Shown here in pieces: positions 1 to 32,000 of a stretch of DNA of 32,000 bases; within the stretch, counting starts at the first letter, position 1, and each line of letters opens with the position of its first letter. Under the pieces are notes generated by a model, which made no database searches, was not told the DNA's origin, and saw nothing but the letters and a program-made list of their open reading frames with translations. The stretch is from an uncultured Sporolactobacillaceae bacterium (GTDB lineage Bacteria; Bacillota; Bacilli; Bacillales; Sporolactobacillaceae): contig CAVYYW010000027.1 in assembly GCA_963772845.1 (NCBI GenBank), forward strand, positions 39,086 through 71,085, in the 5' to 3' direction. The position numbers and the translations under genes are program-made.

Positions 1-753
1 GGACAAAGCGGAAGGACTCTGATTCAAGATCAGCAGGGACGAGGCCGTCTGCTTCCACGTATACGGCTTTCGTTGAATGCTTTTCGAACAGTTCGCTAAG
101 ATGTCCCTGGGTAACGACTTTTCCGTGGTCGATAATCGCGATATCGTCACATAACGTTTCGACTTCTTCCATATAGTGCGTGGAATAAATAATGGTGACT
201 CCTTCATTTCTCAGATCCTGGATCATTTCAAAAATATGATTGCGTGATTGGGGATCAATGCCGACCGTGGGTTCATCAAGGACCAGCAGCCGTGGTTTAT
301 GAAGCAAGGCAGCAGCGATATTAATACGTCTCTTCATGCCGCCTGAGAAATTCTTTACCGGCTCTCTGGCGCGGTCAACTAGTCCCGTATGCTCGAGAAC
401 TTCCTGAATGCGCTCTTTGAGTTGTTTACCTTTTATGCCGTACATTTCGCCGAAGAAAATTAAATTGTCCATCGCTGTCAATTTCTCATAAAGGAAATGG
501 TTTGTGGCACGTATCCAATTTGTTTTTGAACGTTCTTATCATTCTCTGTCAACGGTTCGCCGAACAGGGTAATGGATCCTTCTTTAAAGGTGTCAATGCC
601 TGTGATCAGGCGCATGGTTGTTGATTTTCCTGCTCCATTTGGACCAAGCAGGCCGAAGCATGATCCGGTGGAAACAGAAAAGGAAACATGATCCAAAGCA
701 AGCTTAGAACCAAACGATTTTTGAAGATCTTTGACTTCAAGAATTGAGTCCAT
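1..753 (-). pseudogene. ABC transporter ATP-binding protein. The C-terminus runs off the window start and the frame is broken by a 1-nt shift near 486-500.
   Basis: ORF 478-753 gives the N-terminus with Walker A GPNGAGKST. A different frame of 1-477 continues LYEKLTAMDNLIFFGEMYG...NFSGGMKRR...LLVLDEPTVGID (signature and Walker B). RBS AAAGGAG lies upstream of the ATG at 753. Confidence 0.85.
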
Positions 754-831
754 AAGGCCACTCCTTTTATTTTTAATCTATTTTCTTAAATAGTGTTTTC
801 GATTCGAAATAATGATATGAAATGTCTATCT

Positions 832-1587
832 TTATAATGAAAGCTTGTGGTCAAGCAGATAGCTGGCCGCCTTGATCATAATAACAGCAATAATCCAGCT
901 CAAAAGAATAGGAATAATGACTGTCAGCGAAAAAGGATACCAATTGTCCTGCCCAACCCCAAAAAGTTTTCCTGCGAGCCCTGTTGAGCCTAAGACAGGG
1001 AAGATTCCCCATATCAGAACCCATAAAAGCGGGAGAATGGGACGCGCCTTTGTTTTAGCAATAACAGCCATCATCGTACCGAACCCTGTAACAAACGGGA
1101 TAAAAGCAATGATCGTGATAAACCATTTCAAACCGGAAAAAGCAAACATCATAAAGTCATGAGACAGGGATAAATGAGCGAGAATGGTGGCATAAAAGCC
1201 CCAAACGATTGCCAGCCCGAAAGCGATTGCTATAACTCGAATCGCTTGAGCCGTACTCCCTGCTGTTTTGGCAAGGACAAGCGTTAATCTGGAATAAGGA
1301 AGGGAAAGCCACCAGCCGGATGTCCCGTTTCGGAATTCCTGACTGACCTGCCGGATGGCAATTCCACATGTTGAGAATAACAAGCCAAAGGAAAAGTACC
1401 AGATATATTGAAGGCTGAGATGATTATTCCAACTTATAATGGCTGTCGTAGCCAAAATAGCGATCAGGATGACAACTGCATAGAATAGCCGCCAGCCTGC
1501 AGACATTTTGCGCCTGCCGGTTTTTCTGCTTCTGCTAAAAGATGACTCATGGCGGATTAACGGCATGAAGACTGACCTTTGCGACAT
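832..1587 (-). CDS. ABC-2-type multi-pass membrane protein, the likely permease partner of the upstream ATPase
   Basis: The ORF is hydrophobic with about 6 predicted TM segments. The start was chosen at the ATG at 1587, preceded by AGGAGGGG. It lies immediately downstream of ATPase gene 1599-2294 in the same operon. Confidence 0.7.
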   Translation of the reverse strand: MSQRSVFMPLIRHESSFSRSRKTGRRKMSAGWRLFYAVVILIAILATTAIISWNNHLSLQYIWYFSFGLLFSTCGIAIRQVSQEFRNGTSGWWLSLPYSRLTLVLAKTAGSTAQAIRVIAIAFGLAIVWGFYATILAHLSLSHDFMMFAFSGLKWFITIIAFIPFVTGFGTMMAVIAKTKARPILPLLWVLIWGIFPVLGSTGLAGKLFGVGQDNWYPFSLTVIIPILLSWIIAVIMIKAASYLLDHKLSL

Positions 1588-1598
1588 AAAATCCCCTC

Positions 1599-2294
1599 CT
1601 ATTTCATTAGTTTTTTGGGCAGACAATGGATTGCTCCGTATGTCTTACGGATTTGATCGCTGTCTTCAGCTAATCTGATTTTGCCGTCTTCAAGATAAAC
1701 GACGTAGTCAAGCAGACCTTCCACCTCATATATTTCATGAGTACTGATTAAAATAGTCTGCTGACGGTCGCTTATATAATCAATCAATCCCTCCACAATT
1801 TTTTCGCGTGAAACAGTGTCTATACCGGAAAACGGTTCATCAAGAATGATGAGGGGGACATCGCGAGCGAGGCACATGATCAGCATCAGACGGGCTTCCT
1901 GTCCGCGTGACATCCCGCTAACATCCATTTCAATATCTATGTTCATTAAAGATAAAAGCCGATCGGCATCTTGGCGTACAAAGCCTGGAAGAAAATTTTC
2001 TCCCCAGACGAAAGCGTCGTTTACTTTGTGATCGGTATACCAGCGCGCTCTGTCGGGAAGATAAGCAATTTTAGCATTTGTATTGTAGCCAGGTTTCTGG
2101 CCAAGAATTTTGATGCTGCCTTCTTCAGGTGAGGAAAGACCTGTCAGCAATCGAAACAAAGTGGATTTGCCTGCCCCGTTTTCTCCGAGGATACCGATCA
2201 CTTTTCCTGAAGGTAGACTGAGATTTAAATGATCGATGGCATATTTATTGCCAAACCGCTTGCTAACGGATTGACATTCTATGATATTTGACAT
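1599..2294 (-). CDS. ABC transporter ATP-binding protein (YtrB-like)
   Basis: Walker A GENGAGKST and Walker B LIILDEP are present. The start at ATG 2294 (MSNIIECQSV) is preceded by GAGGAG at 8-nt spacing. The longer ORF to 2318 overlaps the gntR stop. Confidence 0.9.
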   Translation of the reverse strand: MSNIIECQSVSKRFGNKYAIDHLNLSLPSGKVIGILGENGAGKSTLFRLLTGLSSPEEGSIKILGQKPGYNTNAKIAYLPDRARWYTDHKVNDAFVWGENFLPGFVRQDADRLLSLMNIDIEMDVSGMSRGQEARLMLIMCLARDVPLIILDEPFSGIDTVSREKIVEGLIDYISDRQQTILISTHEIYEVEGLLDYVVYLEDGKIRLAEDSDQIRKTYGAIHCLPKKLMK

Positions 2295-2310
2295 TATTTC
2301 ACTCCTCAAC

Positions 2311-2694
2311 TCAAGCATTTAACTTCCCTAAGCAGGCTTGGATATCCTCCATAGAATAGCCGATGCTTTCCATTTTTTTAATAAAATCGTCAAGGTATTG
2401 CATGGCTAAATCTGTTTTAAACGTCTTAATACTGTGAGGGGATGTGGTGATAAATGTTCCCTGGCCTCTGCGCTTTTCTGTTATTCCGTCTCTTTCAAGC
2501 TCCTGATAGGCCCGCATGACGGTGTTCGGATTGACTTTGAGCACCTGAGCAAGTTCACGGACAGAAGGGATCTTCTCTCCCAAAGCGACTTCTCCTTTCG
2601 CAACGGCACTCCGCACCTGATCCAAAATTTGTTCATACAAGGGCTGACTGAAATCAATCGTAAAATGCATGGTGCCGACGAGATGTTCCTCCAT
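2311..2694 (-). CDS. GntR family transcriptional regulator, YtrA subfamily (short C-terminal domain)
   Basis: The protein is 127 aa with the winged-helix motif IPSVRELAQVLKVNPNTVMRAYQELERDGI. AGGAGG lies 7 nt upstream of the ATG at 2694. It is the first gene of a gntR-ABC operon. Confidence 0.9.
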   Translation of the reverse strand: MEEHLVGTMHFTIDFSQPLYEQILDQVRSAVAKGEVALGEKIPSVRELAQVLKVNPNTVMRAYQELERDGITEKRRGQGTFITTSPHSIKTFKTDLAMQYLDDFIKKMESIGYSMEDIQACLGKLNA

Positions 2695-2733
2695 AAGAAA
2701 ACCTCCTAGTTATGGAGCGCTGTATTAAGTGAT

Positions 2734-2769
2734 TTAAGTGTATTATATCAAGTAATACACTTAAAGCAA
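2734..2769 (-). promoter_or_regulatory. Candidate autoregulatory operator overlapping a sigma-A-type promoter of the gntR-ABC operon
   Basis: A perfect 12-bp inverted repeat TTAAGTGTATTA-N7-TAATACACTTAA spans 2734-2764. On the minus strand, the -10 TATAAT (2742-2747) sits in the spacer and the -35 TTGCTT (2764-2769) is 16 nt away. Confidence 0.6.
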
Positions 2770-2868
2770 TAGGCAGATCGATAAATCTTTTTCTTTTTTA
2801 TAAAGACATGCTATGTTAAAGCTATAAAATGTAAGATTAATACAAATGAAAAACAGGAGGCCATACAT

Positions 2869-3345
2869 ATGTGGGAAGACTTGCTGTATCAAGGATTGGA
2901 CGGCCAATCAGGCCACGTCAAATATGAATCGGCACTGGAAGACTTAAATTATACGCTTGCCGGAAAGCAAACAGACGACTATCCGCATACAATTTTTCAA
3001 ATTTTAAATCACATGATTTTCTGGCAGGACTTTTTGATTGAAGAGTTAAGAGGAGGGAGCCCAAAAGCTCCAGAACATGCAGAAGGCTCGTGGCCAGGTG
3101 AACCTGTGCCTTTTTCGCAGGATGAATGGAATCAGGCGGTCGGGTGCTTTTTGGCAGGATTAAAAGAACTGATGTCGCATTGCGGTAAGAACCTGGATGA
3201 GGAAGGGTTTGGAAGACCTGAACGGACACGTGCAGAAGCTCTGATGATGGCCATGTCTCACAATAGCTACCATATTGGTCAAATCGTGCTGCTTCGTCAG
3301 ATCATCGGTTCATGGCCGCCTCCGTCCGGCGGGGACACCTGGTAA
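2869..3345 (+). CDS. DinB family protein
   Basis: The protein is 158 aa with His-containing DinB-like motifs (HMIFWQDF, SHNSYHIGQIVLLRQ). RBS AGGAGG lies upstream. Confidence 0.75.
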   Translation: MWEDLLYQGLDGQSGHVKYESALEDLNYTLAGKQTDDYPHTIFQILNHMIFWQDFLIEELRGGSPKAPEHAEGSWPGEPVPFSQDEWNQAVGCFLAGLKELMSHCGKNLDEEGFGRPERTRAEALMMAMSHNSYHIGQIVLLRQIIGSWPPPSGGDTW

Positions 3346-3493
3346 CCGGATCGTGGTTTAACAATCCTGTAACGTGTCAAGTTGAGCATTAGACAGGCAT
3401 ATTATTTCAAATTCTGTGGATATCTTTGTTATCGTAAAAGATGAATTAAAAAAATTAAATTAACTTTTGAAGCGAATAGAGGAGGGCGAAAAA

Positions 3494-4322
3494 ATGATCA
3501 GCAGTCTGACAGATCGTGTTGTTTTGAATAATGGTGTTGAAATGCCAAGGTTTGGACTTGGTGTTTATAAAGCAGAGGACGGCGAGGAAGTTAAGGAAGC
3601 GGTCAAAGCCGCTCTTGAAGCAGGATACCGAAGCATAGATACAGCCGCTTTTTATGATAATGAAAGCGGTGTGGGAGCTGCTATTAAGGAATCAGACGTT
3701 CCCCGTGAAGAAATATTTGTAACGACAAAAGTCTGGAATGATCAGCAGGGATACGATGAAACGTTAGCTGCTTTTAAAGAAAGCAAAGAAAAGCTAGGTC
3801 TGGATTACATTGACCTTTACCTGATTCACTGGCCAATCAAAGGGATAATTCACGGACACATGGCGTGCGCTTGAAAAGCTTTATAAAGACGGCGAAGTCA
3901 GAGCGATTGGTGTCAGTAATTTTAAACCGCATCATTTACAGGAACTTATGAAAGAAGCAGAATATGTTCCAGTGCTGAATCAGGTTGAATTTCATCCTCG
4001 TTTGACACAGGAAGAGACCCGTGCTTTTTGTTATGACAATAAAATTCAAATGGAAGCTTGGAGTCCACTGATGCGCGGAGGACTATTTGACAATGAAACG
4101 GTTAAAAATATCGCTGAAAAGCATGGTAAAACACCGGCTCAGGTCATTCTCCGCTGGGACCTTCAGCATGATTTCGTCACCATTCCAAAATCTGTCCATG
4201 CAAAACGGATCAAGGAAAACGCTGACGTGTTTAACTTCGAACTAACACAAAGCGACATGGATCAGATCGACGCCTTGAACAGAGATGAGCGGACAGGTCC
4301 GGATCCTGATGAAATGAGCTGA
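3494..4322 (+). pseudogene. Aldo/keto reductase (YtbE/YvgN-like glyoxal/methylglyoxal reductase type), frame broken near 3838-3851
   Basis: ORF 3467-3874 ends ...LIHWPIKG then goes out of frame. The +1 frame continues [25 protein letters not shown] and joins ORF 3948-4322 (NQVEFHPRLTQ...ILRWDLQH...IPKS). The likely start is ATG 3494 after GAGGAGGG. Confidence 0.85.
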
Positions 4323-4469
4323 AGGTTTATAGATTAACGATTTAAGGGAAATAATAAGCGTCTCTATTTTAGAGACGCTTTTCTTTTCCAAAAAAGGTTT
4401 TCGATAAGCCTCTAGACAAGCTAACAATCCTTTTAGAAACAGCATTTATTAAAAAAACACAAAAAGGAG

Positions 4470-5414
4470 ATGCATACAGTGAGAGCCGTTGTAATTAATG
4501 AATATGGAGACCGCAGCAAATTAAAGATGGCAGAGATAGAAAAACCTAAGCCTGGGAAAGGCCAGGTGCTGATTGAAATGAAAGCCACTTCAATCAATCC
4601 GATTGACTGGAAAGTACGGGAAGGGTATCTGAAGGAACAGCTTTCATTTGAGTTCCCGGCAGTACTTGGCTGGGATGCAGCAGGCATTATTGAGGAAGTC
4701 GGGGAAGGCGTGGAAACCTTTGAACAGGGCGATCGTGTCTTCGTCAGACCTCAGACGACCAACCGTGGAACATACGCTGAGTATATTGTTACAGAAGCAG
4801 ATTTATTAGCTAAAGTACCGAATAACAGTACCTTTAATGAGGCGGCTGCTGTACCGTTGGCAGGTCTTACCGCATGGCAAGCGCTTAATGACTTCGGGAA
4901 AATTAAAGAAGGCGACCGCGTCCTGATTCATGCCGGTGCAGGCGGAGTCGGAAGCATGGCGATCCAGATTGCCAAACGCCAGGGTGCTTTTGTCATTGCC
5001 ACAGGCAGTGAGAAGAGTGAACAGATTATCCGGGACCTTGGAGCTGATCAATTTGTGAATTACAAAAAAGAAACTCTTACAGATGCGGTGAAAGATGTTG
5101 ATTTTGTATTTGATACGATCGGCGGAAAAACGCAGGAAGAAAGCTACAAAGTTATAAAAGAAGGCGGATCTCTCGTTTCAATTACACAGCCGCCAAATGA
5201 AGAAAAGGCAGGGGAGCATGGTGTTAAAGCCGGCTTTCTGTGGCTTGAACCTAATGGTAAACAGCTGGCCATTCTGGCGGATATGATGGGAGAAGGCATC
5301 CTGAAACCCGTCATTGATGAGGTCCTTGCTTTCAGTGAAGAAGGTCTTCAAAAAGCGCACGAATTGAGTGAATCTGGCCGTGCAAAAGGGAAAATTATTA
5401 TTGCCATGCAATAA
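4470..5414 (+). CDS. Zinc-type alcohol dehydrogenase / NADPH:quinone oxidoreductase family (MDR superfamily)
   Basis: The protein is 314 aa with the cofactor motif HAGAGGVGSMAIQIAK and a GroES-like N-terminal domain. GTG at 4479 has better spacing to AAAGGAG than ATG at 4470. Confidence 0.85.
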   Translation: MHTVRAVVINEYGDRSKLKMAEIEKPKPGKGQVLIEMKATSINPIDWKVREGYLKEQLSFEFPAVLGWDAAGIIEEVGEGVETFEQGDRVFVRPQTTNRGTYAEYIVTEADLLAKVPNNSTFNEAAAVPLAGLTAWQALNDFGKIKEGDRVLIHAGAGGVGSMAIQIAKRQGAFVIATGSEKSEQIIRDLGADQFVNYKKETLTDAVKDVDFVFDTIGGKTQEESYKVIKEGGSLVSITQPPNEEKAGEHGVKAGFLWLEPNGKQLAILADMMGEGILKPVIDEVLAFSEEGLQKAHELSESGRAKGKIIIAMQ

Positions 5415-5437
5415 TAAGCTGTGAGTGAGGTGAGACG

Positions 5438-6187
5438 ATGAATTTTAATGGGAAAAACGTTGTTGTGACAGGCGGGGCGTCAGGTATTGGCCTCGGCGTC
5501 TCTAAAGCTTACGCAAACGAAGGAGCACGCGTTTTTATTGCGGATATTAATTCTGAAAAAGCGGCACAGGCTGTAGAAGATATCAAATCAGCAGGTGGCC
5601 TTGCCGTCTCTATTCCCACAGATGTAAGAGACAAAGACGCGGTTGAGGCGCTTTTTTCTAGAGTGGAAGAAGAAGCAGACGGCGTGGATATTTTGATAAA
5701 TAACGCTGGTGTTTCACGGTTTAAGCCGCTTGAAGAATTGACAATCGAAGAATATGATGATGTCTTAAGCATAAATCTGCGCGGGTATTTTATCTGTGCC
5801 AAATTCGCTTCCAGTCTGATGAAGAAGAAAGGCATTCATGGTTCCATTGTGAATATGTCTTCAACTCGGTCAGTGATGTCTGAGCCAGGATCTGAAGCAT
5901 ATGCTTCCTCAAAAGGGGGCATTGCTGGATTAACGCATGCTCTGGCACTTTCTTTGAGTGATTCAAAGATAACAGTGAATGCCATCAGTCCTGGCTGGAT
6001 TGAAACAGGGGATTATGAAGCCCTGAGGGATGTTGATCATGAGCAGCATCCATCCAAGCGCGTTGGAAAGCCTGAGGATATTGCACGGGCCTGTCTGTAT
6101 CTGACAGATGAGCGAAATGATTTCGTGACGGGCGTCGATCTCATGGTGGATGGCGGGATGACCCGAAAGATGATTTACGAACACTGA
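5438..6187 (+). CDS. SDR family oxidoreductase
   Basis: TGGASGIGLG (Rossmann fold), NNAG and the YASSK catalytic motif are present. The protein is 249 aa. Confidence 0.9.
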   Translation: MNFNGKNVVVTGGASGIGLGVSKAYANEGARVFIADINSEKAAQAVEDIKSAGGLAVSIPTDVRDKDAVEALFSRVEEEADGVDILINNAGVSRFKPLEELTIEEYDDVLSINLRGYFICAKFASSLMKKKGIHGSIVNMSSTRSVMSEPGSEAYASSKGGIAGLTHALALSLSDSKITVNAISPGWIETGDYEALRDVDHEQHPSKRVGKPEDIARACLYLTDERNDFVTGVDLMVDGGMTRKMIYEH

Positions 6188-6211
6188 TAATAGGAACAAG
6201 TTATTTTATGT

Positions 6212-6257
6212 AGAGTGTCGACATGTTATCTAATGACGTGTTCGACACTCTTTTTTT
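6212..6257 (+). terminator. Rho-independent terminator of the SDR gene
   Basis: The stem is AGAGTGTCGA (6212-6221) paired with TCGACACTCT (6242-6251), followed by a T7 run. Confidence 0.8.
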
Positions 6258-6417
6258 GCCTTGGTGCCGAGCTATGGAACATTTGCGCTTGCCGCGGGCA
6301 GGCGGTGAACCTCCTGATATGAAGGAAACTGTCATGCCCCCCACTTTAACTCTGTTTTTAGGCAATTCTAAGCAAAAAACCTTTCTTGCTTCTTATTTAA
6401 TCGAGTGTTGATTTTCG

Positions 6418-6785
6418 TCAAAAGGTGAGTTGAGGGAAACCGAGGCGATTAGTGCCCTCCAAGGGTCAAAAAGGTGAGTTGAGGGAACCAACCGAGGCGA
6501 TTAGTGCCCTCCAAGGGTCAAAAAGCTGAAATTGATGGAATCCAAAGAGGCGTTGGAGGACAAAAAAGCGGCCAAAACCGAAATAAGTGGAATCCAACGA
6601 GGCGTTGGAGGACAAAAAAGCGGCAAAATCCGAAAATAGTGGAATCCAAAGAGGAGTTGGAGGACAAAAAAGCGCCCAAAACTGAAAAAGTGGAATCCAA
6701 AGAGGCGTTGGAGGACAAAAAAACGCCCAAAAGCCGAAAAAGTGGAATCAACCGAGGTGTTTGATGCCTGCCAAGCGCCAAAAAG
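6418..6785. repeat. Tandem array of about 7 units with about 52 bp period (units of 44-52 bp)
   Basis: The core unit is AAAAAAGCGSCMAAAASYGAAAWAGTGGAATCCAAMGAGGCGTTGGAGGAC. Unit starts are 6418, 6466, 6518, 6562, 6614, 6666 and 6717. Each unit carries a small hairpin (TCCAA..TTGGA or GAGGG..CCCTC) and an A6-7 tract. Confidence 0.9.
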
Positions 6786-6856
6786 CTACTTAATATCATC
6801 GTTAATGGCTTTTGATCATTTTGTTGTTCGTAACATTTTTTTTGAAAAGATTAAAA

Positions 6857-6899
6857 AAACCGCCCTGTTTAGCTGTAAAAGAGCTAAATGGGGCGGTTT
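6857..6899 (-). terminator. Strong hairpin that reads as a Rho-independent terminator on the minus strand, with no gene immediately upstream
   Basis: AAACCGCCC..TTTAGCT..AGCTAAA..GGGCGGTTT forms 9+7 bp of stem. On the minus strand it is followed by T7 (plus-strand A-run 6853-6859). Confidence 0.7.
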
Positions 6900-6953
6900 C
6901 GCTTTTAGTTTCTCCAGCTTCTGCTCTTAAGAAAGCTTCTCTTTGAAAACTTT

Positions 6954-7061
6954 GGCTCCATCAGGGCTACCCCGGCAAGCTTCACTTTTCATTGTCTAGC
7001 TATGCCGCACAGCTCCTCGGGGTCACTTCGAAAGCCCTTCAAAAATGAAAGAGCCATTTTT
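6954..7061. repeat. 108-bp direct repeat, copy 1
   Basis: It is identical base-for-base by eye to 7649-7756. A diverged third copy is at 24492-24600. Confidence 0.9.
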
Positions 7062-7221
7062 CGCCCAAATTGTCTAGCTGCGGTTGCCATTCCTTCGGAT
7101 CCTTCAATTTCCCTTCAGAGGAAAAGAGCTCCTCTTTGGAAAACCTCCAGGCTCTTTCAGGACTAATCGGGCAACCTCGCTTTTCGCTACTCCAGTCTCT
7201 GGGAAAGAAATCTGCGACCAT

Positions 7222-7529
7222 GTGCTCCTGCGTCTGCTAGACATGCTTCGAAGCGGGATTCCTCGTCGCAATTCGCAGTCGTTCGAGAGGTGATGCTTGT
7301 GCTCCTGCGTCTGCTAGACATGCTTCGAAGCGGGATTCCTCGTCGCAATTCGCAGTCGTTCGAGAGGTGATGCTTGTGCTCCTGCGTCTGCTAGACATGC
7401 TTCGAAGCGGGATTCCTCGTCGCAATTCGCAGTCGTTCGAGAGGTGATGCTTGTGCTCCTGCGTCTGCTAGACATGCTTCGAAGCGGGATTCCTCGTCGC
7501 AACTCGTAGTCGTTCGAGATGTGATGCTC
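7222..7529. repeat. Tandem array of 4 x 77 bp
   Basis: Units 7222-7298, 7299-7375 and 7376-7452 are identical. Unit 7453-7529 differs at 4 positions and matches the single copies at 26522-26598 and 24640-24724 (the latter with indels). Confidence 0.95.
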
Positions 7530-7648
7530 GTGCCTGTCGGAGCTGACATGTGCGGCTCCGCTTTTCTTTGTCTAGTTCCGCTTGCCAGCCCTTCGGTTCC
7601 TTCAACTTTCTTCGGTGGACAAAAAGCGTCCCCCTCAGAAAGTCTCCA

Positions 7649-7756
7649 GGCTCCATCAGGGCTACCCCGGCAAGCTTCACTTTTCATTGTCTAGCTATGC
7701 CGCACAGCTCCTCGGGGTCACTTCGAAAGCCCTTCAAAAATGAAAGAGCCATTTTT
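7649..7756. repeat. 108-bp direct repeat, copy 2
   Basis: It is identical to 6954-7061, at an offset of 695 bp. Confidence 0.9.
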
Positions 7757-8299
7757 TTGGTCTTCCTCCAGTGCCTGTCGGAGCTGACATGTGCGGCTTC
7801 GCTTTTCTTCTAATCCAGTGTGACTGGTTTGGTTTTTCTTTGGGCGTTTTCTTCCTCTTAGTTCGAGAACGCCATGCTGAAAGGAGGCGCGGATCTCTTC
7901 AGAAGAAACCATATATGGAAGCGTAACCGTTCTTTCAGCCTGGTGAAAGCGGCGTTCTTTATGGAAGTAATGCTGCTGGTCATTTTCAACCGTATGTTCT
8001 TGGTGGTCGGTTACTGAAATATGGACTTTGTCTCCAAAAGCTTCAACCTGGATCCGATCTCGATCAACGCCGGGAAGCTCGGCCTGAATGACCCACTCTC
8101 TGGCCGTTTCGTACATATCAATAGGAATTGAACGATTAAAGGGATACGTTTTTTGGAAAAAATTGTCCATAGAATGAAGCAGCGAAGATTTGCCGTTTCC
8201 CTTAAAGAAGCCGTTCATCTGCTCCATAATATCGTGCCCAAGAGGGAAAAAAGTTTCTTTGTTATCCGATGGTTTTTCCTTGTTGTCAGCCATCGTCAT
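7718..8299 (-). CDS. Hsp20/alpha-crystallin family protein (CotM/CotP-like). The last ~31 codons of the annotated ORF read into a repeat module, and the true stop is possibly TAG at 7810-7812.
   Basis: An alpha-crystallin-like core is present (PIDMYETAREWVIQAELPGV...GVLELR). RBS AAGGAGG lies upstream of the ATG at 8299. The C-terminal tail 7718-7812 is encoded by the shared module GTGCCTGTCGGAGCTGACATGTGCGG. Confidence 0.8.
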   Translation of the reverse strand: MTMADNKEKPSDNKETFFPLGHDIMEQMNGFFKGNGKSSLLHSMDNFFQKTYPFNRSIPIDMYETAREWVIQAELPGVDRDRIQVEAFGDKVHISVTDHQEHTVENDQQHYFHKERRFHQAERTVTLPYMVSSEEIRASFQHGVLELRGRKRPKKNQTSHTGLEEKRSRTCQLRQALEEDQKNGSFIFEGLSK

Positions 8300-8430
8300 T
8301 CCTCCTTAATAGAAATAGTCATTTTTATCATATGAGAGAGAATGAAAATGGTCTGGGCGCTTTTCGGAAAAATTGGGAGGGAAAGTGTTTTCAGAGTTGG
8401 TGGCAATTATCCTTAAGACAACGACCTCAT

Positions 8431-8464
8431 AGAAAAAAGGCTGCCGAGATCGCTCGACAGCCTT
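8431..8464 (-). terminator. Rho-independent terminator of the yeeE-like gene
   Basis: On the minus strand, AAGGCTGTCGAG..CTCGGCAGCCTT is followed by T6. Confidence 0.8.
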
Positions 8465-8484
8465 GCATGCTTTATAGTGTAGAC

Positions 8485-9741
8485 TTAGCAAAAATCATCG
8501 GAGGATTTTGGCACTGACATGCCGAAGAGTGGACGCAAATACAAGGACACATAAGTGCCGAGTAGTCCAAAAATCATCCACACATAGCCATGAAGACTGA
8601 AAGAAGCAATGCCGCCAAAGTAGGCACCGATGTTACAGCCAAAGGCTATTCTTGAGCCATACCCCATCAGAATACCGCCGATAATCGCAGCCAAGAGGCG
8701 GCGCATCGGAATTTTTTTCAGAAGGAAGACGCCTCCAAGCGTTGATGCGGCAAACGCACCGATTATAACGCCAAAATCAAGATTGGTCGTGGTATCAACA
8801 AAAATTGATTGGTGCAGGGACTGAGCATTCGCTCCTGACCAATATCCCCAGGATGCGACGTTAATGCCTGCTGCACTTGCAACCTTTGATCCCCAAAGGG
8901 CAAAAGCAGATGTGATGCCCCATGGTGCGTTTCGAGTCATCAGCACAATGGCATTCAGCACAGCGAGAACAACAGCGGCTGTGAAAATTGGCCATGAGCC
9001 GCGCAGCACTCGTGCCCAGCCTGAAGTAGTAGGGACCATTGCTCTTTTAGGCGGGCGCTTTTTCTTTTCAACAGCAAGAGTGATCCAGGTGATGGCTCCA
9101 AATATGATCATTTGAAGCACCCAGCCGCCAAACCAGCCAAGTCCTGTGCTTTGTGCTAAAGAAATTGGCCCGAAGTGGGGCATATCCTGTGTCCAAAAGT
9201 TAAAATGCCAAGCGCCTAATACGGATCCGACAATAAAAGCGAGCAGGGTAATAAACATTTCTGATCTCCCGCCACCTACGGCATAAAGGGTACCTGATGC
9301 ACACCCGCCGCCAAGCTGCATGCCGATTCCGAACAGGAAGGAGCCAACAACAACGCTGGTCCCGACCGGTGACACATAGCCTTGAGGATGGCCGCCAAAG
9401 AAGCTAAAGCCTGTAGATAAAATGATGGCAAACAGCGTACTGGCAACGGCCAGCATCAGCATATGAGAACGAATTGCCTGACCATTCCCAACTGACATCA
9501 TCTGCCTGAATGCTGATGTAAAACCGAATCTCGCGTGAAACAGAGTAAAGCCGAGGGCTAAACCAAGCCAAAGCAGGAGTCCCTGTTTGAAACCGCCGAT
9601 GGAAATACTGACAATACTTAATATGATGCCGATAATTATTGCAATAACAACAAGGATTTTCTGTGGAGCTCCCAGTTTGTTAGAGTCTGCAGCAGAAGCT
9701 GATTTATGTTCAGATGCAGTGTTTGAAGAAGACATGTTCAT
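8485..9741 (-). CDS. YeeE/YedE family membrane protein (putative thiosulfate/sulfur-compound transporter)
   Basis: The protein is 418 aa and multi-pass, with the duplicated Cys-containing motifs GGGCASG and FGCNIG typical of YeeE/YedE. AAGGAGG lies upstream of the ATG at 9741. Confidence 0.85.
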   Translation of the reverse strand: MNMSSSNTASEHKSASAADSNKLGAPQKILVVIAIIIGIILSIVSISIGGFKQGLLLWLGLALGFTLFHARFGFTSAFRQMMSVGNGQAIRSHMLMLAVASTLFAIILSTGFSFFGGHPQGYVSPVGTSVVVGSFLFGIGMQLGGGCASGTLYAVGGGRSEMFITLLAFIVGSVLGAWHFNFWTQDMPHFGPISLAQSTGLGWFGGWVLQMIIFGAITWITLAVEKKKRPPKRAMVPTTSGWARVLRGSWPIFTAAVVLAVLNAIVLMTRNAPWGITSAFALWGSKVASAAGINVASWGYWSGANAQSLHQSIFVDTTTNLDFGVIIGAFAASTLGGVFLLKKIPMRRLLAAIIGGILMGYGSRIAFGCNIGAYFGGIASFSLHGYVWMIFGLLGTYVSLYLRPLFGMSVPKSSDDFC

Positions 9742-9836
9742 CTTTCATCCTCCTTATTCAGATAAGATTTGTTGGAATTAAACTCTTCTTATCCTACAAC
9801 AGGATGGATTAATTTTAAAACATTTTGCTTATGCCA

Positions 9837-10457
9837 TTAATAAGCGATGCCGACCCGTTTAAAATGGTAGCTTTCATCTGAAAGCTGGCGGTAAACAAAG
9901 TCTGCAGCATCGCAGACACTAATCTGCTCTCCATGCATGGGAAGATAGTTCGCCTCAACACGGTAACGGCCTTCTGGTTCACCATCCGGAAGGTAGGTAG
10001 GGCAAACCACCGTCCAGTCCAACTCACTGTTTTTAAGCAGTTCAAACGATTTTCGATGTTCTTCTGCTGCTCTTGTCAGCCTTCTTTTTGACTCATCTGT
10101 TTGAAAACGGTATTTCGTCTCATCCTGTCTGCTTGTCAAAATGCCGGCTGTCCCGACACTGATTATACGTGAAATGCCTTCGTGCCTCATTGAACGTATG
10201 ATATTCGGCATGGCCAGTGATAGCGTTTCCCCGCCATCCGTACTGAGTGCACTGATCACTGCATCGTGCCCAGGCATGACCTCATCAAGATCCGATTGGT
10301 TAAGGACATCCCCTTTAAAGAGGGTTAAAGAGCCGGATTCAATGGAAAGCTTATCAGGATTTCTTACAAAAGCAGTAACCTGATAGCCATCCTTAAGCGC
10401 CCGTCTGGTGATTTCGCTTCCCACACGGCCAGAAGCTCCAAGAATAAGCAGTTTCAT
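9837..10457 (-). CDS. NAD(P)H-binding protein (atypical SDR / flavin-reductase-like)
   Basis: The N-terminus is MKLLILGASGRVGSEI (Rossmann fold). The protein is 206 aa. Confidence 0.8.
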   Translation of the reverse strand: MKLLILGASGRVGSEITRRALKDGYQVTAFVRNPDKLSIESGSLTLFKGDVLNQSDLDEVMPGHDAVISALSTDGGETLSLAMPNIIRSMRHEGISRIISVGTAGILTSRQDETKYRFQTDESKRRLTRAAEEHRKSFELLKNSELDWTVVCPTYLPDGEPEGRYRVEANYLPMHGEQISVCDAADFVYRQLSDESYHFKRVGIAY

Positions 10458-10623
10458 AAATAGCCTCCTTACAACATCATGATTCTACAAGTGATCATTC
10501 AAGAATATCTTTAGTTTAACATCAAATTTTTTTAAGGGTAAAACCCATTTTTAGTTTTTAAAAATAAAAAATGGGGAATTAAGAACTATATCTCAGTAGT
10601 CAAATTGAGAAGGAGAGAAAAAC

Positions 10624-10974
10624 ATGGCTAAAACAGTAGCAAAAGTATTAGGTATTATTTTTATTATCTTAGGAATCGTTGGCTTTTTTATTCAATTCGA
10701 TAATTTTTTCTCGCTTACGGTAACACACGATATCGTGCATTTGGTATCAGGTATTATTCTTCTCGCTGCAAGCGGATCAGAAGCAACAGCAGCTCTCTGG
10801 TCAAAAATCGTCGGTATTATCTATGCGGTCGTTTTCATCATTGGGTTGTTCACAAACCACATTGCCGGCATCAACCTGCTTCCGGCTGATGATGTGCTTC
10901 ACTTAATTATTGTGGCAGTGCTTTTATATGCGGGCTTCCGTTCAGGAGCTTCTACCGCATCAAGAGCTGCGTAA
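10624..10974 (+). CDS. Small membrane protein, DUF4383-like
   Basis: The protein is 116 aa with 4 hydrophobic segments. RBS GAAGGAGAG lies upstream. Confidence 0.65.
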   Translation: MAKTVAKVLGIIFIILGIVGFFIQFDNFFSLTVTHDIVHLVSGIILLAASGSEATAALWSKIVGIIYAVVFIIGLFTNHIAGINLLPADDVLHLIIVAVLLYAGFRSGASTASRAA

Positions 10975-10989
10975 TTAAGCTTTACCGCA

Positions 10990-11047
10990 AAATAAAGACC
11001 GGATCTCTCCGCTGCTATGCAGTGAACTGAACCGGTCGTTTATTTTG
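10990..11047 (+). terminator. Probable terminator
   Basis: AAATAAAGACCGG pairs with CCGGTCGTTTATTT (one bulge) and is followed by T-rich sequence. The loop is long. Confidence 0.5.
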
Positions 11048-11090
11048 TTTAAAAAAGAAGATTGTTTTAATAGAACGAATATTTTATCTT

Positions 11091-11119
11091 TTGCTCCTTA
11101 AGGACAACCCATGTATAAT
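11091..11119 (+). promoter_or_regulatory. Sigma-A-type promoter for the L-box leader
   Basis: TTGCTC - 17 nt - TATAAT, with an extended TG (TGTATAAT). Confidence 0.65.
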
Positions 11120-11164
11120 AACTGAATAGCAATCAACTGCATAGCAAATCCTCATCAAACCAAC

Positions 11165-11406
11165 AGATGGGGTAGAGGTCGCGGTTTTTAATAGTAGGGC
11201 GCTGAGACGATGGATGTCTTTGAAGCTGCCTGAAAGGATCAACCGCCGAAGTCTGGACAGGTATCCACACCTGACAGGCTGGGGCTGTTCCCAAACAGGG
11301 GCAGAACTGTCACATGGAGTATTTTTTCCATGTGTTGAGCTATCGATGGAAGGTCTGGATGGGGCTTTTTTCTGCCATCGTGTCGAGCATTCGCGATGGT
11401 TTTTTT
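11165..11406 (+). promoter_or_regulatory. Lysine riboswitch (L-box) with a terminator expression platform
   Basis: Conserved L-box blocks appear in order: AGAGGTCGCG, AGTAGGGC, GAGACGATGGAT, CTGAAAGG, CGCCGAAG, GCTGG, ACTGTCA. These are followed by a terminator stem CCATCGTG (11375-11382) / CGCGATGG (11392-11399) plus T7. An alternative pairing partner ATCGATGG sits at 11342-11349. Confidence 0.85.
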
Positions 11407-11452
11407 AATTCCCTTTTTACCTTCCATAAGTCGAATCGAAAGGAAGAGATTT

Positions 11453-12916
11453 ATGGATCAGCAGCAAAGAACAGACAGCAGTGCAGCAACAGGGACTTCT
11501 TTAAAAAGAGGGCTTAAATCACGGCATATGACGATGATCGCTTTAGGAGGCGCTATTGGCACAGGGTTATTCCTTGCAAGCGGCACCGCGATTCACTCAG
11601 CAGGACCAGGAGGCGCTTTGCTCGCCTATGGGATTATTGGCATCATGGTGTTTTTCTTAATGACAAGTCTTGGAGAACTGGCTTCTTATATGCCAACAAG
11701 CGGTTCGTTCAGTACGTACGCAACCCGGTTCATTGACCCGGCGTTAGGATTCGCTCTTGGCTGGAATTACTGGTACAACTGGGCCATCACGCTTGCAGCA
11801 GAGCTTTCTGCAGCAACGCTTGTGATGAAGTTTTGGTTCCCGCATACACCTTCTATATTATGGAGCGGAATATTTCTTCTGCTTATCTTTGGACTCAATG
11901 TATTATCTGTAAAAGGATACGGCGAGTCAGAATATTGGTTCGCTATAATTAAAGTCGCTACCGTCATCATTTTCATTATTGTTGGCTTGCTGATGCTTAT
12001 TGGCATCCTGCATGGCGAGACGAGAGGCTTCGGCAACTTTACCAGAGGCGATGCCCCTTTTCATGGCGGTCTTTTAGCGGCCTTTGGTGTTTTCCTGGCT
12101 GCGGGCTTTTCTTTTCAAGGAACAGAATTGCTAGGAGTCAGTGCCGGTGAAAGCGAGGACCCTGCTAAAAATGTTCCAAAAGCGGTACGCAGTATATTCT
12201 GGAGGATTCTATTATTCTATATTTTTGCCATTCTAATTATCGGATTAATTATTCCTTATACAAGCCCAAACCTTGCAAGCGATAATGTGCTGGTCAGCCC
12301 CTTCACTCTTGTTTTCAAGCATGCGGGTCTCGCCATTGCTGCTTCCGTGATGAACGCAGTCATTTTAACTGCCGTCTTATCCGCGGGCAATTCGGGATTA
12401 TACGCATCCACAAGAATGCTGTATGCTCTGGCGCGGGAAGGAAAGGCTCCGAAGTTTCTAGGGTTTGTTAATCAGCGCGGAATTCCAATCTATGCTTTGC
12501 TGATTACCACAGCAGTGGGGATGCTTGCGTTCTTAGCATCACTATTCGGGGATGGGGCCGTCTACATTTGGCTTCTAAATGCCTCAGGGATGTCCGGATT
12601 CATTGCATGGCTCGGGATTGCGGTCAGCCATTACCGCTTTAGAAAAGCTTATCTTCATCAGGGGCATGATCTGAAAAATCTTCCGTATCGTGCAAAATGG
12701 TTTCCGTTCGGACCGATTTTTGCTTTTCTGGTTTGTTTAGTTGTCGTTATTGGACAGAACTACCAGGCGTTTATGACAGGAGCGATCGACTGGAAAGGGA
12801 TTGTGGTTTCATATATTGGGCTCCCGCTGTTTTTAATCGTGTGGTTCAGTTATAAGTGGTCTAAAAAAACAAAACTGCTGTCCCTTGATCAATGTGATGT
12901 CACACCCCATGAATAA
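11453..12916 (+). CDS. lysP: Amino acid permease of the APC family, LysP-type lysine permease
   Basis: Strong similarity along the whole length to E. coli LysP as I recall it (LKSRHMTMIALGGAIGTGLF, SFQGTEL, NAVILTAVLSAGNSGLYASTRMLY, SHYRFR). The start at ATG 11453 follows AAGGAAG. It sits behind an L-box. Confidence 0.85.
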   Translation: MDQQQRTDSSAATGTSLKRGLKSRHMTMIALGGAIGTGLFLASGTAIHSAGPGGALLAYGIIGIMVFFLMTSLGELASYMPTSGSFSTYATRFIDPALGFALGWNYWYNWAITLAAELSAATLVMKFWFPHTPSILWSGIFLLLIFGLNVLSVKGYGESEYWFAIIKVATVIIFIIVGLLMLIGILHGETRGFGNFTRGDAPFHGGLLAAFGVFLAAGFSFQGTELLGVSAGESEDPAKNVPKAVRSIFWRILLFYIFAILIIGLIIPYTSPNLASDNVLVSPFTLVFKHAGLAIAASVMNAVILTAVLSAGNSGLYASTRMLYALAREGKAPKFLGFVNQRGIPIYALLITTAVGMLAFLASLFGDGAVYIWLLNASGMSGFIAWLGIAVSHYRFRKAYLHQGHDLKNLPYRAKWFPFGPIFAFLVCLVVVIGQNYQAFMTGAIDWKGIVVSYIGLPLFLIVWFSYKWSKKTKLLSLDQCDVTPHE

Positions 12917-12943
12917 GTAATTATTAAGATAAACGATAAGTGA

Positions 12944-12972
12944 TAGACAATCGCATCAAGGGTTATTATAAT
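12944..12972 (+). promoter_or_regulatory. Sigma-A-type promoter for the second permease
   Basis: TAGACA - 17 nt - TATAAT. Confidence 0.55.
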
Positions 12973-13061
12973 TTAAATAGTCAATTTTCAAAAAACTCTT
13001 ATCTTCCTTTATCTGGAATTTAAGAAGGCAACCGGAATAATAGAATGTTTCTAAACGAGGA

Positions 13062-14537
13062 GTGAGAGATGTGAAACCGGAAAAAGGAGCAACAGTAACA
13101 GATCCAAACGGATTGCAAAGGGGTCTGAAAGCACGGCATCTAACAATGATATCACTTGGAGGCGCAATCGGGACCGGTCTGTTTCTTGGGAGCGGCGCAG
13201 CCATTCATACGGCTGGTCCAGGCGGAGCGCTTACCGCATATATCATTATCGGCATCATGGTGTACTTCATTATGACGAGCTTGGGGGAGCTTGCTTCATT
13301 TATGCCTGTCAGCGGCTCCTTCAGTACGTATGCCACCCGTTTTATTGATCCGGCACTTGGCTTCGCATTAGGCTGGAATTATTGGTACAGCTGGGCAATT
13401 ACGCTTGCAGCTGAATTATCTGCATCAACGCTTGTCATGAAATTTTGGTTTCCTGACACACCCTCTCTTTTATGGAGCGGACTCTTTCTGCTAATCATAT
13501 TTCTTTTGAATTATTTATCCGTAAAAGGTTATGGAGAAGGGGAATACTGGTTTTCCTTTATCAAGGTAGCCACGATTATCATCTTTATTATCGTTGGTAT
13601 CTTAATGATTATCGGTGTGTTTAATGGAAAAGCGATAGGATTTCAGAATTTGACCGTTAAAAATGCTCCGTTTAGCGGAGGGTTTCTTGCTACTCTCAGT
13701 ATCTTCTTGGCTGCAGGCTTCTCTTTTCAAGGAACTGAAATTGTTGGGGTTGCCGCAGGAGAAAGTGAAAATCCAAGAAAAACGGTTCCAAAAGCAGTCC
13801 GAACCATCTTTTGGCGTATTCTGCTCTTTTATGTTCTCGCCATTCTTGTCATTGGCCTGATCATTCCTTACACAAACAGTTCACTGGAAAGCGACAGCAT
13901 ACTCGTGAGTCCGTTTACCTTGGTCTTTAAAAAGGCAGGTCTTGCATTTGCAGCCTCAGTCATGAACGCCGTTATCTTAACAGCGGTGCTGTCTGCCGGT
14001 AATTCAAGTCTCTATGCTTCAACCAGAATGCTCTATGCAATGGCGAAAGACGGCCAGGCTCCTAAATTTCTTGCAAAACTTAATAAACGCGGCATACCGA
14101 TCGGAGCACTCCTTATAACAACATTTGTAGGAATGTTAGCCTTCCTGGCTTCCATCTTCGGCGACGGTGCGATTTATATCTGGTTATTAAATGCTTCAGG
14201 AGTCACAGGGTTTATTTTCTGGCTCGGTATTGCAATGAGCCATTATCGGTTCAGAAAAGCCTTCGTCGCTCAAGGGCGTTCGCTGGATGAACTGCCATAC
14301 AAAGCAAAATGGTATCCGTTCGGACCGATTTTCGCGATCGTGGTTTGTCTTATAGTCATCCTTGCACAGGATTATCAAGCCTTTTTAAACAGCCATATCG
14401 ACTGGATGAGTCTTGCTGTCGCTTATTTAGGCATTCCGCTGTTCCTTGTTATGTGGCTTGGTTATAAATTTATTAAAAAGACAAAAGTCGTTCCGCTTCA
14501 AGAATGTGAACTTGATGCTGAAGAATATAACGACTGA
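13062..14537 (+). CDS. Amino acid permease, LysP-type paralog
   Basis: It is roughly three-quarters identical by eye to 11453-12916. GTG at 13071 has better spacing to GAGGAG than GTG at 13062. Confidence 0.85.
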   Translation: MRDVKPEKGATVTDPNGLQRGLKARHLTMISLGGAIGTGLFLGSGAAIHTAGPGGALTAYIIIGIMVYFIMTSLGELASFMPVSGSFSTYATRFIDPALGFALGWNYWYSWAITLAAELSASTLVMKFWFPDTPSLLWSGLFLLIIFLLNYLSVKGYGEGEYWFSFIKVATIIIFIIVGILMIIGVFNGKAIGFQNLTVKNAPFSGGFLATLSIFLAAGFSFQGTEIVGVAAGESENPRKTVPKAVRTIFWRILLFYVLAILVIGLIIPYTNSSLESDSILVSPFTLVFKKAGLAFAASVMNAVILTAVLSAGNSSLYASTRMLYAMAKDGQAPKFLAKLNKRGIPIGALLITTFVGMLAFLASIFGDGAIYIWLLNASGVTGFIFWLGIAMSHYRFRKAFVAQGRSLDELPYKAKWYPFGPIFAIVVCLIVILAQDYQAFLNSHIDWMSLAVAYLGIPLFLVMWLGYKFIKKTKVVPLQECELDAEEYND

Positions 14538-14548
14538 TCTTAGGAGAG

Positions 14549-14584
14549 AGGTGCCAAACCCTTTGGGGCGAGGCACCTTTCTTA
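14549..14584 (+). terminator. Rho-independent terminator
   Basis: AGGTGCC..GGCACCT followed by TTTCTT. Confidence 0.75.
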
Positions 14585-14628
14585 AGTTATAACGGACAAA
14601 CAGATATAATAATGAGTAAGGATTTATA

Positions 14629-15546
14629 ATGAAAGTCTTTGAAGAAGAGGAGCGGATGTTCATCATGGCACAGCAAAAGATTATCGGTTTCGCAGGCACA
14701 GGTGTGATGGGTCAGGGAATGGTCAGGAATCTGCTTGGAGCAGGTTACCGGGTCAATGTTTTTAATCGCACAAAACAAAAGGCTCTGCCATTAATTGAAG
14801 AAGGCGCTTCATGGTTTGATACGGTAAAAGGCCTTGCTTCACATTCGGATATTATCATCACTATGCTTGGTTATCCTGAGGATGTGGAATCCGTTTATTT
14901 TGATAACGGGGTTCTTGACCATGCGAAAGAAGGCACGGTTTTAATCGATATGACCACATCTTCGCCACAATTAGCCGCAAAAATTAGTAAACACGCAAAG
15001 GAAAAAGGTCTTGCCGCTCTGGATGCACCCGTGTCGGGAGGCGATATCGGGGCTAAAAACGGTACGCTCTCTATCATGGCAGGCGGAGACGAAACGATTT
15101 TTGAAGACGTGCTTCCCGTCCTTGAAACAATGGGGAAAGAAGTGGTTTATCAGGGCAAGGCAGGCTCTGGCCAGCATACGAAAATGTGTAACCAGATCAC
15201 AATTGCATCGAATATGATGGGAGTCTGTGAATCTCTGTTGTATGCCAAAAAAGCGGGCCTTGATGAGAAAACGGTGCTGAGAAGCATTACAGGCGGCGCA
15301 GCTGGAAGCTGGTCATTAACAAATCTGGCACCAAGAATTCTGGATGAGGATTTTGCTCCCGGGTTCTATGTAAAGCATTTCATCAAAGACATGAAAATCG
15401 CTTTTGAGTCAGCAAAGGAAATGGGGATGAAGGCTCCCGGGCTCGAACTAAGCCTCTCGCTTTATGAAGAGCTTGCTGAAATGGGCCAGGAAAACGCAGG
15501 CACGCAAGCGCTTTATGAACTTTACGAAAAGAAAATGCAAAGCTGA
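14629..15546 (+). CDS. NAD(P)-dependent beta-hydroxyacid dehydrogenase family (3-hydroxyisobutyrate dehydrogenase-like)
   Basis: GFAGTGVMGQGMVRNL Rossmann motif and DAPVSGG are present. The true start is probably ATG 14656 or 14665. Confidence 0.85.
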   Translation: MKVFEEEERMFIMAQQKIIGFAGTGVMGQGMVRNLLGAGYRVNVFNRTKQKALPLIEEGASWFDTVKGLASHSDIIITMLGYPEDVESVYFDNGVLDHAKEGTVLIDMTTSSPQLAAKISKHAKEKGLAALDAPVSGGDIGAKNGTLSIMAGGDETIFEDVLPVLETMGKEVVYQGKAGSGQHTKMCNQITIASNMMGVCESLLYAKKAGLDEKTVLRSITGGAAGSWSLTNLAPRILDEDFAPGFYVKHFIKDMKIAFESAKEMGMKAPGLELSLSLYEELAEMGQENAGTQALYELYEKKMQS

Positions 15547-15563
15547 TTTTTGGCAAGAAACAG

Positions 15564-15592
15564 GCTGTCGAGACATCTCGACAGCTTGTTTT
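15564..15592 (+). terminator. Rho-independent terminator
   Basis: GCTGTCGAG..CTCGACAGC followed by TTGTTTT. Confidence 0.8.
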
Positions 15593-15700
15593 GCTCTATA
15601 AAATTTTAAGTAGTCCCTGCGGGGTGTTCTTGGAACGCTGATGAGGCCACTGAAAGAGACCACCTTTTTTGATGTGTTTGTTGATTTCCGCTCTAGACTG

Positions 15701-15952
15701 CTCGCTTTCCACGGGCACGGCCTCAGCTAACTTTGGCGTGGGCTCTTTGTGCCAAAGTGGATCTTCGAGCGCGTGCTGCTTCCGTAGGACTTGAAACAGC
15801 CTCCTTGAATCCACACCGCACGAAGAAAATGCGTTTGCTTTAGATTGAAAGCTGAAATACCCTCGCTTTCCACGGGCACGGCCTCAGCTAACTTTGGCGT
15901 GGTCTCCTTGTTTGCCAAAGTGGATCTTCGGACGCGTGCTGTTTCCGTAGGA
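15701..15952. repeat. Two direct copies (161-bp period) of a ~90-nt imperfectly palindromic module
   Basis: Copies are at 15701-15789 and 15862-15952 (CTCGCTTTCCACGGGCACGGCCTCAGCTAACTTTGGC..GCCAAAGTGGATCTTCG..CGTGCTG.TTCCGTAGGA). An inverted copy is at 26242-26332. The central hairpin is CTTTGGC/GCCAAAG. Confidence 0.9.
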
Positions 15953-16225
15953 GTCTCGGGTATTTCTAGCTTTCAATCTGCATGCGCATTTCGAGGAGTC
16001 ATGGATATTTCTGGCTTTCAATTGTAGGCATGCATATTTTCGAGGAGTTTCGGGTATTTCTGGCTTTCTCTAGGCATGCGCATTTTCGAGGAGTCTCGGG
16101 TATTTGCTTTCAAAGCATGCAATTTTCGAGCGCATTGCTGCATTTTCGAGGAGTCTCGGGTATTTCTAGCTTTCAACTCAGGGCATGCGTATTTTCGAGG
16201 AGTCTCGCGTCTTCCGCTTCAATCA
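15951..16225. repeat. Tandem array of 6 units with 45-60 bp period
   Basis: The unit is GAGTCTCGGGTATTTCTAGCTTTCAA..GCATGC..ATTTTCGAG. Unit starts are 15951, 15996, 16045, 16091, 16151 and 16200. Confidence 0.9.
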
Positions 16226-16498
16226 ACGTCATGTGATGTCCTTTAGAAGTCAATTATTGCTACGCATGCCTTCAGGATGTGAATAGGTTCGCCGGTGGCA
16301 CAGGACGTGACAAATTTAGCCAAACTTTCTACATAATTTTGCGCTGCCTTTAGAATTCCAGGGGACTTTGCGTTATTCTTTGATTAAATCTTAAAAAAGA
16401 TCAATAATATAGAAGTTTTTCAGTTGCCTCAGTCTGATCCCGCAGATGTCTCACCCTTCAGATAAATTGGCCCAAAAATGCAATAATCAGCCCGAAGA

Positions 16499-16547
16499 AC
16501 AAAAAAGCGTGCCACACAATTCTCTTTTGAGAATGTGTCGGCACGCT
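16499..16547 (-). terminator. Strong hairpin that reads as a minus-strand Rho-independent terminator inside island B
   Basis: AGCGTGCC.ACACA.TTCTC / GAGAATGTGT.GGCACGCT forms a ~18-bp imperfect stem. On the minus strand it is followed by T6 (plus-strand A-run 16501-16506). Confidence 0.7.
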
Positions 16548-16732
16548 GCTTTAAAAAGACTTTTTTTGGCATCTCGCTGATTGCGCTGAAATTGAAATAA
16601 CACCTTTTGGAACCACACCGACAGAACGCTGTATTGGCAAAGGCAGTCAAAAAGAGAGTGAAATGTCCTTAATGAGAGGGAGGAAGACGTTCGTCGGGGC
16701 AAATGCGCATCCCTATTGATGAAAGCTAAAAA

Positions 16733-16884
16733 CTCGAAACTCCTTGAAAAAGCACATGCTCACTGAAAGGCAGGAATACCTGAGACTTCTCGAAAATGCT
16801 TTGTGCTCCATTATAAAAATGGAAATACTTGAGACTCCTCGAAATTGCCCGTGCTTATTGAAAGCAAGAAATACCCGAGACTCC
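16733..16884. repeat. Three units of the 15951-16225 array in inverted orientation
   Basis: Units 16733-16789, 16790-16838 and 16839-16884 end in GAAATACCCGAGACTCC, the reverse complement of GGAGTCTCGGGTATTTC. Confidence 0.85.
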
Positions 16885-17100
16885 TGCAAGAATCAGCGTT
16901 CCAAGCGAGACCCCACAGCCACAATGTCTTATGTGAGGAGGCTCGCGGAACGCCTGCGGAAAGCGAGGGTATTTCCGCTTTCAATTATGACATCGCATTT
17001 TCTTCGTGCGAAATCACAAAAATCGGAATTTTCTAGTGTCAGTTTCGCTATTTTAGTTGTTTACAAGTATTTATTAAGCGTTATTCGGCCATTTTTTTGC

Positions 17101-18668
17101 TTATATCGTGTAGCCTCCGAGCATAAGCGTCACAAATAGCGTGTCAATAATGATAAAGTACACAATCTCAGGCAGCATCTCCCAGTACTCTGTTCTAACA
17201 AAACGTGTGATCAGACCTGAAACCAGCGCTGCTGCTACGGCGATCAGATAAGGACTGCCGGTGAAAGTTCAAATAAAAAGGCAGTTCTGATGGGATGAGC
17301 TTTGGTATGAGAAAATCGTACAGGTAGATGAACTGCGAAATGAAAAAGATAATATAAGTGCCCCATCGGACAAAGGGGGCGCCATTTTCGACAGCTGTCG
17401 TCTTTGCAAAATAGCAAATGAAATAAAAGAGCAAGGCAATGAGCGAATAAATTAGTGCAAAGAACACTGCAAAAATATTAACCGACAGTATGATCAGGGC
17501 ATTTGAGATGGCCTGGCCGATATCATGCTGAGTCGCTTTGATACTTTTGGCAATCGCCTTGGCGTTCGTACTTGCGGCATAAAGTTGATAATGATTTGCT
17601 TTTTGATAACCAAGCCAGATAATCAAGTTATTGCTCAATTCCTTTGGCTTGATCGACTGGTTATTCGTACTGTGACGTTCAGCAAGAGCCGTCCCATTAT
17701 TATTGAGAATTGCAGAATAGACGACCTGTCCGTCATGATGAAATGACAGGGTACCTTGTGATGCGAACGTAATCTTATCCTTGCCGTTGATGACCGTGTA
17801 GCTAAGATCATTTAATTCCTGGATAGGTTCATGACCATCGGCTGTGTAGACATCAAAATGATGTTCGGACCATTCCGGTTTTCCGGCTGCAATCGCATGA
17901 GCGCTGACATCGGACATCATGTAAGTGGTTGTAATCGTGCTGCTGTAAGTCGTCTTTGAATATAACAAATGCACAGAATTTGGCGTCACAGAAAACATAA
18001 AACCGCTGTATCGTGCAGAGGGATTATTAAACGTGTGAAGCAGTGAATGCGGATACTGCTTGCCGTCTTTTTTAAAGTAAATAACTTTAGTTTCTTTATC
18101 CTTGTTTAACGTTGCAATGAAATCCTGACTGTTCGCACTGGTGACAAGTTCTGATACTGGAAGATTAAAAGATCCAAGGGTCTTAATATCTCCCAGTAGC
18201 AGGGTCAGCTTCTTTCACGATCGGCCCTGAAGAATAAATAATGTGGTCATTGTCTGCGGGCATAAGCTGTGCAGCATGTGAATCAAGTATTTTGGTATGA
18301 CCCTTCGTATACTCAGTGAGCTTGCCGTTTTTTATGTAAATTAACGTGCTTCCTTTAGCCCAGATGCCATCATTGTCCGGGTGAACAGGGTAGGTATGGT
18401 TGGTCAAAATATCCATGGAAGGGGAGACCTCGACTTCAGAGATTCCCTTCTTCGTTACGGCATAAATGGCGGTATTGCTCCCGCGTTTCTGTGTGAAAAG
18501 CTTTGCTGAATCCGTCATGTCCTTCATTGGAAGGGGAATGGAGCGGCTCCAGTTCTTCGAAGGCGGGGTTTCTAAATTGTTCAGTTGCTTTAATGTAAAC
18601 AAACCGAAAATGATAATCAGCACAATCAGGGGTAAAAACCATACGGAAATTTTTCTGAATAGATTCAT
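17101..18668 (-). pseudogene. Membrane protein of unknown function (N-terminal TM, extracytoplasmic domain, C-terminal multi-TM region), split over three frames
   Basis: ORF 18183-18668 continues in another frame as GDIKTLGSFNLPVSELVTSANSQ..., joining ORF 17195-17998. After ~17268 a third frame continues TFTGSPYLIAVAAALVSGLITRFV...GGYTI* to the stop at 17101-17103. The candidate shift sites are CCC 18192-18194 and TT 17268-17269. Confidence 0.7.
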
Positions 18669-18836
18669 AGAATATTACCTCAACTATTTTTCTAATTTAT
18701 AGACCATTTTCTATTATATAACTTTTTTGAAATATTTGAAATAGGAAAGTAAGGGTTTCTTTTAGAAACAGAAAAGATTGAGAGAAAAGAGATGAAGGCA
18801 TTAATCATCTAATAATTCCCCTTTGAATAAATCCTG

Positions 18837-19598
18837 GTGAACGAGCAAATAGACGAGGTGCTGTTCGTTGAGGGACAAGCAGAAAATGGTTATACTTATT
18901 TTAACAACGAATCTGGAAAGGGCGTGTTGTTGGCGGGGACTTTTATATTAGCCTTAATTGGTATTATAGTGATTAATATTGTCTTAAGCGGTGATAATGC
19001 CGTGGTAATTGCTCTCGCATGCCGAAATCTTCCTGACAAGCAGCAAAATAGAGCGATCTTATGGGGCAGCGTCGGGGCCATCGTATTAAGAATTATTTTG
19101 ACATTTATAGCGGTTTGGCTGCTGCAGATCCCGTTTCTGAAAATAATAGGCGGGTTGCTTCTTATTTATATTTCTATAAATTTACTGGCTGATGATACTG
19201 ATCCTGATTTAAAAGGAAGCTCGAATATATGGGGAGCAATCCGAACCATTATTATTGCAGATCTCATTATGAGCCTCGATAACGTTGTAGCAGTAGCAGG
19301 TGCAGCACATGGGAACATTGCATTAATTATCCTAGGGCTTGCAATCAGCATTCCCTTGATCATTTGGGGAAGCAAGCTGTTGATGAAGCTGATGGACCGT
19401 TTCCCGGTCATTGTGATGCTTGGCGCTGCCTTACTCGGCTACACGGCCGGGGAAATGCTGACTAGCGACAAAGCTGTTGCTCACTATATAGCCGGCACTG
19501 CTCTGCCTTGGGACTTGATAATATCTGTTATTCTCGCTATTGCAGTGGTCGCAGCAGGACTATTGATTAATAAAAATAAGAAAACATCTGAACGATAA
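18837..19598 (+). CDS. TerC family integral membrane protein (YjbE-like)
   Basis: Duplicated LSGDNAVVIAL and MSLDNVVAVAG motifs are present. The start is uncertain: GTG at 18837, or a GTG/TTG near 18927 after GGAAAGGG. Confidence 0.85.
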   Translation: MNEQIDEVLFVEGQAENGYTYFNNESGKGVLLAGTFILALIGIIVINIVLSGDNAVVIALACRNLPDKQQNRAILWGSVGAIVLRIILTFIAVWLLQIPFLKIIGGLLLIYISINLLADDTDPDLKGSSNIWGAIRTIIIADLIMSLDNVVAVAGAAHGNIALIILGLAISIPLIIWGSKLLMKLMDRFPVIVMLGAALLGYTAGEMLTSDKAVAHYIAGTALPWDLIISVILAIAVVAAGLLINKNKKTSER

Positions 19599-19637
19599 GA
19601 CCAAAGCATCATCAAGCACCTGAAAGGGGAATGGCCG

Positions 19638-20060
19638 ATGAAAACACAATTAAAGCTTCATGAAAAGTGGGTTAAGGCTTTGTCTCCTGAAGGCAAAGCA
19701 GAGATATTAAATAATTATTTAAAGAGATCGGTAAGTCGTGATGAAGGGGTGGTTTATTCTCCTCTGAAAACGGCAGTCAACCATCAAGGTAGTCTTCTTG
19801 TCACCGTTTTTATAGAAAACAGAACAAGCATGCCCTGGAAAATGAATCATTCGATGATATGCACATATAGAGGAAAGAAGCTGGCTGCGGCTACTTTTAT
19901 GGATTCCTCAATTACGGTCGATCCTTTTACACTTATGCCATGGACATTTATCTTTCCTAAGAATCAAATAGTAATGGGGACAGAGGCTGGATCTCTTTCT
20001 ACTAATGAGCTGAGAGTGAGTGAAGCAGATGAAGAACACGACGCTGCCGCAGGGAATTAA
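19638..20060 (+). CDS. Hypothetical protein (140 aa), apparently co-transcribed with the amidase
   Basis: RBS AAAGGGGA lies 7 nt upstream of the ATG. I did not recognise any family with confidence. Confidence 0.5.
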   Translation: MKTQLKLHEKWVKALSPEGKAEILNNYLKRSVSRDEGVVYSPLKTAVNHQGSLLVTVFIENRTSMPWKMNHSMICTYRGKKLAAATFMDSSITVDPFTLMPWTFIFPKNQIVMGTEAGSLSTNELRVSEADEEHDAAAGN

Positions 20061-21474
20061 TACGATGACACTGGCTGATATGAAGAAAAAAATGGAGGAC
20101 GGGCTATTGACGTCCCGAGACCTTGTTGCCTATTATCTGGATCGGATTGCTGAATATAATCCGAAATTAAAAGCCGTTCTGGAAGTCAACCCGGAAATTG
20201 AACAGTTGGCGCTTGTTGCCGATGCTGAGCGGTCACGCGGCAAAATTAGAGGGCCGCTTCACGGAATCCCGATTTTAGTTAAGGATAATATTGACACTGG
20301 GGACAAAATGCATACAAGTGCGGGCTCACTTGCTTTAAAGGATCATTATGCTGCCGAGGATGCTTTTGTTGTCGCACAACTAAGAAAATCAGGTGCCTTA
20401 ATTTTAGGAAAAGCCAATATGACCGAGTGGGCGAATTTCATGAGTGACCATATGCCGAGCGGTTACAGCTCAAGAGGTGGACAAGTATTGAACCCTTATG
20501 GTCCCGGTCAATTCGATGTCGGAGGTTCCAGTGCTGGATCCGCATCAGGGGTTGCTGCTGGTTTAGGCGCAGCGGCAATAGGTTCTGAGACATCGGGTTC
20601 CATTCTTAACCCGGCCAGCCAAAATGCTGTGGTCGGAATTAAACCAACGATTGGTCTTGTCAGCCGTGCGGGGATCATTCCGATCGCCCACTCTCAAGAC
20701 ACGGCAGGACCGATTGCACAAACGGTTGAAGATGCAGCAATGCTTCTGGAAGCTATTGCGGGCGAGGATGAGAACGATCCTATTACCAGTCTTGCTGAAA
20801 CAGGCACGTCTTATCTGTCTTTTTTAAAGAAAGACGGTCTAAACGGGGCAAGAATCGGGGTGCCTGAACGTTTCTTTGAGGAATGCACACCTGAGCAAAT
20901 GGTGCTGGTTGAACTCGCTATTGCAGACATGGAAGAAGCTGGCGCTGTGGTCCTTACCGATATTGATCTTCCAGAAACAAAAGCAGAAGAAAATATAGAT
21001 GTGCTTGTCTATGAATTTAAGACAGCTCTTAACGCTTATTTAGGTAAATTGCCTTCACATTTACCTGTTCATAGTTTGCAGGACCTGCTTGCTTTCAACA
21101 GCCAAAATGCAAGTGAGATGCTGAAGTACGGCCAGGCATTGCTAGAATTAAGCGAAAGAACATCCGGTACCTCAACGGATAAGGAATATATTAACAGCAG
21201 AAGCCAGGACGTATTTGAAATGAAAGAAAAGGTATTGGACCAAGCTTTTGACGAGCATCATCTGGATGCCATTCTCTTTCCATCTTCATATGGTTCACCA
21301 TTAGGTGCGAAAGCAGGCTATCCATCGATCTGTGTGCCTTCAGGCTTTACGCCGGATGGCGAACCGCTTGGTCTGTCTTTTACGGGAAAAGCATTCAGTG
21401 AAGGGCGTCTTATAGAGATCACTTACAGCTATGAACAGCTGACAAACCATCGCAGGCAGCCAGTCTTAGAGTAG
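20020..21474 (+). CDS. Amidase signature (AS) family protein
   Basis: GGSSAGSASGVAAGL and the KPTIGLVSRAG context are present. The start is ATG 20020 (overlapping the upstream ORF) or ATG 20065. Confidence 0.85.
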   Translation: MKQMKNTTLPQGINTMTLADMKKKMEDGLLTSRDLVAYYLDRIAEYNPKLKAVLEVNPEIEQLALVADAERSRGKIRGPLHGIPILVKDNIDTGDKMHTSAGSLALKDHYAAEDAFVVAQLRKSGALILGKANMTEWANFMSDHMPSGYSSRGGQVLNPYGPGQFDVGGSSAGSASGVAAGLGAAAIGSETSGSILNPASQNAVVGIKPTIGLVSRAGIIPIAHSQDTAGPIAQTVEDAAMLLEAIAGEDENDPITSLAETGTSYLSFLKKDGLNGARIGVPERFFEECTPEQMVLVELAIADMEEAGAVVLTDIDLPETKAEENIDVLVYEFKTALNAYLGKLPSHLPVHSLQDLLAFNSQNASEMLKYGQALLELSERTSGTSTDKEYINSRSQDVFEMKEKVLDQAFDEHHLDAILFPSSYGSPLGAKAGYPSICVPSGFTPDGEPLGLSFTGKAFSEGRLIEITYSYEQLTNHRRQPVLE

Positions 21475-21486
21475 AGGAGAAGGATT

Positions 21487-22281
21487 ATGGAGACCGATTT
21501 AACAAACAGGTGGACAATCCATAGGGTAACAGGGGATGAGATCGAGCAGACAGAAGATGTGATCGTCAATGAAACACCGGTCACATTGGTGATCAATGGA
21601 GAAGAGTTCGCGACAGTCGTCTGTTCTCCTGTGCAGCTTGAAGAACTTATCATTGGATTTCTTGCCGCAGAAGGCGTCATTCGATCGTTTCGCGAAATCC
21701 AAAAATTATCTGTAAATACCAGCCAAGGCTTTGTAAATATTGAAATCCAAAACTTTCAAAAGGCAGAAACAGCGGATATGACAAAACGGGTCATTGGGTC
21801 ATGCTGTGGAAAAAGCCGACAGTTCTATTTTAAAAATGATGTGAAAACGGCCCGTACAATCATGAGGGCCCCAACGGCAACGATTGAGCAGTGCATGAAC
21901 CTGATGAACGGATTAAAACAGACCTCGGATACATTCGATCAAACAGGCGGCGTTCATAATGCTGCCTTATGCCTTCCGGATCAAATCGTGGAAACCGCTA
22001 CAGATATCGGCAGGCATAACACACTAGATAAGCTCTACGGCCACATGCTCCAAAATAATTTGCGCGGACATGATTATCTTGTGGCATTCAGTGGAAGAAT
22101 CTCATCTGAGGTGATCCTGAAGGTATCAAAAATGGGCATTGGGATATTATTGTCAAAATCTGCCCCAACGGATCTGGCCCTGAAGCTCGCTGATGACCTT
22201 AATATTACAGCGGCCGGGTTTATTCGAAACCAAAAGATGAATATTTACACGCATCCGGAGCGTTTAATAAGACAACTTTAA
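21487..22281 (+). CDS. fdhD: Formate dehydrogenase accessory sulfurtransferase FdhD
   Basis: The protein is 264 aa with GSCCGK, GGVHNAAL and GRHNTLDKL motifs. RBS GAGGAGAAGG lies upstream. Confidence 0.85.
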   Translation: METDLTNRWTIHRVTGDEIEQTEDVIVNETPVTLVINGEEFATVVCSPVQLEELIIGFLAAEGVIRSFREIQKLSVNTSQGFVNIEIQNFQKAETADMTKRVIGSCCGKSRQFYFKNDVKTARTIMRAPTATIEQCMNLMNGLKQTSDTFDQTGGVHNAALCLPDQIVETATDIGRHNTLDKLYGHMLQNNLRGHDYLVAFSGRISSEVILKVSKMGIGILLSKSAPTDLALKLADDLNITAAGFIRNQKMNIYTHPERLIRQL

Positions 22282-22322
22282 TGTTGAATTTGTCACAGTC
22301 TGATGAACAAGCTGTTCTTCCG

Positions 22323-22352
22323 TTGACCCGCTCTTCCCGAAAGACATATAAT
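22323..22352 (+). promoter_or_regulatory. Sigma-A-type promoter
   Basis: TTGACC - 18 nt - TATAAT. Confidence 0.5.
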
Positions 22353-22394
22353 AAAGCTTGAAAAGAAATGTGCGTTTTGAATAGGATGATAAAA

Positions 22395-22814
22395 ATGACA
22401 AAAGAAAAAAACATGACAGCGGCCGGTATGGGAGAACAGATTCTTACCCCTTGTTCAAATAAGCCGAACTGTGTATCCAGTGAACATAAAAATCTTAACC
22501 GCAAAATGCTTCCTGTTTCATATGAAGGAATGACCCTGGAGCAGGCAAAAAGCTGTCTTCTGGAAGTGCTGCACAGCATGCCGAGAATTGATATTAAGCA
22601 GGACAATCATCATTTTATGCAAGTGGAGTACCGGACTCAGGTATTTGAATTTTTCCATGATGCAGAGTTCTATTTTAATGAAAAAAGCAAAAAGCTTCAG
22701 TTTCGATCTTCTACCCGAATCGGATTTGCTGATTTTGGATCAAATAAACGTTGGTTGCAGTCAGTTATTGCCCGCTTTTTACAAAAAGCTGCAGTCTATC
22801 ATTCTTCACTATAG
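22395..22814 (+). CDS. DUF1499-like protein
   Basis: TPCSNKPNCVSSEH motif is present. The start was chosen at ATG 22395 after AGGATG; the ORF track starts at 22368. Confidence 0.6.
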   Translation: MTKEKNMTAAGMGEQILTPCSNKPNCVSSEHKNLNRKMLPVSYEGMTLEQAKSCLLEVLHSMPRIDIKQDNHHFMQVEYRTQVFEFFHDAEFYFNEKSKKLQFRSSTRIGFADFGSNKRWLQSVIARFLQKAAVYHSSL

Positions 22815-22872
22815 GGTACGCTCCTGAACACCGATTGTAAGACACTTCCATATTAAAAAAGGAGTGATGACT

Positions 22873-23703
22873 GTGAGAGTAGGTTACCTTGGTCCAAAAG
22901 GTACGTTCAGCGAAGAAGCTGCCGTCCGTTACTTTGAAGACCAGAATGTTGAAATGGTGGCGTTTCAGACGATTTCGGATGTTTTTGAAGATGTAGAGGC
23001 CGGAAACGTGGACAGCGCAGTCGTTCCGATTGAGAACACCATTGAAGGTACCATTAACATAACCGTGGACAGCCTGGCTGACAGCCCTGAATTATTTATA
23101 CAGGGAGAAATGATCTTAGGAATATCGCAGCAATTGCTCGGTGTAAAGGGCGTACTTCTGGATGAAATTCAAGAAATATGGTCAATTCCTCCAGCCTTGG
23201 CACAATGCCGGAAATTTATTAGAAAGAGTCAGGCTGAGACAAAGCATTTTGACAGTACCGCTTCAGCAGCTTTAAAGGTGAAGGAATCGGGAAGACGAGA
23301 CGTGGGTGCCGTCGCTTCGGCATGGGCTGCAGAACAGCTTGGATTGGAAGTCATCGCAAGGAATGTGCAGGACACATCAGCGAACCATACCCGCTTTGTG
23401 GTGATAGCGAATGAACGCACAATGGCGGAGGATTCTCAAAAAACAATGCTTTTAATCACCCCTGGTGACGAGCATTCCGGCCTCCTTGCAGACATTCTTC
23501 AGGTGTTTTCAACATTGGATTTAAACCTCTCTTGGATCGAATCCCGGCCAACCAAAACAAAGCTTGGCACGTATCAATTTTATCTTGTTGCAGAAGCCGG
23601 AATGCAGGATGAACGCATGTCAAAAGTCCTGGCGATTCTTGATATTTATGGACATCGCACGAGAGTTCTTGGCACCTACAAAAGTAAATTACATGTAACC
23701 TGA
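22873..23703 (+). CDS. pheA: Prephenate dehydratase
   Basis: The N-terminus is (M)RVGYLGPKGTFSEEA. The TRF motif (NHTRFVVI) and ESRP motif (IESRPTK) with a C-terminal ACT domain are present. GTG 22873 lies 8 nt after AAAGGAG; the ORF track starts at 22864. Confidence 0.9.
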   Translation: MRVGYLGPKGTFSEEAAVRYFEDQNVEMVAFQTISDVFEDVEAGNVDSAVVPIENTIEGTINITVDSLADSPELFIQGEMILGISQQLLGVKGVLLDEIQEIWSIPPALAQCRKFIRKSQAETKHFDSTASAALKVKESGRRDVGAVASAWAAEQLGLEVIARNVQDTSANHTRFVVIANERTMAEDSQKTMLLITPGDEHSGLLADILQVFSTLDLNLSWIESRPTKTKLGTYQFYLVAEAGMQDERMSKVLAILDIYGHRTRVLGTYKSKLHVT

Positions 23704-23744
23704 CAGCTCAGACAATAATACGATTTTTAAAGGACGGGGAAACA

Positions 23745-24122
23745 ATGGGTAAACTATTTGTAATCATTGGAGCAGCCTGTGCACTGTTATCCGTAGCCTT
23801 CGGTGCTTTCGGGGCACACGGCTTAAAAAATAAGCTATCCGCACATTATATGGAAATTTTTCAAACTGGCGTTCATTACCAAATGATGCATGCATTAGGA
23901 CTGATTCTTGTAGGCATTTTGGCAGCAACATGGCTGAATAATGGTTCGGCGCTTCTCAACTGGGCAGGCTGGCTGATGTTTTTCGGCATTATTCTTTTCT
24001 CAGGAAGTTTATACATATTAAGCTTGACGCAGGTTTCTGTACTTGGCGCGATTACACCGATCGGCGGTGTTGCATTTCTCGTCAGCTGGCTCTTAATTAT
24101 CATTGCATTTGTTCGTGCCTGA
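23745..24122 (+). CDS. DUF423 membrane protein (YwdK-like)
   Basis: The protein is 125 aa with 4 TM segments and the motif GAFGAHGL. It is adjacent to gerQ, as in B. subtilis. Confidence 0.8.
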   Translation: MGKLFVIIGAACALLSVAFGAFGAHGLKNKLSAHYMEIFQTGVHYQMMHALGLILVGILAATWLNNGSALLNWAGWLMFFGIILFSGSLYILSLTQVSVLGAITPIGGVAFLVSWLLIIIAFVRA

Positions 24123-24147
24123 CCCTTTAGGGGCCAGGCATTTTTTC
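24117..24147 (+). terminator. Rho-independent terminator
   Basis: GCCTG.CCC..GGG..CAGGC followed by T6. Confidence 0.75.
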
Positions 24148-24187
24148 TTATCAGAAAAGGGGCGAGGAGATCGGAACGATTTTAGTG

Positions 24188-24219
24188 CAAAAATAAAAAG
24201 CCGCATTTTCATGGGCTTT
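24188..24219 (-). terminator. Candidate minus-strand terminator 542 nt beyond the gerQ stop
   Basis: AAAGCC (24197-24202) pairs with GGCTTT (24214-24219). On the minus strand it is followed by TTTTTATTTT. Confidence 0.5.
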
Positions 24220-24763
24220 ATTGGATGGTCATGCTATTTAATTTATCTGAGGAGGGAAAGGAATTCTCTCTGAAAACCCTACCGGCTATTTCATGGTTAT
24301 TCAGGCAAGCACCAGATTGAGCTATTCTTGGATTAAATCTTAAAAAAGGCAAATAAATACAGAAGTTTTTCAGTGATGTGTAGGAGCTAACAAGTGCGGC
24401 TCTTTTCTTTGTCTAGTTACGCTTGCCAGCCCTTCGGTTCCTTCAACTTTCTTTACAGAGAACAAAAAGCGTTCTCTTCAGAAAGTCTCCAGGCTCCTTC
24501 AGGGCTATTCAGGCAAGCTTCACTTTTCTTTGTCTAGTTCCGCCGCACAGCTCCTCGGGGTCACTTCGAAAGCCCTTCAAAAATGAAAAAGCCATTTTTT
24601 GGTCTTCCTCCATTTTCCGGGAAAGAAATCTGGAACCATGTGCTCCTGCCAGTCTGCTAGTCATGCTTCGAAGCGATTGGATTCCTCGTCGCAACTCAAG
24701 TAGTACGTTCGAGAAGTGATGCTCGTGCCTGTCGGAGCTGATATGTGCGGCTTCACTTTTCTA
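24220..24763. repeat. Repeat island C, with the same module order and orientation as the right part of island A and the end of island D
   Basis: It holds the 108-bp block homolog (24492-24600), the 77-nt unit homolog (24640-24724), and the terminal module (24725-24763) ending on the gerQ stop codon. Confidence 0.9.
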
Positions 24764-25420
24764 GGCATATGGGTAGGAGTAATTAATCGGGCCTTTGAAG
24801 GTGATATAGTCTACATAAATAAGCGGGATTAGGTAGCGTGTTCCTTGAGGGCCGCCGTCGTTAATAATCACGTGATCGCGTCCAGCTGCTTCAACTTCTC
24901 CCTTAAACACTTTAGCGTTCCATTCAGAGTTGTTTTCAAATGTACAGTAAACAGTGGCGACTTTTTCAAGATTGAGTCTTAAAATGTTCTCTATATAAGA
25001 TTGCTGGTTGGCAGGCAGTGGTAAAGATCCAGGAGGTGGCATCATTTGACCGCCTTGCCCTTGCATTGGCTGACCTGGCTGTTGCATCATTTGGCCGCCT
25101 TGCATTTGCATTGGCTGACCTGGCTGCTGCATCATTTGACCGCCTTGCATTTGCCCACCAGGCATCATTGGGTAGCCACCCATCATTTGCTGAGGTTGCA
25201 TTCCTTGACCTTGTTGCCGAAAATCCGGATAACCGCCAAAATCTTGAGGCATATATGGTATGCCGCCTTGCATTCCTCCCATTTGTGGATCCATTCCGTA
25301 CTGTGACATCGGATACTGATAGCCATCTGACGGTGAACCTTGGGAAGTCCCTCCTTGCTGGGACTGCTGCCGCTCTTCGGATTGCCACCCATCCTGTGGA
25401 TTTTGTCTTTGCTCACTCAT
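24761..25420 (-). CDS. gerQ: Spore coat protein GerQ (YwdL)
   Basis: The C-terminal domain SYIENILRLN..KVATVYCTFENNSEWNAKVFKGEVEAAGRDHVIIND matches B. subtilis GerQ as I recall it. The N-terminus is Q/G/M/P-rich. It neighbours the ywdK-like gene. Confidence 0.85.
   Translation of the reverse strand: MSEQRQNPQDGWQSEERQQSQQGGTSQGSPSDGYQYPMSQYGMDPQMGGMQGGIPYMPQDFGGYPDFRQQGQGMQPQQMMGGYPMMPGGQMQGGQMMQQPGQPMQMQGGQMMQQPGQPMQGQGGQMMPPPGSLPLPANQQSYIENILRLNLEKVATVYCTFENNSEWNAKVFKGEVEAAGRDHVIINDGGPQGTRYLIPLIYVDYITFKGPINYSYPYA
25040..25160. repeat. In-frame 45-bp tandem repeat inside gerQ (about 2.7 units)
   Basis: It encodes GGQMMQQPGQPMQ(M/G)Q repeats. Units are 25040-25084 and 25085-25129, then a partial unit. 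Confidence 0.85.
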
Positions 25421-25659
25421 GGAAATTCACTCCAATCCAATTGATAATGTCGACTTCCCGACTCTCAGATCATGTATATGTTTCAAGCCAGGCTTTTAAT
25501 ACAAAAAACACTTTGAAAGTCTGCCGATTAACGATGACAGGGCCTTCAAAGCGATGATTATAAAGTATTAATTATTAAGATACCGATTGTCGAGTTTGTT
25601 TTAACATCGGAGGATCCTGCTGAAAAAGTTTCTTTTTCGCTTCGAGCCGAGCATTAGAA

Positions 25660-26641
25660 AGTTATCACTTGCCGTGGGGCGGAACGAGAGCCATGCTTTA
25701 ATTAAATGCGGCGCTGCAGGGTGGCATTTGGAGCCCAGCAAGAGCCGAAAACCTGAATTGAGGGCATTATAAGTTGCCGTTGGAGCCCATTGTGCCTCTG
25801 TAACTCGAAAGGATGGCCGTAAAGGAAGCGTTTAGGACCGTCTGAGACATGAAAACTCGAATAAATGGCCGTAAAGGTAGCGTTTAGGACCAACCAAGAT
25901 TCCCATTACCAACTAAATGCCGAACTGCCGGGAATGTTCGAGATTCCTCGAAAATGCTTTTTGTTTCATTACAAAAAAGAAATACCCAAGGTTCTCTTGA
26001 CCTCAAGGTATTTCCACTTTCTCATAGATTGCTTTGCCATTTTCATCGTGCGATGTGGTTCCAAAGACGTTATTCAAGTCCTGCGGAATCAGCGATCCAA
26101 GCGAGACCCCGCAGCGCAAACGTTGCCTTAAAGCGCGAGGAGGCTCGCGGATCGCCCGCGGAAAGCGAGGGTATTTCCGCTTTCAATGGATGGAAACCGC
26201 ATTTTCTTCGTGCGGTGTGAATTCAAGGATGCTGTTTCAAGTCCTACGGAACCAGCACGCGTCCGAAGATCCACTTTGGCGTACAAAGAGACCATGCCAA
26301 AGTTAGCTGAGGGCGTGCCCGTGGAAAGCGAGCAGCCTAGAGCGGCAATCAACAACCACGACGACACCGGGGGACTTTTTCAGCCGACTTTGTCGGAGCT
26401 CCACGTGCGGCTCCGCTTTTCTTTGTCTAGTTACGCTTGCCAGCCCTTCGGTTCCTTCAGAGCTAATCAGGCAAGCTCGCTTTTCGCGACTCCAGTGCTT
26501 GGGAAAGAAGTCTGTAACCATGTGCTCCTGCGTCTGCTAGTCATGCTTCGAAGCGGGATTCCTCGTCGCAACTCGTAGTCGTTCGAGATGTGATGCTCGT
26601 GCCTGTCGGAGCTGACATGTGCGACTTCGCTTTTCTTGCTA
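25660..26641. repeat. Repeat island D, which joins both module families
   Basis: 25660-25905 is a degenerate ~52-nt periodic stretch. 25940-26390 carries island-B-type modules (inverted relative to the left part of B). 26391-26641 carries island-A/C-type modules and ends on the hemQ stop codon. Confidence 0.85.
25973..26014 (-). terminator. Candidate minus-strand terminator 625 nt beyond the hemQ stop
   Basis: GAAATACC (25979-25986) pairs with GGTATTTC (26007-26014). On the minus strand it is followed by T6 (plus-strand A-run 25973-25978). The arms themselves resemble repeat-family sequence. Confidence 0.5.
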
Positions 26642-27388
26642 CTCTACGCTGAGCATTTGTGAGAAGCGCTGCGGGTCAAGGAGGACACCAGTGTAAAAGG
26701 AGCCGAATTCTCCGTACTGTGCACTGACTCTGTCAAAGCGCATTTCATATACTAGTTTCTTAAACTGAAGGACATCCTCAGAAAATAGCGTAACGCCCCA
26801 TTCCCAGTCATCAAGCCCAACCGATCCGGTGATGACCTGTTTCACTTTGCCTGCATAGCTTCGCCCAATCATGCCATGGCTTCGCATCATTTCACGGCGT
26901 TCATCCATTGACAGCATGTACCAGTTGTCATCACCATCCCGGCGCTTGTCCATCGGATAGAAAGAAGCGTATTTGGTTCTCGGCAAAATGGGCTTCAATC
27001 TAGCCTGGATGCGTGGATCCTCTGAAGGATCACTGTCTTTAGGTGCCATATAATTGCTAAGCTCAACAACGGAAACATAAGAGTAAGCAGGAATCGTAAA
27101 CGCTGCTAGCCTTGTTTTATTAAACGCTGTTTCGATATCATTAAGCTCTGCCATTGTCGGTCTCAGCCACATCAGCATAAAGTCTGCTTTTTGTCCCACG
27201 ATGGAGTAAAAGGCATAGCTGCCCTGTTTTTGCTGCATGACGGTATCCCATTTATCAAGGAAAGCATTGAATTCCTGAATCGCTGCCTCACGCTCGTCGC
27301 TCGAGACGTTTTTCCATGAAATCCAATCAATTGTCCGGAAATCGTGCAGACAGTACCATCCGTCCAGTGTTTTTGCTGCTTCAATCAT
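26639..27388 (-). CDS. hemQ: Coproheme decarboxylase HemQ/ChdC (chlorite dismutase family, YwfI)
   Basis: The protein is 249 aa with motifs [14 protein letters not shown] and [10 protein letters not shown]. It lies divergent from pta, as in B. subtilis. Confidence 0.9.
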
Positions 27389-27534
27389 CCACTAACACTC
27401 CCTACAAAAATTCTCATTCTAAATATATCACATGAACGGGTCAACCGCGAAAGCCCTGTTTAATGCAAAAAAATGAATAAGTTTTAAAACGTGTGACGGT
27501 GGTGTAGACTAGGGTCAGTGAAGGAGGTCATATT

Positions 27535-28507
27535 ATGACGAAATTGTTCGAAAACATGAAGGCAATTGTTAAAAAAGCAAAGCCTCTGATTGTATTCCCT
27601 GAAGGAGGAGACTCGCGCATTCAGGAGGCTGCTGTAAAGCTTGCCGAAGAAGATCTCTTAACACCTATCTTAATCGGAAAGATTGAAGCCATGCCTGATC
27701 CTATAAAACGTCTGACAGAACAAGGACGCATGCAGGTCCGTTATCATTTAAATGAAGAAAAACGCGAAGAACTGGCCGAGGCGCTCGTTGCTCGCCGCAA
27801 AGGTAAAATCACGCTTGATCAGGCAACAGAATTGCTTTCTGACGAAAATTACTACGGAACCATGCTCGTTTACTCTGGTGCTGCGGATGGTCTAGTCAGT
27901 GGTGCCTGCCACTCAACGGCTAACACGGTCAGACCAGCACTGCAGATCATCAAAACCAAGCCTGGAGTGAATAAGACATCCGGAGCTTTTATTATGGTAA
28001 AAGGGGAGGAGCAGTTGGTTTTTGCAGACTGTGCCATCAATATTTCACCAACATCTGAAGAGCTTGCTGAAATTGCAATGGAAAGTGCCAGAACGGCAAG
28101 AGCTTTTGGCATTGACCCCAAGGTGGCCATGCTCAGCTTTTCAACGAGAGGTTCTGCAAAAGCGCCTGAAGCTGAAAAAGTGACAGAGGCTGTCAGAATC
28201 ATCAATGCGGGCGCCGGTTGATTTTCCTGTAGACGGCGAACTGCAATTCGATGCAGCCTATGTACCGGATGTGGCGAATAAAAAAGCGCCAAACTCTCAG
28301 CTTGAAGGGCGGGCAAATGTGTTTGTTTTTCCAAGTCTTGAAGCAGGTAACATTGGATATAAAATGGTGCAGCGGCTTGGCGGTTTTGAGGCTGTCGGAC
28401 CGATTCTTCAAGGCTTGAACCAGCCTGTAAATGATCTGTCGCGAGGATGCTCAACCGAAGACGTTTACAACCTTGCCCTGATCACAGCACGCCAAAGCAT
28501 GCAATAA
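27535..28507 (+). pseudogene. pta: Phosphate acetyltransferase, frame broken at the GGG run 28209-28211
   Basis: ORF 27535-28221 (..IVFPEGGDSRI..ADGLVSGACHSTANTVRPALQII..) stops after RIINAGAG. The +1 frame continues [19 protein letters not shown]...[12 protein letters not shown]...NDLSRGC. Removing one G restores [15 protein letters not shown]. Confidence 0.9.
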
Positions 28508-28537
28508 GAAGAACCGATGACAACTGAGCAGTGAATG

Positions 28538-28573
28538 AAAAAGCCGAAGCGGGAATACCGCTTCGGCTTTTCT
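28538..28573. terminator. Bidirectional terminator between convergent pta and the aldo-keto reductase
   Basis: AGCCGAAGCGG..CCGCTTCGGCT is flanked by an A-run upstream and a T-run downstream. Confidence 0.8.
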
Positions 28574-29581
28574 TTATTTTTGCTCTTGATATTCTTTCCG
28601 GTTAGGCGGAGCCATAAATTCTGGTCCGACCGGATCTTTAATGTTTTTCTCAAGAATGGCATCGATGTCTTTTTGTGTCTCCTCATCAATATGGAAATCC
28701 ATCATGTCGTTCACCGGTTCCACTTGCTTAGGGTTTCTGCCGCCCCACAGAGCAATGCCGGCACCGGGCTGATCAAGACTCCAGCGGACAGCCAGATCAA
28801 GGATTGATTTGCCATACCGTTCTTTTGCAAGTTTTTCAAGTTCGTCAACCGCATTTAAATATTGGCTGAAGCGCGGCTCCTGGAACTTAGGATCGACGTT
28901 GCGAAGGTCATCACCCTCGAAGGTGCGGTCTTTAGACATTTTTCCGGACAGCAGCCCGCGGCAGAGACTGCCATACAGAAGGGTGGTCATCCCGTGTTCC
29001 TCACAATAAGGCAGGATGTCTTTTTCCATCTCCCGCTCAAATAAGTTATAGGGGGGCTGCACAGTATGAAGGGGGGCAACTTTACGAAACGCGTCGAGCT
29101 GTTTGGTTGAGAAGTTGCTGACGCCAATTGCCCGAATTTTCCCAGCCTTATACAGATCATGCAACGCTTCAGCGGTTTCCTCGATTGGAACGAGAGGATC
29201 AGGCCAATGAAGCTGATAAATATCAATATAATCCAGCTGAAGACGGGAGAGGGAATCGTCAATTTCTTTCTCGATCCGTTCTCTTGAGCCGTTGCGGATC
29301 ATATCATCGCCTTCCCATTCAAGGCCAACTTTCGTAGCCACGTAAATGTCAGAACGGTTGCCTTTTTCTTTAATTGCTTTTCCGACAATCTCTTCTGAAC
29401 GGCCTTTCCCATAGCCTGGCGCTGTGTCAATCAAAGAAATGCCATTATCAATCGCCGCATGGATGGTTTTAATGGATTCTTTTTCGTCTGTTCCGCCCCA
29501 CATCGCTCCGCCAATCGCCCAGGTGCCAAGCCCAATGCGGGAGGGTTTCATACCGGTATTGCTGATTTCAATATGTTCCAT
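28574..29581 (-). CDS. Aldo/keto reductase (YhdN-like)
   Basis: The N-terminus is MEHIEISNTGMKPSRIGLGTWAIGG, followed by LIDTAPGYG and YQLHWPD. The start was chosen at ATG 29581; the ORF track extends to 29656. Confidence 0.85.
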   Translation of the reverse strand: MEHIEISNTGMKPSRIGLGTWAIGGAMWGGTDEKESIKTIHAAIDNGISLIDTAPGYGKGRSEEIVGKAIKEKGNRSDIYVATKVGLEWEGDDMIRNGSRERIEKEIDDSLSRLQLDYIDIYQLHWPDPLVPIEETAEALHDLYKAGKIRAIGVSNFSTKQLDAFRKVAPLHTVQPPYNLFEREMEKDILPYCEEHGMTTLLYGSLCRGLLSGKMSKDRTFEGDDLRNVDPKFQEPRFSQYLNAVDELEKLAKERYGKSILDLAVRWSLDQPGAGIALWGGRNPKQVEPVNDMMDFHIDEETQKDIDAILEKNIKDPVGPEFMAPPNRKEYQEQK

Positions 29582-29747
29582 TATGTGTTTCATCCTTTCA
29601 TGATTGCCTTTTGGTATCAATTCCCTCTTTTTCAAACGGTTTAAACATGAAAGCAATATATTAGACGTTTAATGGTTAAACTTGCTAACATGGTCTAAAT
29701 CAACGAAAAAGTATGAAACGTTATAAGAAAAAAGGAGGCGGAAAGCT

Positions 29748-30872
29748 ATGGAATTAGAAAAATCATTGCTTTTCAGCGCACAAAAAGTGAATGAAGATGT
29801 GATACAGAATCGCTGGGTGGTGGCACCCATGACACGAATCAGTGCGGAGGACGACGGGACCGCGAATAAGCGGATGCTGGCCTATTATGAGCGCTATGCC
29901 AAAGGCGGTTTTGGCGCCATTATCACTGAAGGAATTTATACGGATAAAAAATACAGCCAGGGTTATTTGAATCAACCGGGGCTAGCGTCAGAGGCACAAC
30001 GGGATGCCTGGAAGCCGATTGTCAAGACTGTTCAGCAGCATGAAACGAAAATGATTGCGCAGTTGATGCATGCTGGCGGGCAATCTCAGGGTAACCGATA
30101 TTCTGATGAGACCGCAGCACCATCTGCTATTCCTCCAAAAGGCGAACAGCTTGGATTTTACGGAGGGTCCGGTCCATTCATGACACCGAAAGAGATGACG
30201 AAGCAAGAGATTGATGAGGCAAAAGAGGGCTTTGTCAAAGCGGCACGCTATGCAAAGGAAGCCGGATTTGACGGTGTCGAGATACACGGGGCAAACGGCT
30301 ATCTTTTAGATCAGTTTTTGACAGATTATCTTAATAAACGTGAGGATGAATACGGCGGATCGCTCGAAAAACGGCTGCGTCTGCCTGTCGAAGTTATTCA
30401 AGCCGTCAGAAAAGAGACCGGTAAAGACTACATGGTTGGCATTCGCGTTTCTCAAGCGAAGGTAGCAGATGCCACTCATAAATGGGCAGGCGGTCAGAAA
30501 GATGCGGAGGTTATTTTTTCAGCGCTTGCCGAGGCAGGGGTGGACTATATTCATGTTACCGATGCTGATGGTGCTGCTCCTGGATTCGGTGAGGGGACAA
30601 TGACAATGGCCGAAGCAGCAAGAACCTATGGCAATGTTCGAGTGATTGCGAATGGCCAGTTAAATCAGCCTGACACTGCTTTAAAAATGATCGAAGAGGA
30701 ACAGACAGATTTTATCAGTTTAGGTACGGGTGCACTGGCAAATCCGGATTTCCCAAATCGGATGAGACAGGGTAAAGCATTCGACGAATTTAACTTCAAG
30801 GAAATCCTGCTGCCGCAAGCTGAAGTAAAAGATAAAGAACTGGAAATGCCTGTTCTTAGCGGGAGAGAATAG
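29748..30872 (+). CDS. NADH:flavin oxidoreductase of the Old Yellow Enzyme family
   Basis: The protein is 374 aa with QLMHAGG, HGANGYLLDQFL and a TIM-barrel OYE pattern. RBS AAAGGAGG lies upstream. Confidence 0.85.
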   Translation: MELEKSLLFSAQKVNEDVIQNRWVVAPMTRISAEDDGTANKRMLAYYERYAKGGFGAIITEGIYTDKKYSQGYLNQPGLASEAQRDAWKPIVKTVQQHETKMIAQLMHAGGQSQGNRYSDETAAPSAIPPKGEQLGFYGGSGPFMTPKEMTKQEIDEAKEGFVKAARYAKEAGFDGVEIHGANGYLLDQFLTDYLNKREDEYGGSLEKRLRLPVEVIQAVRKETGKDYMVGIRVSQAKVADATHKWAGGQKDAEVIFSALAEAGVDYIHVTDADGAAPGFGEGTMTMAEAARTYGNVRVIANGQLNQPDTALKMIEEEQTDFISLGTGALANPDFPNRMRQGKAFDEFNFKEILLPQAEVKDKELEMPVLSGRE

Positions 30873-30884
30873 TCGAAAGCAGAA

Positions 30885-30927
30885 AGCCAAAGACAGCGGT
30901 GATTCATACCGTGTCTTTGGCTTTTTA
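30885..30927 (+). terminator. Rho-independent terminator between convergent genes
   Basis: AGCCAAAGACA..TGTCTTTGGCT followed by TTTTT. Confidence 0.8.
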
Positions 30928-30928
30928 C

Positions 30929-31759
30929 TTATTGAAAGGCTTTAACGTTGCGGTCCACCATTCTTTGATAATTCACGTCATAGCGGAGACGTTCTTCTGC
31001 TGTCAGCTCAGTGGACGTGTAGACGGCGCCGAACTGCTGCAGGGATTGAATGACTTGATTCATCAGCTGAGGGACAGTGATTGGCTGGCCGCTTAATTCA
31101 CTGAGTGAAGCCATCGTCTCGGGACGGATGGTTGGATAAACAAAACGGGTTTCTTCGCCTCGAACGCCTGCATCGTAAAAGTTCTTAATCAATGAGGCGC
31201 GGTCTGAACCGCTTCCATCTGCACACAAATAAATTTGAACGGCAACACCATGTCTGAGCCGGCGCTGGGAAATACCAGCGAATTTTCGGCCGTTAATGCT
31301 TAAGTCGTAGCGGCCAGGGCAGTAAGACCCCTCGATTTCTTTATCCTCAAAAGACAGACCATAAGGTTCAAGCAATTTTTTTATTAAAAAAACCATGGCC
31401 TCATAGCCATCATCTATGGAGATTGTATTATTTTGTTCAGGAAAGATCAGCGAAAGATTAAGCACGCCTTCATCTAGCACGACGGCAAGCCCGCCTGAAT
31501 TACGGACCACATAATGGTAACCTGCTTGTTTCAGTACATCCAGACCTTCTTGAAGAAAAGGCAGCCGTGTATCCTGTATGCCGAGAATAACCGTTTGGTG
31601 ATGGACCCAGGATCGAGCCGTACAGCCGGATTCTCCATGGCCGACTGAGTAGCAGAGGGTATCGTCTATCGCAAAGGATTGTTTTGCTTCAAATGCCTTT
31701 CCAAGAGCGGACTGGTCAATCACCCGCCAGATCGGCTGTTCCAATAAATGTGACATCAT
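30929..31759 (-). CDS. lipL: Octanoyl-[GcvH]:protein N-octanoyltransferase LipL (YwfL-like, lipoate-protein ligase family)
   Basis: The BPL/LPL catalytic-domain pattern is present ([41 protein letters not shown]). The start at ATG 31759 follows AAGGAGA. The ywf synteny supports the call. Confidence 0.8.
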
Positions 31760-31936
31760 ACTTGTCTCCTTATTCATGCTTCCGAAATTTATTATAGCAA
31801 ATCCGTCAAACGGTCTCAGCAAAAGAAGGGATTGGCGGCGGTTAAACCGAATTTTTGTTTAGAGAAGTGCTTCGCCTGTTTTCAACATAAAGAGGAGAGG
31901 CTATAATAGTCACATGTCAGAACAGGAAGTGAAAAA

Positions 31937-32000
31937 ATGACGCAAGTATTTGATCAGCTTGATGAAGAAAAAGTATTCAAGGACCCTGTCCATCGTTATA
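31937..32000 (+). CDS. N-terminal fragment of an HD-domain protein (YwfO-like), continuing past the window end
   Basis: MTQVFDQLDEEKVFKDPVHRY. The KVFKDPVH..I motif is typical of the N-terminus of HD phosphohydrolases. RBS AGGAAGTG lies upstream. Confidence 0.6.
   Translation, partial: MTQVFDQLDEEKVFKDPVHRY

Follow-up and report, generated by a model that had tools for sequence, protein, structure and literature searches.

Intergenic islands built from two families of repeated modules in a Scopulibacillus-like Sporolactobacillaceae genome

Results and discussion

Four islands contain two families of repeated modules

The window analysed here, a stretch of 32,000 nucleotides from an uncultured bacterium, contains four intergenic islands, A to D, with a summed length of 4582 nt. 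This is 14.3% of the window, close to the 14% estimated in the initial annotation. Repeats internal to the window cover ~3.15 kb (10% of the window) within the ~4.6 kb of island, far beyond chance, and loci that are unrelated and as much as 17 kb from one another carry the same module set. Convergent genes flank three of the four islands. Each module family listed in the initial annotation lies where it had been placed, exactly or to within a few bases, and the islands are indeed modular. They do not draw on one shared module set, as had been proposed, but on two families with different distributions: A/C-type modules occur in islands A, C and D, and B-type modules in islands B and D. The two types are physically joined in island D, as had been noted, and only there. 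The host is not a Bacillus but belongs to the Sporolactobacillaceae and is Scopulibacillus-like.

At 44-50%, the GC content of the island modules slightly exceeds that found elsewhere in the window (44.6%). CTAG occurs at 4.2 per kb in the islands versus 0.66 per kb outside. Despite this 6.4 times enrichment, we regard the earlier view that module boundaries fall on CTAG as an interpretation, since the TTGTCTAG sites fall within one continuous conserved motif of 21 nt.

A/C-type modules keep one order and one orientation

The A/C-type family comprises modules T, L, M and X and tandem units of 77 and 52 nt, on the + strand throughout, and the recurring order T'-L-M-X-(77 nt)n-T is likewise always on the + strand. 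Module T, an 8-bp hairpin followed by a T-tract, scored as a terminator-like site on the + strand. The + strand carries all four copies with at most two mismatches, which start at 7530, 7771, 24725 and 26599 (0.00 expected by chance), and two degenerate copies (T') start at 24379 and 26391. The junction motif CTTTTCWTTGTCTAGYTNYGC occurs six times, on the + strand only (expected 0), which places all 10 of the T and junction motifs on this strand. Module L is a 105-nt hairpin with a T-rich tail. A block of 108/139 nt recurs at 6924-7062, 7619-7757 and 24462-24600 with 83-91% identity. The 77-nt unit is present in four copies at ~7222-7529 and again at 24640-24724 and 26522-26598; three of the first four are identical, which shows recent tandem amplification.

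Island A contains a 52-nt unit of two subtypes, repeated ~6.75 times in tandem (6438-6789, purine-rich + strand), and a unique, terminator-like strong hairpin of 18 pairs followed by a T-tract (6857-6910, +). The first block copy consists of the right half of L and module M (6924-7062, +, 83% identity). Then come a variant L hairpin of ~105 nt with compensatory pairs and the linker X, CTCCAG...ACCAT (7066-7221, +), the four 77-nt units (7222-7529, +) and module T (7530-7575, +), in which the terminator-like hairpin CGGAGCTGACATGTGCGGCTCCG precedes CTTTTCTTTG and TTGTCTAG. Hairpin L, again with compensatory pairs, and M form the second block copy (7576-7756, +), and a terminal T lies at 7771-7812 (+). 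The L-X part, the 77-nt units and the second block copy are all intra-window repeats. The hsp20 ORF (7718-8299, - strand) reads its last ~31 codons from the terminal T back to 7718.

The left part of island C (24257-24373, +) joins part of L's right half to a 57-nt module common to island B (16368-16424 and 24317-24373, +), an intra-window repeat with a weak sigma-A-like TTGATT-17-AATAAT. Its core (24379-24763, +) is the canonical set T'-L-M-X, one 85-nt unit and T, and the gerQ stop codon (24761-24763, - strand) overlaps the final bases of this T. Island D carries 52-nt-period units related to those of island A on its left (25717-25891, +). On its right lies an A/C-type set of T', an internally deleted L, X, one 77-nt unit and T (26391-26641, +); the hemQ stop codon (26639-26641, - strand) and the end of this set are 2 nt apart. 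All three T ends lie at a stop codon or within a few bases of one.

Folding of the A/C-type modules

The L fold has 37 pairs, with 93.6% paired and 7 compensatory pairs among the three copies compared; this level was matched by 2 of 500 shuffles, and slid controls reached at most 2. The hairpins have been kept by compensatory changes, and the covariation on which the initial annotation had made a structured-RNA role depend is present. For module T and the 77-nt array the + strand gives the better fold, by 28 kcal/mol when they are taken together, whereas for L and M it is the - strand.

The compensatory changes and strand-asymmetric folding could alternatively reflect a selected RNA function. 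The islands would then be independent + strand ncRNA genes, small or long, ended by T, or cis-acting 3'UTR modules that stabilise or regulate the mRNAs of hsp20, gerQ and hemQ on the - strand. Consistent with this, a canonical hairpin and T-tract stand at the 3' end of each A/C-type set, and upstream of the core of island C is the weak promoter-like module that this island shares with island B. The sole A/C-type relative found, an 82-nt tandem unit of Scopulibacillus cellulosilyticus that is 73% identical to the 77-nt unit, is also placed between a stop codon and a terminator, and its array folds at z -3.1 on the sense strand versus -0.4 on the opposite strand. Conversely, promoter-like sites are not clearly above shuffle expectation, the strand preferences of L and M conflict with those of T and the 77-nt unit, and a single 77-nt unit with T folds no better than shuffles (z -0.6). 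Unit numbers that vary from 1 to 4 and truncated or internally deleted copies would be atypical of a functional RNA, and close relatives lack islands B, C and D (see below). No Rfam family matches the islands, and the match to a known repeat or ncRNA family that the initial annotation had allowed for was not found. We consider a functional RNA unlikely, though with an appreciable residual chance.

Exact-match scans, which are insensitive to divergence, gave no A/C-type match in 185,579 representative genomes or in the JGI metagenomes, collections that do not include the source genome. The A/C-type may be a family restricted to the Scopulibacillus-like lineage of the window. The islands might also have a purely local origin by segmental duplication, gene conversion and replication slippage, without any mobile element family. 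All A/C-type copies lie within 20 kb in a single orientation, the tandem arrays with identical units show active slippage, and the empty scans fit as well, although their insensitivity and the missing source genome weaken this last point. Against a local origin, three unrelated gene ends carry A/C-type sets whose junctions beside stop codons are sharp, the diverged relative in S. cellulosilyticus occupies a different locus, and the B-type modules have demonstrably spread over several genera and contexts. We therefore find a purely local origin quite improbable, and infer mobility of the A/C-type from three loci only.

The B-type element is widespread in Bacillales

The B element is a discrete hairpin of ~129 nt with short inverted ends (GTTGATT...AATCAAC), which are identical over 7 nt in the consensus and longer in the window variant. 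Of the cells in its alignment 98% are paired, and 4 of the pairs are compensatory. It is carried by 107 metagenome stretches and by plasmids of four genera (Peribacillus, Priestia, Paenibacillus and Bacillus); none of the plasmid matches is to a B. cereus-group plasmid. Copies are 124-130 nt long and lie in 44 different flank contexts, and similarity around the core stops at -77 and +52 (median). By a crude count of ORF context, 13 metagenome copies lie in a convergent, 20 in a tandem and 3 in a divergent setting. Many copies have extra flanking modules in common, and the element is often one module of larger mosaics. The possibility raised earlier that the modules are unique to these four loci is thus false for the B-type.

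In the window, the B-type is represented by two complete copies (nhmmer E 1e-20 to 5e-21), diverged 'palindromic' variants and tandemly amplified end fragments. Two tandem variants and a right-end fragment (15672-15716) occupy 15650-15976 of island B (-; nhmmer 15976-15854, E 1.5e-5, and 15716-15672). They are followed by about six tandem units of 46-50 nt (TTTTCGAGGAGTCTCGGGTATTTCTAGCTTTCAA on the + strand), which are repeated B left ends (15949-16236, -); positions 16191-16227 are 92-95% identical to Bacillales plasmids. Three left-end units inverted relative to this array lie at 16760-16900 (+). The full-length element of ~128 nt (16858-16985, +, E 1.2e-20) has the lineage-specific inverted ends ATTGAAAGC.GAAATACCC ... 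GGGTATTTCCGCTTTCAAT and a compensatory G-C to C-G change.

In island D, a module common to island B (16773-16824) precedes a B element (25931-26190, +; nhmmer 26070-26177, E 5e-21), and 'palindromic' variants inverted relative to island B follow with a right-end fragment at 26317-26355 (26154-26383, +). The ~90-nt module at 15701-15789 and 15862-15952 has an inverted copy here (26242-26332) that is 93% complementary, and the 51-nt motif at 16935-16985 is 96% identical to 26137-26187. An inverted fragment of this motif, assigned earlier to 6285-6316 of island A, survives as a weak resemblance (~72% by eye) and is absent from the nhmmer report.

The islands are non-coding

Neither the 52-nt nor the 77-nt period is divisible by three, and six-frame translations gave no real protein family. 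We conclude that the islands are non-coding, in agreement with the initial annotation. The translations of island C and the B core had no protein match at E <= 0.01, a test that has little power when matches are short. As also stated there, the window shows no mobility gene: no mobility domain or transposase was found among its ORFs scanned against Pfam or NCBIfam. The peptides PAESE and LERKST, ascribed earlier to spurious hypothetical proteins of other Bacillaceae, are genuine and come from translation of the B-type element (CCCGCGGAAAGCGAG and CTGGAGCGGAAATCAACA, respectively). An ORF spanning island D is matched by six ORF clusters of other genomes, one of them named 'hypothetical protein'.

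Several reading frames of 80-130 aa are open across the islands, and three broken-looking genes elsewhere in the window point to imperfect sequence quality or genome integrity. Both would fit pseudogene debris left by the decay of coding sequence, or an artefact in which the assembly collapsed repeats or joined them into chimeras. However, the sole protein matches are short unnamed ORFs, themselves translated from the same repeat, and the two periods break any reading frame. Misassembly would not yield copies that differ by 3-17% and are joined with precision to intact gene ends and retained terminators. Decay or artefact is very improbable.

Relatives lack islands B, C and D

We compared the sites of islands B, C and D, three of the four, in syntenic relatives. 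All three sites are compact there, at 42-350 nt, and relatives with 79-94% HemQ identity have none of these islands. The hemQ stop codon and the terminator T-tract are 65 nt apart in relative L006 (94% HemQ identity) versus 1128 nt in the window, and the L006 gerQ promoter beyond this terminator is 92% identical to that of the window. The gap between gerQ and DUF423 is 42-88 nt in L007, L009 and L120 versus 640 nt in the window; in L119 the two calls are ~85 nt apart, and a small called ORF overlaps both. Where the window has the 1649-nt space that holds island B, L119 and L120 have 134-265 nt. Retained terminator hairpins mark the far edges of two insertions in the window: for island C the hairpin common to DUF423 and gerQ (24120-24150, +), and for island D that of hemQ (25506-25556, -), now ~1.1 kb downstream of the stop codon. 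The original stop-to-terminator gaps were only ~20-50 nt. The compact sites indicate that the islands are lineage-specific insertions between stop codon and terminator.

Interpretation

The islands are probably lineage-specific pile-ups of non-coding small interspersed repeats in tolerant stop-to-terminator space. Modules may have spread in trans through a transposase encoded elsewhere, or through recombination between copies, and the islands would have grown by nested insertion and slippage. Their effects would be by-products rather than a selected function: 3'UTRs longer by 0.6-1.1 kb, extra hairpins, the 31-codon hsp20 tail, and + strand terminator-like caps that would face convergent genes. 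Against such pile-ups, no target-site duplication is definable for either family, no cognate transposase was identified, and the T ends sit closer to stop codons than simple tolerance predicts, although the gaps were short to begin with (~20-50 nt).

BOX, RUP and SPRITE (PMC3049150), as well as BIMEs and NIMEs (PMC3184786), have been reported to cluster and nest, to be enriched between convergent genes and to modify gene ends. On our best reading, the islands are a new member of such composite small interspersed repeats (BOX/SPRITE, BIME or NIME type), a fresh case of well-known bacterial "junk" repeats and not a novel kind of system. Like the islands, BOX elements of Streptococcus pneumoniae and S. 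suis (PMC3049150) are composite, non-coding and intergenic with distinct modules, form extended stem-loops, cluster or nest with other repeats, can change gene ends and are over-represented between convergent genes. The variable tandem number of boxB resembles that of the 77-nt unit, at 1 to 4 copies. No sequence relationship to BOX is shown, and BOX has boxA/boxC ends, inverted ends and target duplications, whereas A/C-type sets have direct T/T' ends and no definable duplication. The higher-order T-L-M... periodicity is also more satellite-like.

SPRITE resembles T and L in its hairpin followed by a T-rich tract near the 3' ends of mostly convergent genes. However, SPRITE is an AT-rich (28% GC) single unit of ~105 nt, while the more GC-rich island modules stand in larger composite sets, and L, unlike this likeness suggests, folds better on the strand without the T-tract. 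BIMEs (E. coli REP/PU) and NIMEs (Neisseria) are likewise intergenic mosaics of a few reordered and reoriented motifs, often behind genes, and their hairpins may protect upstream mRNA (PMC3184786, PMC3049150). In contrast to the islands, REP units are 20-40 nt long and tied to RAYT transposases, of which the window has no gene, and NIME units are bounded by 20-bp dRS3 repeats, which were not seen in the islands.

For the B element, the closest parallels are MITEs (RUP, Correia, bcr1). Bcr elements are reported from the B. cereus group only, which has no B element among the plasmid matches. The B element further departs from MITEs in that it shows no consistent target-site duplication, its inverted ends agree over just 7 nt of the consensus, and many copies share flanking modules. 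It resembles them in being small, non-coding, inverted at its ends and folded into one long hairpin, and in its dispersal over at least 44 contexts and several genera. Elsewhere it sometimes adjoins IS1182-family transposase genes or remnants, a circumstantial clue to its transposase.

Islands A to D combine two repeat families

The window holds four non-coding repeat stretches, islands A (6258-7812), B (15600-17100), C (24220-24763) and D (25660-26641), which the initial annotation described as built from one shared module set. Self-comparison of the window recovered all of the module families listed there; the inverted fragment proposed at 6285-6316 showed weak resemblance at most. Instead of one set, we found two families with different distributions that are joined in island D. 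The B type, a ~129-nt hairpin element and its derivatives, occurs in islands B and D. The A/C type, consisting of modules T, L, M and X and of 77-nt and 52-nt units, occurs in islands A, C and D.

Modules differ in order, number and orientation across the intergenic islands, as in mosaic repeats. The 77-nt unit is present in one to four copies per site, with four tandem copies at 7221-7528 and one each in islands C and D. A 139-nt block starts at 6924, 7619 and 24462, a 51-nt motif at 16935 and 26137, and a ~90-nt module has two copies in island B and an inverted one in island D, B-type modules being found in both orientations. Pattern searches with shuffled controls located four good copies of the terminal hairpin module T (38-nt pattern, 4 versus 0.00 expected) and six of a 21-nt junction motif (0.00 expected). 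Repeats covered ~3.15 kb of the 4.58 kb island span in an independent BLAST self-comparison. Tandem amplification within the islands was recent.

The tetranucleotide CTAG has a 6.4-fold higher density in the islands than in the rest of the window. The difference arises from that remainder, where CTAG is strongly avoided (18 seen versus ~103 expected from base composition); the islands contain it at about the predicted frequency (20 seen versus 18 expected).

The islands are inserted behind genes

No entry identical to the HemQ of the window was present among 5.8 billion proteins. Its best matches, at 94% and 89%, came from Logan assemblies, followed at 80% by Scopulibacillus darangshiensis and S. 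cellulosilyticus and further down by Camelliibacillus, Pullulanibacillus, Terrilactibacillus and Tuberibacillus. This ranking places the host as an unsampled Scopulibacillus relative within the Sporolactobacillaceae, not in Bacillus proper. Contigs with HemQ relatives were syntenic with the window. The prephenate dehydratase of the window gave only 33-36% matches in a genome-collection scan for syntenic relatives.

The sites of islands B, C and D, all three covered by the syntenic comparison, are empty in the compared contigs L006, L007, L009, L011, L119, L120 and L122, and these islands are thus polymorphic for presence and absence. The hemQ-to-gerQ gap, which holds island D, measures 113-238 nt in relatives and 1218 nt in the window, and the convergent gap with island B grows from 134-265 nt to 1649 nt. 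Between gerQ and DUF423, where island C lies, the distance is 42-88 nt in L007, L009 and L120 against 640 nt in the window. L119 is less clean here, since the two genes are ~85 nt apart and a small called ORF overlaps both.

In L006, the closest relative, 65 nt separate the hemQ stop codon from the terminator T-tract; in the window this distance is 1128 nt. The gerQ promoter region past the island D site is still 92% identical between the two. The terminators have been kept at the far island edges (hemQ, 25506-25556; DUF423/gerQ, 24120-24150), which indicates that the extra DNA was wedged between stop codon and terminator. At the closest empty site, the spacer is too diverged for calling target-site duplications.

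Convergent genes flank three of the four islands. In each of the three A/C-type islands, T directly adjoins a coding sequence: in island C it overlaps the stop codon of gerQ, and in island D its end is 2 nt away from that of hemQ. In island A, the reading frame of hsp20 (-) continues for ~31 codons within the repeat (7718-7812; ...LEEKRSRTCQLRQALEEDQKNGSFIFEGLSK). The repeat has apparently taken the place of the original stop codon and given the protein a C-terminal tail.

The A/C-type modules are ordered, structured and restricted in distribution

All A/C-type modules are on the + strand, arranged repeatedly as T'-L-M-X-(77-nt unit)n-T, where T' is a degenerate T. This order is complete in island C (24379-24763); L is internally deleted in island D, and island A carries two partial sets. 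T consists of an 8-bp hairpin followed by CTTTTCTTTG and was called terminator-like on the + strand at 7538, 7779, 24734 and 26394. A single-copy 18-pair hairpin with a T-tract is found mid-island A at 6857-6910 (+); it is unusually strong and has no upstream gene needing such a terminator.

L is a ~105-nt imperfect hairpin in which 93.6% of cells pair across three copies. The initial annotation had raised a structured-RNA role for the hairpins, and compensatory changes are present in both L (7 of 37 pairs changed on both sides) and the B element (4 pairs). The value for L was reached by 2 of 500 shuffles, and slid controls gave at most 2. The hairpins have been maintained. The heads of L and M are homologous, after TTGTCTAG, which makes the modules diverged paralogues of a simpler unit and the islands hierarchical and satellite-like. 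Folding favours the + strand for T and the 77-nt array and the - strand for L and M.

Outside the window, the only relative found was an 82-nt tandem unit of S. cellulosilyticus (2.5 copies, 73% identity to the 77-nt unit). The DUF1499 stop codon and a canonical terminator bracket this array, which is structured on the sense strand only. The 77-nt-unit pattern had no match in JGI metagenomes, and BLAST of island A against plasmids gave none. An exact T 20-mer was absent from 185,579 representative genomes, which excludes only the source species and near-identical copies.

At the gathering threshold, a lysine riboswitch outside the islands was the sole Rfam match in the window (11165-11350, +, 101.8 bits); it lies upstream of two tandem amino-acid permease genes. 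The repeated modules had no match in E-value mode either, and the Rfam scan that the initial annotation had suggested thus assigns them to no family. A Bacillaceae-1-like site in the non-repeated centre of island B (16269-16335, -) scored 34.2 bits against a gathering threshold of 35; its two conserved RUCCU loops are kept and its second stem is broken. The terminator cap T, the compensatory changes and the strand-asymmetric folding would all fit a functional RNA. We consider this unlikely, given that no Rfam family matches, the strand preferences of the modules conflict, copies are variable and truncated, and the islands are absent from relatives.

The B-type element is widespread

Parts of islands B and D matched plasmids of Peribacillus, Priestia, Paenibacillus and Bacillus subtilis by BLAST. 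A 33-nt core pattern was found in 107 stretches of JGI metagenomes and in none of the viral contigs. Similarity between the metagenome copies ends at a median of 77 nt before and 52 nt after the core start, giving an element of 124-130 nt across 44 distinct flank contexts. Like a MITE, the B element (GTTGATTGGAACGGAAGGTACGAGACTCCTGCGGGAAAAGCGAGTCCAAGGGAGACCCCGCAGGCGCAAGAGCGCCGAGGAGGCTCCCGGACCGCCCGCGGAAAGCGAGTGCCTGGAGTGGAAATCAAC) is small and non-coding, has many copies in varied contexts and carries terminal inverted repeats, its consensus ending in GTTGATT...AATCAAC. The window copy at 16858-16985 has inverted ends of roughly 18-20 nt (ATTGAAAGC.GAAATACCC). The element folds into a single long hairpin with 98% of cells paired, and its compensatory pairs include a G-C to C-G swap specific to both window copies.

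A profile of the metagenome copies detected near-complete elements at 16864-16975 and 26070-26177 (E about 1e-20), a diverged copy at 15854-15976, previously listed as a palindromic module, and several further end fragments. Left ends of the element, repeated in tandem, also make up the 46-50-nt units of island B. The repeats are dispersed at unrelated loci, and for the B type the possibility that the modules are unique to the four islands is false. Purely local duplication, by which the repeats would have multiplied in place, could account for the A/C type but fits neither the B type nor the S. cellulosilyticus relative of the 77-nt unit; overall we regard it as improbable.

One frame of the B element encodes both PAESE and LERKST, the peptides that the initial annotation linked to spurious hypothetical proteins of other Bacillaceae. 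An ORF across island D matched six short ORF clusters from other genomes, one of them named 'hypothetical protein', which are themselves translated tandem B-type modules. The repeat-derived ORFs P0121 and P0122 had no exact protein match. Six-frame chimeric translations of island C and the B core retrieved nothing from 5.8 billion proteins with at most 8000 candidates, a result that is not evidence of absence: the B core exists elsewhere and was still unmatched, short matches having huge E-values. With protein matches that are themselves translated repeats, coding debris is an unlikely source of the islands, as is misassembly.

No consistent target-site duplication was seen in 44 flank pairs of the B element. 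The flanks of many copies fall into few shared classes, which suggests nesting within larger repeats. An IS1182-family transposase gene or its fragments adjoin the element at ~16 of the 107 metagenome loci and on Peribacillus plasmid pA; this proximity hints at the mobilising enzyme but falls short of proof. Examples are L001 (31-1620) and the metagenome loci L079, L098, L060 and L087, with the element beside an IS1182-family transposase gene or short N- or C-terminal remnants of one. A hairpin in the flank, CTGTAGACAAACTC...GAGTTTGTCTACAG, is likewise common to many B copies, and the element may thus belong, as a single module, to a larger IS-related mosaic. The contig of relative L119 (79% HemQ identity) starts inside a B-type terminus (1-29), 90% identical to window 16956-16984, indicating that a lineage-specific B variant is present in related genomes and breaks their assemblies.

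Comparison with known repeat families

Composite small interspersed repeats with such behaviour include BOX, RUP and SPRITE of pneumococci and BIME and NIME of Gram-negatives (PMC3049150, PMC3184786). SPRITE combines a stem-loop with a U-rich tract near gene 3' ends, notably convergent ones, and T has both features. Conversely, SPRITE is AT-rich relative to its host, whereas the islands have 44-50% GC against 44.6% in the rest of the window. REP sequences are imperfect palindromes of 20-40 nt accompanied by a RAYT (TnpA_REP) gene. The initial annotation's view that the modules are not ordinary REP agrees with their size of 40-130 nt and with the lack of a Y1-transposase domain in any window ORF scanned. 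As an indirect comparison with the bcr1-bcr18 repeats of the B. cereus group, BLAST of the islands against 72,556 plasmids matched no record from that group.

Elements of the PATE type, derived from IS200/IS605, have subterminal hairpins, lack inverted ends and duplications, and insert strand-specifically beside a fixed tetranucleotide. At three loci the A/C type shows no more than a resemblance to them: its 10 T and junction motifs all share a strand, and CTAG is found repeatedly at junctions. Genes for TnpA and TnpB are absent from the window. T lies tightly against stop codons and the junctions are rich in CTAG, the one feature that could raise the repeats above the ordinary; it could mean site-specific insertion, a hypothesis based on three loci with original gaps of only 20-50 nt. 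An unlinked transposase would then mobilise the A/C element, and repeated insertion into self-created CTAG would pile modules up into islands. If so, such insertion would create new 3'UTRs and a new hsp20 C-terminal tail and protect from convergent transcription. That the A/C sets are an undescribed mobile non-coding element, site-specific at or beside stop codons with a CTAG/YTAR-like target that the genome otherwise strongly avoids, bringing its own T cap and rewiring gene 3' ends, has a low probability in our estimate.

CRISPR-like arrays do not fit, as there are no spacers, and neither do integron attC sites and group II intron remnants, for which Rfam gave no match. Pseudogene debris does not fit either. 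A candidate promoter in the module common to islands B and C was rejected, since shuffled sequence often equalled its score of 9/12. For either family, no description was found in Rfam 15 or the searchable literature, which is absence of evidence only; searches covering Bacillaceae MITEs, IS1182-derived MITEs and Scopulibacillus genomes likewise turned up none.

Most likely origin and consequences

The islands are most likely pile-ups of two composite small interspersed repeat families, because the modules are small, non-coding, hairpin-forming and variable in order and copy number, the two families nest, orthologous sites of close relatives are empty, and the islands lie behind mostly convergent genes. 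They add a new member to a well-known class; a new kind of system is not indicated. The modules would have been mobilised in trans, and the islands may have grown through nested insertion and slippage. Effects on adjacent genes would be by-products: longer 3'UTRs, extra hairpins, + strand terminator caps facing convergent genes and the hsp20 tail.

The stop-codon-to-terminator gap can grow fast, from about 50-65 nt to 0.6-1.1 kb at only 6% HemQ divergence. For gerQ, hemQ and hsp20, which are sporulation, heme and stress genes, the islands may also affect termination and the stability of the mRNA. In annotation, the repeats give spurious ORFs, six clusters of which are already in public protein sets, and distort real gene ends such as that of hsp20 with its 31-codon tail. 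They also cause assembly breaks, as in the relative's contig ending in a B-type terminus. Annotators could mask such repeats if given models for the ~129-nt Bacillales element and for modules T, L and the 77-nt unit. The catalogue of small interspersed repeats is extended to the poorly sampled Sporolactobacillaceae.

Gene setting

The window genes are ordinary housekeeping genes. In line with the initial annotation, which reported no mobility gene, none of the window ORFs scanned has a transposase, integrase or RAYT domain. The permease paralogues (11396-12916 and 13062-14537) share ~73% DNA identity, and Scopulibacillus relatives have this pair too. Each of three genes seems to be split into two ORFs: an aldo/keto reductase (3467-3874 and 3948-4322), pta (27535-28221 and 28205-28507) and an unknown ~520-aa gene (18668-18183 and 17998-17195, -) that is intact in L119 and L120 (519-529 aa). 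These are either sequencing frameshifts or pseudogenes; if the breaks are real, gene decay and repeat expansion may coincide in this lineage.

Inside gerQ (-), three copies of a 45-nt in-frame tandem repeat (25029-25163), unlike the island modules, encode the Q/M/G/P-rich N-terminal region of GerQ. Relatives contain other intergenic tandem repeats (L009, 91-440 and 573-789; L120, 16146-16839; L122, 503-695) with periods of 83, 121, 155 and about 21-63 nt that are unrelated to the islands. Intergenic minisatellites seem common in this Bacillales group.

Follow-up and report, generated by a model that had tools for sequence, protein, structure and literature searches.

One group of short intergenic repeats in the genome of an uncultured Sporolactobacillaceae bacterium lies with fixed polarity between stop codons and terminators. 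The best explanation, to which about an even chance can be given, is orientation-specific insertion of the repeats beside terminator hairpins, with long 3' UTRs arising as a by-product. The DNA analysed (the window) is a stretch of 32,000 nt from contig CAVYYW010000027.1 of assembly GCA_963772845.1. Repeat modules make up ~5% of the 3.85-Mb genome in ~830 islands, and the islands form a superfamily of short, non-coding, non-autonomous, modular repeats that are probably mobile. The insertion reading draws on the observed positions and polarity of the modules, the ancestral position of a displaced terminator, the recurrence of the arrangement across genera and module indels between haplotypes. 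Terminators were scored using a d'Aubenton-Carafa-type scan (score d), gene calls were hexamer-scored and the repeat mask was built on 16-mers; the gene and terminator calls come from crude in-house scripts.

The arrangement is seen at island A, between a plus-strand SDR-family gene (5438..6187; Pfam adh_short_C2, E=1e-64) and the minus-strand hsp20 gene. The SDR gene has its own intrinsic terminator before the repeats (6213..6250, plus strand), comprising a hairpin of dG -21.2 and TTTTTTT (d=26). V52 and U52 modules follow in two 52-nt tandem arrays (6420..6790; TRF period 52; ~40-70 genomic matches). The first canonical terminator downstream of hsp20 is at 6860..6896 on the minus strand (d=25.5, against 3.4 on the plus strand), and the terminator scan found no minus-strand terminator anywhere in 6900-7810. 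The intervening modules are all on the plus strand. P-like and Q-like modules with a leader (6924..7220; repeat families D3, D9 and D11), the leader being common to C14:729 kb and C14:1179 kb, precede an array of four 77-nt X77 units (7221..7528; TRF 4.1 copies, 98% matches; 53 nhmmer matches genome-wide). Next are an internal T47 module (7529..7575), whose hairpin (7538-7560) is followed by CTTTTCTTT and is terminator-like on the plus strand (d=14.5), and a Q93 and a P89 module (7576..7757), each ending in a hairpin and T-run on the plus strand. A terminal T47 head (7758..7809; hairpin 7779-7801) abuts the end of hsp20.

As assembled, hsp20 is a minus-strand ORF of 193 aa (7718..8299; Pfam HSP20 and translation). 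Its in-frame stop is TGA 7718-7720, so the ORF extends ~30 codons into the repeat; TAG 7810-7812, given as the stop in an earlier sequence-only reading of the window, is out of frame in the assembly. The C-termini of hsp20 orthologues read ...RGPKYPKTxxTLDIE before the stop, and a 1-nt shift in the window gene yields ...RGRKRPKKTKPVTLD and then TAG 7810-7812. These orthologue C-termini and the shifted translation make this TAG a biologically plausible stop and likely the native one, which would call for a homopolymer sequencing error (a T5 run is present at 7833-7837) or else a genuine frameshift. Five hsp20 orthologues carry a hairpin 0-15 nt 3' of the stop; in the G008 orthologue it begins AAACCGCCCC, ~13 nt past the stop. 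The terminator at 6860..6896 is probably the original hsp20 terminator in a displaced position, and its orthology to the G008 hairpin is suggestive only.

Island B has a 3-hydroxyisobutyrate/6-phosphogluconate dehydrogenase-like gene on its left (14629..15546, plus strand; Pfam NAD_binding_2, NAD_binding_11), with a terminator before the repeats (15561..15588, plus strand; d=14.7). A B-type composite, a B5-B1-B1-B2 array co-oriented with this gene, occupies 15613..16260 on the plus strand, with up to ~300 genomic matches per position (genome-wide nhmmer counts were 319 for B1, 240 for B5 and 213 for B2). A strong minus-strand terminator (16507..16546; d=34.1) is followed by B-type modules in the reverse orientation (16700..17012, minus strand; B2 reverse complement in sequence, repeat coverage), co-oriented with a membrane-protein gene (17101..18668, minus strand). 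This gene is frameshift-broken (ORFs 17195-17998 and 18183-18668, with a third frame that runs to a stop near 17101), and a stop near 17101 also requires a frameshift.

At island C, a plus-strand DUF423 (ywdK-like) gene (23745-24122; Pfam DUF423) carries a terminator at 24116..24140 (plus strand; d=29.3). The minus strand has a weak terminator candidate downstream of gerQ (24200..24216; d=3.9), and a plus-strand T47-group composite (24356..24760) has its head ending at the gerQ stop (CTA 24761-24763). The gerQ gene itself (24761..25420, minus strand; Pfam Spore_GerQ, E=2e-34) has a minus-strand terminator just upstream of its promoter region (25509..25553; d=6.3). Lying 1086 nt from the stop of hemQ, it is a candidate end for the hemQ transcript and is somewhat better than the weak hemQ-strand hairpin and T-run at 26014-25979 (d=2.8), which is itself inside a minus-strand B-type composite co-oriented with hemQ (25979..26385; repeat coverage). 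Adjoining the latter is the plus-strand T47-group composite of island D (26385..26636; T47-like, short Q, leader, X77, T47), with a T47 hairpin at 26394-26415 that is terminator-like on its own strand (d=7.3). The head of this composite ends 2 nt from the stop of hemQ, a coproheme decarboxylase/chlorite dismutase family gene (26639..27388, minus strand; Pfam Chlor_dismutase), and contig C37, a haplotype of 96% identity, retains the composite.

Comparison with relatives indicates the direction of change at hemQ. Of 80 named relatives, 74 have a terminator past the hemQ stop, the median distance being 11 nt (10th-90th percentile 6-34), and gerQ follows hemQ in most of the 80. Taken as the ancestral state, this terminator position indicates that the repeats displaced the terminator. 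The hemQ stop here is TAG, while most of the 80 relatives have TAA; TAG stops are found at 7 of 13 junctions in this genome, against 14% genome-wide.

The sequence-only reading had claimed that the minus-strand hsp20, gerQ, hemQ and membrane-protein genes have no terminator between the stop and a distal hairpin, which the terminator scan bore out. The distal minus-strand terminators it proposed are convincing for hsp20 and island B and weak for gerQ and hemQ, whereas the stop-proximal terminators it assigned to the plus-strand SDR, dehydrogenase and DUF423 genes were all recovered. Its single orientation applies to the X77, T47, Q93 and P89 modules, which in the window are all on the plus strand and abut four genes that are all on the minus strand; B-type modules are in both orientations. 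The DNA from stop to distal hairpin, described as containing only repeats, is mostly multi-copy repeat (20-300 copies genome-wide).

Genome-wide, strand bias is confined to this one module group. The tail end of a composite begins TTGTCTAG... or consists of the leader and X77 array, and the head end is a T47 module (GTGCCTGTC, hairpin, CTTTTCT); internal module junctions read hairpin-CTTTTCTT/TGTCTAG, with the slash at the junction. Polarity was analysed by composite ends, given that 'nearest gene' counts in convergent regions are confounded by the position of a module inside its composite. Eighteen composites face the 3' end of a gene, and in 15 of them the head is no more than ~30 nt from that gene's stop; 28 composites have a co-oriented gene behind them, and in none is the tail within 30 nt of its stop, a polarity of 15:0 (binomial p=6e-5). 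A universal strand rule was rejected, with co-/anti-oriented counts in tandem intergenic regions of 12/14 (X77), 8/12 (T47), 15/9 (Q93) and 16/8 (P89). A replication-strand bias of the IS200/IS605-like or PATE-like kind, in which the lagging-strand template is the target, was also rejected, since composites on contig C14 are 10 co- and 7 anti-oriented to the leading strand, as set by the GC skew flip at ~900 kb. Of 44 composites, 11 have a host terminator no more than 130 nt from the tail end and 1 has it that close to the head end; tail-terminator adjacency is thus seen in only ~25% of composites here, in islands crowded with other families. Adjacency is weak for the B families: 25% of B5 5' ends have a terminator no more than 100 nt away, compared with 12% of random positions and 1% of 3' ends.

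The same family is found in other genera. Bacillus sp. cl95, whose HemQ is 68% identical to the window HemQ, has a single ~195-nt element exactly between the hemQ TAA and the terminator, with junctions reading TAA/AGAAAAGCGG...GCTAGACAATAA/GAGAGCTCCC...TTTTT. At least 76 matches to the element are present in that genome. Ten full-length copies were retrieved, and each has its tail directly against a host terminator hairpin; the ten terminators are all different, three being in the sense direction and seven reading the other way. Among 401 genomes sampled across the order, 18 carry the head motif, as do 10 of 133 genera (0 for a reversed control). Among 26 distinct head copies in other genomes, eight abut the stops of long ORFs, sp. 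cl95 hemQ among them, compared with 1.6% at random (p=6e-9). These ORFs encode 247-469 aa and stop 1-5 nt before the head, with none on the other side (8:0), and the next sense terminator comes 149-284 nt later in five of the eight.

The earlier suggestion of orientation-specific insertion is favoured by the polarity of 15:0 here and 8:0 in other genera, the ancestral hemQ terminator and the sp. cl95 copies, and from these we infer a transposition-like mechanism with self-targeting and read-through transcription. The element would insert beside the hairpin of an intrinsic terminator, its tail facing that hairpin, and on the element's own strand the landing point would be just downstream of the hairpin and T-run. 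Where this motif is the real terminator of the upstream gene, the element would come to rest after the terminator and co-oriented with the gene, which would be the common case. A terminator may also be read from the other side, whereby its A-tract and the stop codon would serve as the T-run and TTA/CTA; the element would then lie between stop and terminator, antisense to the gene, with its head touching the stop. On its own strand the T47 head is predicted to form a GC-rich hairpin followed directly by a T-run, the form of an intrinsic terminator, and would thus recreate a target. Further modules could then pile up as arrays and put hundreds of nt between the gene and its terminator. In affected genes, transcription would continue across the repeats and give long 3' UTRs, a by-product of insertion with no designed function. 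Given that the repeats lie between stop and terminator, it is a reasonable inference from the DNA sequence that affected genes make long, repeat-filled mRNA tails.

Haplotype contigs at 96% identity vary in their modules, one example being a 120-nt module indel flanked by AAGAAAAG, although such indels could equally come from recombination between shared AAGAAAAG junctions. No empty/filled pair with a clean target-site duplication was found in this genome; a possible TAA/TA duplication at the sp. cl95 hemQ is a single case, with no consistent duplication in the other copies. Terminal inverted repeats were not found, as the head (AGAAAAGCGG...) and tail (...GCTAGACAA) have no inverted similarity, and neither a linked transposase nor another mobilising gene was identified. 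A RAYT as the mobiliser was rejected. The genome holds one Y1 (RAYT-like) gene (NF047646, 68.8 bits, below the cut-off of 80), whose flanking repeat is of another, GTGCCTGT type, and RAYT-like genes are present in 12 of 17 motif genomes against 224 of 401 (56%) overall, indicating no association. The IS110 family was looked for and not found. A group II intron origin was also rejected, with no ribozyme signal in the islands and no match to Intron_gpII (RF00029) in the window or island A, even at E<=1; the single group II intron of the genome, with a degenerate RT, is at C14:1.437 Mb, away from the islands.

The polarity might instead reflect function in the RNA. By analogy with REP/BIME elements, modules in the sense 3' UTR could act as stabilisers, processing sites or modulators of translation termination near the stop, and selection on such an RNA or translation effect could keep both orientation and stop adjacency. 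An RNA-level role, which the sequence-only reading had also proposed in the form of a stabiliser, processing site or sRNA precursor, is considered improbable. It would suit the recurrence of a fixed orientation directly after stops in several genera and the ~80% conservation of the head sequence across genera in which HemQ identity is just 68%. Precedents also exist: bcr repeats are transcribed in UTRs and operons, with bcr3 correlating with longer mRNA half-life (PMC3446304), and work cited in PMC12306157 is described there as finding that Escherichia coli REPs no more than 15 nt from the stop stall ribosomes. However, most repeat islands follow terminators (terminator before repeat in 199, repeat before terminator in 67 and no predicted terminator in 177, genome-wide), and the module group has no orientation bias in tandem intergenic regions. 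The inner pairs of T47 include 36 G.T against 1 A.C, so that base pairing in its hairpin is better on the strand opposite the abutting gene. RNAalifold detected no conserved fold on either strand, either in within-genome families or across 19 heads from 17 genomes. Searches with Rfam covariance models gave no family at gathering score in the window repeats (the sole match in the window is a lysine riboswitch at 11165-11350) and only sub-threshold chance matches in island A. Furthermore, the affected genes (hsp20, gerQ, hemQ and others) are functionally unrelated, and module content at gerQ varies between near-identical haplotypes.

The same wobble asymmetry favours the strand opposite the abutting gene, on which T47 scores as a terminator (hairpins at 7538-7560 and 26394-26415). 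The T47, P89 and Q93 ends could thus be antisense insulators that terminate convergent or spurious antisense transcription before it reaches the gene's 3' end. In keeping with this, repeats are found in 22% of convergent intergenic regions against 10-12% of other classes, and the terminator-like SPRITE of Streptococcus pneumoniae is enriched at the 3' ends of convergent genes (PMC3049150). Such a role nonetheless seems unlikely. Strong terminators already follow the convergent plus-strand genes of the window; in many stop-adjacent cases the genes are in tandem and lack a convergent partner (hemQ-gerQ, both here and in sp. cl95, being an example); and an insulator could work without direct contact with the stop codon.

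A reading without mobility is also unlikely. The tandem arrays of 77-nt, 52-nt and 46-nt units and the haplotype indels with their shared AAGAAAAG junction could have arisen as terminator-proximal cassettes were duplicated locally, slipped, or exchanged sequence by ectopic recombination or gene conversion, the polarity then reflecting a few copied founder arrangements; the missing terminal inverted repeats and linked transposase fit as well. This accounts poorly for ~830 dispersed islands beside unrelated genes, for the family at unrelated stops in eight other genomes of several genera and independently at hemQ of a distant species, and for sp. cl95 copies beside ten different host terminators. 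That four genes in 32 kb share strand and arrangement by chance, with no bias, is barely credible: only four islands are involved, B-type modules lie in both orientations and the tandem co/anti counts are balanced enough to fit, but the genome-wide polarity of 15:0 and the excess of stop-abutting copies elsewhere already disfavour it.

Several known repeat systems resemble the family in part. Enterobacterial REP/BIME elements are likewise extragenic, hairpin-forming and high-copy, occur in composite arrays and are enriched downstream of genes and in convergent regions; a sizeable fraction lies no more than 15-20 nt from a stop codon (PMC12306157). Unlike REP/REPIN sequences, which are imperfect palindromes of 20-40 nt, the modules here are 47-110 nt long, show neither a GTAG nor a CGTC tag, have a T-run behind the hairpin and are flanked by GTGCCTGTC and CTTTTCT. 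Unlike REPIN-RAYT systems, in which a single-copy RAYT transposase mobilises the REPINs, they have no cognate RAYT flanked by the same repeats or co-occurring across the 401 genomes. SPRITE and BOX are, similarly, small interspersed repeats of Firmicutes, BOX being modular, variable in internal unit number and co-transcribed with its neighbours, and SPRITE terminator-like and close to CDS 3' ends, notably between convergent genes (PMC3049150). By description, the present family is set apart from these by a terminator-like end that points towards and not away from the abutting gene and by its span of several genera.

Group IIC introns such as Bacillus halodurans B.h.I1 insert just downstream of an inverted repeat and Ts in a fixed orientation (PMC1702495), a target rule like that suggested by tails beside terminator hairpins in sp. 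cl95 (10/10) and here (11/44 against 1/44 for heads). The repeats differ from these introns in length (50-260 nt) and in having neither RT nor ribozyme domains (D5/D6). The bcr1-bcr18 repeats of the B. cereus group, of which about half of the copies are transcribed in UTRs or operons (PMC3446304; PMC3184786), are also intergenic repeats of Bacillaceae, some being MITE-like; bcr1 differs in having a 5-bp target duplication, the comparison with bcr being by description. MITEs share the small size, non-coding nature, multiple copies and presence/absence polymorphism between close relatives, but not the lack of terminal inverted repeats. To our knowledge, polarity relative to stop codons or terminators is not described for bcr repeats.

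More tentatively, and with confidence well short of even, the repeats may represent an undescribed, multi-genus Bacillales mobile family that hunts intrinsic terminators. Such a family would insert with fixed polarity at the hairpin foot, often exactly between stop and terminator, and would carry its own terminator mimic, leading to self-targeting arrays and to the rewiring of the 3' ends of dozens of genes per genome in UTR length, termination and antisense insulation. Small selfish DNA would then be using terminators as landing pads and parting genes from their terminators across several genera, and in such genomes dozens of genes would be misannotated as to 3' end, operon boundary and predicted terminator. 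The family would also offer a testable system for the effects of long structured 3' UTRs on Gram-positive mRNA fate. If the repeats are inert passengers, they would be ordinary REP/BOX/SPRITE-like clutter with an unusual polarity. The repeats can supply C-terminal codons and stop codons, as in the hsp20 tail and the TAG stops at junctions. Assemblies also break at these repeats: of 84 contig ends, 25 have a repeat no more than 300 nt away.

Islands A to D, the repeat-filled intergenic regions of the window (G000:C27:39086-71085), lie in a 3.85-Mb, 42-contig Bacillales assembly of roughly 42% GC. Island A (about 6190-7810) is bordered by an SDR gene (+) and hsp20 (-), island B (15547-17100) by a dehydrogenase gene (+) and a frameshifted membrane-protein gene (-), and island C (24123-24760) by a DUF423 gene (+) and gerQ (-); island D (25421-26638) runs from the gerQ start to the stop of hemQ (-). 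Parts of the islands recur 20 to about 300 times when compared with the whole assembly by BLAST. Masking of 16-mers present at least 4 times delineated about 830 islands, which sum to 188 kb or about 4.9% of the genome and are almost wholly intergenic; repeats occupy 22% of convergent, 12% of divergent and 10% of tandem intergenic regions. A ~55-nt block (TTGATTAAATCTTAA...) is common to islands B and C (16365-16425 and 24317-24375); it has 49 nhmmer matches genome-wide, which show no orientation bias, and is a repeat module, not a unique promoter. Within gerQ, a 45-nt unit is repeated in tandem and in frame (2.6 copies, 25039-25154) in the low-complexity N-terminal part.

The sequence-only reading had noted, with a strand bias, that repeats lie between stop codons and the first terminator, and had taken this to imply long, repeat-filled 3' UTRs; the observed arrangement is real, with corrections. 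Genes and terminators were called with our own scripts, the terminators of the four islands being scored with a d'Aubenton-Carafa-type scorer. Plus-strand genes indeed have a terminator right at the stop, ahead of the repeats, in island A (6213-6250, d=26), island B (15561-15588, d=14.7) and island C (24116-24140, d=29). The distant minus-strand terminators were confirmed for hsp20 (first terminator at 6896-6860, d=25.5) and the island B membrane gene (16546-16507, d=34), but past gerQ (24216-24200, d=3.9) and hemQ (26014-25979, d=2.8, within a repeat) the minus-strand candidates are only weak. A somewhat better hemQ candidate (25553-25509, minus strand, d=6.3) lies 1086 nt past the stop, just upstream of the gerQ promoter region. 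Two of the stops also needed revision. The assembled hsp20 ORF ends at TGA 7718-7720, about 30 codons within the repeat, and the TAG at 7810-7812 that had been taken as its stop is out of frame. Orthologue C-termini read ...RGPKYPKTxxTLDIE*, and a 1-nt shift in the window gene gives ...RGRKRPKKTKPVTLD*, then TAG 7810-7812. The TAG is therefore probably the native stop; either a homopolymer error or a real frameshift would lead to it, and it costs hsp20 its last two ancestral residues. The membrane-gene stop near 17101 is likewise reached only by a frameshift. These apparent single-base frameshifts, both at homopolymers (hsp20, 7810-7840; membrane-protein gene, 17101-18668), reflect errors in assembly or else genuine pseudogenisation.

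The ancestral layout of these 3' ends was examined in hemQ loci fetched from 80 named Bacillales species. A terminator follows hemQ in 74 of them, at a median of 11 nt past the stop (10th-90th percentile 6-34), and the stop is TAA in most of the 80; gerQ lies downstream in most. All five hsp20 orthologues have a hairpin 0-15 nt past the stop, and in repeat-free intergenic regions of the source assembly terminators start at a median of 19-21 nt. Thus, the repeats now part these genes from the usual terminator site.

The modules X77, T47, Q93 and P89 form one polar group, of which 75 composites occur genome-wide. In their own orientation (the plus strand of the window), the order is leader, (X77)n, T47, Q93, P89, T47; each of T47, Q93 and P89 ends in a hairpin and then a T-run, and modules join as ...GCTTTTCTT/TGTCTAG.... 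The head (the T47 end) lies at most about 30 nt from the stop of the facing gene, with no terminator between, in 15 of 18 multi-module composites that face a 3' end. The tail (the leader/X77 side) is never that near the stop of the co-oriented gene behind it (0 of 28 within 30 nt; minimum 45 nt). Hence the group is antisense to the gene wherever it touches a stop (15:0, p=6e-5). The B-type modules occur both ways within the window and in island B are mirror-imaged about the terminator at 16507-16546. Head junctions consist of the stop, 0-4 nt and GAAAAGCG(hairpin), the stop being TAG in 7/13 against 14% TAG usage genome-wide (p=0.001). For the 15 stop-abutted genes, the next sense terminator is 81-1153 nt off or, in 7/15, the next gene is reached without any predicted one.

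The bias has limits. In tandem intergenic regions the group has no orientation preference (co/anti 12/14, 8/12, 15/9 and 16/8). Across all families, the terminator precedes the repeat for 199 genes versus 67 with the repeat first (177 have no predicted terminator), and for only 57 genes does a repeat begin no more than 30 nt past the stop with no terminator between. A replication-strand bias was discarded on counts of 10 vs 7 on contig C14, where GC skew flips at about 900 kb. Gene-strand bias also changes sign there, consistent with a replication terminus on this contig.

The same polarity was found in other genomes. In Bacillus sp. cl95, one of the 80 hemQ relatives (HemQ 68% identical), a single element of ~195 nt, its head T47-like, sits precisely between the TAA of hemQ and the terminator (L025 6745-6945, NZ_FOYF01000005.1), the junctions reading TAA/AGAAAAGCGGAGGCGCCATGGTCAGCCCCGACAGGCA...GCTAGACAATAA/GAGAGCTCCC...GGGAGCTTTTT. 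This is apparently an independent insertion at the same place in a distant species. At least 76 sequences in the cl95 genome match the element, about 11 of them over its full length. In all ten full-length copies fetched, the tail adjoins a host terminator hairpin, a different one each time; three hairpins are in sense, so that the element sits between stop and terminator, and seven read the other way, which puts it just past the terminator T-run. Among 401 genomes sampled from the order, 18 (from 10 of 133 genera) contained a head motif (AAAAGYGRAG-N8-24-CYGACAGGCA), and none contained its reversed control. In the 17 other motif genomes, 8 of 26 distinct copies follow a 247-469 aa ORF that stops 1-5 nt before the head (1.6% at random positions, p=6e-9), and no such stop-adjacent ORFs occur on the opposite side of the 26 copies. 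Of the other copies, about nine sit internally, behind the tail of another module. In 5/8 stop-adjacent copies, a sense terminator lies 149-284 nt further on. Furthermore, 15 short (~43 nt) matches to the 3' part of X77 in G011, a genome of the same family and a different genus (e.g., C38:14426-14469), hint at a related repeat there.

Insertion geometry at terminators gives the best account of the strand bias. A single rule covers the data, by which the element would insert in fixed orientation just downstream of a hairpin and T-run on its own strand. At a real terminator, it would come to lie behind the terminator, co-oriented with the gene, which is the majority layout. Where a terminator is read from the other side, the A-tract and the TAA/TAG stop would serve as the T-run, and the element would lie antisense between stop and hairpin, with its head at the stop. 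As the head is itself a hairpin with a T-run, the rule would also explain nested arrays and the junction motif. Recombination is a possible contributor. Long 3' UTRs formed by read-through of the repeats are predicted as a plausible physical consequence of this layout. The elements are small interspersed repeats of the same kind as REP, BOX and SPRITE; their cross-genus stop-to-terminator polarity is unusual.

A function in RNA has precedents in bcr3, a co-transcribed repeat linked to mRNA half-life (PMC3446304), in REPs within 15 nt of a stop (PMC12306157) and in co-transcribed BOX and SPRITE (PMC3049150). A role of the repeats in the sense-strand transcript is possible but unlikely, and a role as antisense insulators is about equally so. 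Inner pairs of the T47 stem in the source assembly include 36 G.T and 1 A.C, so that, of the two strands, the one antisense to the gene it abuts has the better-paired stem. No consensus fold was found across genera on either strand, and no module matched Rfam.

Regarding mobilisers, the target rule of group IIC introns resembles that of the element (PMC1702495); no ribozyme signal was found in the repeats. The sole group II intron of the genome lies elsewhere (C14:1437400-1439000, minus strand; L116 979-2490; RF00029, 47.9 bits) and is probably degenerate, its RT ORF ending soon after the RT domain. A single RAYT-like Y1 transposase gene (C18:20821-21399; L115 1474-2052; NF047646, 68.8 bits, below the cut-off of 80) was rejected, since the motif has no association with such genes across genomes. 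Three GTGCCTGT repeats precede it, and T47 starts with the same 8-mer. A separate palindromic family (GGTGCCTGTCAC...GTGACAGGCAC) has at least 35 copies.

The assembly also contains a second haplotype or strain (estimated contamination 6.5%). Contig C37 (13.9 kb) is 96% identical to window positions 24725-32000 and to the sequence beyond, on to C27:77195 (38110 in window numbering), and about 20 further small contigs duplicate portions of large ones. Between C37 and the window, island D is kept and the module content of island C differs; other duplicate pairs show module-sized indels, such as a 120-nt unit flanked by AAGAAAAG. Elsewhere in the window, a lysine riboswitch (RF00168, 101.8 bits, 11165-11350) lies upstream of a 506-aa ORF (11396-12916), and the next ORF (13062-14537) is its paralogue, 73% identical over a 300-nt stretch.

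Follow-up and report, generated by a model that had tools for sequence, protein, structure and literature searches.

Repeat arrays downstream of hsp20, gerQ and hemQ

The stretch of DNA analysed here (the window, 32,000 nt from an uncultured member of the Sporolactobacillaceae) contains three large repeat arrays, A, B and C, each located 3' of a minus-strand gene, namely hsp20, gerQ and hemQ/chdC. The arrays share a 40-nt module, S1, for which a profile search yielded six copies in the window, all in a single orientation. Three copies form the gene-side ends of the arrays, where they were seen as GTGCCTGTCGGAGCTGAYATGTGCGRCTTCRCTTTTCT..CTA after hsp20, gerQ and hemQ, and three lie inside the arrays. 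Five matches to the module's 22-nt core were counted at ≤3 mismatches, with 0 expected in shuffled sequence, and S1 copies at the three loci, which lie up to 19 kb apart, differ from each other by one or two mismatches. On the gene-sense (minus) strand S1 is made up of the leader ACAAAGAAAAG followed by GCGGAGCCGCACATGTCAGCTCCGACAGGCAC. A GAAG variant is common to the three gene-proximal copies while the internal copies carry GGAG, which suggests a common source copy for the three proximal modules. The genes and S1 copies are:

7718-8299, minus strand: hsp20 ORF of 193 aa, of which 31 codons read into the repeat; ancestral stop at 7810-7812, probable extra base within 7813-7828
24761-25420, minus strand: gerQ, 219 aa, with a full-length C-terminus (...YSYPYA, against ...YYYPYG in an orthologue)
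26639-27388, minus strand: hemQ/chdC, 249 aa, with a full-length C-terminus (...QMLSVE, as in the 94% orthologue and most relatives)
7771-7812, plus strand: S1 at hsp20; hairpin CGGAGC..GCTTCG, then CTTTTCTT, then CTA, the complement of the ancestral hsp20 TAG
24725-24763, plus strand: S1 at gerQ; the CTA at 24761-24763 is the in-frame TAG
26599-26641, plus strand: S1 at hemQ; the CTA at 26639-26641 is the in-frame TAG
7527-7575, plus strand: internal S1 with the full leader ACAAAGAAAAG and, before it on the gene-sense strand, a beta unit and CTAG
24372-24417, plus strand: internal S1, diverged, core with 3 mismatches
26385-26431, plus strand: internal S1, diverged

Elsewhere in the window a lysine riboswitch (RF00168, 101.8 bits, 11165-11350, plus strand) was found upstream of the first of two tandem amino-acid permease paralogues (11396-12916 and 13062-14537), which show ~73% nucleotide identity over 300 nt.

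Modular anatomy and folding of the arrays

On the gene-sense strand the array units end in CTAG and belong to two recurring types, alpha and beta. Alpha has the layout S1-(S2)n-S3-S4 with n from 0 to 4, S2 being a 77-nt module present in 0, 1, 1 and 4 copies; S4 contains the complement of S1 (GGAGCTGTGCGGC), and pairing of S1 with S4 gives a long hairpin. Beta is a hairpin of ~120 nt with the arms GCTTGCC...GGCAAGC. One end of the units reads AGACAAAGAAAAG... and the other ...RCTAG. The complementary arms are long (GCCGCACA..CAGCTCC versus GGAGCTG..TGTGCGGC), and the 5' end additionally bears an unpaired, A-rich leader of 9-11 nt. The main elements are:

7691-7812, minus strand: alpha element at hsp20, S1 + TGGAG + S4 without S2 and S3; hairpin of 122 nt, -46.9 kcal/mol, z -4.3
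24534-24763, minus strand: full alpha element at gerQ, with S1, one S2, S3 (24608-24638) and S4 (24534-24607)
26427-26641, minus strand: element at hemQ, with S1, one S2, S3 (26490-26520) and an internally deleted beta, beta' (26427-26489)
7221-7528, minus strand: S2 tandem, four copies of 77 nt
7572-7690, minus strand: beta hairpin unit, -53.1 kcal/mol; other copies at 24413-24533 and 7074-7189

Folding gave long hairpins for the units (z-scores of -4 to -7). With just three beta copies compared, compensatory double changes were already seen at 6 of 36 pairs, the outermost AGY/RCT pair among them; because this outermost pair covaries, the CT in every CTAG is part of the hairpin. Each gene-proximal element has a TAG on both flanks, the 3' TAG being part of the conserved, base-paired RCTAG end. 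With unit lengths of 119-230 nt and three loci within 32 kb, the units are short, non-coding and dispersed, as is the case for MITEs. The arrays themselves are mosaics in which higher-order orders such as alpha-beta-alpha-beta and S3-beta' recur.

The ORFs inside the repeats matched no protein family and no homologue, and a comparison of the arrays with Rfam gave nothing at the gathering score, only chance-level matches at E of 1 or less. No transposase genes were found in the 32-kb window. At the three sites no unambiguous target duplication could be read, nor was a terminal inverted repeat demonstrated at the extreme ends of the elements.

Several further repeat families were noted in the same DNA. 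A tandem family of ~52 nt (4-5 copies, GGCGTTGGAGGACAAAAAAGCGG...) occupies 6438-6790, between the terminator of an SDR gene and array A. The HIBADH/hyp267 intergenic region (15600-17140) and the far half of the hemQ-gerQ spacer (25700-26336) have unrelated repeats in common, among them a 51-nt unit with 96% identity (16935-16985 and 26137-26187), and tandem units of 45-50 nt are present at 15949-16222. A module of ~45 nt (TTGGATTAAATCTTAAAAAAG..AGAAGTTTTTCAG) was found both in the far part of array B (24330-24375) and in the 15600-17140 repeat region (16375-16425). Intergenic regions of this genome are mosaics of many repeat families.

Terminator-like character of S1 and position of native terminators

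Read on the plus strand, S1 consists of a short G+C-rich hairpin with CTTTTCTTTG after it. The local hairpin reaches -8.8 to -13.4 kcal/mol on this strand versus -3.5 to -11.2 kcal/mol on the other; five of six copies fold more strongly on the plus strand and the sixth ties at -11.2 on both. A terminator scan, in which a hit means a consensus match, flagged four of the six copies as terminator-like on the plus strand (7538-7560, 7779-7801, 24734-24754 and 26394-26415), leaving the hemQ-proximal copy (26599-26641) and the copy at 24372-24417 unflagged. Judged by its sequence, S1 is intrinsic-terminator-like and would face the neighbouring gene's 3' end in antisense.

On the sense strand of the three genes the following terminators were located:

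6853-6899, minus strand: hsp20 sense-strand terminator, hairpin + T7, at the far end of array A and weakly S1-like itself
25503-25551, minus strand: native hemQ terminator at the far end of array C, aligning with the terminators of repeat-free orthologues
24189-24219, minus strand: weak candidate for the gerQ terminator, read by eye beyond array B and unflagged by the terminator scan

Since terminators persist at their far ends, arrays A and C lie between the stop codon and the terminator of the respective gene. Native terminators of other genes in the window come as close to the stop as S1 does: the pta/AKR2 terminator is flush with the stop (TAA directly followed by AGAAAAGCCGAAGCGG) and no more than 1 nt separates the OYE/LplA terminator from the LplA stop. 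Direct contact with a stop is therefore nothing special in this window. As hemQ and gerQ form a tandem rather than a convergent pair, it is not obvious how S1 would serve as a convergent terminator between them.

Repeat-free orthologous loci and gene ends

The closest named relatives belong to the Sporolactobacillaceae, with Scopulibacillus at 80% HemQ identity, and repeat-free syntenic loci were recovered for all three genes. In these orthologues the intergenic regions measure 50 to 148 nt and consist of the stop codon, a short spacer and the terminator. The hsp20 orthologue with 88% amino acid identity (L082) ends in ...KKNQSVPLE TAG, followed after 3 nt by the terminator hairpin within an intergenic region of 50 nt, while a second one (L083, 64%) ends in ...SIRLD TAA; the frame-corrected hsp20 of the window ends in ...VTLD, compared with ...VPLE and ...IRLD. 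For hemQ, the stop is TAA in L086 (94%), L087 (89%) and L089 and TAG in L091, L092 and L094, at the same codon throughout. For gerQ it is TGA in L087, TAA in L089, L091 and L094, and TAG in L092. TAG thus terminates one of two repeat-free orthologues of hsp20, three of six of hemQ and one of five of gerQ. The extra length of GerQ in the window (219 aa versus 174-205 aa in relatives) comes from three 45-nt tandem repeats (25029-25163) in its Q/M/G-rich N-terminal half.

These loci bear on the idea, put forward in the preliminary description, that insertions removed the 3' portions of the genes and that the repeat supplied a new stop. Repeat homology does reach the stop, the conserved core takes in the AG of the gerQ TAG, and pneumococcal BOX repeats do encode stop codons, but the C-termini agree in length and sequence with those of the repeat-free orthologues and the stop lies at the same codon, being TAG in several of them. 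All three genes thus keep their native ends, and truncation is refuted by these alignments. Repeat-free orthologues with the same TAG at the same codon, named in that description as evidence against it, were found in part: the codon agrees, whereas the stop is TAG in some and TAA or TGA in others. As a control for stop identity we used nine repeat-free genes, giving 12 comparisons at the same divergence. Stop identity was kept in 6 of the 12, and third-codon positions were only ~54% identical. With half of the control stops exchanged, TAA or TGA in relatives is uninformative on donation, and TAG at the same codon in several repeat-free relatives makes a donated stop unnecessary. A TAG donated by the repeat, as read from the TAA and TGA stops of relatives, was dropped on these two grounds.

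Two resemblances in the flanks of relatives were also noted. The hemQ gene of Scopulibacillus cellulosilyticus (L091:10748-10765) ends in TAG ACAAAAGAAA, near to the internal junction TAG ACAAAGAAAAG, yet the locus is repeat-free; this likeness could be due to chance in an A-rich flank or could be a hint on the origin of the leader. In L092 and L094, gerQ has a native terminator (GAAAAGGCGCCACA...TGTGCGCC) that was considered as a source of the alpha hairpin; this derivation was rejected as the resemblance is too short.

Distribution outside the window

Neither S1 nor alpha or beta was found in ~100 kb of DNA from relatives: an nhmmer profile of S1 run against ~100 kb of syntenic DNA recovered only the six copies of the window, and the only BLAST match was an S2-like tandem in S. 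cellulosilyticus. This tandem (L091:15744-15952; 82-nt units, 2.6 copies) starts 35 nt after the TAA of a DUF1499 gene and is followed by a terminator on the same strand; its orientation relative to the upstream gene is opposite to that seen in the window. Its presence implies that at least the S2 module predates the lineage of the window. A distant search of a plasmid collection gave no match to the repeat, metagenome scans with the S1 core and the beta core gave none either, and the concatenated repeat-encoded peptides matched no ORFs elsewhere. The pattern GTCGGAGCTNNNNNGTGCGRCT, searched across genome contigs, yielded 81 chance matches in high-G+C genomes and none in Bacillales, the pattern being too degenerate.

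Single-base insertions in hsp20 and other genes

Removal of a single A from the A5 run had been proposed in the preliminary description to restore hsp20. Comparison with the 88% orthologue places the indel most likely elsewhere: KKNQ is in frame in the window and matches L082 both as protein and as DNA (AAGAAAAACCAA in the window versus AAGAAAAATCAA in L082), and a frameshift within the A5 run was rejected on this alignment as improbable. Between KKNQ and the stop there are 16 nt in the window versus 15 nt in L082. Because KKNQ is conserved in frame, the extra base probably lies 3' of the A5 run, most likely in ACCAGTC...GAT (7813-7828). The restored end ...VTLD, by contrast, was well predicted, since orthologues end in ...SVPLE and ...SIRLD; the corrected C-terminus, (T/P)VTLD, retains the V-x-L motif.

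Two further genes carry +1 insertions, an aldo/keto reductase (3467-4322, extra T near 3836) and pta (27535-28507, extra G near 28210). Three genes are thus affected, about one per 10 kb, and none of the three insertions lies in a homopolymer. They are likely to reflect assembly error or general gene decay rather than the repeat. They may be residual assembly errors, or pseudogenes building up alongside repeat expansion. A 91-aa ORF (478-753, minus strand) matches only the first half of ABC_tran (profile positions 1-70 of 137) and is possibly another broken gene. For annotation this means that the hsp20 ORF is artificially lengthened into the repeat by a +1 indel, with two more such indels present in the window.

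Register of the junctions and choice of stop codon

The conserved core common to all copies starts at AGAAAAG, and the distance from the end of the TAG to this point was compared between junctions:

gerQ: T-AGAAAAG, TAG end at -2 nt
hsp20: TAG-A-AGAAAAG, TAG end at +1 nt
hemQ: TAG-CA-AGAAAAG, TAG end at +2 nt
six internal junctions: CTAG-ACAA-AGAAAAG, TAG end at +5 nt

The module was initially described as ending exactly on the TAG of all three genes. It does adjoin all three stops, but in a register of -2, +1 and +2. Agreement was complete on the gerQ and hemQ CTA triplets, which by the ORF coordinates (24761-25420 and 26639-27388, minus strand) are the in-frame TAG stops, on the hsp20 CTA, which is one base out of frame in the present sequence (8299-7812 = 487), and on the ends of the internal copies, TTTGTCTAG. 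As the distance from TAG to core varies, the host stop and the internal CTAG correspond to different positions of the repeat, contrary to the earlier proposal that the terminal CTAG of the element coincides with the stop: the internal TAG stands at +5 nt from the core. Leaders are shortened in all three gene-proximal copies (by 2, 3 and 6 nt) and intact in six of seven internal leaders. The uniform orientation stressed in the same description holds within the window (6/6), but the related S2 tandem of S. cellulosilyticus stands opposite to its upstream gene.

TAG ends 5 of the 26 other genes in the window (19%), and its presence in all three repeat-flanked genes has a hypergeometric p of ~0.015 (post hoc, n = 3). 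Transcription units also end with TAG stops at 17195 and 30872, where no element is present. The tetranucleotide CTAG is scarce in the window, with 38 observed versus ~122 expected, and 15 of the 38 (~40%) fall inside the arrays, which make up 8% of the sequence. In the loci of relatives CTAG is similarly under-represented (8/47, 18/50 and 8/74). We infer that the TAGs next to the arrays are host stop codons and that a preference for TAG is at most weak.

The same data were weighed for sequence-specific transposition into TAG, CTAG or TA, with MITE- or PATE-like units mobilised in trans by elements of the IS630, IS5 or IS200/IS605 type. IS630-type elements use TA within CTAG, IS5-type elements use YTAR, and the IS200/IS605 type inserts as a single strand 3' of a fixed short motif. 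Under such targeting, TAG stops would be among the few tolerated TAG sites, and the CTAG at the end of each unit would recreate the target and so give rise to arrays. This would agree with the TAG preceding 10 of 11 unit leaders, with the TAG...TAG around each gene-proximal element, with the rarity of CTAG outside the arrays and with the use of TAG by all three host genes, set against 19% elsewhere in the window. That IS630 prefers TA within CTAG is documented in a passage of PMC2170065 that cites Tenzen and Ohtsubo (1991). IS630/Tc1-type MITEs such as RUP and Correia-like elements, whose target is TA (for IS630 CTAG), resemble the present units in their CTAG boundaries and in being short, structured and non-coding, but here no clean TA duplication is visible, no inverted repeats were made out at the extreme ends and the register of the junctions varies. 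The uniform orientation is as expected for strand-specific insertion of the IS200/IS605 type and, together with the TAG 5' of the leaders, would be in line with an IS200/IS605-derived PATE, which inserts 3' of a fixed tetra- or pentanucleotide, at a set distance from its subterminal hairpin; the orientation of units within one array is, however, not independent evidence, and a TAG-to-core distance that varies from -2 to +5 nt is at odds with a precise cut. Moreover, the CT of CTAG pairs and covaries within the hairpin, which makes it part of the unit and not a duplicated target, no unambiguous target duplication is readable, and the TAG stops at 17195 and 30872 are free of elements. On balance we regard targeted transposition as somewhat unlikely.

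Comparison with known repeats and origin of the arrays

By analogy, the closest precedents are the BOX and SPRITE repeats of pneumococcus. BOX (boxA-boxBn-boxC, Streptococcus pneumoniae) likewise has end modules that pair and an internal module with variable tandem copies, is non-coding and is found at gene 3' ends, a likeness drawn here from architecture and literature description only. BOX repeats encode the stop of 36 pneumococcal CDSs with no evidence of truncation (PMC3049150). Differences lie in the host (Lactobacillales versus Bacillales here) and in the arrangement: the present units follow one another head to tail, along with those of a second hairpin family, beta, in arrays that reach ~1 kb. 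SPRITE is a dispersed terminator-like repeat, a stem followed by a U-rich tract, enriched near CDS 3' ends and especially near those of convergent CDSs (PMC3049150). S1 on the plus strand similarly shows a G+C-rich stem and a T-tract near CDS 3' ends, as a consensus match, but it is one module of a longer palindrome, its T-tract faces the adjacent gene in antisense and its function as a terminator is putative. The REP/BIME and REPIN repeats of proteobacteria share with our units the clustering of imperfect palindromes in transcribed 3' regions between stop and terminator, and the preservation of hairpins by compensatory changes. They belong to another phylum, and REP units alternate in orientation, measure ~35 nt and have a linked RAYT gene, whereas the units described here have one orientation and ~120 nt.

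The arrays could also have arisen without any transposition, as terminator-derived hairpins spread by illegitimate or homeologous recombination in the A-rich tracts after stops and expanded by local tandem duplication, in which case the contact with stops and the three TAGs would have come about as by-products or by chance. The leaders at the three junctions are ragged in length and do resemble microhomology joints in an A-rich tract, and native flanks can be A-rich and leader-like, as after hemQ of S. cellulosilyticus (TAG ACAAAAGAAA) and AKR2 (TAA AGAAAAGCC). The mosaic arrays with their recurring orders, the variable S2 copy number and the frequency of TAG at these codons in relatives fit as well. 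Recombination would leave unexplained, however, that stop and far-end terminator are cleanly retained at all three sites, and near-identical S1 copies at loci up to 19 kb apart, absent from relatives that are saturated at synonymous positions, point to recent dispersal by an active process. We therefore hold this origin to be unlikely.

The explanation that we favour, with a probability of about one in two, is a modular, non-coding, terminator-like palindromic repeat of the BOX/SPRITE type that lies after pre-existing stop codons, its arrays having been inserted before the native terminators. It builds on the anatomy of the repeat, the empty sites, the intact C-termini, the covariation in the hairpins and the native terminators at the same flush position. 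S1 is the A-rich leader plus the 5' arm of the S1-(77-nt S2)n-S3-S4 palindrome, and three near-identical copies of one sub-variant (GAAG) are found directly after the genes' own stops, each proximal S1 heading an array of related, CTAG-bounded hairpin units between the host stop codon and the native terminator. The family may be a present or former non-autonomous mobile repeat of the BOX/SPRITE kind. Surviving insertions would occupy the A-rich stretch directly 3' of stops because a gene would not survive an insertion further upstream and because, in this compact genome, terminators start there. Arrays would then have grown through tandem duplication, or else through renewed insertion at the terminal CTAG of each unit. 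The shortened leaders of the proximal copies could be accounted for only by later deletion, and it counts against this explanation that there are three independent sites only and that TAG at three of three hints at a more specific process.

One further reading would be a mobile terminator-like S1/alpha element homing to TAG stops or to the junction of stop and terminator, flush, in fixed orientation and with the protein untouched. To our knowledge, stop-codon-directed targeting is undescribed for bacterial repeats, and we consider homing quite unlikely here; if it took place, the host gene would gain a structured 3' UTR and a terminator facing it in antisense.

If the favoured reading of a BOX/SPRITE-like repeat placed after existing stops is right, the arrays would represent a new family of modular, terminator-like intergenic repeats in Sporolactobacillaceae, which inflates intergenic regions from 50-150 nt to 0.6-1.5 kb and provides ordinary genes such as hsp20, gerQ and hemQ with long structured 3' UTRs. 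The phenomenon known from BOX and SPRITE, of repeats lying flush with stop codons or overlapping them while the proteins remain whole, would then reach beyond the streptococci into a lineage of spore-formers.

Follow-up and report, generated by a model that had tools for sequence, protein, structure and literature searches.

The island at 15618-17011 of the window, a 32,000-nt stretch of an uncultured Sporolactobacillaceae genome, consists of two separate arrays of short hairpin-forming mobile repeats and is not one special structure. It probably formed by accretion of MITE-derived mosaic repeats, as a local pile-up of a genome-wide, non-coding family with a hairpin-cored MITE ancestor. The island occupies the gap between two convergent genes, a dehydrogenase gene on the left (stop at 15546) and a minus-strand membrane-protein gene on the right. 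It comprises ten short modules, each with 29–310 copies in the same genome and together amounting to about 2.5% of it. A BLAST search of the island against its own genome returned 1767 HSPs, and among the 44 large mixed-orientation clusters of that genome it ranks third in size. No feature of the island is peculiar to this locus, although all of the features that had been described are present far beyond chance, within a few bases of the coordinates given. The inverted matches, for example, reach a best ungapped score of 33, compared with a maximum of 14 in 30 dinucleotide shuffles. For the locus, the outcome is deflationary: a striking 1.5-kb inverted structure is the ordinary product of a repeat family, so that annotating it as a separate gene, regulatory element, or transposon would be mistaken.

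Organization of the two arms

The left arm is one full element in which the U arm has been amplified in tandem, with all modules on the plus strand. It opens with the head module H (15618-15700), for which nhmmer found 235 genome copies, followed by M in 144 instances. The first 26 nt of H are similar to the 3' half of Mv, an alternative hairpin that stands in M's place in the right arm, and H carries the motif GGCCACTGAAAGAG at 15645-15658, acting as an inverted-repeat end. This motif has 361 genome copies at two or fewer mismatches and occurs in inverted pairs (64 vs 17). After H come a first copy of the M hairpin (15701-15789; 310 genome copies; 87.5 bits with covariance model R1), the linker module L (15790-15861; 281 genome copies, with L after M 106 times and M after L 89 times), and a second copy of M (15862-15952; R1, 86.2 bits). 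The two M copies are 92% identical, compared with 0.888 for random pairs, which argues that L and M were duplicated together in tandem with a period of 161–163 nt. Five tandem U units of 45–60 nt each follow (15949-16197); U has 199 copies genome-wide and is followed by another U 79 times. The tandem block corresponds to the right subterminal arm of the element, in a variant form that has been amplified. The tail unit Ut (16198-16262; 236 copies) comes last, an arrangement seen after M 111 times and after U 69 times in the genome, and its 5' part also adjoins M in Lederbergia and Pullulanibacillus. The original prediction had counted six units in the left array, and six were recovered, starting at 15949, 15994, 16043, 16089, 16149, and 16198 (45–60 nt each), with Ut as the sixth, divergent terminal unit. 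TRF described the array with a period of 46, 3.4 copies, and 80% matches over 15949-16105.

The right arm, whose modules lie on the minus strand, is a separate array that is incomplete and is lodged between the membrane-protein gene and the terminator of that gene. Its inner part, recognized from inverted matches to the left array, consists of U units at 16690-16885. The presence of an inverted right array had been correctly predicted, but its units number four, not three (16885-16840, 16839-16791, 16790-16745, and 16744-16690). The inverted matches between the two arrays have arms of 68–70 nt, are 79–82% complementary, and lie 620–710 nt apart. Mv (16886-16951; 94 genome copies) and a partial L (16952-17011; nhmmer model positions 27–71 of 71) make up the remainder, with L at the outer end. 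The minus strand of 16886-17011 folds at −44.7 kcal/mol (z −2.8). The end motif GGCCACTGAAAAAG was absent from the right arm, and no head motif was found beyond the partial L. The outer modules thought to mirror each other, at 15618-15643 and 16890-16917, do have an exact 14-nt core in common, and further mirrored pairs link 15844-15877 with 16952-16985 (34 nt, 91%) and 15817-15833 with 16994-17010 (17 nt, 100%).

The predicted 134-nt hairpin at 15844-15977 was borne out on both strands, with RNA minimum free energies of −55.1 kcal/mol on the plus strand (z −5.2) and −57.0 kcal/mol on the minus strand (z −7.9). It consists of the conserved M hairpin, extended on either side by L and U sequences that are complementary. 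By consensus comparison and fold, the 3' half of L is the reverse complement of the U unit and supplies the 5' strand of the hairpin. The nested palindromes are likewise real and fold strongly. A single free strand of the full 1.5 kb would bring the two arms into pairing: of about 200 pairs that the left array forms in the minimum free energy structure, about 150 are with the right array.

The core and its gene setting

The core between the arms is a mixture of minor repeats and single-copy DNA. A degenerate Bacillaceae-1 copy (module B1; 16266-16335, minus strand) scores 34.2 bits against RF01690, below the gathering score of 35. Module C2 (16375-16428, plus strand; 47 copies) contains the promoter-like block that had been noted in the core, found by a promoter-like scan as TTGATT-17-AATAAT at 16380-16408. 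It ends in the inverted motif GTTTTTCAGTTGCC at 16415-16428, which at 16428 closes a 784-nt element opened at 15645. Module T (16498-16563, minus strand; 29 copies) is the predicted intrinsic terminator of the membrane-protein gene, having a GC-rich hairpin, a U-tract, and a position downstream of a gene on the same strand. Its hairpin at 16506-16547, previously called terminator-like, folds accordingly (−28.4 kcal/mol, z −5.45), and the U6 behind the stem on the minus strand points to a minus-strand terminator. Among copies of T, a gene is transcribed into the module in 25 of 27 cases; the usual distance is 9–93 nt past the stop codon, and here it is 632 nt. The minor repeat C4 (48 copies) lies at 16644-16693 on the plus strand, and two stretches, 16447-16486 and 16567-16643, occur only once in the genome.

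The left edge of the island is marked by a terminator-like hairpin directly 3' of the dehydrogenase gene (15558-15591, plus strand). It has 16-nt arms that are 94% complementary, a 2-nt loop, and A-tract and T-tract flanks, and it is unique sequence with no copies elsewhere in the genome. Two relatives with the same dehydrogenase and membrane-protein pair have spacers of just 67 and 353 nt, without modules. The open reading frames within the island (16429-16650, minus; 16744-17139, plus) gave no Pfam match. In an Rfam search of the island, the sub-threshold Bacillaceae-1 copy was the sole match, and M, U, and the other modules gave nothing at E values up to 1. A search for close strains and RNA data found no exact-protein contig on record, no listed RNA run, and one soil metagenome that contained 8% of the sampled words.

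A dispersed family with a probable hairpin-cored ancestor

All of the arm modules are dispersed, with 94–310 copies each, and they are arranged as H - M - (L - M)n - (U)n - Ut, where U is a 46-nt unit. Adjacencies that fit this grammar, in the same orientation and ordered, number 1064, compared with 78 mixed ones, and the stand-alone element H-M-Ut occurs 33 times. The family thus has the fixed module order with tandemly variable internal modules of BOX-like and BIME-like mosaic repeats. It also has the small size, absence of a transposase gene, and high copy number of MITEs: elements are 187–330 nt long, and the spacing of inverted GGCCACTGAAAAAG pairs in the window's genome clusters at 200–330 nt. 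Convergent spacers are enriched for the family, holding 28% of M copies against a background of 13.5%. A search of the literature on repeats in these genera and in Bacillus, and on Bacillaceae-1, found no description of this family. We consider it worth recording, as it takes up about 2.5% of this genome, has a conserved hairpin core, and obeys a polarity rule that is now testable. It also matters for annotation, as such arrays enlarge intergenic regions, make long 3' untranslated regions, and break assemblies.

Of 85 genera sampled in the order Bacillales, 37 contain the M hairpin. In its alignment, 95% of cells are paired compared with 83% in shuffles, and double changes occur at 14 of 22 pairs. 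Its loops are conserved across many families. Conservation of this kind is not usually seen inside a MITE and hints at some constraint in addition to mobility. In Lederbergia graminis, M is the core of a clean 187-bp MITE with short terminal inverted repeats (GCTCTGTTAAA.. at both ends), two complementary subterminal arms, and sharp boundaries. This element has more than 25 near-identical copies, and 8 of 9 copies are flanked by a direct repeat of 7–9 bp that is AT-rich. The AT-rich target duplications of 8–9 bp indicate that the element moves as DNA. Homologues of the H end and of the Ut start also flank M in this species. Terminal inverted repeats of the MITE kind are seen in the window's genome as well, where the GGCCACTGAAAAAG motif forms inverted pairs and in the island stands at 15645 and 16428. 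Copies in the window's genome yielded neither target duplications nor sharp ends, the sequence outside GGCCACTGAAAAAG being itself repeated there.

On the accretion reading, the ancestral unit is represented by the 187-bp element of L. graminis, with terminal inverted repeats, complementary subterminal arms, and a central M hairpin, and in the window's genome the family has diversified into the ordered modules given above. We infer, rather than observe, the order of insertion at this locus. A short ancestral convergent spacer would have held one terminator per gene. One element may then have inserted between both terminators, with amplification of L and M to two copies and of U to five or six, to give the left arm. 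The right arm would derive from a second array, the incomplete L-Mv-U4, which lies past the stop codon of the membrane-protein gene and ahead of that gene's terminator. The membrane-protein mRNA would as a result carry a repeat-filled 3' tail of about 650 nt, likely as a side effect. The island as a whole shows no sign of a function.

Searches for a mobilizer covered several candidates. No parent insertion sequence with the same ends was found; an ISL3 match in one genome (G153) is degenerate and without ends, and the draft assemblies may hide one. A search for IS6-type elements gave no match in G153 and none above the cut-off in the window's genome, and neither search turned up an insertion sequence with the L. 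graminis-type ends GGCTCTGTTAAA. No multi-copy transposase gene was found in the window's genome. That genome has a single Y1 transposase (RAYT-like) gene (C18:20821-21399), with no modules within several kb. The M-rich genomes G012 and G009 are without a RAYT homologue. Genome G014 has four such homologues and no match to a left-arm DNA query containing M, and genome G007 has three and one weak match (E 5.3e-4) to the left-arm query. RAYT was rejected as the mobilizer, as the gene shows no linkage to the repeats and its occurrence across genomes does not match that of M. A conserved GTAG/CGTC tag at the foot of M was also absent: the foot reads GTAG in fewer than half of the copies, the remainder having GCAG, ATAG, or ACAG.

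Polarity of the arrays and alternative explanations

Where arrays of opposite orientation share an intergenic region, their tails face each other in 66 regions and their heads in 0; with M alone, the count is 17 tails-in and 0 heads-in. The arms of the island face each other because the arrays of the family always lie heads out, tails in. Elsewhere, opposite arms have unrelated compositions and are separated by gaps of 0–724 nt. Convergent M copies within one region have an identity of 0.901, compared with 0.888 for random pairs (p 0.22), and tandem-neighbor copies are more alike (0.935, p 2e-14). A local inverted duplication was rejected as the origin of the arms because their similarity does not exceed that of random copies. 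A preference for particular pairings of arm types was rejected as well, as M-type and Mv-type arms pair as chance predicts. An apparent bias for the head to lie nearer the gene stems largely from tail-side sequence that the models did not cover. Orientation is also not set by terminators, since in nine L. graminis insertions these lie on the head side in two and on the tail side in two.

The original prediction had likened the island to a composite element with inverted ends. The layout it saw, heads out and tails in, recurs genome-wide, but a single composite unit does not agree with the dispersed modules and single-copy core stretches. The block neither recurs as a whole nor is bounded as one, with its single-copy core, a right arm without an end motif, and arms that do not co-vary. 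It is consequently unlikely that the island is one foldback-type mobile unit, that is, an expanded and partly decayed copy of a tail-to-tail doublet that, with its heads outermost, is the true transposing unit. Such a doublet would fit the complete lack of heads-in regions, the real mirroring of the outer modules, and the observation that near M pairs in other genera are all convergent. It would also fit Gracilibacillus lacisalsi, in which the doublet M> - 210 nt - M< recurs with its spacer conserved. However, the right arm lacks a head module as well as the end motif, the inverted motif pair spans just the left arm, B1, and C2 (15645-16428, 784 nt), and the core includes a neighboring gene's terminator in addition to single-copy DNA. 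Across the 66 regions, moreover, arm compositions are unrelated, M/Mv pairings are at chance level, and arms resemble each other no more than random copies do.

We regard as similarly improbable that the arrays act as RNA, whether as repeat-filled untranslated regions or as a small RNA, with hairpins and AGGAG/GGA motifs that bind a protein such as CsrA or protect or process the message. The strong covariation of M would fit this, but it is equally expected of a palindrome that is recognized as a DNA hairpin in transposition. G-U wobbles favor the M-sense strand by 32 to 8, with one lineage-specific pair left out; against this, pair 27/90 has 18 A-C mismatches on the M-sense strand that would be G-U on the other. 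The right arm is in sense orientation between stop codon and terminator, and on the plus strand the T hairpin is preceded, about 90 nt upstream, by the promoter-like block. However, with respect to tandem genes the arrays have no preference for the sense orientation (157 vs 142), and the fold of a single U unit is no stronger than that of shuffles (z +0.57). The genome has a csrA gene, and B1 is Bacillaceae-1, a motif whose reverse complement, the array-sense strand, carries GGA loops for which CsrA binding has been proposed (PMC4333381). Transcription of a repeat that has compensatory changes also has a precedent in bcr1 of the B. cereus group, which is flanked by short direct repeats and keeps a cruciform-like fold (PMC3184786).

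That the inverted arms extrude as a DNA cruciform, or serve the cell as a recombination or replication-pausing site, is highly improbable: the 134-nt palindrome folds well as DNA (−29.9 kcal/mol, z −5.7) and long inverted matches exist, but the local hairpin has large asymmetric internal loops, and the locus is indistinguishable from 65 others with the same layout. The special cruciform that had been suggested would have to form from arms that are only about 80% complementary and 620–710 nt apart, and from what is generally known of cruciform extrusion, arms of this kind make an implausible cruciform.

While accretion of MITE-derived repeats remains the preferred reading, the strict tails-in rule is not predicted by independent random insertions, which points to some coupling between arms that lies outside the pile-up account. 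One possible extension, which we put forward tentatively and at rather less than even weight, is that the M element of about 90 nt, with its invariant internal loops GGCCTCAGCTAAC and GTGGATCTTCGG and covarying stems, is an undescribed Bacillales element that may be the recognition site of a mobilizing or host protein. Together with Bacillaceae-1 as a module, not an sRNA gene, it would form a mosaic system whose tails-in polarity may reflect orientation-coupled insertion or dimeric transposition.

Relation to known repeat systems

The closest parallel in layout is BOX of Streptococcus pneumoniae (boxA - boxB repeated - boxC), whose features are taken here from general knowledge and PMC3184786. 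Both are modular, intergenic, and non-coding, with head, tandem internal, and tail modules; both form strong hairpins, reach hundreds of copies, and lack a transposase of their own. The present family has no sequence relation to BOX and differs from it in that it has more types of module, its hairpin core of about 90 nt is conserved in many genera, and a related copy bears clear terminal inverted repeats and target duplications.

The enterobacterial REP/BIME elements and the REPINs of Pseudomonas are also mosaics of palindromic units with defined relative orientations and specific linkers. REP/BIME elements prefer gene 3' ends and convergent spacers (PMC3184786), as does the present family, and in both, inverted doublets occur as units. 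However, the units here are about 90 nt instead of 20–40 nt, and the GTAG tag is not conserved. In contrast to REP/REPIN, the single RAYT-like gene has no flanking repeats and a distribution that does not follow M, and a DDE-type signature (terminal inverted repeats with an 8–9-bp duplication) is seen instead. The bcr1 and group A repeats of the B. cereus group share with the family their nature as small non-autonomous Bacillales elements with short direct repeats and compensatory changes that preserve a cruciform-like fold. They differ in sequence and in a duplication of 5 bp rather than 8–9 bp; unlike these repeats of a single species group, the present family occurs in many families of the order and also forms long arrays of modules.

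The remaining relative is Rfam's Bacillaceae-1 (RF01690), a minor part of the island. In addition to B1, which aligns to it at 16269-16335 on the minus strand, 53 other copies in the genome match the model and reach its gathering score (35.5–77.5 bits), the 12 best elsewhere scoring 63–78 bits, and genomes of the host's family have 0–89 matches each. Rfam files this motif as an sRNA gene, whereas in this genome it acts as a mobile-repeat module, dispersed and usually fused to Mv. The family thereby gives an orphan Rfam motif a mobile-repeat context.

Location and repeat structure of the island

Island B (15618-17011) consists of repeats that fill a 1,648-nt spacer between two convergent genes. 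On the left is a dehydrogenase gene of the 3-hydroxyisobutyrate/6-phosphogluconate type (14629-15546, + strand; Pfam NAD_binding_2 and NAD_binding_11), whose own hairpin (15558-15591) lies upstream of the left arm, and on the right is a membrane-protein gene (17195-17998, - strand). Together with a second ORF (18183-18668, -), the latter matches one 464-aa membrane-protein gene in a relative (locus L006, 2432-3826), so the gene is split here; the cause is either a frameshift or an error in sequencing. The closest relatives compared, none of them from the same genus, whose dehydrogenases are 62-69% identical to that of the window, are too distant to tell whether the island arrived as one piece. 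Three of them have a homologue of the ORF at 18837-19598 immediately after the dehydrogenase gene. In two other relatives, the dehydrogenase and membrane-protein genes are convergent and separated by only 67 or 353 nt, with no module matches found in between; these short spacers are consistent with lineage-specific filling of a short spacer in the window's genome. Further upstream, an ordinary lysine riboswitch (11165-11350, +; 101.8 bits) precedes an amino-acid permease gene.

The nested and mirrored repeats reported in the original prediction are real as an observation. Splitting the sequence on the unit start AGGAGT gave the expected six head-to-tail units in the left array (starts at 15949, 15994, 16043, 16089, 16149, and 16198), for which Tandem Repeats Finder returned a period of 46, 3.4 copies, and 80% matches. 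The right array is inverted as described (16885-16690) and holds four units rather than three; nhmmer called three of these, and the fourth (16839-16791) came from splitting on the unit start. A repeat finder returned inverted arms of 68 and 70 nt (82% and 79% complementarity), together with mirrored pairs further out (I5, I19, and I23). The inverted matches exceed chance: the best ungapped score is 33, and 30 dinucleotide-preserving shuffles reached no more than 14. The 134-nt hairpin predicted at 15844-15977 folds as RNA at -55.1 kcal/mol (z -5.2) on the plus strand and -57.0 kcal/mol (z -7.9) on the minus strand, and as DNA at -29.9 (z -5.7). In the core, the terminator-like hairpin (-28.4 kcal/mol, z -5.45) runs into a tract of six U when read on the minus strand, and the promoter-like block is carried by a repeated module, C2.

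A dispersed family of modules

The arm content of the island is dispersed repeat throughout. A BLAST comparison of the spacer with its own genome gave 1767 HSPs, and only 16447-16486, 16567-16643, and 17027-17194 are essentially single-copy. Ten modules were defined through two nhmmer rounds: the ~90-nt hairpin M (310 copies), linker L (281), tail Ut (236), head H (235), 46-nt unit U (199), alternative hairpin Mv (94), and the core modules B1 (69), C4 (48), C2 (47), and T (29). Their combined length of 96 kb amounts to 2.5% of the genome. Written as modules, the island runs H M L M U U U U U Ut B1 C2 T C4, followed by inverted U U U U Mv and a partial L. Across the genome, orientation is preserved in 1064 of 1142 module adjacencies, which conform to a set order: H, M, (L, M) repeated, U repeated, Ut. 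As a stand-alone element, H-M-Ut is seen most often (n = 33). The 3' half of L corresponds to a reverse-complemented U unit, so complementary arms lie on both sides of every M. This bracketed M is the 134-nt hairpin, which is thus a property of the family and not a local curiosity. Housekeeping-like gene families in three to five copies (at least 80% identity) were also seen on small contigs of this assembly (C10, C13, C20, C21, and C25); its estimated contamination is 6.5%, and it may be a mix of two related genomes or contain large duplications.

Module T (16498-16563, -) is a repeated putative intrinsic terminator. A gene reads into 25 of 27 copies, usually with its stop codon 9-93 nt before the module. 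In the island, T and the membrane-protein stop are 632 nt apart and enclose the right arm and C4. The right arm would thus form a wedge, in sense orientation, in the 3' untranslated region of that gene. B1 is the Rfam Bacillaceae-1 motif (RF01690) on the opposite strand; the island copy (16269-16335, -) scores 34.2 bits, the twelve best copies elsewhere in the genome score 63-78 bits, and 53 copies reach the Rfam gathering score. Usually fused to Mv in this genome, and ranging from 0 to 89 matches per genome among 37 genomes of the family with a patchy distribution inside one genus, Bacillaceae-1, an sRNA gene according to Rfam, behaves here as a dispersed repeat module.

Conservation of M and its position in a MITE

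Modules other than M mostly do not extend beyond the window's lineage. M itself was located in Pullulanibacillus, Lederbergia, Halobacillus, Gracilibacillus, Virgibacillus, Aquibacillus, Amphibacillus, Lentibacillus, Sediminibacillus, and other genera by exact-pattern scanning of a single genome per species. Among 60 aligned copies taken from these genera, the stems differ, and two loop sequences are almost constant. For a 22-pair structure, 95.0% of cells are paired vs 83.1% in shuffles and 36-41% with partners slid; 14 pairs have changes on both sides, with double changes in 127 cells vs 33 expected. The covariance model derived from the 60-copy alignment had matches in 46 of the 151 genomes sampled from the order (37 of 85 genera), mostly with many copies each. 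An Rfam search of the island returned no family corresponding to M.

In Lederbergia graminis (loci L121-L129), M is the core of a MITE. The covariance model found more than 25 almost identical copies there, which implies recent activity. Ten copies aligned with their flanks define a 187-bp element, at whose edges similarity begins and ends sharply. Its ends are inverted repeats (TIR, GCTCTGTTAAA..), and the flanking 7-9 AT-rich bases are duplicated in eight of nine copies, a signature of DDE-type transposition. Several of these insertions directly adjoin terminator T-tracts.

By consensus comparison, the sequences beside M in this element are homologues of the H end and the Ut start found in the window's genome, and U is a variant of the same right arm. 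The corresponding end motif, GGCCACTGAAAAAG, occurs 361 times in that genome, with inverted pairs at 64 vs 17, mostly spaced 200-330 nt apart. In the island, a copy in H (15645-15658) pairs with an inverted one that closes C2 (16415-16428), and the interval that they bound spans 784 nt. No target duplications could be read at the end-motif pairs of this genome because the outside flanks are themselves repeats. Searches for a mobiliser found no multi-copy transposase in this genome and, with L. graminis also searched, no ISL3 or IS6-type element with ends matching the repeats. The genome's only Y1 (RAYT-like) transposase gene (192 aa; contig C18, 20821-21399, outside the window) was rejected, as it lacks flanking modules and its distribution across genomes does not track M; the gene after it encodes a highly repetitive coiled-coil-like protein.

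Tail-to-tail arrangement and apparent independence of the arms

The inverted layout of the island is one instance of a rule that holds genome-wide. Where opposite arrays share an intergenic region, they face tail to tail in 66 regions and head to head in none (8 are complex), and neighboring M copies considered alone are in the same orientation in 79 pairs, convergent in 17, and divergent in 0. Of the 66 regions, 41 lie between tandem genes, 23 between convergent genes, and 2 between divergent genes, and single arrays have no sense bias relative to tandem genes (157 vs 142), so gene direction does not set orientation.

The original prediction also regarded the island as a possible composite unit with inverted ends, or as a cruciform. 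Were the whole island present as a single strand of either sense, its minimum free energy fold would join the two arrays, with about 150 of the roughly 200 pairs made by the left array going to the right one. The two terminators argue against one transcript spanning both arms. In tails-in regions, several results speak for arms that are independent of each other. Inner gaps run from 0 to 724 nt, and the two arms are unrelated in composition. Within one region, convergent M copies resemble each other no more than random pairs do (similarity 0.901 vs 0.888, p 0.22). Same-orientation neighbors are more similar than random pairs (0.935, p 2e-14), marking local tandem duplication; the two copies of M in the island share 92% identity. 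With seemingly independent arms, dispersed modules, and single-copy stretches in the core, a distinct composite unit or cruciform is unsupported. The island is best explained as a build-up of mosaic repeats derived from a MITE, and the known systems nearest to it in kind are BOX, BIME, and bcr1 (PMC3184786).

Near M pairs in other genera are all convergent as well. In Gracilibacillus lacisalsi (loci L091, L101, and L023), two different M subtypes stand tail to tail across a conserved spacer of ~210 nt, and this doublet is a repeated, dimer-like element of ~440 nt.
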